This document shows, piece after piece, positions 1 through 64,000 of a stretch of 64,000 nucleotides of DNA (its first letter is position 1; every line of letters begins with the position of its first letter). The position numbers and the translations under genes were made by a program. Under the pieces are notes generated by a model. The model made no database searches, was not told the origin of the DNA, and worked only from the letters and a program-made list of their open reading frames with translations. The stretch is from Yuukianura sp. NJ FZ-2021 (taxonomy: Eukaryota): contig CM102287.1 of NCBI GenBank assembly GCA_046563655.1, positions 1,054,001 through 1,118,000 on the forward strand, read 5' to 3'.

Positions 1-104
1 ACGACCTTAAGTGCACACGTGCGTACAAAGTCCAGAATAGTATTTTCATCATCATTTCAACTTGTACTATTACTAGTCGACCCTAAAATTAGGTTTTGCG
101 CAGG

Positions 105-140
105 TATATATAGTTAGGTTTGAGTTGTAAGAAGTCAGTC
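105..140 (+). promoter_or_regulatory. TATA box and initiator of IAP gene
   Basis: TATATATA at 105-112, TCAGTC (arthropod-type Inr) at 135-140, ATG at 149. Confidence 0.65.
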
Positions 141-148
141 AAAGAAAT

Positions 149-1078
149 ATGGAGGTCCTCATGAGTTATGAGGGAAGATTACAAACTTTTCAGAACGCTC
201 AACTAAGATGGCCATTGAATTTTGTGACCCCGGAAGCATGTTCGTTTGCGGGATTTTACTACCTCGGAGTAGATGACAAGGTGGGTAATTTTCAGCTTTA
301 TGTGAAAAGATAACGTGGGTAGATGACATGGTGGGTAATTTGCAACTTTCTTTAAAATGTAAAAAAAAGTGTTAATGTTTTCTCTGTCGTAAATCAGGTT
401 GCGTGTCCGTATTGCCGAGGTGTCGTCGGGGAGTGGGTGGTTGGTGATGAGCCATTGTTGGAGCACCGCAAACATTTCCCCCGTTGTCCGTATGTTGTGG
501 TCATGACCGGTCTACTATCCGGGGTTGGGTTTGTTACTGTTCCGGATGTAACTGGGACCCACGGAATCGAGGCGGCCGGAGCAACGAGAATTGATGTTTT
601 CGAATATGTGAGCACAGGAAATGGTATGCGCGGCGCGGTAGCTTCTGATGTTTCCACCGACCCTGACCAGCCGGGAACAGATCCTGCCAGTGCTGAAACG
701 GGAGGAACCGAGTTGGTCGCAGCAACCGCGCCGGAAACCGACGTTCCCGGCGATGGAGGAGCGGATTTGGCCGGGCCTGCAACACGTTACGTGGCAGAAA
801 TAACTACTCTCGAAACTAATATACCCAGTGTAAGAGGAACTGATGTTGCCGGGACAACTGAACACATTTTAACAGCGGCATCCAGCGCTTTGGCTTCCGG
901 TGTTAGGAAAGACGACTCTGGCAACAGCCTTACTTGTAAGATTTGTTGGGACAAAGAAGCTTGCGACGTGTTCTTGCCATGTAAACATTTGGTTGCATGT
1001 CGTAAATGCTCATTGTCATTAAAAAGTTGTGCAGTTTGCAGAGAACCTATACTAATTAGATTTAGGGTGTATACCTAG
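149..1078 (+). CDS. iap: Inhibitor of apoptosis (single BIR + C-terminal RING), 2 exons: 149-280, 398-1078
   Basis: Splicing GT281..AG397 (phase 0) joins RLQTF..WP..AGFYYLGVDDK to VACPYC..W..GDEPLLEHRKHFPRCP (BIR). The C-terminus is a RING, CKICWD..FLPCKHLVACRKC..CAVCR. Confidence 0.93.
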
Positions 1079-1355
1079 TCAAGTGTTGATATTCTGTGTC
1101 AAGTTTTCCAAGTCCTCCCACAACCCAATTCAAGTAAATGTTGAATTGAGTTGTGGGATGACTTTTGTTGCTGTGAGTTCGAATCCTACGTTGAGAAATG
1201 AATAAAAAAAATCGAATCCTACGTTGAGAAATGAATAAAAAAATCGATTCAAGTTTTATGTGTTTTTGTTTGAGGTACGTTTTGCGAATTAGTATTTAAT
1301 GAAGTGGAAGTTTTGAGGAAGTAAGCATTTGTTGTGATAGCTAAGAGGAAGAAGC

Positions 1356-1971
1356 ATGGAAGGAATACGCAGATATGTATGTGACAACTGTGGAGAACGT
1401 TTCGATTCACAAGATTCCTTTTGGGATCACGCTTTTGAACATCATGTTTACGACCTTCGCATACCACGTCAAGGTATTTTGCTTTCAAAAAGAAAAAACA
1501 TTCGCTTTGGAGTATCTTGTGAAGTTGTTTAAATTTGGTTAGAGTGGGAACCAAAAGACGAACAAGTTGCGGGTCCAAGTCGTCCCAGGGTACCAGTCAA
1601 TGACGAATCTGGAGCAAGGAATTTGGAAAGACCAGTTGACCCAACTGTTGATGAAATTTTAGAAGGGCTGCTTGATTACGAAGGTAGTAGCAACAGAACA
1701 GAATTAGAGCGAAGTAGATGGCTTTGTGTTGAAATTAAGAAATTGATGTTTTTTTGTAGAAGAATTGTCAGAAACTCAACAATCGGTCATCAATGCAGAC
1801 TTGTCAAACTTTCGAGAGAGGTTCTGTTCACATTGCGCGATCAAGTTTGAGAACGCAGGAGAGCTCGACTACCATCGGTTTGTGTTTCATCGTGTAGAGT
1901 TGGCCCTTGTGCCAACTCTAAGAAAGATCTGGAAAGATGACCGCTCGATCGTACGACTGGAAAGGAACTGA
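1356..1971 (+). pseudogene. Spliced C2H2 zinc-finger coding region, probable N-terminus of Polinton PolB, cut by an LTR (exons 1356-1473, 1543-1683, 1760-1968)
   Basis: Two GT-AG introns keep the frame. Fingers are YVCDNCGERF..FWDHAFEHH and FCSHCAIKF..LDYHRFVFH. The stop TGA is supplied by the TG of the LTR at 1969. Assignment to PolB is inferred from position. Confidence 0.65.
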
Positions 1972-2145
1972 TCTTTATTCTTCGAATTAAGATCTGAATC
2001 AAAAAATAAGAAATAAAACTAAAAGCTAAGCTGTGCTGTGCGGTGTGGTCTGTCCTCCTCGTGGCTCTGCTCCTCTCCTCCTCCTCTGCTGCTGCGCGGA
2101 CCCCTCCTACTCCTCGGACTGCGGGGAAAATAGCACATCGTCACA
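1969..2145 (-). repeat. Probable 3' LTR of element 1 (short, possibly truncated)
   Basis: On the minus strand a purine tract (..GAGGGGGC..CCAGGAGGA) is followed by TGTGACG..., then AATAAA, ending ..GATCA. There is no partner LTR to confirm it. Confidence 0.55.
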
Positions 2146-2167
2146 TCCTCCTGGACGAAAGCCCCCT

Positions 2168-3843
2168 CTACTGGCGAAGCGCCGTCCGACGTTTGACCTT
2201 GTTGCGCTTGTGCGAAAGTCTGGCCCTGCGATTCTCTTTCTGGCGTCTTTCCTTGTTGGAATTGATAAGTGCCTTCCTGGCTTTCGGATTCGGGCAGGAT
2301 CGGTGCTCGTGTGATGTGTCGTGGCAAAGGAAGCATCTTCTGGTGCTGATTGGTGCATCGGGAAGTGGAATTTCTGGAAATATGTCCGGATCATCATCAT
2401 AGTTCACATGGATTTCAATGTCTGGTTCTGTAGTTTGCATGTCAACGTCAGGAGCTTGAATAGGCGATATGATTTTTGGTTCAGGAACAATCGGATGTAC
2501 AATTGGAGTTGGTTCGTCTGGTTCCGATGCTGGTTCTGGTTCTGGTTCAGGAGTTCGTTTCTGGTTTACTACCACGACTGTGCTTCTGACTGTAACGTTA
2601 AGGTCGGACCAACTATCTTCGCTTTCGTCGTCGGTGCTGACGTAAGATGGTGCTCTGGTTGGTGGTGGTGGAATGTTGGCGATGACGTGGTAAACTTGAG
2701 CGATGGCGTCACAGATTTGATTTTGAATTTCAAGTGAACATTTGAAAATCTTAACTACGTCTTTTGGACATGAAGGAGCCACTATGGCTAAAGTTCTCAT
2801 TTGATCAAATGTCATAACCCAATGTACTTGTTTGTCTAGAATTTTTGCCTGATTAAGTGCCCATTGGTACAATTTACTAAAAATACATTTCTGAATTTGA
2901 TTGAGTGCTTGTGCATGCTTGCCTAAAACTATTTCTACCGTTGTTTTGTCACACGCACGGTACAATTTTAAAGATTTCTCCATAGATGCGGGGAAAATTG
3001 GTAACTTTGATTCTAATTTATGTACAAAGTCTAGTTGAAGGTCGCTGCCACTCGCTGCGTCCTTCATTTTCTTAACACATTTGTTCCAAAGTAATAACAA
3101 ACAAAAACTATCGTACCAAGCATAGTTCAATAACTCTTGTGGTAAACGACTGAGCTTATCTCTCACTGTCCAATCTGCTGCCTGAGCATCCTTTGACACC
3201 TCTACATCAAGTAAATATTTACACATCGTGGAAAGTGAAGTAGCTTCAAATCTAGTGTCTACACCGAAAAATAACATATGATACAATTCTTGTAAGTCTA
3301 TTATAGGGAAAATGAATATGTCAAAGTCACGCTGCGTCATGAGTAAATCATTGTCGCTGCCAAGTAGAATTTTGACAATATTCGTGCATGAAAAATTTTT
3401 GGGAGATTCTCCTTAAGCCAATTGCAAATCGGGGGAACGTCTATAACGAAATCATGATCTTCTACTGAGATTTGAATAGTAGTGATGAAATCTTGGTAAC
3501 AATTAGTCTGATGAAACTCCATATCTACAAAAAGTAACTGTTTCTTAAGTAAAAACTCTAACATCTGCTCTGCATGGTAACTTGTCTTAATCCAGTGATG
3601 AGTTCTAAAATCTGGTACTTCTAATTCTCTAAATAATGGCAAATCTGGGTTCCAGTTTCTAATTTCTTTCTCAAAAGGGTGAACTCTTGAAATTTTAGGC
3701 TCTATAGCAAAATTTACACTCTGTCTCATCTTTAAAAATTCGGGATACAAATCTTGCGGTCTAGCTTCTACGGACTTCCATTTCAATTTAGCTTCTTTCT
3801 GTGCTAGTTTCCATTTCTGAGCCTGTCTCTGCTTGCTATTCAT
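2168..3843 (-). CDS. Rrp6/EXOSC10-like DEDDy 3'-5' exonuclease + HRDC + CCHC knuckle (one 1-bp frameshift at ~3384)
   Basis: Motifs are HPFEKEI; VDMEFH..YQDFITTIQIS (ExoI); NIVKILLGSDNDLLMTQRDF (ExoII, read across the frameshift); KDAQAADWTVR..LPQELLNYAWYDSFCLL (ExoIII); LYQWALNQAKILDKQVHWVM (HRDC-like); CFLCHDTSHEHRSC. Confidence 0.88.
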
Positions 3844-4065
3844 TTTGAGGGTACAGTCGCTGCCTGAATCGCTGCGTCTGTACTGTAAATAACCAAAAAT
3901 ACTAAAATTAGTTTAAATCATAATCTTAATTAAGTGCATTCTAGCCTAAGTTATTTTCAACTTAACCTAGTGATTTCAGCCTAACCTAAATTGATTTCAC
4001 TTAACCTAAGGCGCCAACTAACTAAATTCTTAATCTAACTTAACTAAGAGCTCTTCTAACCTAAC

Positions 4066-7000
4066 TTAAGTCCTAAATCCTGCTAATTGCCTGTAATTTA
4101 CTGGTTTTCTGTCTCTGAGTTGTCTTTTCTCTGGTTCTTCTGGAATTTTGGTTCGAACTGTCTCGGTATCTCTTGGAAAATATGGTTTTAAGTCACTGAC
4201 GTGTCTAACTCCTGCTGACTTTCTTTCTGGATAAGTACAAATTTGGAATGTAACTGGAGTGACTTGTTTGACAATAACATAAGGACCTATCCACTTTGGA
4301 GCTAATTTTTGAGCTATACCTTCGTCTTTGTTAGATTGTACTCTGTTTCTAGTCAAAACAAACTGATTTTCGTCAAACGAAACTTCTCTACGATTTTGAT
4401 CATAGTATTTCTTGTATGCAGCTTGAGCTTTGTCAATATTCGTTCTGACCCAACTAATTGGATTTTTTAAGTACTGATTTAATTCAATTGCATGAGACTC
4501 TGGTAACTCGAAATTTTCCTTTTCTGGCTCTGAAATTTGTCTGTCGAATGGCAAACTAATCTCACGACCTAAGTTTAACATTGCTGGTGTTACTTTAGTA
4601 CTTTCATTACAAACTGTTCTTAATGCAAGTGCGAATTTTTGGATATGTAAATCCCAACTCGAATGTTGACCGTCTACAAATGCACAAATCATTGCTTTAA
4701 TGTTTCTATTTATCCTTTCTGCTAAATTTGGCTGTGGATGGTAAACTGCGAAAAATCTATGGTCGATATTCCAATCTTTACAACACTTTTTCATTAAGTT
4801 AGACAAAAATTGAGATCCATTGTCTGTGATTATCGTTTTTGGACTTCCGTACCTGCAGAATACGTGATCCTCTAAACAATCTACAATCTTTTTAGCCGTT
4901 GCTTCTCTTAACGGGAACATTTCTGTCCACTTTGACAATTGATCGACTACAACTAACAAATACTCATTCCGTCTGCCTCCTGCACTAACCGGAAGTGGAC
5001 CAATTAAATCTGCGTAAATGACTGAGAAAACCTTTTTCGCTGCTCGAATTATACCCATAGTCCCTGCGGGTTTTAGATTATCATACTTGACTTCCTGACA
5101 AACTTTGCATGTTTTGACGTAATTTGCTATATCTTTGTTCATGTCTGGCCAATACACTCTGCTTTGAACTCTGAATTTTGTTTTTCTGACCCCTGGATGA
5201 CCTGAATGAGGTTCATCATGTAACTCTTTTAGAACCAAATTTCTGAGACTTTTAGGCACAACAGGTAAGTACAACTTAACTCTATCCTTAACACTATTCT
5301 TATCTCTAGGCTTAACACTAATCTTAACACTAACGCTAGCTTCTTCTTCTTCATCTGTACCTACTTTCTTTTCGGAACGAGGAGCATCTTCGCATCCCAC
5401 ATTGTTCCTTACGAACGGAGAGCTCTTCGGCGTCCCACACTGTTCTTTTAGACGCTCTTGGTCTTTAGGGCAATCTTCCCTTTTTGCTCTACCAGGCACT
5501 GCCGCTGGGAGTCTATCTAGGCCTTTCTCTTCGGTATTCTGTACAAAACAACTTTCGTTTGTAAAACCAATCTGTGGATCAACTCTGTCCACTTGTGGGG
5601 TCATGCTACCCACTTTGCGCTTCCGCAAACTTCTATTTTTCTTTGTGTGCACTATCCTAAACAGGATTCCATCTTTGATAACATAATTTTCTAAATTGCA
5701 TGATCTTTTAAACCCTTTCTGCGGTTTTTTAAGTTCTTCTTTTAACGTCAAAATTTCTACATCTGTCCTTTGTGCATCTTTTATGCTCTCTAAGGTAACT
5801 GAACTTCCAAAAATTGAAAAAATTTCTTGGGTCGCCGCCCCTCGCGTCGTCCCAAACGTAGGAATATCCATAATTTTCATCTCATCATCTAAATAACTTT
5901 GATCATCTTTGAGAGCTTTTACTGGAGCTCGTGATAGTGCATCTGCCACTATATTTTCTTTTCCTGGTCTATGCTTAATCTCTAAATCCTGATTCTGAAT
6001 TTGAGCGGACCATCTCATCAATTTTTTTGAATTGTTCTCCATGGTTTTCAACCATTGTAATGCTGAATTGTCCGTTTCTAAGTACACTTTCTGTCCAAAG
6101 ATGTACTCCCTAAACTTATTTAGTGCAAAAATAATAGCTAAACACTCTTTTTCTGACGTAAACAGCCTCTGTTCCGTCTCATTTAAGACCTTGCTTGCAA
6201 AATATACAGCTTTTTCTTTTCCATCTACTTTTTGAAACAGAACTGCGGAAATACCATAGTCTGAACTATCTGTGGTAATGTAAATTTTTTCCGAATAATC
6301 TATCCCGTGAAGTGTAACATCTTCACACATTCTCTTTTTCAAATTTTCAAAAGATTTCTGCTGCTCTGGTCCCCAAACAAACTTTACATCTTTTCTTAAC
6401 AATTTATACAAAGGTGCTGCGATCTCAGCGAATTTTTCTATGAACGAGGAATACCATAAACACATTCCATGAAATTTCTGAATTTGTCTCAATGTTTTTG
6501 GAGCTGGATAATTTACAATTGCTCTAATTTTTTCTGGCTGCTTCTTAATACCTTCTTTTGTAATCAAATGACCCAAAAAACTAGTCTGTCTCTTGAAGAA
6601 ATGACTTTTCTCTCTATTAATTGTGAGATTTGCTTCTGCTAACCTTCTAAAAATCAATTCTAAATGACGCTTGTGCTCTTCCAAAGTTTTACTGTAGACC
6701 AAAATATCATCCATGTAAATAGCAACAAATTTAAGACAAAAATCACTAAACACATTATTCATCAACGAAACAAAAGTAGCGGGTGAACCTTTCAACCCGA
6801 ATGGCATTACGTTCCATTCGTACAAATTTCCATCAGCGTAGAATGCTGTCAACTCTTTACTTTCTTCTTTAAGTGGAATTTGCCAAAATCCTGACTGCAT
6901 GTCAATAATGGAATAGTAACCTCCTGTAGGTATAGTTCTTAAATTTGACTTGCATTGTGCATTGGAATAACATAACCTTTAGTTTTTGCATTAATTCCCT

Positions 7001-7790
7001 TGTAATTGATCGTCATTCTCAATTTACCATTCTTTTTCATAGTCAAAACTGGATTTGCGCCGTATGGCGATTTAGAATGTCTAATTAGGCCTCTGTCCAA
7101 CAAATCTTTCACCTGATTTCTGATCTCTTGTCTAATGTTAGGCGGATAACCTCTAGGAACTTGTTTGACTGGAGTAAAATCCGTCAAAATGATTTCATGT
7201 TGAGCAAATGGAGTAATTCCGAATTCACCATTTGGTCTCACTACTGTAGGAAACTTTTCTGCCAATTGAGTAATAAAATGATCGTTTGAACTAATGGAAA
7301 GCAACATTGAATTTTTTAACTTCGTAACAAAACTGATTCGTCCACTCTGATCTTTGGTTGGATACTGCCGGTGCGCTGTATCATCAAACCAAAATGTTTT
7401 TTGTTTTAAATTAAGAACAATTCCTTCTTTTCGAATCAAATCCTTTCCAATTATACAAGAAATCGGTAATTTTTCCGTAATTTTAAACCTGTGTTTAATG
7501 AGTTTGTGGCCAAGTTGAAATTCTAAATCGATTTCACCAACTGTTTCTAACGTTTCTGTATTTGCGCATGTCAAATCTATGGAATCGAACGAAGACCATT
7601 CTCTGTTTAATTTATTAGCCAATTGCTTTGAAATTATAGACCAATCACTGCCTGTATCAATCAATGCTTCGAATTCTAACCTCTTCTGATTTGGAAAATA
7701 CTCTACTTCATTTTTGCCCTCGGAATTTTTGTAATTGAAAATTGGGAGTAAATGGGACTGGGCGGGTTCCTTCTCCCTTAATAGTTTAAA
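4066..7790 (-). CDS. pol: Pol polyprotein (protease, RT, RNase H, integrase); 1-bp frameshift at ~6940
   Basis: Motifs are LIDTGS; IDMQSGFWQI..MPFGL..YMDDIL; TDSSDYG..EKECLA..TDN; HDEPHSGH..CKVC; ADL..TDNGSQF..AERINR; PKWIGPY. Confidence 0.95.
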
Positions 7791-9136
7791 TAGTCTTGAC
7801 CAGAACGTGAATTTCGTGGTTGGTTGTATTGTGGGACGTCGCCTGTATACGCGTCGTCCCTAAATTTCTGACTTTCTCTTGGTTGCGACTGCTGAACGTT
7901 TGGTTGTCTCTGAGACGGTCCTGGTTCACGATACTGACTCTGACTTTCTTGTCTAGCCGGCGGAAAATTTTGAAAATTCTGTTGTTCTCCTTGAGTAATA
8001 ACACCTACTGTATTATTCTGAGGACATTCCCTGGCGAAATGACCAAAATCCTGGCAGGTGTAACATTGTAAGTCCTTTCGACTAACTCTGCGACCATTAT
8101 TAGAACTTGGATTTCGAAACTGCGGAACTTCTGGGTAACCTCGACCTCTAGGTGCACCTCTGCCTCGTGAATGTTGACCTCTATTATTTTGCGGAAAGTC
8201 TCTGTATCTGCCAAACTGAGCCTCAGCGCTACTAACTTGCTGATTCTGACCCTGGCCTTGCTGATTCTGAGGTTGTCTGAACCTTGGGTTATTGTAAGAA
8301 TTTGGGCCGGAATGACCTTGACCTCTACCATAATTGTTTGGACCTCTGTTTCCTTTATTTCCTCTGTAATTTGAATTCTGACCTCGATTATTCGTTTTCT
8401 GCTTGTTTTCCGTAGGAGTACTTGACTGACTTTTGTTAAAATCGCTTTCAACTGGGATTGTTCTAACTGGAGGAAGCTTTGTAACCTCATTTTTGCGTCT
8501 ATCCTCTGCTTTAATATCGTAGATGACCCTCTTTGCCTCGTTAATTAGATCAGCTGGAGTCCAACTCTGGCTATAACCTACCAAACATCTGATTTGTGGA
8601 TACAAAGCATCACGACATCTCTTAACAATTCGAAACATTTCCTCTTTCGGATTGACCTGGTGGCTCAAAGTAACCATTTCCCAAACGAAACTTTCAACTG
8701 ATTCTGTAACCTTTTGTTTCCTAGTCAACAATAATTTAGCCCTGAATTCCTTTTCTTCAATAGTATCATACTTTGCGATGAAACTCTTTTTGAATTGTGA
8801 CCACGACTTAATGTCATCTCGTACATTGTCATACCAAGCTTTTGTCTCTTTAGTCATGATAGTTCGAATCAGATACAAATATTTGTCCTTTGTGTAATTC
8901 TGGCTTTGAAAATAAGACTCAACATCTAACAAATAAGAAGCTGCAGTTCTCTTCCTATAATCATAAACTGGAACTGGAATGTTTGGATTAACCCCTGTGA
9001 TCGTGTAATGAACTTTTGGCAATTTGCTAGAAACTTTTTTCTTTCCTTGCACTACCTCACTTTCATCTGAATCTGAATTGTTCAATCTAGAAGCGTCGCT
9101 GGGATGCGCGTCACCTCTTCTACTCCTAGTCTCTCT
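7778..9136 (-). CDS. gag: Gag (N-terminally truncated) with CCHC knuckle
   Basis: AWY..SWSQFKKSF..RKQKVTESVESF, a Q/N/G-rich linker and CYTCQDFGHFAREC. The frame stays open upstream to the polB junction. Confidence 0.9.
   Translation of the reverse strand, partial: RETRSRRGDAHPSDASRLNNSDSDESEVVQGKKKVSSKLPKVHYTITGVNPNIPVPVYDYRKRTAASYLLDVESYFQSQNYTKDKYLYLIRTIMTKETKAWYDNVRDDIKSWSQFKKSFIAKYDTIEEKEFRAKLLLTRKQKVTESVESFVWEMVTLSHQVNPKEEMFRIVKRCRDALYPQIRCLVGYSQSWTPADLINEAKRVIYDIKAEDRRKNEVTKLPPVRTIPVESDFNKSQSSTPTENKQKTNNRGQNSNYRGNKGNRGPNNYGRGQGHSGPNSYNNPRFRQPQNQQGQGQNQQVSSAEAQFGRYRDFPQNNRGQHSRGRGAPRGRGYPEVPQFRNPSSNNGRRVSRKDLQCYTCQDFGHFARECPQNNTVGVITQGEQQNFQNFPPARQESQSQYREPGPSQRQPNVQQSQPRESQKFRDDAYTGDVPQYNQPRNSRSGQDYLNY
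7784..7790 (-). promoter_or_regulatory. -1 ribosomal frameshift heptamer T TTA AAC (gag-pol)
   Basis: Sits at the gag end (YLNY*). The -1 frame reads FKLLREKEP...EALIDTGS without a stop. Confidence 0.8.
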
Positions 9137-9724
9137 GAAAAGTTTGTGTGTCGTTTTTGTATGTGTTTTTCAAAAAGCGAAAAGAAATTGCAAAATCACC
9201 AAAAGTTTTGTGCGGCGTTGGACATACAACGCGTCGTTTTACCAACCGAAAAATACTTCACGTCAAAATTCATCGTGCAACGTCTTCCTGTGCCGTATGT
9301 CATATACTTAGACTTTGAAGCACTGTTAGTACCTACAGACGGGATTGGTACTCGACAATCTGGTGCCGTTTATAATGAACATTTAGACTGTGGGTGGTCA
9401 ATGAGTATCATTGGGCCGGACGGTTATCTGGCGGACCGTGTTGTGACATTTTGTGGTCCGAATGCTGCACTGAGGTTGGTCGACGAGCTCGTGTCTGTTG
9501 CCGGAAAGATATATCCAATTTTGAAAGAAGATGTAGGCCTCGACCCACGATGGACAGAATCTGACTATGCTCACCTTTTGCTGGCTTCAACTCACTGTAT
9601 TCATTGTGGACTGGAGTTTGTGGAAGGGGTTGACACTAAGTGCATTGACCACTGCCATGTTACATCAACCATTCGTGGAGTGAGTTGCGGTCCTTGTAAC
9701 CTGAACGCCCAAGTTTGTTCATTC

Positions 9725-10105
9725 TGTTACGAAGTTAACAATGCAAAAAATTATGGTAATTGTTTTCTGTCTTTTGTCTTTGCAAATCCTAGTTTTTGCA
9801 CATGTAATCCAGTTAGAACTAGTTCTCTAAGTTAAAAATAGATTTCTAACCGTTAGTCTTTTGTTTTGTGCACAATGTAGTTGACATTAGATCTGCATGT
9901 AATTAACTCGGCGCGTGTCGAGTCCCTATAAAAAGGGCTCGGCCGTGACCTCAAGAATCATTCCTTTTCCAATTCTAAAACTTACCAGAACTCTGTCCGT
10001 TCTGCGAACGGACCAGAGGTCAACAACCTAACTTTCTGAAAATAAAAGTTACTCTTCTCTGCAATTTGCGAGTCTCCTAGCAGTAAACGATCATTTTTCA
10101 GAACA
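9725..10105 (+). repeat. 5' LTR of element 2
   Basis: Direct repeat of 12685-13065, containing TATAAAA and AATAAA. Confidence 0.93.
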
Positions 10106-10339
10106 ATGGTGGACGAGATATCGATGACCTCGTGCCCCACCTCAACAAATGCTTTCACAAAACCCACCGGGTCCGCTTCGGCGTCGACCACGGGTTTTGA
10201 CCTTATGGCGGTGGTCCGTTCGAAGAACGTTGACCTGTTGACCCTGAGGTGGGATGCTAAATTAGCATCAGGTGCTTGGGACAGCAAAACGCTGATCCCA
10301 AAGCTTCATCTAGTGATGGAGGGAAAAGCACTGAAGTGC

Positions 10340-10766
10340 TGACCTAAGGTCACGAACTAAAGCACAAGCGAAAGCCGGTGATATTAGTTACTTTAAACTA
10401 AATTAGTCAAATACTTAAAATTTCAAATTAAACATTGACCCATGTGAGGTCAAAGGTCAAATATGACCCCAAAACAAAATTAATTACGCTGACACCTTCA
10501 AGGTCACGTAAGGTCAAATAAATAACGATTTATTTTTACAAAAAAAACATGTTGACCTTGAAAAGGTCAAATTAACAACAGAATTTATTTCACCCCTATG
10601 AGGTCACATATGACAAAATTTTGAAAACTCACTTTGACCTTGAAAAGGTCAAATCGCAAAAATTGACGAAATTTTGACCCAAATGAGGTCAAACTCAAAA
10701 TTTATGTCAAACTAAGGAGGAGAGGGTAGCCAATGCTTTCAGCATTGTGTTGACCCCGATTGACCT
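10340..10766. promoter_or_regulatory. Cluster of RGGTCA/TGACCY nuclear-receptor-type half-sites
   Basis: About 16 half-sites counted in ~430 bp, including four everted pairs with 5-bp spacers. Function is unproven. Confidence 0.5.
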
Positions 10767-11591
10767 CCATACAAAAATTCGAGTTTGTAAAAACTCAAAA
10801 CACAACAAAACAACAACGGACTTTTAAAAATCAAGTTTAGTTCAAATTCTGAGGTGAAATTCAAATCACCTGTAAATAAGCAAATGACCTAAAACTCCAA
10901 ACTCCATTTGAGGACTCAAAATGCAGGGTCCAAAATAATATGGAGGAACATAAAGGATTGCTAATTTACCTTACTAAACCCAGACAATTTATTAAAAATT
11001 ATACAACTGGTATTAAATTACCTCTGAAATTTGTCAATAACAATTGAATTAAGCCCATTTTCACAAATACACGTCAAAAACAAAATTATTAAATTTGACC
11101 TCTGAGATTTGCTGAAAATTGCGGGAAAATTCAAAGGTTATTGCAAATTCAAGTAATAATTGCCAACAAAATTACCTCTGAGTTTTGCCAAAAGCTGAGG
11201 AAAATAAACCTCAGTTACGCAATTCCAAGTAATGTAACTAAAAATAAAAATTACCTCTGAGACTTTTAAATTTGAGATAACGTTGCCTCAAATGTAAAGT
11301 ACACGTAATTTATCAAAATTATTATCACATTGCATCTGATAGTTTAAATCAACACCAAAATCATGATTCGATGATGCGCCGCCATAGAGTTTGCTCAAAA
11401 GGTGAGGAAAACCTCAACCGAGCAAATTCAAACTCAAAAACAGTCGGCGAAAAGCAAAAATTAAACTGTAGAGTAACTTGGTGTGTGCCATTGTCATTTT
11501 GCGAAAAATAAACTTGTTTTAAACAAAAAGTTGCAAAATTAATTAAAACTGCGCGAAATCGGCTAAGTCCGCCGATTCGTCTCACCCCTCA

Positions 11592-12056
11592 GTGTTTACT
11601 GATGTAAACAAAAAGAATCAGCATAAGCAAATTTTCAGTAGAGAATCCAACTCTACAGGTAGTAATCAAATTAGGCAATTTAGTGCAAATTCAAACAAGA
11701 AAAGTTCAAGTCACGACATTAGTTCCAGTTATCGGTCATTGACTGGACATTCTGGACATTCAAAGTCACGTAGGAGCACTCCTCGTGCAAAAACACAAAG
11801 TGACAGTGACAGTGACAGTGCCGATGACCCCAAGGCTATAAAAGAGCCTGAGGATGACGAAGCAGTTGTCACTCCAGTTTCATCTTCATCATCTGAAGAA
11901 GAAGACCCGTCTCTTCTTGCTCCTGCCAACCCAAAGGTCAACGACACAGCCACTCCAAGGAGAACTGGACGTACAAGGAAACCACCAGACCGTTATGGAG
12001 AGTGGACCTACTACAATGGACGTAGACGCAGAAGATGTTCATCTTCGTCAAATTGA
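11592..12056 (+). pseudogene. Remnant of pol C-terminal tail
   Basis: Acidic/Ser-rich stretch leading to PRRTGRTRKPPDRYG, typical of LTR pol termini. Confidence 0.5.
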
Positions 12057-12673
12057 CGAAGAAGTCTCACGTAAGGCGACTTTTGACCTTTACAGGTCAC
12101 TTAAGTTCACGTCCTCACTCTCCATTCCATTCCCCAATTTCTACTTTTATTGTTCATTTCATCTCTAATATATTTTTCTTTTATTTTTTAGGTCAGATGA
12201 GGGAACTCCATATGACACAATCTGCCCCGTCTCCAACCATCTCTACATCATCAACTACTTCAGGATCCTCCACGGTACCGTTACTACTCAATGTCAACCC
12301 ACCGGACGGAAGGACCGATTTTTCAAAGTGGAAAATCCCCAAGAAGAAGAAGGCTCCTACCAATCCGGCTCCTACTAATCCGAATCCTCAACCAATCGCC
12401 ATTCGCCGCCACGATCGACGACGACACGACTTCCCGAGGATGAGCACTGCATTGCCCCCTCAAATCACGCAAGGTCAACCGAGGTCATCAGGGCGTCCTA
12501 TCGTCGTCCTCTCCGATCCGCGTGACCTACGAGCCACTCTCCGTTCAATGACCCCGGAATACCCACAGCGACATCGACCGAAACTTTGCTTCATCTGTAA
12601 CGACTACGGACACAAACAAAAGTCATGCCCTCTACGCCCCATTTCACGGAATTCAGGAGAATTCGAAGCCTAA
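12016..12673 (+). CDS. Spliced 3' ORF of element 2 with C-terminal CCHC zinc knuckle (exons 12016-12070, 12192-12673)
   Basis: GTAAGG donor at 12071 and TTTTTAG acceptor at 12191 keep the frame (EEVSR-QMRELH). Contains CFICNDYGHKQKSC and stops at the PPT. Confidence 0.6.
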
Positions 12674-12684
12674 GGAGGAAGTAA

Positions 12685-13065
12685 TGTTACGAAGTTAACA
12701 ATGCAAAAAATTATGGTAATTGTTTTCTGTCTTTTGTCTTTGCAAATCCTAGTTTTTGCACATGTAATCCAGTTAGAACTAGTTCTCTAAGTTAAAAATA
12801 GATTTCTAACCGTTAGTCTTTTGTTTTGTGCACAATGTAGTTTACATTAGATCTGCATGTAATTAACTCGGCGCGTGTCGAGTCCCTATAAAAAGGGCTC
12901 GGCCGTGACCTCAAGAATCATTCCTTTTCCAATTCTAAAACTTACCAGAACTCTGTCCGTTCTGCGAACGGACCAGAGGTCAACAACCTAACTTTCTGAA
13001 AATAAAAGTTACTCTTCTCTGCAATTTGCGAGTCTCCTAGCAGTAAACGATCATTTTTCAGAACA
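12685..13065 (+). repeat. 3' LTR of element 2
   Basis: Direct repeat of 9725-10105. Confidence 0.93.
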
Positions 13066-13904
13066 ATTCATTCCAGTTGTTTGTCATGGTTTTCGACACT
13101 ATGATTCGAAATTTATTGTACAAGCGTTGCGTGCTAGTACAATTAAATCTGTGGAAGTTTTGGCGAGCAGCAGCACCGAGAAGTTTACTGCTCTTCGGTT
13201 GACAACCCATGGAGATCATGTTCTGCGAATGATTGATTCGTATCAGTTTATTAGTGCGAGCTTAGCAGAGCAAGTCAAAATGCTTGCCAAAGAAGGAAAA
13301 GACAAATTTGGTGTGACTTGTCATCATTTTCAACAGTACGGAAGTAAAATTGAATTACTTTTAAGAAAAGGGGTTTACCCTTACAGTTACTTTGACTCCA
13401 TGGAGCGTTTTGATGAAACGTGTTTGCCACCTGCCGAAAAATGGAAAAGCGATTTGACTGGAAAATCCATCAGTCCTGAAGATTTGGAACATGCGCATAC
13501 GGTTTGGCGGGAATTTGGCTGTCAAACATTGAGAGATTATCACAACTTGTACGTTTCTCTTGATGTTTGCCTCCTGGCGGATTGTTTCCAGAATATGAGA
13601 AGAAGTATGCTCGAGAGTTTCCGCCTGGATCCTGCTCACTACCTCACTCTTCCAGGAATAGCATACGACGCAGCAATGTTTGCAGGAAAAGTGGAGTACG
13701 AGTATCTGGATGAGATTGACAAGTACATGTATTTTGAACGCGGGATTCGGGGTGGAATTTGTTCTGTCGGACTACGTTATGCAAAAGCGAACAACCCTTA
13801 CTTGGGGAATTTATATGACCCCACGCTTCCATTGAGTTACATTTGCTACTGGGATGCAAACGCCTTGTACGCAACTTGTTTGAGGAACTACGTACCTTGG
13901 AAAT

Positions 13905-14275
13905 TGTAACGCCCTACGACGCTAAACAACTGAAAAACACTCCACCAGACTACTCCGCTGAGTCTGCAGACTCCAGATCCAAATGACCCCTGACCAATCA
14001 CCAGAACACACAACACATCGACGGATAAATATAAATGTATATTTATTAAGTCGATGAAATAAATACACTGAAAAACAACTGCTAAATACTAAACATGACT
14101 GGAGATCTCTGATCTCCACAAAACCCAATCAACCACTGACTCTATATACAAAACTCATCTCTCTCTCTCTCCTCGCCACATCTCAAAACTCCCGCGACTC
14201 CACTCGCCGCATCTCTGCCAAATCTCAATAAGATAGAATCTTATGGCTACTAAGCCTACGCAGCAGACGCCAACA
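13905..14275 (-). repeat. 3' LTR of element 3
   Basis: TGTAACG...CCAACA, repeat of 16817-17187. Confidence 0.93.
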
Positions 14276-15849
14276 CATTCCTCTCCAGATGATGGGTGTC
14301 GAGCCTGACGACCCGGGCCGACATCCATCAGCGACAAACGCCCAAGGCGGCTGCTCCCTCTGCTGCTCCGAAACTCCATCATCCGCCTCCTGGACATCAG
14401 CGGAGTCTTCATCATAGCCATCATCCTGGTAATCGTCAACCGCAGCATCCGATTCCTCCCGAGCGCTCCATCCAAGACGGCAGGCACTTCCACATTCTTC
14501 AAATCACACACTAAATCACTTTTCACTTGAATGGAAGTTGTCAAGACGACTCCCTTTGTATCCACATCATCACTTGCACTTTTTAAATACACGTTCCACA
14601 AATTTCTTGTTAAAAAACTGAGTGCACTGCTCCTCCACAAACTTCCAGCACCACCTTCCTTCACTTTGCGGGACAGTGAGACCCTCGGCTGAACTTGTGG
14701 ACAATGAGCACCACTAAAACACAAATAAGCGGAGGCCAATAAATTGACTCCCATTAACTGCCACAGATTCTGAGTTCCACCTTCCTTCACTTTACGGGAC
14801 AGTGAGACCCACGACTCAGAACTTGTGCACAGAGAACCGCCGTACTTCAACCAAAGAACCAATATTTTCACATCATCACTTTTGCACAAACTTTTCACTT
14901 TTTCAATTTTTAAATTTTGAGGGAATGAGACCCTGAAGAACACAATGCATTTAGCACAAGAAACGCTGCGAGCCAGCAATGCCAGGACAACGATCTTCAA
15001 TTCAAATTTAAATTCACTTCCAATTTCTTCTTTCTTCTCACTTAGTACCGCAGCACTATAACACTCACTTTTTAGAACTTGAGTAACGCCGCACTTCAGC
15101 ACTGCCGGGCTAACGTTCTCCATAATTTTAACTTTCACAATCAACACTTTCCCTAAAAACTCGCTTTTCGAAGCTTGAGTAACGCCGCACTTCAGCACTG
15201 CCGGGCGAACGATCTCCTTAATTTTAACACTCAGAACTAACACTTTTTGTAAAAGCCCACATTTTGGAGCTTGAGCAACGCAGCGAGCCTCGCCGATTGT
15301 GGCTGGGACAACGTTCTCTGTCTTGGTAACTTTCATACCGAAGACTTTCTGTAGAAGCTCTCTTTTTGGAGCTTGAGTAACGCTGCGAGCCTTGTCACTG
15401 TGGACCGGGACAACGTACTCTGCAGCGACGTCGGAAGATTGAGGCCTCGTTCCCGAACATCTCTCCTTAATGAGGACTACTTTCAACCCCTCATTCTGCA
15501 TCAGTATGCCACCTCCGTGGTTATACTCTTCTTTTTTAACACTTCTCACACACTTCACTTCTCTTCTCACTTCCTGGATCCACACTATATACAAATGATG
15601 CCTGTTGCTAAAACGCAACTCATTAGGCACTAACACTAACACTATAACTAACTTCAACTGTACAAAAATTTTTACAATAATGAGTGATTCACCACACTCA
15701 ATTTCCACAGTCACCAAAACTTTCAACTCAAAACTGGAAAAACTCATAACTTTTCCAAAACTGCCCAAAAACTGAAGAATTTCGTCCGCACTTAACTGTA
15801 CACTATGGAGAATGATGGACGAACTGTCATTCCCCTCTATTAGTTTAAA
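14155..15849 (-). CDS. ORF2 of element 3, unknown protein with internal repeats, in the -1 frame after TTTAAAC
   Basis: Open for more than 560 codons from the heptamer. Repeats include PAVLKCGVTQ and VSLSRKVKEGG. No PR, RT, RH or IN motifs. Confidence 0.45.
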   Translation of the reverse strand, partial: FKLIEGNDSSSIILHSVQLSADEILQFLGSFGKVMSFSSFELKVLVTVEIECGESLIIVKIFVQLKLVIVLVLVPNELRFSNRHHLYIVWIQEVRREVKCVRSVKKEEYNHGGGILMQNEGLKVVLIKERCSGTRPQSSDVAAEYVVPVHSDKARSVTQAPKRELLQKVFGMKVTKTENVVPATIGEARCVAQAPKCGLLQKVLVLSVKIKEIVRPAVLKCGVTQASKSEFLGKVLIVKVKIMENVSPAVLKCGVTQVLKSECYSAAVLSEKKEEIGSEFKFELKIVVLALLARSVSCAKCIVFFRVSFPQNLKIEKVKSLCKSDDVKILVLWLKYGGSLCTSSESWVSLSRKVKEGGTQNLWQLMGVNLLASAYLCFSGAHCPQVQPRVSLSRKVKEGGAGSLWRSSALSFLTRNLWNVYLKSASDDVDTKGVVLTTSIQVKSDLVCDLKNVEVPAVLDGALGRNRMLRLTITRMMAMMKTPLMSRRRMMEFRSSRGSSRLGRLSLMDVGPGRQARHPSSGEECVGVCCVGLVAIRFYLIEIWQRCGEWSRGSFEMWRGERER

Positions 15850-16487
15850 TTCTCTTGAACATTTCCATCTGCATCACAATCACTTTCCTCTCCATATTCG
15901 CCATACCCCTCTAAAACACTCCCAAAATAACTGCCATGAAAACCTCCACTTCCAAAAATTTTTGCCGAGCGGAAGCCAACGGTGTTGACTCCCATAGATT
16001 TTAAATAATTTCCATGATTTTGGTGTCTCTCATGTGCCACCATAATGTCACTGCTCACTTTGCTTGAATTAAAAATTTTTGATGGCACTTGTTCACATTT
16101 GATACATTTCTTGTTCACTTGTTCACATTTGTCACATATCTGGTTCACTTCAACCTCTGCGTCACTCAACTTTTTCACATTAATGATGGACACTACTGCC
16201 AACTTCTTACTAGTGGCCGACTTTGGAACTTTTAACGTGGTTGGTGCTGAAATGAGTTGCACACGTTGCAGGGCCGAAATCAGCTCCTCTGGCAAATGTG
16301 CACGTTCACTTTCACTAGAAGCCACCGCAGCGACTCCCTCGGACACTTTGCTCACTATTTTCTCTTCCACGCCTCGCAAGGCATTGGCTACCGCAGCAGC
16401 CACTATTTTCTCTACATCTTCCTGTGTGTAAGTTGCCATGGCCCAATCACCCGCAGGAGACGGCACTGTATCACTAAACATGCACAC
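15840..16487 (-). CDS. ORF1 of element 3 (gag-position protein, reduced)
   Basis: Follows the PBS, has a CxxC-x5-CxxC motif, and ends ENLN* over a TTTAAAC heptamer (15843-15849), like the gag of element 1. Confidence 0.55.
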   Translation of the reverse strand: MCMFSDTVPSPAGDWAMATYTQEDVEKIVAAAVANALRGVEEKIVSKVSEGVAAVASSESERAHLPEELISALQRVQLISAPTTLKVPKSATSKKLAVVSIINVKKLSDAEVEVNQICDKCEQVNKKCIKCEQVPSKIFNSSKVSSDIMVAHERHQNHGNYLKSMGVNTVGFRSAKIFGSGGFHGSYFGSVLEGYGEYGEESDCDADGNVQENLN

Positions 16488-16816
16488 TGAAGCGAACTAC
16501 ACAATGAATGAAATGTTCTGCCGCAGCAAAACTAGATCCGTTTTTTGTACCAAAATGGTACTAAATAATCGCTTCTTTATCTCGGAACTGCACAAATTCA
16601 CTTATTTCTGGTCAATCGTGACCTTTGACATGAACGGAAGCCACTGTTAGTGACTCCCATGCGGTAAAACGGAGGCCGCTGTTAGCGACTCCCATATGCT
16701 GAATGTATGAACAGCACTTTTTTGACACAAAATTTTTACAGTTTTTACTCACGTTTATCTTCGTTGACCTTTGGTGACCTCCAGGTCACTGGATCTGCTC
16801 ACAAACGGTCGCCATG

Positions 16817-17187
16817 TGTAACGCCCTACGACGCTAAACAACTGAAAAACACTCCACCAGACTACTCCGCTGAGTCTGCAGACTCCAGATCCAAATGACC
16901 CCTGACCAATCACCAGAACACACAACACATCGACGGATAAATATAAATGTATATTTATTAAGTCGATGAAATAAATACACTGAAAAACAACTGCTAAATA
17001 CTAAACATGACTGGAGATCTCTGATCTCCACAAAACCCAATCAACCACTGACTCTATATACAAAACTCATCTCTCTCTCTCTCCTCGCCACATCTCAAAA
17101 CTCCCGCGACTCCACTCGCCGCATCTCTGCCAAATCTCAATAAGATAGAATCTTATGGCTACTAAGCCTACGCAGCAGACGCCAACA
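16817..17187 (-). repeat. 5' LTR of element 3
   Basis: Repeat of 13905-14275 with the PBS adjacent. Confidence 0.93.
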
Positions 17188-18565
17188 AAATATTTTGTTT
17201 GGGAAAAGTCCTTGGAAAACAGAACAAGAAATTTGGATTGTGTTGTGAAGATGATCATGGATTTGGATGATTGTGGTCCGGAGGGATTAGTTTTGGAGTT
17301 AGATTTGGATTACCCAAAAGAATTACATGATTCTCACAATGACTACCCATTAGCAGTACAACGAAGTGAAATAACATACGATTGGCTCTCTGACTACACG
17401 AAAGAAGTTTTGAAGAACGTGGGAGCTACACCTGGATCTTGCAAAAAAACAAAACTTTTGGGAACGTTGTGTAACAAAACAAACTACATTGTCCATTATC
17501 GACTTTTGAAGTTGTTTTTGGAGCGTGGACTGAAACGTGTGAAGGTTCACAGAGCCATACGGTTTACTCAGGCTCCATTATTTCGTGTATACACGGACAT
17601 TTGTATAACACGTCGACGCGAAGCTACGAATCCGGTGGATAAGAACGTTTACAAGGCCATGGGAAACATTTTGGCGGGAAAAGTTTACCAGAATGTCTGG
17701 AAATATAGGCGGATCAACATTGCATTATCAAGAGAGAAGATGAGAGAATACGCCCGAAAGCCAACCGTTGAGGACGTCAAAATCGTTCATGATGAGTGTG
17801 TTTTGTTTGTGATGAAAAAGTTGGCTGCTAGGCTGGACAAACCTATTTTTGTTGGACAGTGCATTTTGGATGATTCCAAATGTAGAATGTACAGCTTTTA
17901 CTACAAGTGGTTAAAGCCGCGATATGGAGACAACATGAGGCTGATGTATACGGATACTGATAGTTTTTTGCTTCACATAAAGACAGAAGATGTTTATGCA
18001 GATATTGCTGAAAGTGTGAAGAGGAATGAAGGCGTCTTTGACACATCAAAGTACGACAGAGCAAATGAAAAATTTGGATATTTGTGGAGCGAGCAATTTG
18101 AAGGGGTTGGTGGTTGCTTCAAGGATGAATGAGCCAACGAAGTAATTTCGGAAGCAATAGCATTGAAGCCAAAAATGTATGCAATCAAGATGTTGAAGGA
18201 GGATGAGACCCAAACTCAGCTGAAGAATTCAAAAGGAACAGTTCGCTCGGTTGTCGAGAATGAATTGGATTTTGAAGATTACAAAAAAGTTTTAGAAAAC
18301 GGGCGGTTCAAGTCTTATAGTATGAATACAATTCGAAGTTTAAATCATCGTTTGTATACAACTACAATGTACAAAAAAAGTTTGTCAGCATATGAAGATA
18401 AGAGTTTTTATTTGTCTCCAATTGATTCATTAAGATTTGGTCATTATAGAATTGAATTAGAAAAGAATTTGCATCAAATTGTAGACGGTATGGAAGAAGA
18501 TGAATAAAGCCAATTAGACTAAATGTCCTTCCAGTTAGTAGTTGTTTGGAGTTTGATTTGCTAGG

Positions 18566-19219
18566 ATGGAAATCCAATGTTCATTACAGCATCCGTTTGT
18601 CATGGTGTTGGCCGGTTCTACACAAAGTGGAAAAAGTACATTGATAAAAAAAAGTTTTGGAACGTTTAGACGAAGTTGTTGAGCCAAAAATCAAGCGTGT
18701 AATCTACTGTTATGCCGAGGATGAGCCGGATTTTGCAAAAAGTTTAAAAGGAGTTAACAGGGGAAAAGAAATTGAAATTGATTTTCGGCAAGGTATTGAC
18801 CAAATTGATGTTGACATTGGAAACAAGACGCCAACCCTTGTTGTGTTGGATGACTTTATGGAAGACCTTGGATCATCCTTGGATATTTGTAGAATGGTTA
18901 CTCGGGGTTCTCATCACCGTTCACTGTCTCTTATGATTACGATTCAAAATTTTTTCTTCAAAGGATGTAGGAATTTGACTTTAAATGCAAAATATGTAGC
19001 ATTATTTCGAAATCCAAGACTATAATAAAATATTTGGGACGACAAATGAATGGCGGAAAATCAAATTCGACGCTAGAAGAAGCATTTGAGGATGCTACAA
19101 AGAACAAGCCAAATAGCTATTTATTTTTAGATATGTCTCAAAGTCAAAATGATGACTTTCGAATAAAATCAAATGTATTTGCAGATCCAGAATCTTGTAT
19201 AGTATATTTGAAAAAGTAA
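18566..19219 (+). pseudogene. FtsK/HerA-type (A32-like) packaging ATPase, two frameshifts
   Basis: LQHPFVMVLAGSTQSGKST (Walker A), LVVLDD (Walker B), RGSHH, FRNPR, YLGRQM, YLFLD. Breaks occur in the A-run at ~18650 and at ~19022. Confidence 0.9.
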
Positions 19220-19225
19220 CATACC

Positions 19226-19576
19226 TTAGTTTCGTTTCAACTTTGACAGTCCTTCTGTGAGACAATCAAATAAATGAATTGGAATCACAACACTAGATCC
19301 AGCATCGTAAACATTTTTAATATGTAAATGTGTGAGCGGTCCTTGGTCATTTCCTTGTTCATTGCCAGTGTAGAGCTGACAACCATCTTCCAAATTTACT
19401 CGTGGTGGTGGATGTGGTTTAGGAAATTCTTGACGAACTTCAACAACCATTGCCAAAGATGTGACTTTACGAGGAATCTTGGGAATTCGAACTCGTTTGC
19501 GTTGTTTTTTTTCTTGGGTAGTATCCGTGAGTATATTTGGGTTTAGGTTAAGAAAATCTTGAATTGGAGAATCCAT
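19226..19576 (-). CDS. Hypothetical Polinton protein
   Basis: 116-aa ORF with ATG start, convergent on the ATPase. Confidence 0.5.
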   Translation of the reverse strand: MDSPIQDFLNLNPNILTDTTQEKKQRKRVRIPKIPRKVTSLAMVVEVRQEFPKPHPPPRVNLEDGCQLYTGNEQGNDQGPLTHLHIKNVYDAGSSVVIPIHLFDCLTEGLSKLKRN

Positions 19577-19624
19577 TTCGACTGGCTGGAGTTCCGACGT
19601 TTTATTGAGGTTACCTAACCTAAC

Positions 19625-19771
19625 CTAACCTAATGCTTTTAGTACATCAGTTTTTGTGACCCCACTCTTCTTTTGAACTTTAAAAGTTCCTTCTAATCCT
19701 GAAAATGCAAAACTTGAACGAGGATTGACGTAATCCTTGCGTATTTTTTCTATTAAATGTTTCTGCTCCAT
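19625..19771 (-). pseudogene. N-terminal 48 aa of Polinton integrase, truncated at (TTAGG)4
   Basis: MEQKHLIEKIRKDYVNPRSSFAFSGLEGTFK..DVLKAL resembles the N-terminus of the integrase at 57606. No DDE core follows. Confidence 0.65.
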
Positions 19772-19899
19772 TATCTAAATGAAATCTGACCCTAAGACTT
19801 GAAAATGCCAAACGTTTTATATGAGAGGTATACACACAATGAAATGAGTCATTTGAAGTTTCAACATGAAGCTGGTGACACGCATAAGTTCACACAATC

Positions 19900-20235
19900 A
19901 TGTCTACAACTGTGAAAGAAAACTCAGACTTTTTGAGATATTTAATCAAGTGTTCACCACAACAAAGAAAAGCGTTAATTAAATATGCTAGTAGTGGTGA
20001 AGTCAAAAGTATTTGTGAATGTGTTTTGAATATATACAAAAAAAATGTTGGTCTAAAAAAGTCTACAGTTGAAAAGTTACGTCCATTCAAAAGAACAATA
20101 CTTTCAATTGTAAAGAAGAGACGCTCATCATTGGCAAAAAAGAAAAAACTTTTGTCTCAAAGGGGTGGTGCAATAATTCCGTTGCTATTAGGATCTATGA
20201 TCCCAAGTGTTCTATCAGCCCTCTTTCAAAAATGA
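19900..20235 (+). CDS. Conserved small basic Polinton virion protein with QxGG cleavage motif and C-terminal amphipathic helix
   Basis: ICECVLN..L..LRPFKR..LSQRGGAIIPLLLG. Confidence 0.8.
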   Translation: MSTTVKENSDFLRYLIKCSPQQRKALIKYASSGEVKSICECVLNIYKKNVGLKKSTVEKLRPFKRTILSIVKKRRSSLAKKKKLLSQRGGAIIPLLLGSMIPSVLSALFQK

Positions 20236-21254
20236 AACGAATGCGTCTAATATCGGAATCAGAGTACAAGAACAAGTATGAAAAACCAAACAAAAGTTCC
20301 ATAGAGTCACCAAAGATTGTGGGGGGTGAAGATGAAGATTTGGAACACAAGAAGCAAACAATTTTATCAGTTGACGATGTACCAGATGATATCAAAGCTC
20401 TTTTATACTATGATTTTTCTCGCCGCCTACTCCAAAAAAAAAAATTTTTTTTGTCAAATCGTCCAGTTTTAGTCAAGTCTATTTCTGAAACTAGTTCAAA
20501 TTTGACATCAACCTCAAACACCAGTAACAACAACAGCAGCAACAACAACAACAACAACAATCAATCCAACTTGGTACAAAAAATTGAGTATGTTACAGAA
20601 CCATACATTTTAAAACAAGTACCAGGAAAGGATGCCAAAAAGTTTATAAACTTTATGAAATTGAGTAACATCAGTTGGAATTCAGACTTGGAAATTTTGA
20701 TTGATAATAAGCGAATTCCTTCTTCAAATATCATCAATGTCCTCTCTCAATTTATTTCATTTAAAAAGAAAAATTTGACCGAAAGGCAAAAACAAAATCT
20801 CCTATTTAATATACCAGTTGGATGGAATGAAGTTTATGAACATTTACAAAAATTTGAAGAAATCCAAACACCACCACAAACTGTTCGTAGAATTCTTGAA
20901 AAAGTACCAACAGGAGAAGTTGGTAGTAGAAGAGAAAATTTAACTACTACAACAGTTGCCAGTGAACCAACAACCCCCCTTTCATCCCTTTTTAAAGGAG
21001 ATTCTGAAGGAAATATTGAGGAGGAAGGGGATGATGATGATGTGGAAAGTAATACATTTGGTACACCACCAACCTTGTCTCCACAACAACATCAAAAATC
21101 ATCTCCACTCAAATCTCTACCAATCAAAGACAGACTTCGAAAACGAGGAAACTTTACTACTACTACTACTACTACTACAAATGACAGTACAAAAAGTAAA
21201 AAAAAAATTGTCAAAAACCAACTTGCCAAAAGTTGGGAAGCATATAAAAATTAA
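20232..21254 (+). CDS. Conserved Polinton protein of unknown function
   Basis: ATGA overlap with the upstream gene. ISWN..EILID..IPSSNI and PVGW motifs, with a low-complexity tail ending WEAY. Confidence 0.75.
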   Translation: MKRMRLISESEYKNKYEKPNKSSIESPKIVGGEDEDLEHKKQTILSVDDVPDDIKALLYYDFSRRLLQKKKFFLSNRPVLVKSISETSSNLTSTSNTSNNNSSNNNNNNNQSNLVQKIEYVTEPYILKQVPGKDAKKFINFMKLSNISWNSDLEILIDNKRIPSSNIINVLSQFISFKKKNLTERQKQNLLFNIPVGWNEVYEHLQKFEEIQTPPQTVRRILEKVPTGEVGSRRENLTTTTVASEPTTPLSSLFKGDSEGNIEEEGDDDDVESNTFGTPPTLSPQQHQKSSPLKSLPIKDRLRKRGNFTTTTTTTTNDSTKSKKKIVKNQLAKSWEAYKN

Positions 21255-21399
21255 AAAAAAAAATTCTTTTGTGTGTGTATTTGAAAAAAAAATCCTTGCT
21301 TCCATGCTTGCAGGGATGCGCGCGCGCGGTCCCTGCTTTGCCATGGTGGGTTTTAAACCCAACAAGGCTACGCTGGGTGTTACTCCCTGCTGACCACGT

Positions 21400-21610
21400 G
21401 GGTTTTAACCCTGCGTGCAACTTGGGTTTAAGCCCTGCGTGCAACTTGGGTTAAAGCCCTGCGTGCAACTTGTATTTAAGCCCTGCGTGCAACTTGGGTT
21501 TAAGCCCTGCGTACAACTTGGGTTTAAGCCCTGCGTACAACTTGGGTTTAAGCCCTGCGTACAACATGGGTTTTACACCTGCGTGCAACCCGGGGTTTTT
21601 AACCCCTGTG
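21400..21610. repeat. 24-bp minisatellite (GGGTTTAAGCCCTGCGTGCAACTT), ~8-9 copies
   Basis: Directly visible tandem array between two Polinton gene blocks. Confidence 0.9.
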
Positions 21611-21709
21611 CCCCCTCTACTTTTTTTCTTAAGTAGTAAGTAAACGTTGTATTTTATCTTAGTGTGATTTTGCATTTCGTCAAATAAACACGTAAATCTC
21701 AAAAAGAAA

Positions 21710-22510
21710 ATGGCGCATCAACAGCGTGACACCTCATTTTTTGTAACATTACAATCAAACGCATGTATGGATTTATTTCCAGATAATAAAATTTCAAATT
21801 TCAAGAACCGTTTTTCCACAACAATCTCACTGCCAGCTGGGCAATGGGAAGTTCCGCTCACAGAAATTTCATACACATTTGGAAATGCAATAATACATTC
21901 TGGTGACGTGTTATTTTCAACTTTCAAAAAAAGTGAAGATGAGTCAGTATCAAGCCTACAAACATATGTTTGTAGCAGAAACATTACGAGTGAACAGGAA
22001 CTGTTACAAGACCTTTCATCTGCTCTAACCGGAGCAACTTTTGAAATTAGGGACCACATCTTCTATTATCAATTCCCTTTGCTACATGAAGGAATTATAG
22101 TTTCCCAAAAATTGGTTGATATACTTGGACTACCTAAAGCAAATCTTTCTGTAACAAGTAGTGCTAAAGCTACAGAAAAACTTTTTTTAAAACAACCTTT
22201 TCAACTCAAAGGTCAAGGAACAATGCCAGTGTTTTTTAATACTGGAAATACAAAAATGTTTGTATACTGTAACCTAATTAAACCACAATTTGTTGGAAAT
22301 GTACTTGTACAGTGTCTGAGAGTTGTCAATTATGATGGACACATACGACGCCAAGTTGTAAATGAATTTACACATCCATATTTTTTGGACCTTGCCGTAA
22401 GTGAGTTTGACACTGTCAAGATCTATTTATTAAATGAAGTTGGAGAAAATCTGGCATTACAATTTGGAAACGTGACGGCGACACTTCGCTTCCGTCAGCG
22501 AAAATATTAA
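21710..22510 (+). CDS. Minor capsid protein (penton)
   Basis: FFVTLQSN..FPDN..F, WEV.LTEISY, MFVYCNLI..QFVGN..LRVV, HPYF, TLRFR. Homologous to 58537-59283. Confidence 0.88.
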   Translation: MAHQQRDTSFFVTLQSNACMDLFPDNKISNFKNRFSTTISLPAGQWEVPLTEISYTFGNAIIHSGDVLFSTFKKSEDESVSSLQTYVCSRNITSEQELLQDLSSALTGATFEIRDHIFYYQFPLLHEGIIVSQKLVDILGLPKANLSVTSSAKATEKLFLKQPFQLKGQGTMPVFFNTGNTKMFVYCNLIKPQFVGNVLVQCLRVVNYDGHIRRQVVNEFTHPYFLDLAVSEFDTVKIYLLNEVGENLALQFGNVTATLRFRQRKY

Positions 22511-22525
22511 AACCACAAAAACAAA

Positions 22526-22975
22526 ATGAGAGCCCTAGTCCCATACAATTGTGCGAGAGATGGTACTCAAAATTTCTTCAAATTTTCAACCCATCCCTCC
22601 TCTCTTCATCAAGTTGGTTATGGATCCCCCATATTTTTTTCTGGAGTACGAAGACAAAAGGGAGCAGGGTTAGGAGCCGTGCTAGGCACATTTGCAAGAA
22701 GGCTAGTACCATTTTTAAAAAAATATATCGCTCCGCATGCATTGTCTGCAGCCCGCTCAGTTGCATCCGACCTAATTGAACATAAACGACCAATCTCTGA
22801 ATCACTTCGTTCCCACGGTATAGACGCTCCTAAAGGAGTAGGACGGGACTTGCTGAGTGAGACAGGATCTGGACGGCGAGCCGTAAAGAAGCGTAAAAAA
22901 CGAAAGAAAGGGAAGAAGAAGAAGAAAATTATCAAAAAGAAAATAAAACCCTCCAAACCAAGATACCTATTTTGA
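22526..22975 (+). CDS. Basic core/membrane-active virion protein with protease-cleavage QxGxG motifs
   Basis: QVGYG, RRQKGAGLG + amphipathic helix, ETGSG + Lys/Arg tail. Confidence 0.85.
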   Translation: MRALVPYNCARDGTQNFFKFSTHPSSLHQVGYGSPIFFSGVRRQKGAGLGAVLGTFARRLVPFLKKYIAPHALSAARSVASDLIEHKRPISESLRSHGIDAPKGVGRDLLSETGSGRRAVKKRKKRKKGKKKKKIIKKKIKPSKPRYLF

Positions 22976-22997
22976 ACAACAACAACAACAACAAAAA

Positions 22998-24344
22998 ATG
23001 CCGAAAGTTAGGTCTTCTAAAGTTTCTCCTAGCACAGCTTCTTCTTCTTTGCCTTACACATTTGTTAGATCAGAAACACAACTCTTTGAAGAACCAATCT
23101 TTGATGTTAGTCTCGCATCAACCTCAGCTACGGAATTCCATTCAATCAACTCACTTTCAGACAATCAAGCCCCTCTGGAATTTTTTGTACAAGGAAATCA
23201 AACTGAACTAATCGACTTGTCTGAAACGAAACTTTATTTAAAAGTTAAAATTGTAAAGTTGAACGGCACGGATTTGGATGACAACAGCATTGTTTCTCCA
23301 GCCAACAATTTTCTTCACTCGCTATTTCTACATTGTTCCATCTATCTCAATGAAGTTTTAATTACTCCTGCAAGTTTACAGTATGCCTACAGAGCATACT
23401 TGGAAACTTTACTCGGATATGGAAAAGAATACAAACGCTCTCAAAGTCAATGCTCACTTTTCTACAAGGATAAGGATCCTAAATGTACAGATGAAACAAA
23501 GGAAGATGGATTTAAACAAAGGTACACATTTGCAGTCAAAAGCAAAACAATTGAAATGGTTGGACGTTCATTTACCGACCTTTGTGTCCAAAACAAATTT
23601 CTCGTTCCTTCAATAGACTTACGGATTTCCTTTTTAAGATCCACACCAGAGTTTTGTCTCGTTGCCAAAACAGCTGGTAACTACCAAGTTCAAATTCAAG
23701 ATGCTCGTCTCATTGTACAGCGCCATCAACTTCTTCCCTCATTACTAACTTCAATTCTCCAAACTTGGGAGCATGGAAGGCCAGCAACATATCCAATGAA
23801 ACGAGTTGAAATTAAAACATATACTCTATCCCCTGGCACAGTTACCAACGTCAACGAAAATCTCATTTCTGGTGTCATATGTGATCGACTACTAATTGGA
23901 CTTTTACCTTCAAAAAACTACATTGGATCTATAACCACAAATCCATTTGCATTTGAACACTTTGATTTGAGCTACATAATTGTTAGCATTAATGGTGACT
24001 CTGGAACTTCACTTGGGACACATGTAGACTTCACGCAAGATCAATATGTTCAACTCTACCACAATCTGTTTTGTAGTCTCGGAATTGCCAACGATGACGT
24101 TGGACTAGATTTGAACCGTGAAGAATTCAAATCTCATCCGCTTATGCTATATAATCTCAGACATTCAAAAGAAGGTTTTCCTACTCCCAAATACGGCAAC
24201 GTCAAAATTGATCTAAAATTTAAAACTGCACTCAAAAGCTCTGTCACCGTCCTTGTCTACGCCGAATTTCAATCCGTCCTACATATTGATTCCTCAAAAT
24301 CAGTATGCATTAGAGACTACAGTCTTGCCAGCCTTCAACAATGA
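22998..24344 (+). CDS. Major capsid protein (double jelly-roll)
   Basis: LF..P, IDL..L, NNFLHSLF, YAYRAYLETLL.YG, NPF.F.HF, G.VKI..F motifs. Homologous to 55693-57021. Confidence 0.92.
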   Translation: MPKVRSSKVSPSTASSSLPYTFVRSETQLFEEPIFDVSLASTSATEFHSINSLSDNQAPLEFFVQGNQTELIDLSETKLYLKVKIVKLNGTDLDDNSIVSPANNFLHSLFLHCSIYLNEVLITPASLQYAYRAYLETLLGYGKEYKRSQSQCSLFYKDKDPKCTDETKEDGFKQRYTFAVKSKTIEMVGRSFTDLCVQNKFLVPSIDLRISFLRSTPEFCLVAKTAGNYQVQIQDARLIVQRHQLLPSLLTSILQTWEHGRPATYPMKRVEIKTYTLSPGTVTNVNENLISGVICDRLLIGLLPSKNYIGSITTNPFAFEHFDLSYIIVSINGDSGTSLGTHVDFTQDQYVQLYHNLFCSLGIANDDVGLDLNREEFKSHPLMLYNLRHSKEGFPTPKYGNVKIDLKFKTALKSSVTVLVYAEFQSVLHIDSSKSVCIRDYSLASLQQ

Positions 24345-24911
24345 ATACACAACAAATTTACTCTTATCTGGCGAAAATTGTTGGCAAACATCCTTCCACT
24401 TTTGATGTAATGATGATGATGATCATTTAAATACCATGGAAATTTTCACCTATCCTCTTCTACTTGTCGTCAACAGTGCTCCTTCTCATCATTTAGGACA
24501 ACATTGGCTAGCCCTGTTTAGAGAAATTTCAAAATCTCCATTAACATTTGTAGATTCCTACTACAAATGTTAATTTCCTACTACAAATGATTTGTAGATT
24601 CCTATGGACTCGGTGTAGAAATTTATGATGTAGCTCTGCAAAATTTTGCCAAACGTTTAAACACAACCATAATCGAAAATACAAAACAACTTCAAAGTAT
24701 AAATTCTACAGTTTGTGGTGAGTATGCAGTTTACTTTCTGTTTAATCTTTTGCATTCCTGCTGTTTAATGTCAATCTACTGTAACTTTACATCAAACACT
24801 ATCAGAAATGATAGACTAGGTAAGCGGTTTGTCAGAAAATTGCTACGTCAAATAATAAAAACTATCCCCTACTATGGCCCAACTCAATGTTGTACCCCAC
24901 ATACTAAATAA
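24341..24911 (+). pseudogene. Adenain-like cysteine protease, disrupted
   Basis: MNTQQI, VVNS..GQHWLA, FVDSYG, QLQ..STVCGEY, ND. Frameshift at ~24410 and insertion at ~24561-24604. Confidence 0.88.
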
Positions 24912-25007
24912 GAACAACAAGTAAACGCTCTTTTTTTCTTAATGCTGCACAACACTCACAATGGAGCTTTTATTTTTCAAAAACACTATTCCTCAAAAAT
25001 AACATTT

Positions 25008-25390
25008 CTAATCGTGAGGCATATCTTCAAATTCCTCCTTGGCAGAAGCGACGTCTCTCAAGCAGCTTTGGAGTGTGTCCGTAGCCTTGTCCAAATCACA
25101 CCCGACGGCGCGGCAATAAATGTTGGTTAATTTCCGCATCACATATGGAATGTTCCGCTCCTCAAAGTTGACCACCTTTCCCTTGCGTTTAAAGTAAACC
25201 CAAGTGTAGGGCCTTCCTTGAAACATCGAGTCCCGATGAAAAACTTCCAACTTTTTGTCATCGTCCACATAATTCAATACCTCACGATCCACGCCGTCAT
25301 TTACGACCGCTTCATCTCCTAATACACACAAAAAAATCACATTTCCCCTTCGTTTCTATTGTATTAAAAAAAATTACCTTTCTTGTCCAT
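25008..25390 (-). CDS. Hypothetical spliced protein (exons 25378-25390, 25008-25318)
   Basis: ATG GAC AAG AAA G|GTAATT...TATTAG|GA GAT GAA keeps the frame. Confidence 0.55.
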
Positions 25391-25572
25391 TGTTAAACGT
25401 AAGAGCTTCCTTCTCCAAATGCTTCTCAGAAACTGAATGATTTGACATGCAACAAGTGCCATGATTTTATACCCCACACAACACGTATTGATAACGACTT
25501 TTTATTCAATCCAAAAGGGGAGACAGAAAAACGTTTACATTTCAAAATTAGGCATGAGTCATATAGTGACGA

Positions 25573-26196
25573 TTACCAATTTGCATAGTCAGCAGCAATC
25601 GTTTCCAACTCCTTCGCCAGCAAGCCCTTTGCTTCCATGTCATCACCAAACTTAAATGTAAACGACTTTCCTGCCAAAATCTGCCCTCCCCTGGTGCTTG
25701 CCGAATGCCCTCTTCCATTTTCCACCACCACAAGAACCCCTAAAGCATCAGCTGCAGCCAAAATCTTGTTCCAGCATTCCTTGTCCTGCTCAAAGCTGAA
25801 CCTTGTTTGCTGACAGACACCGGACAAAGAAATTTCTCGCAAGGCTGGAAGTCTTGGAACTAGTTCCATGAACACCACATGGTCAACCCCGCAAGAAAAA
25901 TCAATGTGACCCCCAAGGCGGTCCAAATGTAGTTTTCTCAAATTTGGTAGAGATGCAATCGATCTAACTAGCTCCCCACGTAACACATTTGCACCGACCA
26001 GTGTAAGCTTGTTGATGGACTTTGGATAATTCTGCTGATACACAGTTTTGAGGAACCCTTGAAATCTGCCATGTCCAAAGAAGAATGGGCTGTGGCTGTG
26101 TGGAATAAACTCCAGACGCAATTCTGTCAAATTATTCAGTTCATCCAACCCCTCAATCCTCCTAACGAAAGTAAAACGTTTTACGTTCTTGGACAC
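25573..26196 (-). CDS. Leucine-rich-repeat protein (5' end missing or uncertain)
   Basis: LxxLxL repeats: LNNLTELRL, INKLTL, LPNLRKLHL, LPALREISL. Confidence 0.6.
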   Translation of the reverse strand: MSKNVKRFTFVRRIEGLDELNNLTELRLEFIPHSHSPFFFGHGRFQGFLKTVYQQNYPKSINKLTLVGANVLRGELVRSIASLPNLRKLHLDRLGGHIDFSCGVDHVVFMELVPRLPALREISLSGVCQQTRFSFEQDKECWNKILAAADALGVLVVVENGRGHSASTRGGQILAGKSFTFKFGDDMEAKGLLAKELETIAADYANW

Positions 26197-26216
26197 ACGC
26201 TCTTGGACATGCTACT

Positions 26217-29200
26217 ATTCTAGAAAAACTACCTTTCTAAATACCCAACTTTGAAAGTGTACTCACATCAATTTCAAGTCGGTGAATCCGAATTTGCAAT
26301 TAGATCTCACCGGAAATCCATATTTCTCGAGATACAGCCATTTTGTGAATTTGCAGAGCAATTTAACCCCCTTAAAAATTCTATAAAAACTACCTTTCTA
26401 AATACCCAACTTTGAAAGAGTACTCACATCAATTTCAAGTCGTTGAATCCGATTTTGCAATTAGATTTCACCGGAAATCCATATTTCTCGAGATACAGCC
26501 ATTTTGTGAATTTGCAGAGCAATTTAACCATCTTCAAAATTCTATAAAAACTACCTTTCTAAATACACACCTTTGAAAGTGTACTCACATCAATTTCAAG
26601 TCGGGGAATCCGAATTCGCAATTAGATTTCACCGGAAATCCATATTTCTCGAAATACAGCCATTTTGTGAATTTGCAGAGCAATTTTACCGCCTACAAAA
26701 TTCTAGAAAAACTACCTTTTTAAATGTCCACCTTTGAAAGTATACTCACATCAATTTCAAGTCGGTGAATCCGAATTTGCAATCAGATTTCACCGGAAAT
26801 CCATATTTCTCGAGATACAGCCATTTTGTGAATTTGCAGAGCAATTTAACCCCCTTCAAAATTCTAGAAAAACTACCTTTCTAAATACCCACCTTTGAAA
26901 GTGTACTCACATCAATTTCAATTCGGTGAATCCGAATTTGCAATTAGATTTCACCGGAAATCCATATTTCTCGAGATACAGCCATTTTGTGAATTTGCGG
27001 ATTAATTTAACCCCCTTCAAAATTCTAGAAAAACTACCTTTCTAAATACCCAACTTTGAAAGTGTAATCACCTCAATTTCAAGTCGGTGAATCCAAATTC
27101 GCAATTAGATTTCACCGGAAATCCATATTTCTCGAGATACAGCCAATTTGTGAATTTGCAGAGCAATTTAACCCCCTTCAAAATTCTTGAAAAACTACCT
27201 TTCTAAATACCCACCTTTGAAAGTGTACTCACATCAATTTCAAGTCGGTGAATCCGAATTTGCAATTAGATTTCACCGGCAATCCATATTTCTCGAGATA
27301 CAGCCATTTTGTGAATTTGCAGAGCAATTTAACCACCTTCAAAATTCTAGAAAAACTACCTTTCTAAATACCCAACTTTGAAAGTGTACTCACATCAATT
27401 TCAAGTCGTTGAATCCGAATTTGCAATTAGATTTCACCGGAAATCCATATTTCTTGAGATACAGCCATTTTGTGAATTTGCAGAGCAATTTAACCCCCTT
27501 CAAAATTCTAGAAAAACTACCTTTCTAAATACCCAACTTTGAAAGTGTAATCACATCAATTTCAAGTCGGTGAATCCAAATTCGCAATTAGATTTCACCG
27601 GAAATCCATATTTCTCGAGATACCGCCATTTTGTGAATTTGCAGAGCAACTTAACCACCTTCAAAATTCTATAAAAACTATCTTTCTAAATACCCAACTT
27701 TGAAAGTATACTCACATCAATTTCAAGTCGGTGAATCCGAATTTGCAATCAGATTTCACCGGAAATCCATATTTCTCGAGATACAGCCATTTTGTGAATT
27801 TGCGGAGCAATTTAACCCCTTCAAAATTCTAGAAAAACTACCTTTCTAAATACCCAACTTTGAAAGTGTAATCACATCAATTTCAAGTCGGTGAATCCAA
27901 ATTCGCAATTCGATTTCACCGGAAATCCATATTTCTCGAGATACAGCCATTTTGTGAATTTGCAGAGCAATTTAACCCCCTTCAAAATTCTAGAAAAACT
28001 ACCTTTCTAAATACCCAACTTTGAAAGTGTAATCACATCAATTTCAAGTCGGTGAATCCAAATTCGCAATTAGATTTCACCGGAAATCCATATTTCTCGA
28101 GATACAGCCATTTTGTGAATTTGCAGAGCAATTTAACCCCCTTCAAAATTCTTGAAAAACTACCTTTCTAAATACCCACCTTTGAAAGTGTACTCACATC
28201 AATTTCAAGTCGGTGAATCCGAATTTGCAATTAGATTTCACCGGCAATCCATATTTCTCGAGATACAGCCATTTTGTGAATTTGCAGAGCAATTTAACCA
28301 CCTTCAAAATTCTAGAAAAACTACTTTTCTAAATACGCAACTTTGAAAGTTTACTCACATCAATTTCAAGTCGTTGAATCCGAATTTGCAATTAGATTTC
28401 ACCGGAAATCCATATTTCTTGAGATACAGCCATTTTGTGAATTTGCAGAGCAATTTAACCCCCTTCAAAATTCTAGAAAAACTACCTTTCTGAATACCCA
28501 ACTTTGAAAGTGTAATCACATCAATTTCAAGTCGGTGAATCCAAATTCGCAATTAGATTTCACCGGAAATCCATATTTCTCGAGATACCGCCATATTGTG
28601 AATTTGCAGAGCAACTTAACCACCTTCAAAATTCTATAAAAACTATCTTTCTAAATACCCAACTTTGAAAGTATACTCACATCAATTTCAAGTCGGTGAA
28701 TCCGAATTTGCAATCAGATTTCACCGGAAATCTATATTTCTCGAGATACAGCCATTTTGTGAATTTGCGGAGCAATTTAACCCCCTTCAAAATTCTAGAA
28801 AAACACCTTTCTAAATACCCAACTTTGAAAGTGTAATCACATCAATTTCAAGTCGGTGAATCCGAATTTGCAATTAGATCTCACCGGAAATCCATATTTC
28901 TCGAGATACAGCCATTTTGTGAATTTGCAGAGCAATTTAACCCCCTTCAAAATTCTAGAAAAACTACCTTTCTAAATACCCAACTTTGAAAGTGTACTCA
29001 CATCAATTTCAAGTCGGTGAATCCGAATTTGCAATTTGATCTCACCGGAAATCCATATTTCTCGAGATACAGCCATTTTGTGAATTTGCGGAGCAATTTA
29101 ACCCCTACAAAATTCTAGAAAAACTACCTTTCTAAATACCCAACTTTGACAGTATACTCACATCAATTTCAAGTCGGTGAATCCAAATTTCGCAATTAGA

Positions 29201-32200
29201 TTTCACCGGAAATCCATATTTCTCGAGATACCGCCATTTTGTGAATTTGCAGAGCAACTTAACCACCTTCAAAATTCTATAAAAACTATCTTTCTAAATA
29301 CCCAACTTTGAAAGTATACTCACATCAATTTCAAGTCGGTGAATCCGAATTTGCAATCAGATTTCACCGGAAATCCATATTTCTCGAGATACAGCCATTT
29401 TGTGAATTTGCAGAGCAATTTAACCCCCTTCAAAATTCTAGAAAAACTACCTTTCTAAATACCCAACTTTGAAAGTGTACTCACATCAATTTCAAGTCGG
29501 TGAATCCGAATTTGCAATTTGATCTCACCGGAAATCCATATTTCTCGAGATACAGCCATTTTGTGAATTTGCGGAGCAATTTAACCCCCTACAAAATTCT
29601 AGAAAAACTACCTTTCTAAATACCCAACTTTGAAAGTATACTCACATCAATTTCAAGTCGGTGAATCCAAATTCGCAATTAGATTTCACCGGAAATCCAT
29701 ATTTCTCGGGATACCGCCATTTTGTGAATTTGCAGAGCAACTTAACCACCTTCAAAATTCTATAAAAACTATCCTTCTAAATACCCAACTTTGAAAGTAT
29801 ACTCACATCAATTTCAAGTCGGTGAATCCGAATTTGCAATCAGATTTCACCGGAAATCCATATTTCTCGAGATACAGCCATTTTGTGAATTTGCGGAGCA
29901 ATTTAACCCCTTCAAAATTCTAGAAAAACACCTTTCTAAATACCCAACTTTGAAAGTGTAATCACATCAATTTCAAGTCGGTGAATCCAAATTCGCAATT
30001 AGATTTCACCGGAAATCCATATTTCTCGAGATACAGCCATTTTGTGAATTTGCGGAGCAATTTAACCCCCTTCAAAATTCTAGAAAAACACCTTTCTAAA
30101 TACCCAACTTTGAAAGTGTAATCACATCAATTTCAAGTCGGTGAATCCAAATTCGCAATTAGACTTCACCGGAAATCCATATTTCTCGAGATACCGCCAT
30201 TTTGTGAATTTGCAGAGCAACTTAACCCCCTTCAAAATTCTAGAAAAACTACCTTTCTAAATACCCACCTTTGAAAGTGTACTCACATCAATTTCAATTC
30301 GGTGAATCCGAATTTGCAATTAGATTTCACCGGAAATCCATATTTCTCGAGATACAGCCATTTTGTGAATTTGCGGATTAATTTAACCCCTTCAAAATTC
30401 TAGAAAAACTACCTTTCTAAATACCCAACTTTGAAAGTGTAATCACCTCAATTTCAAGTCGGTGAATCCAAATTCGCAATTAGATTTCACCGGAAATCCA
30501 TATTTCTCGAGATACAGCCAATTTGTGAATTTGCAGAGCAATTTAACCCCCTTCAAAATTCTTGAAAAACTACCTTTCTAAATACCCACCTTTGAAAGTG
30601 TACTCACATCAATTTCAAGTCGGTGAATCCGAATTTGCAATTAGATTTCACCGGCAATCCATATTTCTCGAGATACAGCCATTTTGTGAATTTGCAGAGC
30701 AATTTAACCACCTTCAAAATTCTAGAAAAACTACCTTTCTAAATACCCAACTTTGAAAGTGTACTCACATCAATTTCAAGTCGTTGAATCCGAATTTGCA
30801 ATTAGATTTCACCGGAAATCCATATTTCTTGAGATACAGCCATTTTGTGAATTTGCAGAGCAATTTAACCTTCAAAATTCTAGAAAAACTACCTTTCTAA
30901 ATACCCAACTTTGAAAGTGTAATCACATCAATTTCAAGTCGGTGAATCCAAATTCGCAATTAGATTTCACCGGAAATCCATATTTCTCGAGATACCGCCA
31001 TTTTGTGAATTTGCAGAGCAACTTAACCACCTTCAAAATTCTATAAAAACTACCTTTCTAAATACGCAACTTTGAAAGTTTACTCACATCAATTTCAAGT
31101 CGGTGAATCCGAATTTGCAATCAGATTTCACCGGAAATCCTATATTTCTCGAGATACAGCCATTTTGTGAATTTGCGGAGCAATTTAACCCCTTCAAAAT
31201 TCTAGAAAAACACCTTTCTAAATACCCAACTTTGAAAGTGTAATCACATCAATTTCAAGTCGGTGAATCCGAATTTGCAATTAGATCTCACCGGAAATCC
31301 ATATTTCTCGAGATACAGCCATTTTGTGAATTTGCAGAGCAATTTAACCCCCTTCAAAATTCTTGAAAAACTACCTTTCTAAATACCCACCTTTGAAAGT
31401 GTACTCACATCAATTTCAAGTCGGTGAATCCGAATTTGCAATTAGATTTCACCGGCAATCCATATTTCTCGAGATACAGCCATTTTGTGAATTTGCAGAG
31501 CAATTTAACCACCTTCAAAATTCTAGAAAAGCTACCTTTCTAAATACCCAACTTTGAAAGTGTACTCACTTCAATTTCAAGTCGTTGAATCCGAATTTGC
31601 AATTAGATTTCACCGGAAATCCATATTTCTTGAGATACAGCCATTTTGTGAATTTGCAGAGCAATTTAACCCCTTCAAAATTCTAGAAAAACTACCTTTC
31701 TAAATGCCCAACTTTGAAAGTGTAATCACATCAATTTCAAATCGGTGAATCCAAATTCGCAATTAGATTTCACCGGAAATCCATATTTCTCGAGATACCG
31801 CCATTTTGTGAATTTGCAGAGCAACTTAACCACCTTCAAAATTCTATAAAAACTGTCTTTCTAAATACCCAACTTTGAAAGTATACTCACATCAATTTCA
31901 AGTCGGTGAATCCGAATTTGCAATCAGATTTCACCGGAAATCCATATTTCTCGAGATACAGCCATTTTGTGAATTTGCGGAGCAATTTAACCCCCTTCAA
32001 AATTCTAGAAAAACACCTTTCTAAATACCCAACTTTGAAAGTGTGATCACATCAATTTCAAGTCGGTGAATCCGAATTTGCAATTAGATCTCACCGGAAA
32101 TCCATATTTCTCGAGATACAGCCATTTTGTGAATTTGCAGAGCAACTTAACCACCTTCAAAATTCTATAAAAACTGTCTTTCTAAATACCCAACTTTGAA

Positions 32201-35200
32201 AGTATACTCACATCAATTTCAAGTCGGTGAATCCGAATTTGCAATCAGATTTCACCGGAAATCCATATTTCTCGAGATACAGCCATTTTGTGAATTTGCG
32301 GAGCAATTTAACCCCTTCAAAATTCTAGAAAAACACCTTTCTAAATACCCAACTTTGAAAGTGTAATCACATCAATTTCAAGTCGGTGAATCCAAATTCG
32401 CAATTAGATTTCACCGGAAATCCATATTTCTCGAGATACAGCCATTTTGTGAATTTGCGGAGCAATTTAACCCCCTTCAAAATTCTAGAAAAACACCTTT
32501 CTAAATACCCAACTTTGAAAGTGTAATCACATCAATTTCAAGTCGGTGAATCCAAATTCGCAATTAGACTTCACCGGAAATCCATATTTCTCGAGATACC
32601 GCCATTTTGTGAATTTGCAGAGCAACTTAACCACCTTCAAAATTCTATAAAAACTACCTTTCTAAATACGCAACTTTGAAAGTTTACTCACATCAATTTC
32701 AAGTCGGTGAATCCGAATTTGCAATTAGATTTCACCGGAAATCCATATTTCTCGAGATACAGCCATTTTGTGAATTTGCGGATTAATTTAACCCCCTTCA
32801 AAATTCTAGAAAAACTACCTTTCTAAATACCCAACTTTGAAAGTGTAATCACCTCAATTTCAAGTCGGTGAATCCAAATTCGCAATTAGATTTCACCGGA
32901 AATCCATATTTCTCGAGATACAGCCAATTTGTGAATTTGCAGAGCAATTTAACCCCCTTCAAAATTCTTGAAAAACTACCTTTCTAAATACCCACCTTTG
33001 AAAGTGTACTCACATCAATTTCAAGTCGGTGAATCCGAATTTGCAATTAGATTTCACCGGCAATCCATATTTCTCGAGATACAGCCATTTTGTGAATTTG
33101 CAGAGCAATTTAACCACCTTCAAAATTCTAGAAAAACTACCTTTCTAAATACCCAACTTTGAAAGTGTACTCACATCAATTTCAAGTCGTTGAATCCGAA
33201 TTTGCAATTAGATTTCACCGGAAATCCATATTTCTTGAGATACAGCCATTTTGTGAATTTGCAGAGCAATTTAACCCCCTTCAAAATTCTAGAAAAACTA
33301 CCTTTCTAAATACCCAACTTTGAAAGTGTAATCACATCAATTTCAAGTCGGTGAATCCAAATTCGCAATTAGATTTCACCGGAAATCCATATTTCTCGAG
33401 ATACCGCCATTTTGTGAATTTGCAGAGCAACTTAACCACCTTCAAAATTCTATAAAAACTATCTTTCTAAATACCCAACTTTGAAAGTATACTCACATCA
33501 ATTTCAAGTCGGTGAATCCGAATTTGCAATCAGATTTCACCGGAAATCCATATTTCTCGAGATACAGCCATTTTGTGAATTTGCGGAGCAATTTAACCCC
33601 CTTCAAAATTCTAGAAAAACTACCTTTCTAAATACCCAACTTTGAAAGTGTAATCACATCAATTTCAAGTCGGTGAATCCAAATTCGCAATTCGATTTCA
33701 CCGGAAATCCATATTTCTCGAGATACAGCCATTTTGTGAATTTGCAGAGCAATTTAACCCCCTTCAAAATTCTAGAAAAACTACCTTTCTAAATACCCAA
33801 CTTTGAAAGTGTAATCACATCAATTTCAAGTCGGTGAATCCAAATTCGCAATTAGATTTCACCGGAAATCCATATTTCTCGAGATACAGCCATTTTGTGA
33901 ATTTGCAGAGCAATTTAACCCCCTTCAAAATTCTTGAAAAACTACCTTTCTAAATACCCACCTTTGAAAGTGTACTCACATCAATTTCAAGTCGGTGAAT
34001 CCGAATTTGCAATTAGATTTCACCGGCAATCCATATTTCTCGAGATACAGCCATTTTGTGAATTTGCAGAGCAATTTAACCACCTTCAAAATTCTAGAAA
34101 AACTACTTTTCTAAATACGCAACTTTGAAAGTTTACTCACATCAATTTCAAGTCGTTGAATCCGAATTTGCAATTAGATTTCACCGGAAATCCATATTTC
34201 TTGAGATACAGCCATTTTGTGAATTTGCAGAGCAATTTAACCCCCTTCAAAATTCTAGAAAAACTACCTTTCTGAATACCCAACTTTGAAAGTGTAATCA
34301 CATCAATTTCAAGTCGGTGAATCCAAATTCGCAATTAGATTTCACCGGAAATCCATATTTCTCGAGATACCGCCATATTGTGAATTTGCAGAGCAACTTA
34401 ACCACCTTCAAAATTCTATAAAAACTATCTTTCTAAATACCCAACTTTGAAAGTATACTCACATCAATTTCAAGTCGGTGAATCCGAATTTGCAATCAGA
34501 TTTCACCGGAAATCCATATTTCTCGAGATACAGCCATTTTGTGAATTTGCGGAGCAATTTAACCCCCTTCAAAATTCTAGAAAAACTACCTTTCTAAATA
34601 CCCAACTTTGAAAGTGTAATCACATCAATTTCAAGTCGGTGAATCCGAATTTGCAATTAGATCTCACCGGAAATCCATATTTCTCGAGATACAGCCATTT
34701 TGTGAATTTGCAGAGCAATTTAACCCCCTTCAAAATTCTAGAAAAACTACCTTTCTAAATACCCAACTTTGAAAGTGTACTCACATCAATTTCAAGTCGG
34801 TGAATCCGAATTTGCAATTTGATCTCACCGGAAATCCATATTTCTCGAGATACAGCCATTTTGTGAATTTGCGGAGCAATTTAACCCCCTACAAAATTCT
34901 AGAAAAACTACCTTTCTAAATACCCAACTTTGAAAGTATACTCACATCAATTTCAAGTCGGTGAATCCAAATTCGCAATTAGATTTCACCGGAAATCCAT
35001 ATTTCTCGAGATACCGCCATTTTGTGAATTTGCAGAGCAACTTAACCACCTTCAAAATTCTATAAAAACTATCTTTCTAAATACCCAACTTTGAAAGTAT
35101 ACTCACATCAATTTCAAGTCGGTGAATCCGAATTTGCAATCAGATTTCACCGGAAATCCATATTTCTCGAGATACAGCCATTTTGTGAATTTGCGGAGCA

Positions 35201-38200
35201 ATTTAACCCCCTTCAAAATTCTAGAAAAACTACCTTTCTAAATACCCAACTTTGAAAGTGTAATCACATCAATTTCAAGTCGGTGAATCCAAATTCGCAA
35301 TTAGATTTCACCGGAAATCCATATTTCTCGAGATACAGCCATTTTGTGAATTTGCGGAGCAATTTAACCCCCTTCAAAATTCTAGAAAAACACCTTTCTA
35401 AATACCCAACTTTGAAAGTGTAATCACATCAATTTCAAGTCGGTGAATCCAAATTCGCAATTAGACTTCACCGGAAATCCATATTTCTCGAGATACCGCC
35501 ATTTTGTGAATTTGCAGAGCAACTTAACCCCCTTCAAAATTCTAGAAAAACTACCTTTCTAAATACCCACCTTTGAAAGTGTACTCACATCAATTTCAAT
35601 TCGGTGAATCCGAATTTGCAATTAGATTTCACCGGAAATCCATATTTCTCGAGATACAGCCATTTTGTGAATTTGCGGATTAATTTAACCCCCTTCAAAA
35701 TTCTAGAAAAACTACCTTTCTAAATACCCAACTTTGAAAGTGTAATCACCTCAATTTCAAGTCGGTGAATCCAAATTCGCAATTAGATTTCACCGGAAAT
35801 CCATATTTCTCGAGATACAGCCAATTTGTGAATTTGCAGAGCAATTTAACCCCTTCAAAATTCTTGAAAAACTACCTTTCTAAATACCCACCTTTGAAAG
35901 TGTACTCACATCAATTTCAAGTCGGTGAATCCGAATTTGCAATTAGATTTCACCGGCAATCCATATTTCTCGAGATACAGCCATTTTGTGAATTTGCAGA
36001 GCAATTTAACCACCTTCAAAATTCTAGAAAAACTACCTTTCTAAATACCCAACTTTGAAAGTGTACTCACATCAATTTCAAGTCGGTTGAATCCGAATTT
36101 GCAATTAGATTTCACCGGAAATCCATATTTCTTGAGATACAGCCATTTTGTGAATTTGCAGAGCAATTTAACCCCCTTCAAAATTCTAGAAAAACTACCT
36201 TTCTAAATACCCAACTTTGAAAGTGTAATCACATCAATTTCAAGTCGGTGAATCCAAATTCGCAATTAGATTTCACCGGAAATCCATATTTCTCGAGATA
36301 CCGCCATTTTGTGAATTTGCAGAGCAACTTAACCACCTTCAAAATTCTATAAAAACTACCTTTCTAAATACGCAACTTTGAAAGTTTACTCACATCAATT
36401 TCAAGTCGGTGAATCCGAATTTGCAATCAGATTTCACCGGAAATCTATATTTCTCGAGATACAGCCATTTTGTGAATTTGCGGAGCAATTTAACCCCCTT
36501 CAAAATTCTAGAAAAACACCTTTCTAAATACCCAACTTTGAAAGTGTAATCACATCAATTTCAAGTCGGTGAATCCGAATTTGCAATTAGATCTCACCGG
36601 AAATCCATATTTCTCGAGATACAGCCATTTTGTGAATTTGCAGAGCAATTTAACCCTCTTCAAAATTCTAGAAAAACTACCTTTCTAAATACCCAACTTT
36701 GAAAGTGTACTCACATCAATTTCAAGTCGGTGAATCCGAATTTGCAATTTGATCTCACCGGAAATCCATATTTCTCGAGATACAGCCATTTTGTGAATTT
36801 GCGGAGCAATTTAACCCCCTTACAAAATTCTAGAAAAACTACCTTTCTAAATACCCAACTTTGAAAGTATACTCACATCAATTTCAAGTCGGTGAATCCA
36901 AATTCGCAATTAGATTTCACCGGAAATCCATATTTCTCGAGATACCGCCATTTTGTGAATTTGCAGAGCAACTTAACCACCTTCAAAATTCTATAAAAAC
37001 TATCTTTCTAAATACCCAACTTTGAAAGTATACTCACATCAATTTCAAGTCGGTGAATCCGAATTTGCAATTTAAATTTCACCGGAAATCCATATTTCTC
37101 GAGATACAGCCATTTTGTGAATTTGCGGAGCAATTTAACCCCCTTCAAAATTCTAGAAAAACACCTTTCTAAATACCCAACTTTGAAAGTGTAATCACAT
37201 CAATTTCAAGTCGGTGAATCCAAATTCGCAATTAGATTTCACCGGAAATCCATATTTCTCGAGATACCGCCATTTTGTGAATTTGCAGAGCAACTTAACC
37301 ACCTTCAAAATTCTATAAAAACTATCTTTCTAAATACCCAACTTTGAAAGTATACTCACATCAATTTCAAGTCGGTGAATCCGAATTTGCAATTCAGATT
37401 TCACCGGAAATCCATATTTCTCGAGATACAGCCATTTTGTGAATTTGCGGAGCAATTTAACCCCTTCAAAATTCTAGAAAAACACCTTTCTAAATACCCA
37501 ACTTTGAAAGTGTAATCACATCAATTTCAAGTCGGTGAATCCAAATTCGCAATTAGATTTCACCGGAAATCCATATTTCTCGAGATACAGCCATTTTGTG
37601 AATTTGCGGAGCAATTTAACCCCCTTCAAAATTCTAGAAAAACACCTTTCTAAATACCCAACTTTGAAAGTGTAATCACATCAATTTCAAGTCGGTGAAT
37701 CCAAATTCGCAATTAGATTTCACCGGAAATCCATATTTCTCGAGATACCGCCATTTTGTGAATTTGCAGAGCAACTTAACCACCTTCAAAATTCTATAAA
37801 AACTATCTTTCTAAATACCCAACTTTGAAAGTATACTCACATCAATTTCAAGTCGGTGAATCCGAATTTGCAATCAGATTTCACCGGAAATCCATATTTC
37901 TCGAGATACAGCCATTTTGTGAATTTGCGGAGCAATTTAACCCCCTTCAAAATTCTAGAAAAACTACCTTTCTAAATACCCAACTTTGAAAGTGTAATCA
38001 CATCAATTTCAAGTCGGTGAATCCAAATTCGCAATTCGATTTCACCGGAAATCCATATTTCTCGAGATACAGCCATTTTGTGAATTTGCAGAGCAATTTA
38101 ACCCCCTTCAAAATTCTAGAAAAACTACCTTTCTAAATACCCAACTTTGAAAGTGTAATCACATCAATTTCAAGTCGGTGAATCCAAATTCGCAATTAGA

Positions 38201-41200
38201 TTTCACCGGAAATCCATATTTCTCGAGATACAGCCATTTTGTGAATTTGCAGAGCAATTTAACCCCCTTCAAAATTCTTGAAAAACTACCTTTCTAAATA
38301 CCCACCTTTGAAAGTGTACTCACATCAATTTCAAGTCGGTGAATCCGAATTTGCAATTAGATTTCACCGGCAATCCATATTTCTCGAGATACAGCCATTT
38401 TGTGAATTTGCGGATTAATTTAACCCCCTTCAAAATTCTAGAAAAACTACCTTTCTAAATACCCAACTTTGAAAGTGTAATCACCTCAATTTCAAGTCGG
38501 TGAATCCAAATTCGCAATTAGATTTCACCGGAAATCCATATTTCTCGAGATACAGCCAATTTGTGAATTTGCAGAGCAATTTAACCCCCTTCAAAATTCT
38601 TGAAAAACTACCTTTCTAAATACCCACCTTTGAAAGTGTACTCACATCAATTTCAAGTCGGTGAATCCGAATTTGCAATTAGATTTCACCGGCAATCCAT
38701 ATTTCTCGAGATACAGCCATTTTGTGAATTTGCAGAGCAATTTAACCACCTTCAAAATTCTAGAAAAACTACCTTTCTAAATACCCAACTTTGAAAGTGT
38801 ACTCACATCAATTTCAAGTCGTTGAATCCGAATTTGCAATTAGATTTCACCGGAAATCCATATTTCTTGAGATACAGCCATTTTGTGAATTTGCAGAGCA
38901 ATTTAACCCCCTTCAAAATTCTATAAAAACTACCTTTCTAAATACGCAACTTTGAAAGTTTACTCACATCAATTTCAAGTCGGTGAATCCGAATTTGCAA
39001 TTAGATCTCACCGGAAATCCATATTTCTCGAGATACAGCCATTTTGTGAATTTGCAGAGCAATTTAACCCCCTTCAAAATTCTAGAAAAACTACCTTTCT
39101 AAATACCCAACTTTGAAAGTGTACTCACATCAATTTCAAGTCGGTGAATCCGAATTTGCAATTTGATCTCACCGGAAATCCATATTTCTCGAGATACAGC
39201 CATTTTGTGAATTTGCGGAGCAATTTAACCCCCTACAAAATTCTAGAAAAACTACCTTTCTAAATACCCAACTTTGAAAGTATACTCACATCAATTTCAA
39301 GTCGGTGAATCCAAATTCGCAATTAGATTTCACCGGAAATCCATATTTCTCGAGATACCGCCATTTTGTGAATTTGCAGAGCAACTTAACCACCTTCAAA
39401 ATTCTATAAAAACTATCTTTCTAAATACCCAACTTTGAAAGTATACTCACATCAATTTCAAGTCGGTGAATCCGAATTTGCAATCAGATTTCACCGGAAA
39501 TCCATATTTCTCGAGATACAGCCATTTTGTGAATTTGCGGAGCAATTTAACCCCCTTCAAAATTCTAGAAAAACACCTTTCTAAATACCCAACTTTGAAA
39601 GTGTAATCACATCAATTTCAAGTCGGTGAATCCAAATTCGCAATTAGATTTCACCGGAAATCCATATTTCTCGAGATACAGCCATTTTGTGAATTTGCGG
39701 AGCAATTTAACCCCCTTCAAAATTCTAGAAAAACACCTTTCTAAATACCCAACTTTGAAAGTGTAATCACATCAATTTCAAGTCGGTGAATCCAAATTCG
39801 CAATTAGATTTCACCGGAAATCCATATTTCTCGAGATACCGCCATTTTGTGAATTTGCAGAGCAACTTAACCACCTTCAAAATTCTATAAAAACTATCTT
39901 TCTAAATACCCAACTTTGAAAGTATACTCACATCAATTTCAAGTCGGTGAATCCGAATTTGCAATCAGATTTCACCGGAAATCCATATTTCTCGAGATAC
40001 AGCCATTTTGTGAATTTGCGGAGCAATTTAACCCCCTTCAAAATTCTAGAAAAACTACCTTTCTAAATACCCAACTTTGAAAGTGTAATCACATCAATTT
40101 CAAGTCGGTGAATCCAAATTCGCAATTCGATTTCACCGGAAATCCATATTTCTCGAGATACAGCCATTTTGTGAATTTGCAGAGCAATTTAACCCCCTTC
40201 AAAATTCTAGAAAAACTACCTTTCTAAATACCCAACTTTGAAAGTGTAATCACATCAATTTCAAGTCGGTGAATCCAAATTCGCAATTAGATTTCACCGG
40301 AAATCCATATTTCTCGAGATACAGCCATTTTGTGAATTTGCAGAGCAATTTAACCCCCTTCAAAATTCTTGAAAAACTACCTTTCTAAATACCCACCTTT
40401 GAAAGTGTACTCACATCAATTTCAAGTCGGTGAATCCGAATTTGCAATTAGATTTCACCGGCAATCCATATTTCTCGAGATACAGCCATTTTGTGAATTT
40501 GCAGAGCAATTTAACCACCTTCAAAATTCTAGAAAAACTACTTTTCTAAATACGCAACTTTGAAAGTTTACTCACATCAATTTCAAGTCGTTGAATCCGA
40601 ATTTGCAATTAGATTTCACCGGAAATCCATATTTCTTGAGATACAGCCATTTTGTGAATTTGCAGAGCAATTTAACCCCCTTCAAAATTCTAGAAAAACT
40701 ACCTTTCTGAATACCCAACTTTGAAAGTGTAATCACATCAATTTCAAGTCGGTGAATCCAAATTCGCAATTAGATTTCACCGGAAATCCATATTTCTCGA
40801 GATACCGCCATATTGTGAATTTGCAGAGCAACTTAACCACCTTCAAAATTCTATAAAAACTATCTTTCTAAATACCCAACTTTGAAAGTATACTCACATC
40901 AATTTCAAGTCGGTGAATCCGAATTTGCAATCAGATTTCACCGGAAATCTATATTTCTCGAGATACAGCCATTTTGTGAATTTGCGGAGCAATTTAACCC
41001 CCTTCAAAATTCTAGAAAAACACCTTTCTAAATACCCAACTTTGAAAGTGTAATCACATCAATTTCAAGTCGGTGAATCCGAATTTGCAATTAGATCTCA
41101 CCGGAAATCCATATTTCTCGAGATACAGCCATTTTGTGAATTTGCAGAGCAATTTAACCCCCTTCAAAATTCTAGAAAAACTACCTTTCTAAATACCCAA

Positions 41201-44200
41201 CTTTGAAAGTGTACTCACATCAATTTCAAGTCGGTGAATCCGAATTTGCAATTTGATCTCACCGGAAATCCATATTTCTCGAGATACAGCCATTTTGTGA
41301 ATTTGCGGAGCAATTTAACCCCCTACAAAATTCTAGAAAAACTACCTTTCTAAATACCCAACTTTGAAAGTATACTCACATCAATTTCAAGTCGGTGAAT
41401 CCAAATTCGCAATTAGATTTCACCGGAAATCCATATTTCTCGAGATACCGCCATTTTGTGAATTTGCAGAGCAACTTAACCACCTTCAAAATTCTATAAA
41501 AACTATCTTTCTAAATACCCAACTTTGAAAGTATACTCACATCAATTTCAAGTCGGTGAATCCGAATTTGCAATCAGATTTCACCGGAAATCCATATTTC
41601 TCGAGATACAGCCATTTTGTGAATTTGCGGAGCAATTTAACCCCTTCAAAATTCTAGAAAAACACCTTTCTAAATACCCAACTTTGAAAGTGTAATCACA
41701 TCAATTTCAAGTCGGTGAATCCAAATTCGCAATTAGATTTCACCGGAAATCCATATTTCTCGAGATACAGCCATTTTGTGAATTTGCGGAGCAATTTAAC
41801 CCCCTTCAAAATTCTAGAAAAACACCTTTCTAAATACCCAACTTTGAAAGTGTAATCACATCAATTTCAAGTCGGTGAATCCAAATTCGCAATTAGACTT
41901 CACCGGAAATCCATATTTCTCGAGATACCGCCATTTTGTGAATTTGCAGAGCAACTTAACCCCCTTCAAAATTCTAGAAAAACTACCTTTCTAAATACCC
42001 ACCTTTGAAAGTGTACTCACATCAATTTCAATTCGGTGAATCCGAATTTGCAATTAGATTTCACCGGAAATCCATATTTCTCGAGATACAGCCATTTTGT
42101 GAATTTGCGGATTAATTTAACCCCTTCAAAATTCTAGAAAAACTACCTTTCTAAATACCCAACTTTGAAAGTGTAATCACCTCAATTTCAAGTCGGTGAA
42201 TCCAAATTCGCAATTAGATTTCACCGGAAATCCATATTTCTCGAGATACAGCCAATTTGTGAATTTGCAGAGCAATTTAACCCCCTTCAAAATTCTTGAA
42301 AAACTACCTTTCTAAATACCCACCTTTGAAAGTGTACTCACATCAATTTCAAGTCGGTGAATCCGAATTTGCAATTAGATTTCACCGGCAATCCATATTT
42401 CTCGAGATACAGCCATTTTGTGAATTTGCAGAGCAATTTAACCACCTTCAAAATTCTAGAAAAACTACCTTTCTAAATACCCAACTTTGAAAGTGTACTC
42501 ACATCAATTTCAAGTCGTTGAATCCGAATTTGCAATTAGATTTCACCGGAAATCCATATTTCTTGAGATACAGCCATTTTGTGAATTTGCAGAGCAATTT
42601 AACCCCCTTCAAAATTCTAGAAAAACTACCTTTCTAAATACCCAACTTTGAAAGTGTAATCACATCAATTTCAAGTCGGTGAATCCAAATTCGCAATTAG
42701 ATTTCACCGGAAATCCATATTTCTCGAGATACCGCCATTTTGTGAATTTGCAGAGCAACTTAACCACCTTCAAAATTCTATAAAAACTACCTTTCTAAAT
42801 ACGCAACTTTGAAAGTTTACTCACATCAATTTCAAGTCGGTGAATCCGAATTTGCAATCAGATTTCACCGGAAATCTATATTTCTCGAGATACAGCCATT
42901 TTGTGAATTTGCGGAGCAATTTAACCCCCTTCAAAATTCTAGAAAAACACCTTTCTAAATACCCAACTTTGAAAGTGTAATCACATCAATTTCAAGTCGG
43001 TGAATCCGAATTTGCAATTAGATCTCACCGGAAATCCATATTTCTCGAGATACAGCCATTTTGTGAATTTGCAGAGCAATTTAACCCCCTTCAAAATTCT
43101 AGAAAAACTACCTTTCTAAATACCCAACTTTGAAAGTGTACTCACATCAATTTCAAGTCGGTGAATCCGAATTTGCAATTTGATCTCACCGGAAATCCAT
43201 ATTTCTCGAGATACAGCCATTTTGTGAATTTGCGGAGCAATTTAACCCCCTACAAAATTCTAGAAAAACTACCTTTCTAAATACCCAACTTTGAAAGTAT
43301 ACTCACATCAATTTCAAGTCGGTGAATCCAAATTCGCAATTAGATTTCACCGGAAATCCATATTTCTCGAGATACCGCCATTTTGTGAATTTGCAGAGCA
43401 ACTTAACCACCTTCAAAATTCTATAAAAACTATCTTTCTAAATACCCAACTTTGAAAGTATACTCACATCAATTTCAAGTCGGTGAATCCGAATTTGCAA
43501 TCAGATTTCACCGGAAATCCATACTTCTCGAGATACAGCCATTTTGTGAATTTGCGGAGCAATTTAACCCCTTCAAAATTCTAGAAAAACACCTTTCTAA
43601 ATACCCAACTTTGAAAGTGTAATCACATCAATTTCAAGTCGGTGAATCCAAATTCGCAATTAGATTTCACCGGAAATCCATATTTCTCGAGATACAGCCA
43701 TTTTGTGAATTTGCGGAGCAATTTAACCCCCTTCAAAATTCTAGAAAAACACCTTTCTAAATACCCAACTTTGAAAGTGTAATCACATCAATTTCAAGTC
43801 GGTGAATCCAAATTCGCAATTAGACTTCACCGGAAATCCATATTTCTCGAGATACCGCCATTTTGTGAATTTGCAGAGCAACTTAACCCCCTTCAAAATT
43901 CTAGAAAAACTACCTTTCTAAATACCCACCTTTGAAAGTGTACTCACATCAATTTCAATTCGGTGAATCCGAATTTGCAATTAGATTTCACCGGAAATCC
44001 ATATTTCTCGAGATACAGCCATTTTGTGAATTTGCGGATTAATTTAACCCCTTCAAAATTCTAGAAAAACTACCTTTCTAAATACCCAACTTTGAAAGTG
44101 TAATCACCTCAATTTCAAGTCGGTGAATCCAAATTCGCAATTAGATTTCACCGGAAATCCATATTTCTCGAGATACAGCCAATTTGTGAATTTGCAGAGC

Positions 44201-47200
44201 AATTTAACCCCCTTCAAAATTCTTGAAAAACTACCTTTCTAAATACCCACCTTTGAAAGTGTACTCACATCAATTTCAAGTCGGTGAATCCGAATTTGCA
44301 ATTAGATTTCACCGGCAATCCATATTTCTCGAGATACAGCCATTTTGTGAATTTGCAGAGCAATTTAACCACCTTCAAAATTCTAGAAAAACTACCTTTC
44401 TAAATACCCAACTTTGAAAGTGTAATCACATCAATTTCAAGTCGGTGAATCCAAATTCGCAATTAGATTTCACCGGAAATCCATATTTCTCGAGATACCG
44501 CCATTTTGTGAATTTGCAGAGCAACTTAACCACCTTCAAAATTCTATAAAAACTATCTTTCTAAATACCCAACTTTGAAAGTATACTCACATCAATTTCA
44601 AGTCGGTGAATCCGAATTTGCAATCAGATTTCACCGGAAATCCATATTTCTCGAGATACAGCCATTTTGTGAATTTGCGGAGCAATTTAACCCCTTCAAA
44701 ATTCTAGAAAAACTACCTTTCTAAATACCCAACTTTGAAAGTGTAATCACATCAATTTCAGGTCGGTGAATCCAAATTCGCAATTCGATTTCACCGGAAA
44801 TCCATATTTCTCGAGATACAGCCATTTTGTGAATTTGCAGAGCAATTTAACCCCCTTCAAAATTCTAGAAAAACTACCTTTCTAAATACCCAACTTTGAA
44901 AGTATACTCACATCAATTTCAAGTCGGTGAATCCAAATTCGCAATTAGATTTCACCGGAAATCCATATTTCTCGAGATACCGCCATTTTGTGAATTTGCA
45001 GAGCAACTTAACCACCTTCAAAATTCTATAAAAACTATCTTTCTAAATACCCAACTTTGAAAGTATACTCACATCAATTTCAAGTCGGTGAATCCGAATT
45101 TGCAATCAGATTTCACCGGAAATCCATATTTCTCGAGATACAGCCATTTTGTGAATTTGCGGAGCAATTTAACCCCTTCAAAATTCTAGAAAAACACCTT
45201 TCTAAATACCCAACTTTGAAAGTGTAATCACATCAATTTCAAGTCGGTGAATCCAAATTCGCAATTAGATTTCACCGGAAATCCATATTTCTCGAGATAC
45301 AGCCATTTTGTGAATTTGCGGAGCAATTTAACCCCCTTCAAAATTCTAGAAAAACACCTTTCTAAATACCCAACTTTGAAAGTGTAATCACATCAATTTC
45401 AAGTCGGTGAATCCAAATTCGCAATTAGACTTCACCGGAAATCCATATTTCTCGAGATACCGCCATTTTGTGAATTTGCAGAGCAACTTAACCCCCTTCA
45501 AAATTCTAGAAAAACTACCTTTCTAAATACCCACCTTTGAAAGTGTACTCACATCAATTTCAATTCGGTGAATCCGAATTTGCAATTAGATTTCACCGGA
45601 AATCCATATTTCTCGAGATACAGCCATTTTGTGAATTTGCGGATTAATTTAACCCCTTCAAAATTCTAGAAAAACTACCTTTCTAAATACCCAACTTTGA
45701 AAGTGTAATCACCTCAATTTCAAGTCGGTGAATCCAAATTCGCAATTAGATTTCACCGGAAATCCATATTTCTCGAGATACAGCCAATTTGTGAATTTGC
45801 AGAGCAATTTAACCCCCTTCAAAATTCTTGAAAAACTACCTTTCTAAATACCCACCTTTGAAAGTGTACTCACATCAATTTCAAGTCGGTGAATCCGAAT
45901 TTGCAATTAGATTTCACCGGCAATCCATATTTCTCGAGATACAGCCATTTTGTGAATTTGCAGAGCAATTTAACCACCTTCAAAATTCTAGAAAAACTAC
46001 CTTTCTAAATACCCAACTTTGAAAGTGTACTCACATCAATTTCAAGTCGTTGAATCCGAATTTGCAATTAGATTTCACCGGAAATCCATATTTCTTGAGA
46101 TACAGCCATTTTGTGAATTTGCAGAGCAATTTAACCCCCTTCAAAATTCTAGAAAAACTACCTTTCTAAATACCCAACTTTGAAAGTGTAATCACATCAA
46201 TTTCAAGTCGGTGAATCCAAATTCGCAATTAGATTTCACCGGAAATCCATATTTCTCGAGATACCGCCATTTTGTGAATTTGCAGAGCAACTTAACCACC
46301 TTCAAAATTCTATAAAAACTACCTTTCTAAATACGCAACTTTGAAAGTTTACTCACATCAATTTCAAGTCGGTGAATCCGAATTTGCAATCAGATTTCAC
46401 CGGAAATCTATATTTCTCGAGATACAGCCATTTTGTGAATTTGCGGAGCAATTTAACCCCCTTCAAAATTCTAGAAAAACACCTTTCTAAATACCCAACT
46501 TTGAAAGTGTAATCACATCAATTTCAAGTCGGTGAATCCGAATTTGCAATTAGATCTCACCGGAAATCCATATTTCCCGAGATACAGCCATTTTGTGAAT
46601 TTGCAGAGCAATTTAACCCCCTTCAAAATTCTAGAAAAACTACCTTTCTAAATACCCAACTTTGAAAGTGTACTCACATCAATTTCAAGTCGGTGAATCC
46701 GAATTTGCAATTTGATCTCACCGGAAATCCATATTTCTCGAGATACAGCCATTTTGTGAATTTGCGGAGCAATTTAACCCCCTACAAAATTCTAGAAAAA
46801 CTACCTTTCTAAATACCCAACTTTGAAAGTATACTCACATCAATTTCAAGTCGGTGAATCCAAATTCGCAATTAGATTTCACCGGAAATCCATATTTCTC
46901 GAGATACCGCCATTTTGTGAATTTGCAGAGCAACTTAACCACCTTCAAAATTCTATAAAAACTATCTTTCTAAATACCCAACTTTGAAAGTATACTCACA
47001 TCAATTTCAAGTCGGTGAATCCGAATTTGCAATCAGATTTCACCGGAAATCCATATTTCTCGAGATACAGCCATTTTGTGAATTTGCGGAGCAATTTAAC
47101 CCCCTTCAAAATTCTAGAAAAACACCTTTCTAAATACCCAACTTTGAAAGTGTAATCACATCAATTTCAAGTCGGTGAATCCAAATTCGCAATTAGATTT

Positions 47201-50200
47201 CACCGGAAATCCATATTTCTCGAGATACAGCCATTTTGTGAATTTGCGGAGCAATTTAACCCCCTTCAAAATTCTAGAAAAACACCTTTCTAAATACCCA
47301 ACTTTGAAAGTGTAATCACATCAATTTCAAGTCGGTGAATCCAAATTCGCAATTAGACTTCACCGGAAATCCATATTTCTCGAGATACCGCCATTTTGTG
47401 AATTTGCAGAGCAACTTAACCCCCTTCAAAATTCTAGAAAAACTACCTTTCTAAATACCCACCTTTGAAAGTGTACTCACATCAATTTCAATTCGGTGAA
47501 TCCGAATTTGCAATTAGATTTCACCGGAAATCCATATTTCTCGAGATACAGCCATTTTGTGAATTTGCGGATTAATTTAACCCCCTTCAAAATTCTAGAA
47601 AAACTACCTTTCTAAATACCCAACTTTGAAAGTGTAATCACCTCAATTTCAAGTCGGTGAATCCAAATTCGCAATTAGATTTCACCGGAAATCCATATTT
47701 CTCGAGATACAGCCAATTTGTGAATTTGCAGAGCAATTTAACCCCCTTCAAAATTCTTGAAAAACTACCTTTCTAAATACCCACCTTTGAAAGTGTACTC
47801 ACATCAATTTCAAGTCGGTGAATCCGAATTTGCAATTAGATTTCACCGGCAATCCATATTTCTCGAGATACAGCCATTTTGTGAATTTGCAGAGCAATTT
47901 AACCACCTTCAAAATTCTAGAAAAACTACCTTTCTAAATACCCAACTTTGAAAGTGTAATCACATCAATTTCAAGTCGGTGAATCCAAATTCGCAATTAG
48001 ATTTCACCGGAAATCCATATTTCTCGAGATACCGCCATTTTGTGAATTTGCAGAGCAACTTAACCACCTTCAAAATTCTATAAAAACTATCTTTCTAAAT
48101 ACCCAACTTTGAAAGTATACTCACATCAATTTCAAGTCGGTGAATCCGAATTTGCAATCAGATTTCACCGGAAATCCATATTTCTCGAGATACAGCCATT
48201 TTGTGAATTTGCGGAGCAATTTAACCCCCTTCAAAATTCTAGAAAAACTACCTTTCTAAATACCCAACTTTGAAAGTGTAATCACATCAATTTCAGGTCG
48301 GTGAATCCAAATTCGCAATTCGATTTCACCGGAAATCCATATTTCTCGAGATACAGCCATTTTGTGAATTTGCAGAGCAATTTAACCCCCTTCAAAATTC
48401 TAGAAAAACTACCTTTCTAAATACCCAACTTTGAAAGTGTAATCACATCAATTTCAAGTCGGTGAATCCAAATTCGCAATTAGATTTCACCGGAAATCCA
48501 TATTTCTCGAGATACAGCCATTTTGTGAATTTGCAGAGCAATTTAACCCCCTTCAAAATTCTTGAAAAACTACCTTTCTAAATACCCACCTTTGAAAGTG
48601 TACTCACATCAATTTCAAGTCGGTGAATCCGAATTTGCAATTAGATTTCACCGGCAATCCATATTTCTCGAGATACAGCCATTTTGTGAATTTGCAGAGC
48701 AATTTAACCACCTTCAAAATTCTAGAAAAACTACTTTTCTAAATACGCAACTTTGAAAGTTTACTCACATCAATTTCAAGTCGTTGAATCCGAATTTGCA
48801 ATTAGATTTCACCGGAAATCCATATTTCTTGAGATACAGCCATTTTGTGAATTTGCAGAGCAATTTAACCCCTTCAAAATTCTAGAAAAACTACCTTTCT
48901 GAATACCCAACTTTGAAAGTGTAATCACATCAATTTCAAGTCGGTGAATCCAAATTCGCAATTAGATTTCACCGGAAATCCATATTTCTCGAGATACCGC
49001 CATTTTGTGAATTTGCAGAGCAACTTAACCACCTTCAAAATTCTATAAAAACTATCTTTCTAAATACCCAACTTTGAAAGTATACTCACATCAATTTCAA
49101 GTCGGTGAATCCGAATTTGCAATCAGATTTCACCGGAAATCTATATTTCTCGAGATACAGCCATTTTGTGAATTTGCGGAGCAATTTAACCCCTTCAAAA
49201 TTCTAGAAAAACACCTTTCTAAATACCCAACTTTGAAAGTGTAATCACATCAATTTCAAGTCGGTGAATCCGAATTTGCAATTAGATCTCACCGGAAATC
49301 CATATTTCTCGAGATACAGCCATTTTGTGAATTTGCAGAGCAATTTAACCCCCTTCAAAATTCTAGAAAAACTACCTTTCTAAATACCCAACTTTGAAAG
49401 TGTACTCACATCAATTTCAAGTCGGTGATTCCGAATTTGCAATTTGATCTCACCGGAAATCCATATTTCTCGAGATACAGCCATTTTGTGAATTTGCGGA
49501 GCAATTTAACCCCCTACAAAATTCTAGAAAAACTACCTTTCTAAATACCCAACTTTGAAAGTATACTCACATCAATTTCAAGTCGGTGAATCCAAATTCG
49601 CAATTAGATTTCACCGGAAATCCATATTTCTCGAGATACCGCCATTTTGTGAATTTGCAGAGCAACTTAACCACCTTCAAAATTCTATAAAAACTATCTT
49701 TCTAAATACCCAACTTTGAAAGTATACTCACATCAATTTCAAGTCGGTGAATCCGAATTTGCAATCAGATTTCACCGGAAATCCATATTTCTCGAGATAC
49801 AGCCATTTTGTGAATTTGCAGAGCAATTTAACCACCTTCAAAATTCTAGAAAAACTACCTTTCTAAATACCCAACTTTGAAAGTGTAATCACATCAATTT
49901 CAAGTCGGTGAATCCAAATTCGCAATTAGATTTCACCGGAAATCCATATTTCTCGAGATACCGCCATTTTGTGAATTTGCAGAGCAACTTAACCACCTTC
50001 AAAATTCTATAAAAACTATCTTTCTAAATACCCAACTTTGAAAGTATACTCACATCAATTTCAAGTCGGTGAATCCGAATTTGCAATCAGATTTCACCGG
50101 AAATCCATATTTCTCGAGATACAGCCATTTTGTGAATTTGCGGAGCAATTTAACCCCCTTCAAAATTCTAGAAAAACTACCTTTCTAAATACCCAACTTT

Positions 50201-53200
50201 GAAAGTGTAATCACATCAATTTCAGGTCGGTGAATCCAAATTCGCAATTCGATTTCACCGGAAATCCATATTTCTCGAGATACAGCCATTTTGTGAATTT
50301 GCAGAGCAATTTAACCCCCTTCAAAATTCTAGAAAAACTACCTTTCTAAATACCCAACTTTGAAAGTGTAATCACATCAATTTCAAGTCGGTGAATCCAA
50401 ATTCGCAATTAGATTTCACCGGAAATCCATATTTCTCGAGATACAGCCATTTTGTGAATTTGCAGAGCAATTTAACCCCCTTCAAAATTCTTGAAAAACT
50501 ACCTTTCTAAATACCCACCTTTGAAAGTGTACTCACATCAATTTCAAGTCGGTGAATCCGAATTTGCAATTAGATTTCACCGGCAATCCATATTTCTCGA
50601 GATACAGCCATTTTGTGAATTTGCAGAGCAATTTAACCACCTTCAAAATTCTAGAAAAACTACTTTTCTAAATACGCAACTTTGAAAGTTTACTCACATC
50701 AATTTCAAGTCGTTGAATCCGAATTTGCAATTAGATTTCACCGGAAATCCATATTTCTTGAGATACAGCCATTTTGTGAATTTGCAGAGCAATTTAACCC
50801 CCTTCAAAATTCTAGAAAAACTACCTTTCTGAATACCCAACTTTGAAAGTGTAATCACATCAATTTCAAGTCGGTGAATCCAAATTCGCAATTAGATTTC
50901 ACCGGAAATCCATATTTCTCGAGATACCGCCATTTTGTGAATTTGCAGAGCAACTTAACCACCTTCAAAATTCTATAAAAACTATCTTTCTAAATACCCA
51001 ACTTTGAAAGTATACTCACATCAATTTCAAGTCGGTGAATCCGAATTTGCAATCAGATTTCACCGGAAATCTATATTTCTCGAGATACAGCCATTTTGTG
51101 AATTTGCGGAGCAATTTAACCCCCTTCAAAATTCTAGAAAAACACCTTTCTAAATACCCAACTTTGAAAGTGTAATCACATCAATTTCAAGTCGGTGAAT
51201 CCGAATTTGCAATTAGATCTCACCGGAAATCCATATTTCTCGAGATACAGCCATTTTGTGAATTTGCAGAGCAATTTAACCCCCTTCAAAATTCTAGAAA
51301 AACTACCTTTCTAAATACCCAACTTTGAAAGTGTACTCACATCAATTTCAAGTCGGTGATTCCGAATTTGCAATTTGATCTCACCGGAAATCCATATTTC
51401 TCGAGATACAGCCATTTTGTGAATTTGCGGAGCAATTTAACCCCTACAAAATTCTAGAAAAACTACCTTTCTAAATACCCAACTTTGAAAGTATACTCAC
51501 ATCAATTTCAAGTCGGTGAATCCAAATTCGCAATTAGATTTCACCGGAAATCCATATTTCTCGAGATACCGCCATTTTGTGAATTTGCAGAGCAACTTAA
51601 CCACCTTCAAAATTCTATAAAAACTATCTTTCTAAATACCCAACTTTGAAAGTATACTCACATCAATTTCAAGTCGGTGAATCCGAATTTGCAATCAGAT
51701 TTCACCGGAAATCCATATTTCTCGAGATACAGCCATTTTGTGAATTTGCAGAGCAATTTAACCACCTTCAAAATTCTAGAAAAACTACCTTTCTAAATAC
51801 CCAACTTTGAAAGTGTAATCACATCAATTTCAAGTCGGTGAATCCAAATTCGCAATTAGATTTCACCGGAAATCCATATTTCTCGAGATACCGCCATTTT
51901 GTGAATTTGCAGAGCAACTTAACCACCTTCAAAATTCTATAAAAACTATCTTTCTAAATACCCAACTTTGAAAGTATACTCACATCAATTTCAAGTCGGT
52001 GAATCCGAATTTGCAATCAGATTTCACCGGAAATCCATATTTCTCGAGATACAGCCATTTTGTGAATTTGCGGAGCAATTTAACCCCCTTCAAAATTCTA
52101 GAAAAACTACCTTTCTAAATACCCAACTTTGAAAGTGTAATCACATCAATTTCAGGTCGGTGAATCCAAATTCGCAATTAGATTTCACCGGAAATCCATA
52201 TTTCTCGAGATACAGCCATTTTGTGAATTTGCAGAGCAATTTAACCCCCTTCAAAATTCTTGAAAAACTACCTTTCTAAATACCCACCTTTGAAAGTGTA
52301 CTCACATCAATTTCAAGTCGGTGAATCCGAATTTGCAATTAGATTTCACCGGCAATCCATATTTCTCGAGATACAGCCATTTTGTGAATTTGCGGAGCAA
52401 TTTAACCCCCTTCAAAATTCTAGAAAAACTACCTTTCTAAATACCCAACTTTGAAAGTGTAATCACATCAATTTCAGGTCGGTGAATCCAAATTCGCAAT
52501 TCGATTTCACCGGAAATCCATATTTCTCGAGATACAGCCATTTTGTGAATTTGCAGAGCAATTTAACCCCCTTCAAAATTCTAGAAAAACTACCTTTCTA
52601 AATACCCAACTTTGAAAGTGTAATCACATCAATTTCAAGTCGGTGAATCCAAATTCGCAATTAGATTTCACCGGAAATCCATATTTCTCGAGATACAGCC
52701 ATTTTGTGAATTTGCAGAGCAATTTAACCCCCTTCAAAATTCTTGAAAAACTACCTTTCTAAATACCCACCTTTGAAAGTGTACTCACATCAATTTCAAG
52801 TCGGTGAATCCGAATTTGCAATTAGATTTCACCGGCAATCCATATTTCTCGAGATACAGCCATTTTGTGAATTTGCAGAGCAATTTAACCACCTTCAAAA
52901 TTCTAGAAAAACTACTTTTCTAAATACGCAACTTTGAAAGTTTACTCACATCAATTTCAAGTCGTTGAATCCGAATTTGCAATTAGATTTCACCGGAAAT
53001 CCATATTTCTTGAGATACAGCCATTTTGTGAATTTGCAGAGCAATTTAACCCCCTTCAAAATTCTAGAAAAACTACCTTTCTGAATACCCAACTTTGAAA
53101 GTGTAATCACATCAATTTCAAGTCGGTGAATCCAAATTCGCAATTAGATTTCACCGGAAATCCATATTTCTCGAGATACCGCCATTTTGTGAATTTGCAG

Positions 53201-54478
53201 AGCAACTTAACCACCTTCAAAATTCTATAAAAACTATCTTTCTAAATACCCAACTTTGAAAGTATACTCACATCAATTTCAAGTCGGTGAATCCGAATTT
53301 GCAATCAGATTTCACCGGAAATCTATATTTCTCGAGATACAGCCATTTTGTGAATTTGCGGAGCAATTTAACCCCCTTCAAAATTCTAGAAAAACACCTT
53401 TCTAAATACCCAACTTTGAAAGTGTAATCACATCAATTTCAAGTCGGTGAATCCGAATTTGCAATTAGATCTCACCGGAAATCCATATTTCTCGAGATAC
53501 AGCCATTTTGTGAATTTGCAGAGCAATTTAACCCCTTCAAAATTCTAGAAAAACTACCTTTCTAAATACCCAACTTTGAAAGTGTACTCACATCAATTTC
53601 AAGTCGGTGATTCCGAATTTGCAATTTGATCTCACCGGAAATCCATATTTCTCGAGATACAGCCATTTTGTGAATTTGCGGAGCAATTTAACCCCCTACA
53701 AAATTCTAGAAAAACTACCTTTCTAAATACCCAACTTTGAAAGTATACTCACATCAATTTCAAGTCGGTGAATCCAAATTCGCAATTAGATTTCACCGGA
53801 AATCCATATTTCTCGAGATACCGCCATTTTGTGAATTTGCAGAGCAACTTAACCACCTTCAAAATTCTATAAAAACTATCTTTCTAAATACCCAACTTTG
53901 AAAGTATACTCACATCAATTTCAAGTCGGTGAATCCGAATTTGCAATCAGATTTCACCGGAAATCCATATTTCTCGAGATACAGCCATTTTGTGAATTTG
54001 CGGAGCAATTTAACCCCCTTCAAAATTCTAGAAAAACACCTTTCTAAATACCCAACTTTGAAAGTGTAATCACATCAATTTCAAGTCGGTGAATCCAAAT
54101 TCGCAATTAGATTTGACCGGAAATCCATATTTCTCGAGATACAGCCATTTTGTGAATTTGCGGAGCAATTTAACCCCCTTCAAAATTCTAGAAAAACACC
54201 TTTCTAAATACCCAACTTTGAAAGTGTAATCACATCAATTTCAAGTCGGTGAATCCAAATTCGCAATTAGACTTCACCGGAAATCCATATTTCTCGAGAT
54301 ACCGCCATTTTGTGAATTTGCAGAGCAACTTAACCACCTTCAAAATTCTAGAAAAACTACCTTTCTAAATACCCACCTTTGAAAGTGTACTCACATCAAT
54401 TTCAAGTCGGTGAATCCGAATTTGCAATTATATTTCACCGGAAATCCATATTTCTCGAGATACAGCCATTTTGTGAAT
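26217..54478 (+). repeat. 161-bp tandem satellite, ~175 monomers, with higher-order repeats
   Basis: Uninterrupted head-to-tail monomers. A variant monomer recurs at spacings of 483, ~805, ~965, 1605, 1769 and ~1928 bp (3, 5, 6, 10, 11, 12 units). Confidence 0.98.
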
Positions 54479-54640
54479 GATGAGTGAGCTAAGCCACTTC
54501 TACCCCGCTTGAGTCTCAAGTCACCCCAGGTATTGTGTGTCGAATTGACTTTTCGACAGAGAATGTAATACATCTTTATGTCGTTCAGCCGTTTCTGGTG
54601 TGATGTCAAAAGGAAAATCACCGCGTCTCCATTTAAACAT

Positions 54641-54974
54641 AAAAAAGTTAGGTTCGTACTCTATTTAAACTCTTCGCATAATCAAGCATTCTTCTCTCAC
54701 GGATGCCTCAACTTGTTGCTCTCTGCTCTTTAAGTCACTGCCTCATTCCACCTTCTCCAGAATGGTGGAAATGGAACAGTGACTCAAAGAACAGAGAGCA
54801 ACAAGTTGAGGCATCCGTGAGAGAAGAATGCTTGATTATGCGAAGAGTTTAAATAGAGTACGAACCTAACTTTTTTTTAATTTTTTTTATTACTGCTCCT
54901 GGGAATCGACCCCAGGCTTCCTCGATTTGATTCCATCACCCTATCGTTTGCGCTAATGCACTTACCATTGTTTA
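54641..54974 (-). ncRNA. Candidate Pol III transcript: tRNA-like head + 236-nt hairpin + T6 terminator
   Basis: Inverted repeat at 54641-54876. T-arm/B-box-like CCTGGG-GTCGATT-CCCAGG at 54898-54916 and a weak A-box at ~54965-54974. The hairpin is certain, but transcription is inferred. Confidence 0.45.
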
Positions 54975-55198
54975 ATTCAAAGTGAATTTGATATATACTC
55001 TGAAATAATCAAAATTTTATTATAAAACAAGGGTTTAAACATAAACGTTTTTAACATTAGAAACTGTTTATATCTTAAAAGCTCAGCTTAAATTCCTTTC
55101 CGGTTAGTCAATTGTGCACTTAATAGTCATATTAATCATAGCTCCAAATTTAGCTCTCAGTTATCTTTCTTAAGTCAAACTGAAAACATCTATCTACA

Positions 55199-55693
55199 AT
55201 GCGGCAGAGGTACGTGTTTAATCACGAACATTACTACAACACTTTGAGTGACCAAATTGGCAATGGAATGCCTGTGTTTCATGGGGTACGTCAAAGAGGG
55301 GGTGGGATTGGTTCCATCCTAGGCGGGATTGCCAAGTACGCATTGCCAATCATCATGAAGTGGATTTTGCCTCGCGCAAAGGAAGCTGCAGTTAAAACTG
55401 TGAGTGGCATTGCGGGAGGACGCCAGTCGGTAAAGAAGGCTTTGAAAGAAAACAGCGTTGGATTTTTGAAGAACGTCGGCTCGGATCTTTTGAATTCAGT
55501 AGTAGGAAGTCAAACCGGAAACGGTGTTCGAAATAAACAGAAGCGGACGTACACGAAGAGGAAACCCGCGAAACTAAGGAAGCAAGTTTCGGCAAACAAG
55601 GTTAAGAAATCCAAATCGAAAGTCTCAAAAAAACGAAAAGCGAAACCAAATCCAACAAAGACGAAGAGAACCAAATTAGATATTTTTGCATAA
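55199..55693 (+). CDS. Basic core/membrane-active virion protein with QxGxG motifs
   Basis: QIGNG, RQRGGGIGSILG, SQTGNG, Lys-rich tail ending DIFA. Confidence 0.87.
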   Translation: MRQRYVFNHEHYYNTLSDQIGNGMPVFHGVRQRGGGIGSILGGIAKYALPIIMKWILPRAKEAAVKTVSGIAGGRQSVKKALKENSVGFLKNVGSDLLNSVVGSQTGNGVRNKQKRTYTKRKPAKLRKQVSANKVKKSKSKVSKKRKAKPNPTKTKRTKLDIFA

Positions 55694-57021
55694 TGTCTTT
55701 GCTGCATTCCCGGTCTAAACCGGCCATTCGTGGAGAAGTCGACCTATTTTCAATCCCAGCAACAGATACGACGTGTGACTACAGTATGTACGAAGAGTAT
55801 CAGCCAGTTGTGAACGTTCAGGACGCTTCAAACAAAATCGAATTTAAGATTCCTGGGAATAGTAACCATTACCTGGATTTGGCAGACAGCTTCCTGCGGA
55901 TCAAGGTAAAAGTGACGCAGAAGACCGGAGATAACCTAGGAACGGATTCCACAGTTGGAACTGTGAATTTATTTATGCATGCCCTCTTCTCACAACTGGA
56001 CATTTATTTTAATGAAAAACTTGTGTCCACAAGCAATAATGGCTACTCATATCGGGCGTACATAGAAACATTGCTTTGCTACGGAAAAGACTACAAAACC
56101 TCGCAGGGTGGATGTGCTTTGTACTATGAAGACACAGTTGGTGGAATTGCAGACTCGACAAACCTAGGATGGGAGAAACGAAAAAGCTACATCAACGAAT
56201 CGAAAGACTTGGAACTAATCGACAAATTGAGATTTAACCTAGCTAATCAACATCGATACATATTGAATGACGTGAACGTTCGCATTTGTCTCACACGATC
56301 TTCCGATGCATTTGCCCTTTTTTCAAAAAAGAAGGGTGAGGATGGAGTAATCAAGTTCTTATCGGCAACATACTACATCCGAAAACAACTGCCATTTCCT
56401 AGCATTATATTGGCTCATCAGAGACTTTTAGAAAAGGGTGAAATTGCTCAATACCCATTTAAGTCCACTGAAGTGAAATACTTTACCATTGCTCAAGGAA
56501 ATTCGTCTGCCCTCGAAGAAAACCTTTTTGCAAATACTGTGCCAAGTCGTATTATAATTGGATTTGTGGATAGCTTGGCGTTCAACGGAGATTTCAATTC
56601 AAATCCGTTTCGTTTCCACAATTACAACATTAAGTCCATTTCGATTTCAGTCAACAATGTGTCTATACCAATTAGGCCGTTGTCCTTGGACTTTCCAAAT
56701 AACGAATGTCTTTTGGCATACTATCTTTTATTTACGAGCACAGGAATAGCTGGGCACGATGTTGGACTGTCTTTTGGGCGAGATGACTACAAAGAGAGCA
56801 ATGCCCTATTTACATTTGATATTCTTCAACCCACTGGGAACGAGGCACTCCTTCATTTGGAAAAATCTGGGAGCGTGAAAATTGAAGTTCAGTTTGGCAG
56901 GGCGCTAGAAAAATCAGTGCACTGTGTTATTCTGTCTGAACAACAAGGGGTTTTGGAGATTGACAAGTACCGACTGTTGTGGCACAATGAATACCACCGA
57001 AATCATGGAGATACTGGATAG
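55693..57021 (+). CDS. Major capsid protein
   Basis: EVDLFSIP, YLDL, NLFMHALFSQ, YSYRAYIETLL.YG, NPF.FH. The last ~15 aa may reflect a 1-bp deletion (restored IDKYRTVVAQ* would overlap the protease ATG). Confidence 0.93.
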   Translation: MSLLHSRSKPAIRGEVDLFSIPATDTTCDYSMYEEYQPVVNVQDASNKIEFKIPGNSNHYLDLADSFLRIKVKVTQKTGDNLGTDSTVGTVNLFMHALFSQLDIYFNEKLVSTSNNGYSYRAYIETLLCYGKDYKTSQGGCALYYEDTVGGIADSTNLGWEKRKSYINESKDLELIDKLRFNLANQHRYILNDVNVRICLTRSSDAFALFSKKKGEDGVIKFLSATYYIRKQLPFPSIILAHQRLLEKGEIAQYPFKSTEVKYFTIAQGNSSALEENLFANTVPSRIIIGFVDSLAFNGDFNSNPFRFHNYNIKSISISVNNVSIPIRPLSLDFPNNECLLAYYLLFTSTGIAGHDVGLSFGRDDYKESNALFTFDILQPTGNEALLHLEKSGSVKIEVQFGRALEKSVHCVILSEQQGVLEIDKYRLLWHNEYHRNHGDTG

Positions 57022-57538
57022 GAACATCAACGGATCATACCAAACTGCAGTTCTACCGTCCGACAAATTAAACGTTATTACTTCGGATCAGTTCGCAGTT
57101 GTAGCAAATTCCCAAACTTCCAAGGAACCAGGAATGCATTGGATCGGCATGTTCAAAAAACGAGGAGGTAGGGAAGTAGAATTCTTCGACAGCTGTGCAA
57201 TGCCGATTCACTTTTACAATCCTAGCTTTGTCGATTTTCTTTACTCCAAATCCGACGTCATAAGGATGAGCAGCCTTAGAGTTCAGCCGGAGCATAGCGA
57301 TGCTTGTGGACAGTTCGCGCTATACTACTTGATACACAGAGTCAAGGGAGAATCATTCGAAAAAATCCTGAGTAGGTTCGACGAATTTGATCTAAATGTA
57401 AACGACAACATTGTTAGAGACTTCGCAGCAATTAACTTACATTACGATAATACATGCTTCAGGGGTGACTCCCAAAACTTAGAAGTAACCAGAATCATTC
57501 AGTGTTGTGAGATTTTAGAAGTTCTACTCAACATGTAA
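56987..57538 (+). CDS. Adenain-like cysteine protease
   Basis: MNTTEI, PGMHWIG, EFFDS, VQ..SDACGQF, ND. Catalytic His, Asp and Cys are present. Confidence 0.9.
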   Translation: MNTTEIMEILDRNINGSYQTAVLPSDKLNVITSDQFAVVANSQTSKEPGMHWIGMFKKRGGREVEFFDSCAMPIHFYNPSFVDFLYSKSDVIRMSSLRVQPEHSDACGQFALYYLIHRVKGESFEKILSRFDEFDLNVNDNIVRDFAAINLHYDNTCFRGDSQNLEVTRIIQCCEILEVLLNM

Positions 57539-57605
57539 GTTTCGGTTCCTACAAGTGTATATATTTAACGTGACCAAATTGTACATTCATTCTAATCTTA
57601 TTAAA

Positions 57606-58535
57606 ATGAAATCTCAAGTTGCGAAAGCATACAAGAACATCGGAAGTTCTACTTATTTGGGGGGCAAGAAACATTTAAGTAAGTTAAACGGTATTTCTGA
57701 TTCTACAGCATTGAAATTCTTACAAACTCAAGACTCATACACGCGCCATAAGAGTCGGAGGTGCAAATTTCGCAGGAGACGGGTAACATCACCAGGTATA
57801 AACTACCTATGGCAGGCTGATATTGTTTTTTTGCCAAAATACACTGAAGAAAACGATGGCTATTCTTGTCTTTTAACCGCAATTGATGTCCTGTCAAAGT
57901 ATGCATTTGCTGTGCCAATGAAATCAAAGAAAACTAGCGAAGTTATTCAAGCATTTAAGCGGATCATCTCTTCAGGGAAAGGAAAACCTGTAACACTAGA
58001 ATGCGATCAAGGTTTAGAATTTTGGTCAGCTACATTCCAGAAGTGGGCAAAGTCTCTTGGCATATTGATGTACCATAACTTTTCAGACTTTGGTTCATCC
58101 GTTATTGAACGGTTTAACCGAACAATATGCACAGCTATCTCAAGACATCTTACTGAAAGTGGTCAAGCGAGATACATTGAAGCCCTGCCTTTTCTTATAA
58201 AGACTTATAACAGCAAAATACATTCGCGAACAAAAGTGGCGCCATGCGACGTTAACAAATACAATGAAATGGACGTATGGTTGGAATCTTATAAGGACTT
58301 GTATTCAAAACCTAAATCAAGGGCTACTCTTAAACTGTACGACCGCGTTCGCCTAGATAAAACGAAACACATATTTGGCAAAGGTTATTGGCCTGCTTTT
58401 ACGAGCGAAATTTTCGAAGTTTGTGAAGTCATCAATTCCATTCCTGTGACGTATCGTGTCAGGGATCTCTCTGGTGAGCAAATTTCTGGCATCTATTACA
58501 GTCAAGACCTCAGCAAGATAAGTTTAAAAGTGTAA
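57606..58535 (+). CDS. int: Retroviral-like DDE integrase of Polinton B
   Basis: WQAD, IDVLSKYA, CDQGLEF, IERFNRT, F.KGY..FT.EIF. Confidence 0.93.
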   Translation: MKSQVAKAYKNIGSSTYLGGKKHLSKLNGISDSTALKFLQTQDSYTRHKSRRCKFRRRRVTSPGINYLWQADIVFLPKYTEENDGYSCLLTAIDVLSKYAFAVPMKSKKTSEVIQAFKRIISSGKGKPVTLECDQGLEFWSATFQKWAKSLGILMYHNFSDFGSSVIERFNRTICTAISRHLTESGQARYIEALPFLIKTYNSKIHSRTKVAPCDVNKYNEMDVWLESYKDLYSKPKSRATLKLYDRVRLDKTKHIFGKGYWPAFTSEIFEVCEVINSIPVTYRVRDLSGEQISGIYYSQDLSKISLKV

Positions 58536-58536
58536 A

Positions 58537-59283
58537 ATGGGATTCTATATTACATTACCGTCGAACGGCTCACGTTATTTTTCTGACAATCGAACCAGTA
58601 ACTACAGGATTAAACTTCCATCCAAAATAAAACTTGAGCCTTCCTTATACGAAGTCGGGCTTACTGAGTTGACTTATGTGTGCTCCATAAAAACCCTAAC
58701 CGGAGCTGAGAAAGACAACCTCATTGAGTATAATGCTGCGAAGACTGCCGGGACAATAGAGCTTCCTTTACTTCATTACAGTACCGTGGAGCATTTAGTT
58801 CACATAATCAACGCAGCTTTTATAAAGCACAGCGTCCCTTCCAACTTGAAGTACTATGAAACAAAGTGTCGTGTTATCCTGGAAGTAGAAGCTGGATTTA
58901 GTATCGAAATAAGTGAGAAACTCTCCTACATTTTGGGATTTAATGGTACGCTTGAATTTAATTCAAATCAGCAAAATACTTACTTCATAGCCGATTCTCC
59001 ACCGGATATACTCGGTGGGCGATATCACATGTTTCTATACTGTGACATAATAGAGTCTCAAATCGTTGGATCCTCTCTTGTGCCTCTGCTTCGTATGGTA
59101 AACATAATTGGAAACGAAGGACAAGCAGTCACTCAAACTTTTGCTCATCCGTTTTATCTGCCGATTTCAAGGAGCGAGTTTGACATCATCTCTATTGTAC
59201 TGTGTGACGAATTTGGGGGGGAATTGCAAATTGACAATGGTCAAGTGACTTTAACTCTACATTTTAAGACGATATCAACCTAA
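58537..59283 (+). CDS. Minor capsid protein (penton)
   Basis: FYITLPSN, YEVGLTEL, MFLYCDII..QIVG..PLLR, HPFY, LTLHFK. Confidence 0.9.
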   Translation: MGFYITLPSNGSRYFSDNRTSNYRIKLPSKIKLEPSLYEVGLTELTYVCSIKTLTGAEKDNLIEYNAAKTAGTIELPLLHYSTVEHLVHIINAAFIKHSVPSNLKYYETKCRVILEVEAGFSIEISEKLSYILGFNGTLEFNSNQQNTYFIADSPPDILGGRYHMFLYCDIIESQIVGSSLVPLLRMVNIIGNEGQAVTQTFAHPFYLPISRSEFDIISIVLCDEFGGELQIDNGQVTLTLHFKTIST

Positions 59284-59387
59284 TGGAGAACCATACGTAC
59301 GATTTCGATCAAATTCAACTCAAACATCCATTCACATTTATTGTTGCAGGCGGTACGATGTCTGGAAAAACAACATTTGTTTGCAAG
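59283..59387 (+). pseudogene. Packaging ATPase, 5' fragment interrupted by an LTR
   Basis: LKHPFTFIVAGGTMSGKTTFV (Walker A), followed by LTR sequence. Confidence 0.85.
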
Positions 59388-60032
59388 TGTTACGTCTCAG
59401 ATTGGCGTAATGCCATTGGAAGGGCCCTCGGGGTTAGTACTCGCTTAGCCCAAGGGGTCAAGGGTCTTAAGGACCCCTTCCTGGCTGAGTTCGTCCAATG
59501 TTTTGTCCATGTTTGTGTAAGGTGAAATAAAATGATCAAGTATGAATATATTTGCCCATACCTTCTGCTGTGACTGTGCTTTTATTTTCTTCCGGGTAGT
59601 AGTAGGTTAGTGGGTACTTAGTAGTGCTTTTTCTCCTTCCTTCTCTAGTCTTCTGTGCTTTCTCGCTTACTTCCAAGCTATTACTGAATAGTATTTATAT
59701 TAGTGTTTTAATTGCCCAATTAAGGTTGCTAGGTGGGTGCTAATTAGTGCTACTTAGGAGCTAATTAACAACTTTTGTTTTATGCACTAGCGTACGGCTG
59801 TGGTCGTGCTTCCTGCCACTTGGCCCTGTGATCGCTTGGCCTTGTGGTTTCTTTCCACTCCGACTGAGACTGGATTTGGTGCTAAGTGGGCTTAGTTACT
59901 AGGTGTGCTTAGTAACTAACTAACTAACGTTACACGTGCGACCTTGTGCAGTAGTGCCTAGCAACTGACTTGTGAAAGTGAAAGTTCAAGTGCAGGTGCT
60001 GAAGGTATTGTTGTGCAAGTGCAGGTGTAACA
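59388..60032 (-). repeat. 3' LTR of element 4 (~645 bp)
   Basis: TGTTAC...GTAACA inverted termini. Minus-strand purine tract AAAAAGATTAGGCAGTGGAAAG precedes it. Confidence 0.75.
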
Positions 60033-60088
60033 CTTTCCACTGCCTAATCTTTTTGTCGTCCCGACAAAGCAATATCGGAGGTGATGAC

Positions 60089-61339
60089 TCATTCTTGTCT
60101 TGGTTGTCGCCGTTCGAGCTCCAGAAGCCTCTCCTGCATGTCCCGGATCTGGCGTACTAAGTCGGGGATGAGGACATCGGGCGGTGGTAAGTCGCCAAGG
60201 GTGAGGTGTCGTTGACTTGCGGTGGGGTATGGCGACATTCGTCGGCTGGGTATATGAGTGGTGGTTTCTGCGGCTCGTCGGCTCGGCGAGCGTATCCCTT
60301 CCAAGAATTCGGGGCCGAACCAGACAAGTAATTGGGGAATGAGTTGGGACGCTCGGCCTTCGTCCATTCCGGGTGGTTTGGGTAACGTGGTAATCCGTCG
60401 GGACAGTCCTCTGATGAACTCGAGATTGGTACCGGTCTTCCATCGTGCGTAGTCGGCAACGAAGAGTTGAGTGGGAACGTCCAAGACTCGAGCGACATAA
60501 ATGATACTAGCGCGAATTCGTGCATCTCGACGGTCGACTGGTAGGGTATTCGAAAAGAAGTGGATTAGTCGAAACGGCTCTGCGGTTTGTTCATGGGTGG
60601 TCTCCAGCATGCCTTGTAAGAGTGCTGGGATGTCAATTGATCCAATTGCGTAGCCGTCCTGTAGGTACACGGTAATATCTTTCCACAGTTGAGCGATTGT
60701 TTCGGTGTGATCGACCATGCGAGGGTCATCTTGTTGCAGGCGGTGTTGGGGAAATCCTGCCGGTATGGTTACCGTGGACTGGAAGTAGCTTCTCAGGGTT
60801 CGTGGCGCTGCTTGGTCTGACAAACCGAGTATGTGGCTGCGGATAGTCTCCACGTCCAAGACACTGCGTGGAATGACTCCGAAATCTCGTTCAATCCACT
60901 GTTGTTGCTCCTTGCCATTGTAGCAAATCTTCATTATCCGCGGTGATGCAAACAGAGTTTTTAGCGGGCCGTGCGTGTCTTCATCTCTGGGGTCCATGAT
61001 AAATGTTTTGTTCTTGGAGACAATGACCAAACGGCAGATCGCTCCGATGTATGAGTGCGGCCATTCGAAACAGGAAAAGACAACTGGGGAGAGTTCGATT
61101 GCCTTTGAGACATGTGCCGTAACTTCTTCTTTCGTCTTCAAGACCGTGTAGTTAGATGGAGGTAGGAGCCATCCTGGCGTCCAAAGTGAATCGTGCATAC
61201 GAGCTTCGTCGATGTCCAACACTTCCATCCGGTCTGGGCGTATCATTCGTGCTCCGTCAGTGAGGTTGCGCACTTGTGTTTGCGCGTACTTGAGTTGTGG
61301 GAGGTTCCGTGTGACTGAAGGTGCGATGTCGAATTCCAT
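60089..61339 (-). CDS. Rrp6/RNase D-fold protein, predicted catalytically inactive
   Basis: HSYIGAICRLVIVS..TFIMD, LKTLFASPRIMKICYNG..WIERDFGV..VLDV, and HRDC-like VARVLDVP. The acidic ExoI/II residues are replaced. Confidence 0.72.
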   Translation of the reverse strand: MEFDIAPSVTRNLPQLKYAQTQVRNLTDGARMIRPDRMEVLDIDEARMHDSLWTPGWLLPPSNYTVLKTKEEVTAHVSKAIELSPVVFSCFEWPHSYIGAICRLVIVSKNKTFIMDPRDEDTHGPLKTLFASPRIMKICYNGKEQQQWIERDFGVIPRSVLDVETIRSHILGLSDQAAPRTLRSYFQSTVTIPAGFPQHRLQQDDPRMVDHTETIAQLWKDITVYLQDGYAIGSIDIPALLQGMLETTHEQTAEPFRLIHFFSNTLPVDRRDARIRASIIYVARVLDVPTQLFVADYARWKTGTNLEFIRGLSRRITTLPKPPGMDEGRASQLIPQLLVWFGPEFLEGIRSPSRRAAETTTHIPSRRMSPYPTASQRHLTLGDLPPPDVLIPDLVRQIRDMQERLLELERRQPRQE

Positions 61340-61455
61340 GGCTAAGAAGTACCTGAGAAGGTAGAAATTAGATTAGACGTACAAGTGTGCATGAATTGGT
61401 GTGCATCGTCGAGGTCGTCAGGAGTCGGTTTCTGGGTGTGGGTAGCTTTTTGCGC

Positions 61456-63729
61456 TCAATAGTTATAGCCCGGGTCAGGGTTTGTACCGTTTCCCACATT
61501 TGTTTCAGCAAATGAGACTCGTCTAGTCTCAGAAAGAGGATAGTCGTAGTAAACTCTCGGTGGGGTCTCTGGTTGTTGGGTGGCTTTATGGAGTTCGTTG
61601 ATCGTCTCGTACTCTGTCTCGATCCGTTCAGCAATGTTGGCTAAGGCACTGGTCCTAGGGAACTTCAAGTTCGTCAATGGGTTGCGTGTCACGACAGGGC
61701 TGCTCCGTGTCAGTTTGGCGGTCTGGGTCGCTGCAGCGTAAGTCACAACCGGTTCGTCTCGGGCCGTGTTTTGGGATCGTCGCCGCAAGATGCAGAACCA
61801 GTATAAGGCGAAGAGGATGATGAAAGTCATCAAGACCAAAGCCAAGGCGAAATTGCTGGCATGGTGGTAGTCGACATGGTCCGATTGTGCTGCTACTCCG
61901 CGTAGTCTGTCTAGGAACGGCAAGGCGAAGGTCAAGCCTGGCAAGGCTTGCAGTTGCTTGTAGAGCAGGAATCCAACTCCTAAAGTCAGGCAGACGTTCC
62001 AAATGATCAATGCCGTGTTAGTTGATGGTGGGATAATGTGCATCAACTTAGGCACCATCATGTTCTTCAGCTGGCTGATTTCGGTCAAATTGAGTCGAGG
62101 TGCGTCAAGGTCCCAGGATTCGTTGAAAACAGATTTCAAGTTAGGGAAAACAGTTTGGCTTCCGTAGTTCCGGTCGTGGGCTGGCTTGAGCATGATGTCG
62201 ATTTTCGACATCATTGCTGGTATGACTATGGTGACTCGTGGTGCGTCTGCCATGCCCGTGGGGCATGGGTATGGTGGTCGAATTGTCCGTCGTCCTGGAA
62301 CTTGTAGTTCGCAATCGCAAGAGAGTCTGACTTCGAGGCTTCCAATCTGGTCGTTTGGTGGCTGCACTGGGTGGGTCCTGTTGTCCGAGATCCCACGTTC
62401 TCCGCACTGGATCTGCATTCCTTCCGGTGCTCCGGTTAGGATGAATGTATGATAGTCCAATTGGGTCACGCTAAAATCTCCTGGTGTGTTGAGGCATTCG
62501 AAAAGGCAGACTTCGTTGAGTTCCCGAACGCTGGCGCCCCGTAGAAGTCGTTGAGCGCATAAGTATCCGGTCATCGGGTCGGAACTGAACTGAGGCACAT
62601 GGCAGAGTCCAGTTTCGGGGTGGCATTGTTGAAGTTGTGTGCCTTGGATCGTCACGAGTTCTTCTTCGTTTACGGCTAAGTATGCTGGAGCGTGTTGAAC
62701 AATGCAGGTGCTACCTTTGTAGCTAAACGGCACGTTTATCATCTCGTACAACTTCCAATTATCCGCGAGTTTCTTGATAGGTATGCGGACACGGTACATG
62801 ATCCGTCCTCCGTCACTAAAGGCGCAGTCGGTGAGCTTCAGTTTGTAATACCGTGTGACTTCCTCGATGGGTATGACTAGTCCATATCCGTCAGCTCGTA
62901 GTTTCTGGCTTGCTTTGCGGAGGTCTGCTGCTAACCTGGTCGGCGGGACTGCCAAAATGGAGATGGTTTGAGCTCGGCAGTGGTCCTGGAGATCCTTGAA
63001 GCGCATCAGCTCTCCGATTTGGTTGAGGTAGTCGAAGACTTGGAGAAAGGTTCGTCTAGTGGAATCTCCCTCGGCGGTAAGCAGGGTCATTGTCCTTTGC
63101 ACACTTGCGTTGCTGTCCTGCATGGCGGCCTGTTGTTGGTAGAGTCGGTTGACGTGCTCGTGCGCGGTTTGGAAGAGTCGGGTGACGTTTTTCCCAAAAA
63201 GTTCCATTGAGGTTTTCAAGTTCATCACGTTCTGGTTGTTTATGACAACTGAGCCCTTAATGGCTTCCATGAACTTCTCAATGCTCTCACCGTTGACCTG
63301 GAGGTCCTGCATGTCTCGTTTGGAGACGAATCCACAGCAGAAACTGAACATGTCGCTGACTAGGGTGAGAGGGTTAAACGATTGCCATGTGAGGTCCCGT
63401 TTCGTACGTCTTGGGCTGACTTCTGTCATCATCATGTCATCTTTAATGGATGCCAGCATCTTAGTGAGGTAGGTTGTGTAGGGTCGAATGTTCATTGGGA
63501 AGGTGCAGCCTTCGGTTTGAGCGTCGCGGCAGGTTCCTTCCATGACGTTTCCGATCGGGTTGGTAAAGTTGACTTGAATGTCATAGACGAGGGGAATTGT
63601 AGCGGTGTACAATTCCGTTCCTTTGACCTCCCGAACGAGAGATCCTGTGGTGACTCTAACTTCGGTGGGTTGTATGGAGAAAGCATGTCCTCCACCAAGG
63701 ATGGTTATCAGCATAACCAGCCACTGCAT
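61456..63729 (-). CDS. env: Envelope glycoprotein, class I fusion (baculovirus F/errantivirus env-like)
   Basis: Signal peptide, furin site RRTKR, fusion-peptide-like segment, heptad region, Cys-rich ectodomain, N-glycosylation sequons and C-terminal TM segments. Confidence 0.85.
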   Translation of the reverse strand: MQWLVMLITILGGGHAFSIQPTEVRVTTGSLVREVKGTELYTATIPLVYDIQVNFTNPIGNVMEGTCRDAQTEGCTFPMNIRPYTTYLTKMLASIKDDMMMTEVSPRRTKRDLTWQSFNPLTLVSDMFSFCCGFVSKRDMQDLQVNGESIEKFMEAIKGSVVINNQNVMNLKTSMELFGKNVTRLFQTAHEHVNRLYQQQAAMQDSNASVQRTMTLLTAEGDSTRRTFLQVFDYLNQIGELMRFKDLQDHCRAQTISILAVPPTRLAADLRKASQKLRADGYGLVIPIEEVTRYYKLKLTDCAFSDGGRIMYRVRIPIKKLADNWKLYEMINVPFSYKGSTCIVQHAPAYLAVNEEELVTIQGTQLQQCHPETGLCHVPQFSSDPMTGYLCAQRLLRGASVRELNEVCLFECLNTPGDFSVTQLDYHTFILTGAPEGMQIQCGERGISDNRTHPVQPPNDQIGSLEVRLSCDCELQVPGRRTIRPPYPCPTGMADAPRVTIVIPAMMSKIDIMLKPAHDRNYGSQTVFPNLKSVFNESWDLDAPRLNLTEISQLKNMMVPKLMHIIPPSTNTALIIWNVCLTLGVGFLLYKQLQALPGLTFALPFLDRLRGVAAQSDHVDYHHASNFALALVLMTFIILFALYWFCILRRRSQNTARDEPVVTYAAATQTAKLTRSSPVVTRNPLTNLKFPRTSALANIAERIETEYETINELHKATQQPETPPRVYYDYPLSETRRVSFAETNVGNGTNPDPGYNY

Positions 63730-63762
63730 TCTGAATATAGAAGATTATGGGTTAATGCTTAA

Positions 63763-63999
63763 CTAACAATATCGTGCAGGTTTGCGGATTTCTCGCCCCG
63801 CGCGTGTGACATAGGGCGCTTGCGATCTTTTGGTCCTATCAATGTCGACCTTGTCGACCTTTATGTCGACCGCTTCCTCTTCCGAGGACTCACTGCTACT
63901 ATCACTACTACTGTCCACGCTAGTCGAGGTAGCGGAGCTACTGTCGTTCTTTTCGTCGTCAGAGGTCAGAGGCGGCGATGACGTAGGTAGTGTAAAGTT
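63763..63999 (-). CDS. C-terminal tail of pol of element 4 (partial)
   Basis: Ser/acidic tract ending VTRAGREIRKPARYC*, open to the window edge. Confidence 0.65.
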   Translation of the reverse strand, partial: NFTLPTSSPPLTSDDEKNDSSSATSTSVDSSSDSSSESSEEEAVDIKVDKVDIDRTKRSQAPYVTRAGREIRKPARYC

Positions 64000-64000
64000 T

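Follow-up and report, generated by a model that had tools for sequence, protein, structure and literature searches.

An Rrp6-like DEDD-Y exonuclease encoded downstream of pol in a Gypsy-type retrotransposon

Retrotransposons are usually viewed as targets of the RNA-decay and small-RNA machineries of their hosts. Rrp6/EXOSC10 is the 3'-5' exoribonuclease of the nuclear exosome, and the cellular Rrp6 harbors a PMC2NT domain that binds Rrp47/C1D. DEDDy-type ORF3s encoded by LTR elements are already known from rotifers: a 2017 study describes them in the Juno, Vesta, and Athena/Terminon elements of bdelloid rotifers (Rodriguez, Kenefick and Arkhipova 2017, PMC5408684). These ORFs, named “RNase D-like”, are reported there to resemble each other more than they resemble cellular RNase D, Mut-7, WRN, or Rrp6. 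Some of them possess a Cys-His-Cys motif, a change from DEDD to DEED is reported, and a role in silencing is raised in the Discussion (PMC5408684). This is the only paper on an exonuclease ORF in LTR elements retrieved from the freely accessible literature searched. The first-pass annotation of the DNA analysed here invoked precedents in rotifers and in nematodes; the rotifer precedent stands, and the word nematode is absent from PMC5408684. The same freely accessible literature yielded no description of such an ORF in elements of nematodes. The CERV protein of C. elegans Cer1 is reportedly the subject of a separate paper (PMC10309623).

The window, i.e., the whole 64,000-nucleotide stretch analysed here, contains on its minus strand an element that is assigned to Ty3/Gypsy by its Pfam domain order, as originally proposed. 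Its gag-PR-RT-RNaseH-IN part (9134-4066) is followed by a third ORF, ORF3. Pfam matches comprise Retrotrans_gag, zf-CCHC, aspartyl protease, RVT_1, RT_RNaseH, Integrase_H2C2, rve, and SH3_Tf2-1. The element is organized as follows:

7778..9134, minus strand: gag, with a capsid-like domain and a zf-CCHC (Pfam); 5'-truncated, lacking a start codon
7784..7790, minus strand: heptamer TTTAAAC, located 3 nt upstream of the gag stop and in register (X_XXY_YYZ) with the gag frame
6939..7859, minus strand: protease and first part of the RT, in a separate frame (Pfam)
4066..6978, minus strand: pol, with the remaining RT, RNase H, and integrase (H2C2, rve, Tf2-type SH3; Pfam)
3844..4065, minus strand: non-coding spacer separating pol from ORF3, in which TTAGGTTA-like words recur
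3883..3893, minus strand: splice-acceptor-like site, a pyrimidine-rich run followed by CAG
2146..2152, minus strand: candidate polypurine tract (PPT) AGGAGGA, placed by its position directly before the TG of the LTR
1893..2145, minus strand: inferred 3' LTR of 253 nt, from TG to CA, with AATAAA at 1979-1974

The protease frame is -1 relative to that of gag, and the heptamer TTTAAAC may act as a programmed frameshift site between them. Other copies of the element were examined via contigs (Logan assemblies) of four DNA runs from two studies. Each run yields between 146 and 393 contig pieces on the element, with 85-100% likeness, indicating a repeated and diverged sequence. The RT is interrupted at 6939-6978, the RT profile resuming at position 61 in the next ORF. 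Among the differences listed, the other copies show a one-letter length difference at 6940 in all four runs, and this frame break is private to the window copy. The edge of the 3' LTR is marked by loose contig ends at 1892/1893 in three runs, and the word depth over the element peaks in bins 1768-2335. The candidate PPT is accompanied by another run of purines, AGAGGGGG, which overlaps the ORF3 stop. ORF3 thus has the location first ascribed to it, between pol and the inferred PPT and 3' LTR. At the other extremity, loose ends are found at 9134/9136 (runs X1 and X3), and 9136 is also where contig pieces of a different repeat begin in X1 and X2. Direct-repeat searches for an LTR pair around the element found no second LTR in the window, the 64 kb contain no tRNA gene, and the 5' LTR and the PBS are missing from this copy. 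The window copy is dead and unable to make the ORF3 protein, because it is 5'-truncated at 9135 and carries one frame break in the RT and one in ORF3.

The slot occupied by ORF3 had been termed the env position. It does lie after pol and before the PPT, but it is not an exclusive substitute for env: a second element in the same window displays a Baculo_F env ORF and then another Rrp6-like ORF (61372-60089). In related elements, env expression relies on a spliced subgenomic mRNA. The acceptor-like sequence TTATTTACAG, announced about 40 nt before the ATG, has its AG at 3884-3883, 39 nt upstream of the ORF3 start, and acceptor-like sites also occur between the pol stop and ORF3 in two metagenome relatives, L004 and L037. 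By analogy with env, ORF3 might be expressed from a spliced subgenomic mRNA via this putative site.

ORF3 extends on the minus strand from an ATG at 3843-3841 to a stop at 2170-2168, a read-through of ~558 codons. It is covered by two stop-to-stop frames, 3912-3337 (191 aa, piece 1) and 3412-2168 (414 aa, piece 2), which differ by a one-base offset and share the interval 3412-3337. This agrees with the proposal of two ORFs joined across a single break into a protein of ~560 aa. Its features are the following:

3428..3843, minus strand: first frame from the ATG, with a basic N-terminus carrying an RPQD..P.F motif, HPFEKEI, and ExoI (VDMEFH)
3385..3427, minus strand: frame-switch zone, where the Pfam profile matches of the two pieces leave a gap; their frames are one base apart
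2168..3412, minus strand: second frame, 414 aa from stop to stop, with ExoII, ExoIII, the HRDC-like segment, linker, knuckle, and basic tail; stop at 2170-2168
3065..3385, minus strand: C-terminal two thirds of the DEDDy exonuclease domain (Pfam DNA_pol_A_exo1, profile 75-172, E 5.2e-10)
2681..2899, minus strand: HRDC-like helical bundle, residues 172-244 of the second frame
2342..2650, minus strand: Pro/Glu/Asp-rich linker, predicted disordered (pLDDT <50, residues 255-357)
2294..2335, minus strand: C-x2-C-x4-H-x4-C knuckle CFLCHDTSHEHRSC, a pattern read in the sequence
2171..2293, minus strand: basic C-terminal tail, predicted as a long helix (helices 376-385 and 387-413, pLDDT 82-95)

Homology places the frame switch within 3427-3385 (Pfam profile positions 2-60 on one side versus 75-172 on the other), and the break initially placed at ~3384 is accurate to ~15 nt because the switch falls within this interval. 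Relatives L001, L004, L008, and L037, the four that span both sides of the zone, carry them in one frame (4/4). Two contigs of other copies also cross it, with exactly one gap each, gaps being counted per contig. Judged by these sequences, the frame break is a lesion of the window copy. A programmed frameshift at this site was considered and rejected: the upstream frame has no X_XXY_YYZ heptamer, and the four relatives are continuous.

All the motifs originally listed are found on the minus strand, including GSDNDLLMTQRDF and QAADWTVRDKLSRLPQELLNYAWYD. RVHPFEKEI is located at 3681-3661, and the D and E of VDMEFH at 3525-3523 and 3519-3517, respectively. The N-terminal RPQD..P.F motif is common to P0006, P0011, P0020, and other members of the protein family described below. 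The Pfam domain DNA_pol_A_exo1 matches both pieces of ORF3 above the Pfam cut-off, with E-values of 8.7e-7 and 5.2e-10. Against solved structures (phmmer), piece 1 matches yeast Rrp6 (E 2.6e-6), all its 12 matches being EXOSC10 or Rrp6, and piece 2 matches EXOSC10 (E 1.5e-12), with EXOSC10/Rrp6 accounting for seven of the 11 matches at E<=1, all seven top-ranked. In the alignments to yeast Rrp6 and EXOSC10, VDMEFH, SDND, and YAWYD fall on the catalytic positions. In the second frame, the ExoII D is residue 22, aligned with D371 of EXOSC10 in the full-length chain 7mqa_NV, and ExoIII contributes Y97 and D101. The D, E, D, Y, and D of the DEDD-Y signature are therefore all present in the window ORF3, as first reported, and the identity of ORF3 as an Rrp6-type exonuclease with intact active-site residues is established.

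The fold agrees with this assignment. The AF2 model of P0002, the nearest intact relative (pLDDT 77.1, pTM 0.69), retrieves RRP6/EXOSC10 catalytic cores for all the rows listed through rank 14, with 3saf_A at the top (E 1e-15, TMt 0.66, over 329 columns across the exonuclease and the HRDC); RNase D, Nibbler, and WRN are ranked below. The model of the window piece 2 gives the same ranking with weaker scores. The resemblance to Rrp6/EXOSC10, first suspected from motifs, is borne out by sequence and by models that fold like Rrp6, and this fold can be considered established for ORF3.

Some of these matches have a DNA flavor. DNA_pol_A_exo1 is the proofreading domain of family A polymerases, the WRN exonuclease and the exonuclease domain of the apicoplast polymerase are among the fold matches, and HRDC is also found in DNA helicases (2e1e). 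ORF3 might hence act on the 3' ends of single-stranded DNA while the element is reverse-transcribed or integrated; it would trim the ends of the cDNA or excise mismatched primer termini, as a trans-acting proofreader of the RT. Since Rrp6, EXOSC10, and RNase D, which are RNA enzymes, rank far ahead of the other matches, we consider such a DNA-end activity quite unlikely.

The HRDC-like segment proposed downstream of the exonuclease holds in part. The Pfam HRDC profile scores below its cut-off on ORF3 (E 0.018, 15.5 bits versus 23.8), but the phmmer alignment of piece 2 continues through the HRDC region of EXOSC10, and fold matches span it as well. In the AF2 model, the pLDDT of this segment is 69-90 per 10-residue block (80-90 for residues 171-220, 69-71 for 221-240), and the Foldseek matches of the piece 2 model include HRDC domains solved in isolation, namely 2cpr, with a TMt of 0.62, and 2e1e, with an rmsd of 2.0 over 71 columns. 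HRDC is detected by Pfam at E<=1e-4 in 13 of the 29 family members.

A knuckle and a basic tail had been announced at the C-terminus, and both are found; P0002 possesses both at the same place, preceded by an equivalent of the linker that is also disordered in its model (residues 395-475). The knuckle pattern of P0002 is followed by RKALINSN, common to both proteins, and P0109, P0121, and P0138 also display the pattern. The C-x2-C-x4-H-x4-C spacing claimed for a CCHC knuckle is correct and kept in relatives, but the Pfam profile zf-CCHC (PF00098) does not match piece 2 even at E<=10, so that the assignment rests on the pattern and its conservation in relatives. The gag knuckle of the same element does match zf-CCHC. 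The last 70 residues of ORF3 include 20 K+R. By analogy with retroviral nucleocapsid, the knuckle and the tail could hold single-stranded nucleic acids.

Cellular Rrp6 contacts its partners through a PMC2NT head, which binds Rrp47, and a C-terminus that docks on the exosome. ORF3 lacks the former, PMC2NT giving no Pfam match on either piece even at E<=10, and probably also the latter.

That such an ORF might lie beside the element by chance, as a host Rrp6-like gene or processed pseudogene adjoining a Gypsy fragment, was weighed against its occurrence in other copies. The coverage of the ORF3 bins is much like that of the pol bins. Contigs of other copies bridge the integrase end, the spacer, and the ORF3 start in X1 (record 3, 3705-4397), X2 (record 9, 3798-4216), and X3 (record 19, 3624-4466). 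The contigs crossing the pol-ORF3 spacer show 12-13 gaps there versus 0-3 in coding pieces. ORF3 is therefore present in other copies of the element, where it is joined to pol; its absence from them, or a fold unlike that of Rrp6, would have refuted the original proposal. Beyond the source genome, a metagenome scan using the alignment of the five closest rows as query returned 38 loci, of which only L001, L002, L004, L008, and L037 are of the element type. L004 encodes an integrase C-terminus (SH3_Tf2-1) 44.6% identical to the window integrase and, 47 nt after it, a 596-aa exonuclease-HRDC ORF; in L037, a pol C-terminal tail (E 7e-6) precedes the ORF3 homologue. In these two diverged relatives ORF3 is thus also next to pol, and this linkage outside the source genome consists of two short, unrelated metagenome contigs. 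L002 holds an exonuclease fragment only, and no pol similarity was found in its 4.4 kb of upstream sequence.

The lack of a 5' LTR in the window copy, the partly inferred borders of the element, and the annotation of springtail homologues as ordinary genes would suit a chance neighbour. This reading is already largely refuted and hardly credible, given that ORF3 is joined to pol in other copies, that L004 and L037 repeat the arrangement, that the element encloses ORF3, with pol on one side and the inferred PPT/LTR on the other, and that ORF3 lacks PMC2NT and branches separately from host-type Rrp6. ORF3 is a gene of the element itself and not an adjoining host gene; its linkage to the element is established.

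ORF3 belongs to a larger family. Among the 77 matches scanned, at least 29 protein clusters (50% identity) are of the element type: 480-600 aa long, devoid of PMC2NT, and with basic tails. PMC2NT is found in none of these 29 versus 14 of the 48 host-type proteins. In a 31-row alignment, counting rows with a letter at the site, the ExoI D is kept in 28/29, the ExoI E in 29/29, the ExoII D in 28/30, and the ExoIII Y and D in 30/30 each; all five residues are kept in 25 of the 28 members covering all five sites. Conservation across a diverse family is established. One branch (SH-aLRT 100) of an unrooted, quick-search tree parts 31 element-type from 39 host-type rows, a split that is partly circular because the groups were predefined by the analyst from Pfam scores and architecture. 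The element-type rows have long branches and do not group inside host Rrp6 in this tree. The proposal that ORF3 is a captured RNA-decay enzyme keeps its Rrp6-like half; nothing dates the capture as recent, and the element-type proteins have their own clade, separate from host Rrp6 (unrooted).

The only named members of the family are seven proteins of a springtail (CAL8135783.1, CAL8110848.1, CAL8103629.1, CAL8134906.1, CAL8129183.1, CAL8135014.1, and CAL8111025.1), where they are annotated as ordinary genes, and the names on family members are generic (“ribonuclease D”, “RRP6”, “HRDC domain-containing protein”). Some springtail or other members may be host genes. Word-indexed protein searches with piece 2, covering proteins of similar and of greater length, returned no match, and with the family alignment only P0002 itself and one plant Rrp6, both results being bounded by the word index and no proof of absence. 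The ESM Atlas yielded no large cluster of the element type, the nearest ones being host Rrp6 clusters (0.80-0.85). Overall, a widespread and mostly unnamed family seems to travel with Gypsy-type elements.

Catalysis may have been lost in places. The Rrp6-like ORF beside the Baculo_F env (61372-60089) has lost the ExoI D, the ExoII D, and the ExoIII Y, and P0046, P0047, and P0097 are substituted at a catalytic site. These cases would fit a protein that binds RNA or serves as a scaffold without catalysis, in the manner of EXD1 or Maelstrom. For ORF3 itself this is very unlikely, as the retention of the five residues in the window copy and in 25/28 members is hard to explain without catalytic selection.

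We consider it probable that ORF3, as the third gene of the element, encodes a stand-alone Rrp6-type DEDD-Y 3'-to-5' exonuclease with an HRDC-like domain, providing the element with exosome-independent trimming or decay of RNA 3' ends. The exonuclease and HRDC core would trim or destroy RNA 3' ends without the exosome, to the benefit of the element, and candidate substrates would be RNA or primer ends belonging to the element, or silencing-guide RNAs of the host. A narrower form of this reading is a counter-silencing nuclease that trims or destroys host piRNAs, siRNAs, or their precursors, to which the knuckle and tail would bring it. The active site is kept across the family, the fold relatives include Nibbler (7jw2_B, E 5.6e-9), a small-RNA 3' trimmer, and a silencing role has been raised for the rotifer DEDDy ORF3s (PMC5408684). 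Rrp6 is, however, closer than Nibbler or Mut-7 by both sequence and fold, and nothing favors small over long RNAs as substrate; this narrower form is unlikely.

A bolder scenario, which is a long shot, would bring several of these threads together. A widespread, unnamed Gypsy lineage of soil and aquatic invertebrates would wield its own exosome-independent Rrp6-type nuclease with a nucleocapsid-like tail, either as a weapon against host RNA control (piRNA/siRNA guides, surveillance-tagged transcripts) or as a trans-acting RT proofreader, and the dead ORF beside env would be a later, binding-only derivative.

For the stand-alone exonuclease considered here as probable, several consequences follow. 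An element-borne exosome nuclease, apparently lacking the exosome-binding parts and endowed with a predicted RNA-binding tail, suggests that retrotransposons make their own use of RNA 3'-end processing. Because the names on family members are generic, genes of elements may be entering the host gene counts of annotators. Intact members occur in nature, and therefore the need of a retroelement for an exoribonuclease is directly testable. ORF3 also extends the 2017 rotifer observation to another animal group and gives it a defined architecture, i.e., an Rrp6-like exonuclease, an HRDC, sometimes a knuckle, and a basic tail.

Among known systems, a cluster of cellular proteins from Euglenozoa (ESM Atlas, 57 members) also combines DNA_pol_A_exo1 and zf-CCHC; it has no HRDC listed, and it is a lead only, by score, because its scores are only 0.76-0.82. 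Errantiviruses, with an F-type env as ORF3, use the same slot after pol and before the 3' LTR, and in both cases the acceptor-like site before ORF3 suggests a spliced subgenomic message; the product of the window ORF3 is, however, predicted to be a soluble nuclease, whereas the errantivirus env is a membrane fusion protein. In the rotifer Juno/Vesta type, a DEDDy exonuclease ORF is located downstream of pol, as in the window, and neither set of ORF3s has transmembrane or coiled-coil env features. In contrast to the DEED of the rotifer ORFs, the DEDD-Y of the window ORF3 is intact, and the terms HRDC, CCHC, and zinc knuckle do not occur in the rotifer paper (PMC5408684). The hosts differ as well, rotifers on one side and a springtail as the source of the only named relatives on the other, the two types being likened by their descriptions. 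With Rrp6/EXOSC10 (3saf, 2hbj, 4nlb), ORF3 shares the DEDD-Y domain, complete with its five catalytic residues, the HP(F/Y)ExEI segment before it, and, more tentatively, an HRDC after it. ORF3 is shorter (~558 codons versus 640-1,000 or more aa for host Rrp6 proteins), lacks the PMC2NT head, and falls in a separate clade. Where Rrp6 has its exosome-docking region, the C-terminus of ORF3 displays the disordered linker followed by the knuckle and the basic helix, and, unlike Rrp6/EXOSC10, ORF3 is encoded within a retrotransposon.

By their domain content, the minus-strand genes between 9134 and 2168 of the window are those of a Ty3/Gypsy element. Its third gene, ORF3, lies between pol and the polypurine tract and is split over two frames offset by one base, as the first-pass annotation had described.

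9134-7778, minus: gag, with matches to Retrotrans_gag, an Arc-like capsid domain and a zf-CCHC knuckle
7790-7784, minus: TTTAAAC heptamer in X_XXY_YYZ register, 3 nt upstream of the gag stop
7859-6939, minus: protease and first part of the reverse transcriptase (RT), by Pfam
6978-4066, minus: rest of RT, RNase H and integrase (the latter with Integrase_H2C2, rve and a Tf2-type SH3 domain)
4068-4066, minus: pol stop
4065-3844, minus: pol-ORF3 spacer, 222 nt long, after the pol stop
ATG 3843, stop 2170-2168, minus: ORF3, in two frames one base apart that overlap at 3412-3337

Relative to gag, the protease of this copy is read in the -1 frame, and the heptamer at 7790-7784 looks like an ordinary, textbook programmed gag-pol frameshift site.

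The two stop-to-stop frames of ORF3, piece 1 (3912-3337, 191 aa) and piece 2 (3412-2168, 414 aa), both match Pfam DNA_pol_A_exo1 above cut-off (profile 2-60, E 8.7e-7, and profile 75-172, E 5.2e-10, respectively). Among sequences of solved structures, all 12 matches of piece 1 are Rrp6 or EXOSC10, with an alignment starting at HPFEKEI, opposite yeast HPYEYEI. Piece 2 has 11 distinct matches at E<=1, of which the best seven are EXOSC10 or Rrp6, led by 3saf_A (E 1.5e-12). The DEDD-Y residues, said in the first reading to be all kept, do align with the EXOSC10/Rrp6 catalytic positions: the D and E of VDMEFH, the second D of SDND (equivalent to D371 of full-length EXOSC10), and the Y and D of YAWYD. 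The AlphaFold model of piece 2 (pLDDT 68.8) comprises a confident helical bundle at 172-244, disorder at 255-357, and a confident C-terminal knuckle and helix. With this model, RRP6/EXOSC10 cores head the Foldseek list (E 1.7e-5 and weaker), with TM scores that are low because one third of the exonuclease domain is absent; EXOSC10 and WRN also appear there with their isolated HRDC domains. The proposed HRDC segment is backed by this bundle and by the 3saf_A alignment, which runs ~110 residues beyond the exonuclease domain into the EXOSC10 HRDC region, but Pfam HRDC by itself stays under threshold (E 0.018). Similarly, the proposed CCHC knuckle, CFLCHDTSHEHRSC, has a C-x2-C-x4-H-x4-C spacing, found also in the relative P0002, but the Pfam zf-CCHC profile does not match it. 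The predicted ORF3 protein has an Rrp6-type exonuclease core with intact active-site residues and an HRDC-like part, without a PMC2NT head and with a C-terminus unlike that of cellular Rrp6. The initial observation is confirmed, and its structural interpretation supported.

A full HMMER search with piece 2 over 1.84 billion representative proteins gave 481 matches at E<=1e-3, of which 12 reach E<=1e-10 and none reaches E<=1e-30. The closest are P0001 (a 144-aa fragment, 50% identity) and P0002 (545 aa, 35% identity). The latter displays the full architecture: a basic N-terminus, exonuclease, HRDC-like part, Ser-rich linker, knuckle (CYYCKSSEHLAKNC, followed by RKALINSN words common to the window ORF3) and basic tail. 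Its model, for which the family alignment served as input (pLDDT 77.1, pTM 0.69), matches RRP6/EXOSC10 cores in all listed rows to rank 14 (3saf_A, E 1e-15, 329 columns), followed lower down by RNase D (8.6e-10), then Nibbler and WRN. Pfam was run on 77 of the 150 matches listed, a set picked by eye that omits most short fragments and many long rows; 48 resemble cellular Rrp6 (host-type) and 29 resemble ORF3 (element-type). Host-type DNA_pol_A_exo1 scores are ~127-185 bits, save for the N-terminally truncated P0065 (80 bits), and PMC2NT occurs in 14/48. Element-type scores are 65-122 bits, the domain starting at residue 60-125 in full-length members, and Pfam detects PMC2NT in 0/29; these proteins are mostly 480-600 aa long and mostly basic-tailed. 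In the 31-row element-type alignment, the five catalytic positions are kept in 28/29, 29/29, 28/30, 30/30 and 30/30 of the rows with a letter, the exceptions being P0097, P0046 and P0047. The knuckle is found in the window ORF3, P0002, P0109, P0121 and P0138, and P0069 has a variant of it; the strict pattern occurs in 4/156 stored proteins. The one species named among the members is the springtail Orchesella dallaii, with seven proteins that belong to five clusters, are encoded on several scaffolds and bear the annotation "HRDC domain-containing" or "3'-5' exonuclease domain-containing". The remainder derive from metagenome or Logan assemblies, some labelled "ribonuclease D" or "RRP6". The C-termini of P0006, P0011, P0020, P0004 and P0068 carry GG(M/V/L)C/Y-like residues after the basic tail, and the ORF3 stop codon in the window overlaps a purine run, AGAGGGGG. 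Frames of this type may read into the polypurine tract, which would fit a position as last gene before the LTR.

A tree of 70 rows was computed with the window ORF3 (X at the break), the ORF of metagenome contig L004, the 29 element-type proteins and 39/48 host-type proteins; of the nine host-type rows left out, eight have truncated domains and one is a transporter fusion. One branch (SH-aLRT 100) puts all 31 element-type rows, the window ORF3 included, on one side and the 39 host-type rows on the other, in a quick, unrooted search with groups predefined by the analyst and long element-type branches. The window ORF3 groups with P0002 (support 99). As judged from these sequences, element-type proteins form a distinct lineage, on whose origin an unrooted tree is silent. 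The phylogeny against host Rrp6 suggested at the outset places ORF3 apart from these host-type proteins.

The presence of ORF3 in other copies was assessed with Logan contigs from four DNA runs (three from one sample, one from another study and organism), compared with window positions 1200-9700. Between 146 and 393 contig pieces per run match the element, with likeness from <90% to >99%; the element is repeated and diverged. ORF3 bins are covered in 4/4 runs, and contigs of diverged copies bridge the integrase end, the spacer and the ORF3 start (X1 record 3, X2 record 9, X3 record 19, each from a different run). Pieces crossing the spacer have 12-13 gaps vs 0-3 for coding pieces, as would be expected if a non-coding spacer separated two genes under constraint. 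The spacer stretch 3930-4065 (minus) consists mostly of repeated TTAGGTTA(A/G)G-like words, and shows many small insertions/deletions in other copies. Contig L004 starts with an integrase C-terminus (SH3_Tf2-1 and Integrase_p58_C matches; 44.6% identity to the window integrase, tblastn E 2e-17), followed after 47 nt by a 596-aa ORF, identical to P0049, with DNA_pol_A_exo1 (E 7e-32) and HRDC. In another metagenome contig, L037, a pol C-terminal tail like that of the window (pairwise E 7e-6) precedes an ORF3 homologue. On these three lines of evidence, ORF3 is probably a gene of the element itself: copies of a Gypsy family carry it, and a diverse clade conserves it. In the window, L004 and L037 (3/3 loci), the stretch from the pol stop to ORF3 contains a pyrimidine-rich run with CAG at its end, an acceptor-like pattern that is suggestive but weak.

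The frame break, placed near ~3384 by the first-pass annotation, was located as a switch of homology within 3427-3385. Both sides lie in one frame, by coordinates, in 4/4 relatives covering them (L001, L004, L008, L037), P0001 is continuous through the equivalent stretch, and no slippery heptamer occurs in the upstream frame at the break. In addition, two contigs of other copies span the zone with exactly one gap each along their length. We therefore attribute the break to a lesion or assembly error of the window copy, and not to the gene as such. The break inside RT is likewise private to this copy or its assembly, since other copies in all four runs show a one-letter length difference at 6940, in the overlap of the two pol frames. 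A direct-repeat search found no pair flanking the element. Contigs diverge from the window at 1892/1893 and 9134/9136. Given the former break, the TG start and CA end, AGGAGGA before it, AATAAA inside it and the highest word depth, we infer that 2145-1893 (minus) is a 253-nt 3' LTR. At 9135, the copy is interrupted inside gag by another repeat, and therefore lacks the gag start, PBS and 5' LTR. The copy is dead, although its family looks alive.

An env gene and an Rrp6-like ORF can coexist, since both adjoin at 63744-60089:

63744-61456, minus: Baculo_F-type env ORF (E 7.4e-7)
61372-60089, minus: second DNA_pol_A_exo1 ORF, Rrp6-like (E 2.1e-5), directly downstream of the env ORF

Compared with the element-type profile, the second ORF reaches an hhalign probability of 95.3% (E 2e-8), and among solved structures it is most similar to T. 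brucei RRP6 (E 1e-4); BLASTP finds no direct similarity between it and ORF3. The positions of ExoI D, ExoII D and ExoIII Y are occupied by different residues or fall in a gap, and the ORF is probably catalytically dead. GC is ~0.51 at 60089-63744 vs ~0.40 elsewhere in the window. This segment is the end of a second element, whose pol gene would lie past the window end.

The window holds further repeats and genes. A 28-kb tandem array (26217-54478; 161-bp unit, 175.8 copies, 94% matches) has a strong negative GC skew. ORFs at 9077-9835 (+) and 12992-13909 (+), with Endonuclease_7 and organellar/viral type B DNA polymerase domains, look like Maverick/Polinton-type pieces. A perfect 300-nt direct repeat (9725-10024 / 12685-12984, 2,960 nt apart) belongs to a family beginning exactly at the Gypsy cut, 9136. 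An open frame at 356-1078 (+) encodes a BIR domain and, C-terminal to it, a RING finger, and is an IAP-like exon. The plus-strand ORF run 55184-59283, with an integrase core at 57519-58535 (rve E 4.3e-16), is another, unrelated mobile element.

Functionally, the ORF3 protein would be translated from a spliced message and work without the exosome, its knuckle and basic helix tethering it to single-stranded nucleic acid, where it could trim or degrade RNA 3' ends to the benefit of the element. Competing candidates for its substrate are RNA or primer of the element itself, silencing RNAs of the host, and the ends of cDNA.

LTR elements that carry an additional ORF for a DEDDy exonuclease are already known as a general kind, since DEDDy-type ORF3s have been described in the bdelloid Juno, Vesta and Athena/Terminon elements (Rodriguez, Kenefick and Arkhipova 2017, PMC5408684); besides this paper, the literature search found no description of an exonuclease ORF in LTR elements. 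According to that paper, the bdelloid ORF3s keep their catalytic residues with DEDD changed to DEED, two families carry a Cys-His-Cys motif, and a retroelement-specific pool of DEDDy ORFs is proposed (PMC5408684). The paper has 0 mentions of HRDC, CCHC or zinc knuckles. The novelty here lies in a defined architecture, in which a knuckle and basic tail accompany an Rrp6-like exonuclease-HRDC part, in its occurrence beyond the rotifers, and in how large the family is.

Follow-up and report, generated by a model that had tools for sequence, protein, structure and literature searches.

Putative Rrp6-derived accessory genes in two retrovirus-like elements of Yuukianura sp. NJ FZ-2021: an apparently active exonuclease and a catalytically dead counterpart

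The stretch of DNA analysed here, referred to as the window, comprises 64,000 nt of Yuukianura sp. NJ FZ-2021 (GCA_046563655.1, CM102287.1, positions 1,054,001 to 1,118,000 of the forward strand). Judged from sequence, it appears to carry two unrelated retrovirus-like elements, each with an extra gene that would go back to an old capture of Rrp6, one apparently active and the other catalytically dead. All six frames outside the satellite were scanned as ORF segments of 30 aa or more, 610 in total, and two stretches only matched the Rrp6-type exonuclease profiles, 2171-3412/3340-3912 and 60092-61372, both on the reverse strand, with no third stretch below E 0.3 in these segments. Two Rrp6-like genes had also been counted in the first-pass annotation. 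Both ORFs are DEDDy homologues (DnaQ-like, RNase D/Rrp6), with PF01612 above cut-off and with matches to Rrp6/EXOSC10 in the PDB. Both also occupy the position of an ORF3 downstream of pol, after pol itself in element 1 and after env in element 4, and in each case the polypurine tract (PPT) follows at once; the LTR pair of element 1 is absent from the window. We consider it very probable that the two are genuine accessory genes of retroelements, built from the core of Rrp6/EXOSC10 (linker, DEDDy EXO and HRDC) and devoid of the exosome-docking parts. Rrp6 is docked to the exosome by PMC2NT, which binds Rrp47, and by a C-terminal exosome-binding region. The surrounding region is a transposon graveyard, repeat-rich and flanked by satellite, with nested insertions. 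The other elements of the first reading were rejected as LTR elements and replaced by two Maverick/Polinton-like elements, to which the rve ORF at 57519-58535 and the polB pieces belong.

Element 1 (2168-9169, reverse strand) is a decayed Ty3/gypsy copy, in which gag, PR, RT, RH and IN are followed by the Rrp6/EXOSC10-like ORF3. The order of the domains and the Pfam families are those of Ty3/gypsy elements. All its parts lie on the reverse strand. The gag ORF (7778-9169; Retrotrans_gag E 3e-5, zf-CCHC E 2.4e-6) has a CCHC knuckle, is truncated at the 5' end without a start codon, and abuts the start of a Maverick polB ORF at about 9104. The aspartic protease and the N-terminus of RT (6939-7859; Pfam RVP/gag-asp_proteas) are read in a frame unlike either neighbour, and the remaining RT-RNaseH-integrase part is found at 4066-6978 (Pfam RVT_1 3.4e-33, RT_RNaseH 2.5e-30, Integrase_H2C2 1.9e-23, rve 5e-14, SH3_Tf2-1 4.8e-7). 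Since the 5' end is missing, the copy is regarded as truncated. No LTR pair, PBS or target-site duplication of element 1 was found, and no repeat pair flanks it within the window. The stop of pol at 4066 is followed by the ATG of ORF3 at 3843, its stop at 2168, the purine tracts and TGTGACG. The purine tracts AGAGGGGG ... AGGAGGA (2146-2169), read from the sequence, are a putative PPT, and a putative 3' LTR would begin with TGTGACG at 2145, which is a guess only, with an undelimited far end and no second copy in the window. Element 1 is a dead copy, since its 5' end is cut off and its reading frames are broken in pol and, once, in ORF3; an intact, autonomous element that carries ORF3 was not seen in the window.

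The single frame break in ORF3 of element 1, at about 3340-3412, separates two parts which are read in different frames. The N part (3337-3843, reverse strand; PF01612 E 8.7e-7, yeast Rrp6 E 2.6e-6) starts with the ATG at 3843 and comprises an RPQD..PEF motif, the HPFEKEI linker and Exo I. The C part (2168-3412, reverse strand; PF01612 E 5.2e-10, EXOSC10 3saf E 1.5e-12) comprises Exo II, Exo III, an HRDC-like region, a low-complexity linker, a CCHC knuckle and a basic tail, with the stop at 2168-2170. All five DEDDy residues are kept, i.e., D-x-E in Exo I (FVDMEF), D in Exo II (GSDNDL) and Y-x3-D in Exo III (YAWYD), and the knuckle at 2294-2335 has the form CX2CX4HX4C, as expected from the earlier description of an active-type exonuclease with a CCHC motif. 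The alignment with 3saf (human EXOSC10) extends through EXO into the HRDC region; Pfam reported no HRDC in the window piece at E 0.01, and no match to PMC2NT in the N part. Both parts scored higher with the hidden Markov model (HMM) of TE type than with the cellular one, with 115 bits versus 48 for the N part and 151 versus 106 for the C part. The tail motif CP.P..RKALINSN is common to this protein and the database protein P0002, while the word-indexed protein search returned no match for the C part. Of the words sampled from the ORF3 region, a fraction of 0.36 was present in the sequencing run X4 (organism B), from which nothing is concluded, and no RNA data set was among the runs listed as containing the sequence.

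Element 4 (59388-64000+, reverse strand) consists of a pol tail, an env of the baculovirus F type, the Rrp6-like ORF, PPT and LTR, and is inserted into a Maverick. Its visible pol is a 78-aa tail, and the rest, with RT/IN and the 5' LTR, would lie beyond base 64000; this frame (63763-64000, reverse strand) enters from past the window edge, ends with ...YVTRAGREIRKPARYC, has no family match and is probably the end of pol. The env-like gene (61456-63729, reverse strand) encodes a protein of 757 aa that is hydrophobic at its N-terminus and in C-terminal stretches and has an RTKR site; it matches Baculo_F in Pfam (E 7.4e-7; score 28.6 bits, cut-off 24.1). The Rrp6-like ORF of 416 aa (60089-61339, reverse strand) is intact from the ATG at 61339 to the stop at 60089-60091 and matches PF01612 (E 2.1e-5; score 24.8 bits, cut-off 23.6) as well as RRP6 of T. 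brucei (E 1.1e-4). Its catalytic sites are replaced, D and E of Exo I by S and F, and D of Exo II by Q, and the exonuclease fold had thus been rightly called dead. The contrast between an enzyme and a pseudo-enzyme is real by these residue states, as element 1 has D, E, D, Y and D in place and element 4 has S, F and Q at the first three sites. A PPT-like tract (60033-60062) precedes a 3' LTR of 645 bp from 60032 to 59388 (TGTTAC...GTAACA; tract and LTR together 59388-60062, reverse strand). Contigs from runs X2, X3 and X4 break exactly where this LTR ends (59388): they continue in the Maverick past 59387 without the element, i.e., an empty site. LTR boundary, PPT and env together are those of an env-bearing LTR retroelement.

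In the sequencing runs of the organism the ORF of element 4 is multi-copy, and many diverged contigs cover it. Three runs of one sample placed 168, 223 and 50 contigs on 58500-64000. Run X4 (organism B) contained only the Maverick part and short bits of element 4. Among the contig pieces listed, those over the ORF differed in 4-8% of the letters and had no gaps inside it. The indels among the listed variant positions (60072, 60075, 61383 and 61448; 581 more positions exist) were all outside the ORFs. One X1 contig links 60068 to 61348, skipping exactly this ORF, and was counted as module behaviour. An alignment-based AF2 model of the ORF reached pLDDT 69, with a fold leaning towards Rrp6 since the alignment consists of Rrp6-like sequences; a single-sequence model, with pLDDT 37, was useless. 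The top Foldseek matches of the former model, which share this leaning, were catalytic cores of Rrp6 (2hbj E 2.7e-11, 322-382 aligned columns), and further matches included Nibbler (E 1.4e-6), EXD1 (7.2e-5), Egalitarian (7.2e-7) and the exonuclease domains of WRN and family-A polymerases.

It had been proposed that three elements with unrelated LTRs share one accessory system, in which each accessory ORF is placed immediately before the PPT. The placement was observed in all three, as the ORFs stop at or just before a purine tract that is followed by an LTR starting with TG. The LTRs are unrelated in the sense that they gave no cross-match in self-BLAST at E 1e-10. The system itself was retained for elements 1 and 4, both Rrp6-like, and not for element 2, whose ORF has only the position and a knuckle in common with them. 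Element 2 (9725-13067, forward strand) is a non-autonomous LTR element of 3.3 kb that sits within polB of Maverick A, with 383-bp LTRs which are 99.7% identical, the TSD ATTC and a PBS starting with TGG. In its CCHC ORF (12197-12673, forward strand) only the knuckle (12587-12628) matches anything; the stop overlaps the PPT AAGGAGGAAG (12672-12681), and the 3' LTR runs from 12685. A candidate GT-AG intron at 12071-12191 would join two frames in phase, a possible coherent splice. As a relative of the exonuclease tail this ORF was rejected, the similarity being confined to the 15-aa knuckle with E 2e-4 versus 3e-4 for a gag knuckle, and what it appears to share with the Rrp6-like ORFs is position and not demonstrable ancestry.

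Unrelatedness of the two Rrp6-like proteins had been named as a result that would speak against a common module. The proteins of elements 1 and 4 have no pairwise similarity in direct BLASTP (best E 0.27), but they are related at the level of family and fold: hhalign joined the element 4 protein to the alignment of element-1-type proteins with a probability of 91% (E 1.1e-6, 165 columns), and both match Rrp6 structures. The element 4 ORF scored 34.5 bits with the TE-type HMM versus 27.2 with the cellular HMM, and as this margin is just 7 bits, the ORF may have been captured independently from a host Rrp6. The Atlas look-alikes of both ORFs had scores under 0.9 and are leads only.

That the module extends beyond these two loci, as first suggested, agrees with the database proteins as well as with the diverged contigs over the element 4 ORF. 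In a FastTree phylogeny of 142 rows, a set of 36 (support 99) united the element 1 protein with every row tagged by N-motif, NRG tail or knuckle, and included none of the 71 long rows of cellular type (at least 640 aa). A quick tree from IQ-TREE, with 58 rows, two bacterial RNase D as the root and 28 of the 71 long rows included, gave a clade of 27 short rows plus the window protein (SH-aLRT 89), with the 28 cellular rows as its sister (SH-aLRT 90), both supports being under the star level of the tool and most rows being without a known taxon. In these trees the element 1 protein is placed outside the cellular Rrp6 clade, in a separate sister clade. According to Pfam, PMC2NT is found in none of the 27 short-clade proteins versus eight of eight long cellular-type proteins, and 18 of the 27 contain HRDC. 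The D-E-D-Y-D residues are intact in 25 of 26 complete clade members, and the remaining one has Q at Exo II. Among 18 further short or partial matches, 15 preferred the TE-type HMM, including all four rows tested from three knuckle-bearing clusters. At least four named members (P0006, P0007, P0086 and P0162) come from the springtail Orchesella dallaii, where two of them, P0086 and P0162, are encoded on different contigs and are almost the same in sequence. Several homologues end with ...GG(M/V)C(D/N)A, a tail which may be explained by read-through of a G-rich PPT into an LTR starting with TGT. The link of the 36-row clade to retroelements is drawn from this window, the copy number in one springtail and this presumed tail signature, and host paralogues could be present among its members. 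No relatives of the element-1-type exonuclease were found in metagenome contigs, queried with the alignment and with the single protein P0005, or in viral contigs. The word-indexed protein search gave no longer fused pol-exonuclease forms, which is weak evidence.

The first-pass annotation had put too much weight on novelty. DEDDy ORF3s of LTR retrotransposons were published in 2017 and the kind of gene is therefore already known, the present case being a variant. As described in that publication (Rodriguez, Kenefick and Arkhipova; PMC5408684), such ORFs occur in the LTR retrotransposons Juno and Vesta of bdelloid rotifers, lineages of unrelated LTRs, and in the Athena/Terminon retroelements (Terminon, PMC6431247), and their copies are closer to one another than to cellular homologues. 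The present genes resemble those of Juno and Vesta in being an extra ORF after pol, of RNase D/Rrp6-type DEDDy homology, in unrelated LTR lineages of one genome. They differ in that the catalytic motif is DEDD, whereas DEED is given for the rotifers in PMC5408684, in the architecture of Rrp6 linker, EXO, HRDC and CCHC or basic tail, and in the presence of a dead copy after an env gene. The nearest named relatives are from a springtail, by named database proteins in a comparison without rotifer sequences. No literature report of a retroelement DEDDy ORF3 outside rotifers was found, in a search that stopped short of most subscription journals and Repbase reports. Cellular Rrp6/EXOSC10 gave the best PDB matches and has DEDDy EXO, HRDC and a pre-EXO linker in common with the element-type proteins (HPYEYEI versus HPFEKEI here). 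The latter, however, are 330-600 aa long versus about 700-1200, lack PMC2NT and the C-terminal exosome-binding region, form the separate sister clade, and are encoded by multi-copy genes inside retroelements. Baculovirus F-type env genes are associated with insect-type errantivirus-like LTR retroelements. Element 4 is similar to these in that a Baculo_F-type env is placed between pol and the 3' LTR, but it has the further 416-aa ORF between env and PPT; its pol type is not visible in the window. Host pseudo-exonucleases, i.e., EXD1, Egalitarian and Maelstrom, have also kept the fold and lost the catalytic residues, and the known members bind RNA; Maelstrom and EXD1 are inactive DEDD derivatives according to PMC5408684. 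These are host genes, however, and the likeness of element 4 to them is at fold level, with a model leaning towards Rrp6, and concerns a way of working and not membership.

As the best explanation overall, held with slightly better than even confidence, both ORFs would be Rrp6-core accessory genes, of which the element-1 type would act as a nuclease on the ribonucleoprotein of the element and the element-4 type as a dead binding module. A joint mechanism is proposed more tentatively, with less than even confidence. The element-1 type would be a 3'-to-5' exonuclease working independently of the exosome. Its C-terminal end, either the NC-like CCHC knuckle or the basic tail, would hold it on single-stranded nucleic acid within the ribonucleoprotein of the element, where it would trim 3' ends of RNA, or of single-stranded cDNA, during replication, to the presumed benefit of the element. 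The product of ORF3 would probably be made from a spliced subgenomic RNA, as in the case of env genes. An acceptor-like pyrimidine tract with AG at most 50 nt upstream of the ATG was found for two of the three ORFs versus 55 of 1187 background ATGs, by a criterion chosen post hoc. The element-4 type has lost catalysis, but its fold is retained and its frame has stayed open in diverged copies, and for this reason it is proposed to be a module binding nucleic acid or a partner, as host dead-DEDD proteins do.

A function in counter-defence was also considered, in which the active enzyme would degrade or trim small RNAs of the host (piRNA/siRNA or precursors) or surveillance RNAs, and the dead form would sequester them or a host factor. 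The catalytic residues in 25 of 26 clade members fit a need for activity, and host proteins of DEDD fold take part in small-RNA pathways, and RNA is bound by dead members of this fold; the Foldseek matches of the element 4 model include Nibbler, EXD1 and Egalitarian. A silencing-related role is entertained for the rotifer ORF3 as well (PMC5408684), and arenavirus ExoN is reported to participate in suppression of innate immune signalling (PMC7968707). For the rotifers, however, PMC5408684 gives no clear link between the presence of ORF3 and copy number or silencing. Proteins without PMC2NT and the C-terminal region cannot compete for docking to the exosome, which makes it improbable that they act as a plain decoy of the host exosome. 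Counter-defence as a whole is speculative and, in our judgement, rather unlikely. A nuclease acting on cDNA in a WRN-like or proofreading manner, by removal of mismatched or non-templated 3' nucleotides before integration, would be consistent with the WRN and family-A polymerase domains among the fold matches, with a knuckle and basic tail that would bind ssDNA as well as RNA, and with both ssDNA and RNA being DEDDy substrates, as stated in PMC5408684. Yet the nearest relatives in sequence and fold, Rrp6 and RNase D, are enzymes that act on RNA, with an HRDC region in addition, and proofreading would hardly explain why element 4 keeps a dead form. This role is considered quite improbable.

It is highly improbable that the ORFs have no function for the elements, being fragments of host Rrp6 transduced or left by chance beside retroelement debris. 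Such an origin would suit a graveyard of nested insertions, the decay of element 1 and the location of the element 4 pol outside the window, but hardly two independent cases with the same position and orientation, both ending at the PPT, and only two matches to the profile among 610 segments. Membership of the element 1 protein in a distinct clade, which has N- and C-terminal motifs of its own and lacks PMC2NT, argues against it too, as does the intact ORF of element 4, found on many diverged contigs and free of indels among those listed. A wider reading, which we find unlikely, is that Rrp6-core nucleases might constitute one old gene pool specific to retroelements and common to unrelated invertebrate LTR families, perhaps with Juno, Vesta and Athena of rotifers included. 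The cassette would then have been moved before the PPT and repeatedly turned into dead RNA-binding adaptors of the Egalitarian/EXD1 kind, for escape from germline small-RNA or nuclear RNA surveillance or for RNA steering.

The two genes extend a little-known class of retrotransposon accessory genes past the bdelloid rotifers and define its architecture as an Rrp6 core minus the exosome-docking parts and plus an NC-like tail, with a clade of its own in public protein data. A natural pair of enzyme and pseudo-enzyme in one genome also provides a handle on the question of which role a 3'-5' exonuclease of its own plays for a retroelement. Annotation of such ORFs as host-type genes can inflate host gene counts. 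Labels given to them by annotators are 'ribonuclease D', 'RRP6' or 'HRDC domain-containing protein'.

Rrp6-like or zinc-knuckle ORFs had been reported by the first-pass annotation at the 3' ends of LTR elements from three families. This observation is real, with chance excluded as its source. Element 1 is a minus-strand Ty3/gypsy copy with a knuckle-bearing gag (7778-9169), a protease (6939-7859) and RT-RNaseH-integrase (4066-6978), recognized by Pfam through families typical of Ty3/gypsy. The copy is 5'-truncated, because gag has no start codon and adjoins the beginning of a Maverick polB ORF, and it contains frame breaks. The pol stop is followed by an AT-rich spacer of 222 nt and by the start of ORF3 at 3843 (MNSKQRQAQKW...). 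One frame break, at about 3340-3412, divides ORF3 into an N part (3337-3843, minus; PF01612, E 8.7e-7) and a C part (2168-3412, minus; PF01612, E 5.2e-10). The N part aligns with yeast Rrp6 over the linker (HPFEKEI against HPYEYEI) and Exo I (FVDMEF against AVDLEH) with E 2.6e-6, and the C part with human EXOSC10 from Exo II (GSDNDL against GADSDI) through Exo III (YAWYD against YARDD) to the HRDC region with E 1.5e-12. All five DEDDy catalytic residues are present. At the C-terminus a low-complexity stretch precedes a CX2CX4HX4C knuckle (2294-2335) and a basic tail. The stop codon (2168-2170) overlaps AGAGGGGG, then come a second purine run and TGTGACG, which we read as a putative polypurine tract (PPT) and the start of a putative 3' LTR.

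Element 4, on the minus strand, enters from beyond the window with a frame ending at 63763 (...YVTRAGREIRKPARYC), which would be the tail of its pol. An env-like gene (63729-61456, 757 aa) carries an RTKR site and matches Baculo_F above the cut-off (E 7.4e-7). The Rrp6-like ORF behind it (61339-60089, 416 aa) is uninterrupted, with no stops and no frame breaks. It scores 24.8 bits against PF01612, just over the cut-off of 23.6, matches T. brucei RRP6 with E 1.1e-4, and in hhalign against an alignment of element-1-type proteins reaches a probability of 91% (E 1.1e-6, 165 columns). In the alignments the D and E of Exo I are replaced by S and F and the D of Exo II by Q, and Exo III Y-x3-D is not recognizable; as aligned, the ORF is a dead exonuclease fold. 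AlphaFold2 from the single sequence was unusable (pLDDT 37), while an alignment of 34 database relatives gave pLDDT 69, with 72-91 at residues 60-260. Foldseek of this model, which leans on the alignment, placed Rrp6 catalytic cores on top (2hbj, E 2.7e-11, TM about 0.5), and 322-382 columns were aligned in the Rrp6 matches, so that the EXO and a helical HRDC-like part are covered. Downstream of the ORF lie a purine-rich tract (60062-60033) and the 3' LTR, from TGTTAC at 60032 to GTAACA at 59388. Contigs of three sequencing runs follow Maverick sequence to 59387 and then continue into different sequence. This empty site fixes the end of element 4 and shows its insertion into the Maverick ATPase gene.

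Direct BLASTP between the element 1 and element 4 proteins gave nothing significant (best E 0.27, at Exo II). According to profile and fold comparisons both are Rrp6-type EXO domains, and the supposed relatedness of the two proteins holds at that level. Their division into enzyme and pseudo-enzyme holds as well, with five of five DEDDy residues in element 1 and S, F and Q at the first three element 4 sites. On a profile from the short clade of element-1-type proteins (TE-type HMM, 28 sequences) the element 4 ORF scored 34.5 bits (E 3.2e-10 in a six-frame scan of 610 segments), against 27.2 on a cellular HMM (40 sequences), which suggests a mild preference for the TE type. The element 4 exonuclease may have been captured independently.

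Element 2, a non-autonomous LTR element of 3.3 kb (9725-13067), has as its last ORF a plus-strand frame (ATG 12197, stop 12671-12673) with a single CCHC knuckle, and the stop shares bases with the PPT AAGGAGGAAG, 11 nt upstream of the LTR. The splice proposed for this protein agrees with a candidate GT-AG interval at 12071-12191, the predicted removal of which would bring the upstream frame and the CCHC ORF into phase. The upstream ORF terminates in ...PRRTGRTRKPPDRYGEW, similar to the pol-frame ends of elements 1 and 4, and the knuckle ORF is therefore probably located behind a pol remnant. Element 2 has the position before the PPT in common with the two exonuclease ORFs, but its assignment to their accessory system goes too far: the match to the element 1 exonuclease tail is confined to the 15-aa knuckle (E 2e-4), the gag knuckle matches equally well (E 3e-4), and common ancestry with the exonuclease genes does not follow.

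A phmmer search of 1.84 billion representatives with the ORF3 C part found 481 matches at E<=1e-3, 12 at <=1e-10 and none at <=1e-30. The best full-length matches are proteins of 500-600 aa laid out as element 1 ORF3: an RPQD..P.F motif near the start, linker, EXO, HRDC, a variable acidic stretch and a basic tail. We read the motif as the likely counterpart of KPQ..F after PMC2NT in cellular proteins such as P0010 and P0024. PMC2NT was found in none of the 27 short element-1-type proteins and in all 8 long ones; HRDC was called in 18 of the 27. The window protein and its database relative P0002 have the knuckle and a CP.P..RKALINSN motif in common, and the knuckle occurs in three more clusters (P0109, P0121, P0138). 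FastTree on 142 rows and 213 columns, from Exo II to HRDC, separated 36 rows including the window protein from the other 106 (support 99); all 71 rows of 640 aa or more fell outside the 36, and the window protein paired with P0002 (support 97). In a quick IQ-TREE tree, rooted on two bacterial RNase D and built from the 27 short rows, the window protein and a random sample of 28 from the 71 long rows, the short rows formed a clade (SH-aLRT 89) with the cellular clade as its sister (90). Among 18 shorter or partial matches outside the tree, the TE-type HMM gave the higher score for 15 and the cellular HMM for 3. The HMM alignment contains 28 clade rows; 26 span all five catalytic columns, and 25 of these read D-E-D-Y-D (one has Q at Exo II). 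All named clade members (P0006, P0007, P0086, P0162) come from the springtail Orchesella dallaii, P0162 being a near-identical second copy of P0086 on a separate contig; the unnamed ones stem from contigs of 1-8 kb in metagenome or Logan assemblies. The C-terminus of several members reads ...GG(M/V)C(D/N)A, and the window has ...GGAGGA|TGTGACG; such termini would arise if a G-rich PPT were read through into an LTR starting with TGT, and give indirect support. No fused pol-exonuclease protein was found in the protein database search.

Contigs at least 85% alike were aligned to 58500-64000 from three runs of one sample of organism A (X1, 168 contigs; X2, 223; X3, 50) and one run of organism B (X4, 11), every identity class being represented. 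Word depths are summed over contigs and are not copy numbers. Among the pieces listed, those over the element 4 ORF show about 4-8% divergence and are free of gaps within 60092-61339; the indels listed (60072, 60075, 61383, 61448) are all outside ORFs. A 45-nt stretch at 60024-60068, comprising the PPT and the first LTR bases, is common to many otherwise unlike contigs, organism B included, which points to a PPT/att end conserved among several LTR families. In one X1 contig (depth 11) position 60068 is followed directly by 61348; the 1279 nt omitted are the pseudo-exonuclease ORF plus 9 and 21 nt on its two sides. In this relative env is about 14% diverged and exactly the pseudo-exonuclease ORF is absent or replaced, which hints at a cassette. 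With the 36-row database clade, the springtail copies and the many element 4 contigs, the module is, as had been anticipated, not confined to two loci.

The first-pass interpretation is right in part; on novelty it goes too far. RNase D-like DEDDy ORF3s have been described from the bdelloid LTR families Juno and Vesta, which acquired them at least twice, and are shared with Athena/Terminon elements (Rodriguez, Kenefick and Arkhipova 2017, PMC5408684). In that study their mutual similarity exceeds their similarity to cellular Rrp6, WRN or mut-7, and no function is known for them. A DnaQ-like exonuclease is already counted among known LTR-element accessory domains in an opinion paper of 2019 (PMC6338049). 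Retroelement DEDDy ORF3s as a kind are therefore already known. In the literature searched, to which subscription journals and Repbase did not belong, no DEDDy ORF3 report outside rotifers was found. What is new is the defined architecture of Rrp6 core with knuckle or basic tail, a clade of its own in public data to which springtail proteins belong, and the dead derivative that follows env in a second family, which is multi-copy.

The element 1 type is an Rrp6 core without the two exosome-docking parts and with a knuckle or basic tail attached, and the active-site residues are retained across the clade. The product would be a free-standing 3'-5' exonuclease, which the tail may bring to single-stranded nucleic acid; the simplest candidate would be RNA or cDNA of the element itself within the particle. 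Expression may proceed from a spliced subgenomic RNA. Acceptor-like tracts at most 50 nt from the ATG, a criterion chosen post hoc, occur in two of three ORFs (elements 4 and 2) against 4.6% of 1187 background ATGs, and a weaker tract (...TTATTTACAG) lies about 40 nt upstream of the element 1 ORF3 ATG. The dead element 4 copy stays in frame across diverged contigs, an argument for a use in binding alone, as in the host proteins EXD1, Egalitarian and Maelstrom. The main rivals to this reading would be counter-defence against small RNAs, the function on which the first-pass annotation went too far, and a role at cDNA ends.

The window is repeat-rich animal DNA, with nested mobile elements on both flanks of a satellite array (26064-54600, about 28.5 kb; about 175 copies of a 161-bp unit). 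The units are mostly 93-100% alike, some near 60-80%, and the array has 35% GC and a strongly negative, constant GC skew (-0.28). An inverted repeat at the satellite edge (54641-54876) has arms of 107 nt, 95% complementary, spaced 22 nt apart. Elements were identified from Pfam scans of 26 ORFs of at least 150 aa, translations and tblastx comparison. Two Maverick/Polinton-like DNA elements were found in this way, both on the plus strand, and an rve ORF (57519-58535) was for that reason assigned to Maverick B, where it sits, and rejected as part of an LTR element. Maverick A (9077 to about 25,000) has protein-primed polB pieces (9077-9835, 12992-13909, 17149-18507), then ATPase-, penton-, capsid- and protease-like ORFs; Maverick B (about 55,184 to 59,387) has capsid-, protease-, rve integrase- and penton-like ORFs and a truncated ATPase ORF, which element 4 interrupts behind the Walker A motif. 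The capsid, protease and penton-like ORFs they have in common are 25-43% identical (tblastx).

Satellite-masked self-BLAST and repeat finding gave only two LTR pairs within the window, and none for element 1 or element 4. Both belong to elements interrupting the Maverick A polB gene, with 4-bp target duplications: element 2 (LTRs 9725-10107 and 12685-13067, 383 bp, 99.7% identical, ATTC) and a further non-autonomous element in minus orientation (13905-17187; LTRs 13905-14275 and 16817-17187, 371 bp, 100% identical, AAAT). The latter has a TGG-starting PBS and two ORFs, of 218 and 572 aa, for which no family match was found; the 572-aa ORF contains 96-102-nt tandem repeats and continues through the PPT into the 3' LTR. 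The N-terminal polB ORF of Maverick A (9077-9835, plus) matches Endonuclease_7 (recombination endonuclease VII, E 1.5e-6) via a Cys/His-rich stretch, and a 24-nt tandem repeat of at least 8 units (21356-21619) lies between two Maverick A ORFs. Short plus-strand ORFs at 1341-1971 match a C2H2 zinc finger (E 2e-4) and overlap the expected end of the element 1 3' LTR. An open frame at 356-1078 (plus) encodes the last part of a BIR domain together with a C3HC4 RING finger and resembles an IAP-type gene exon.
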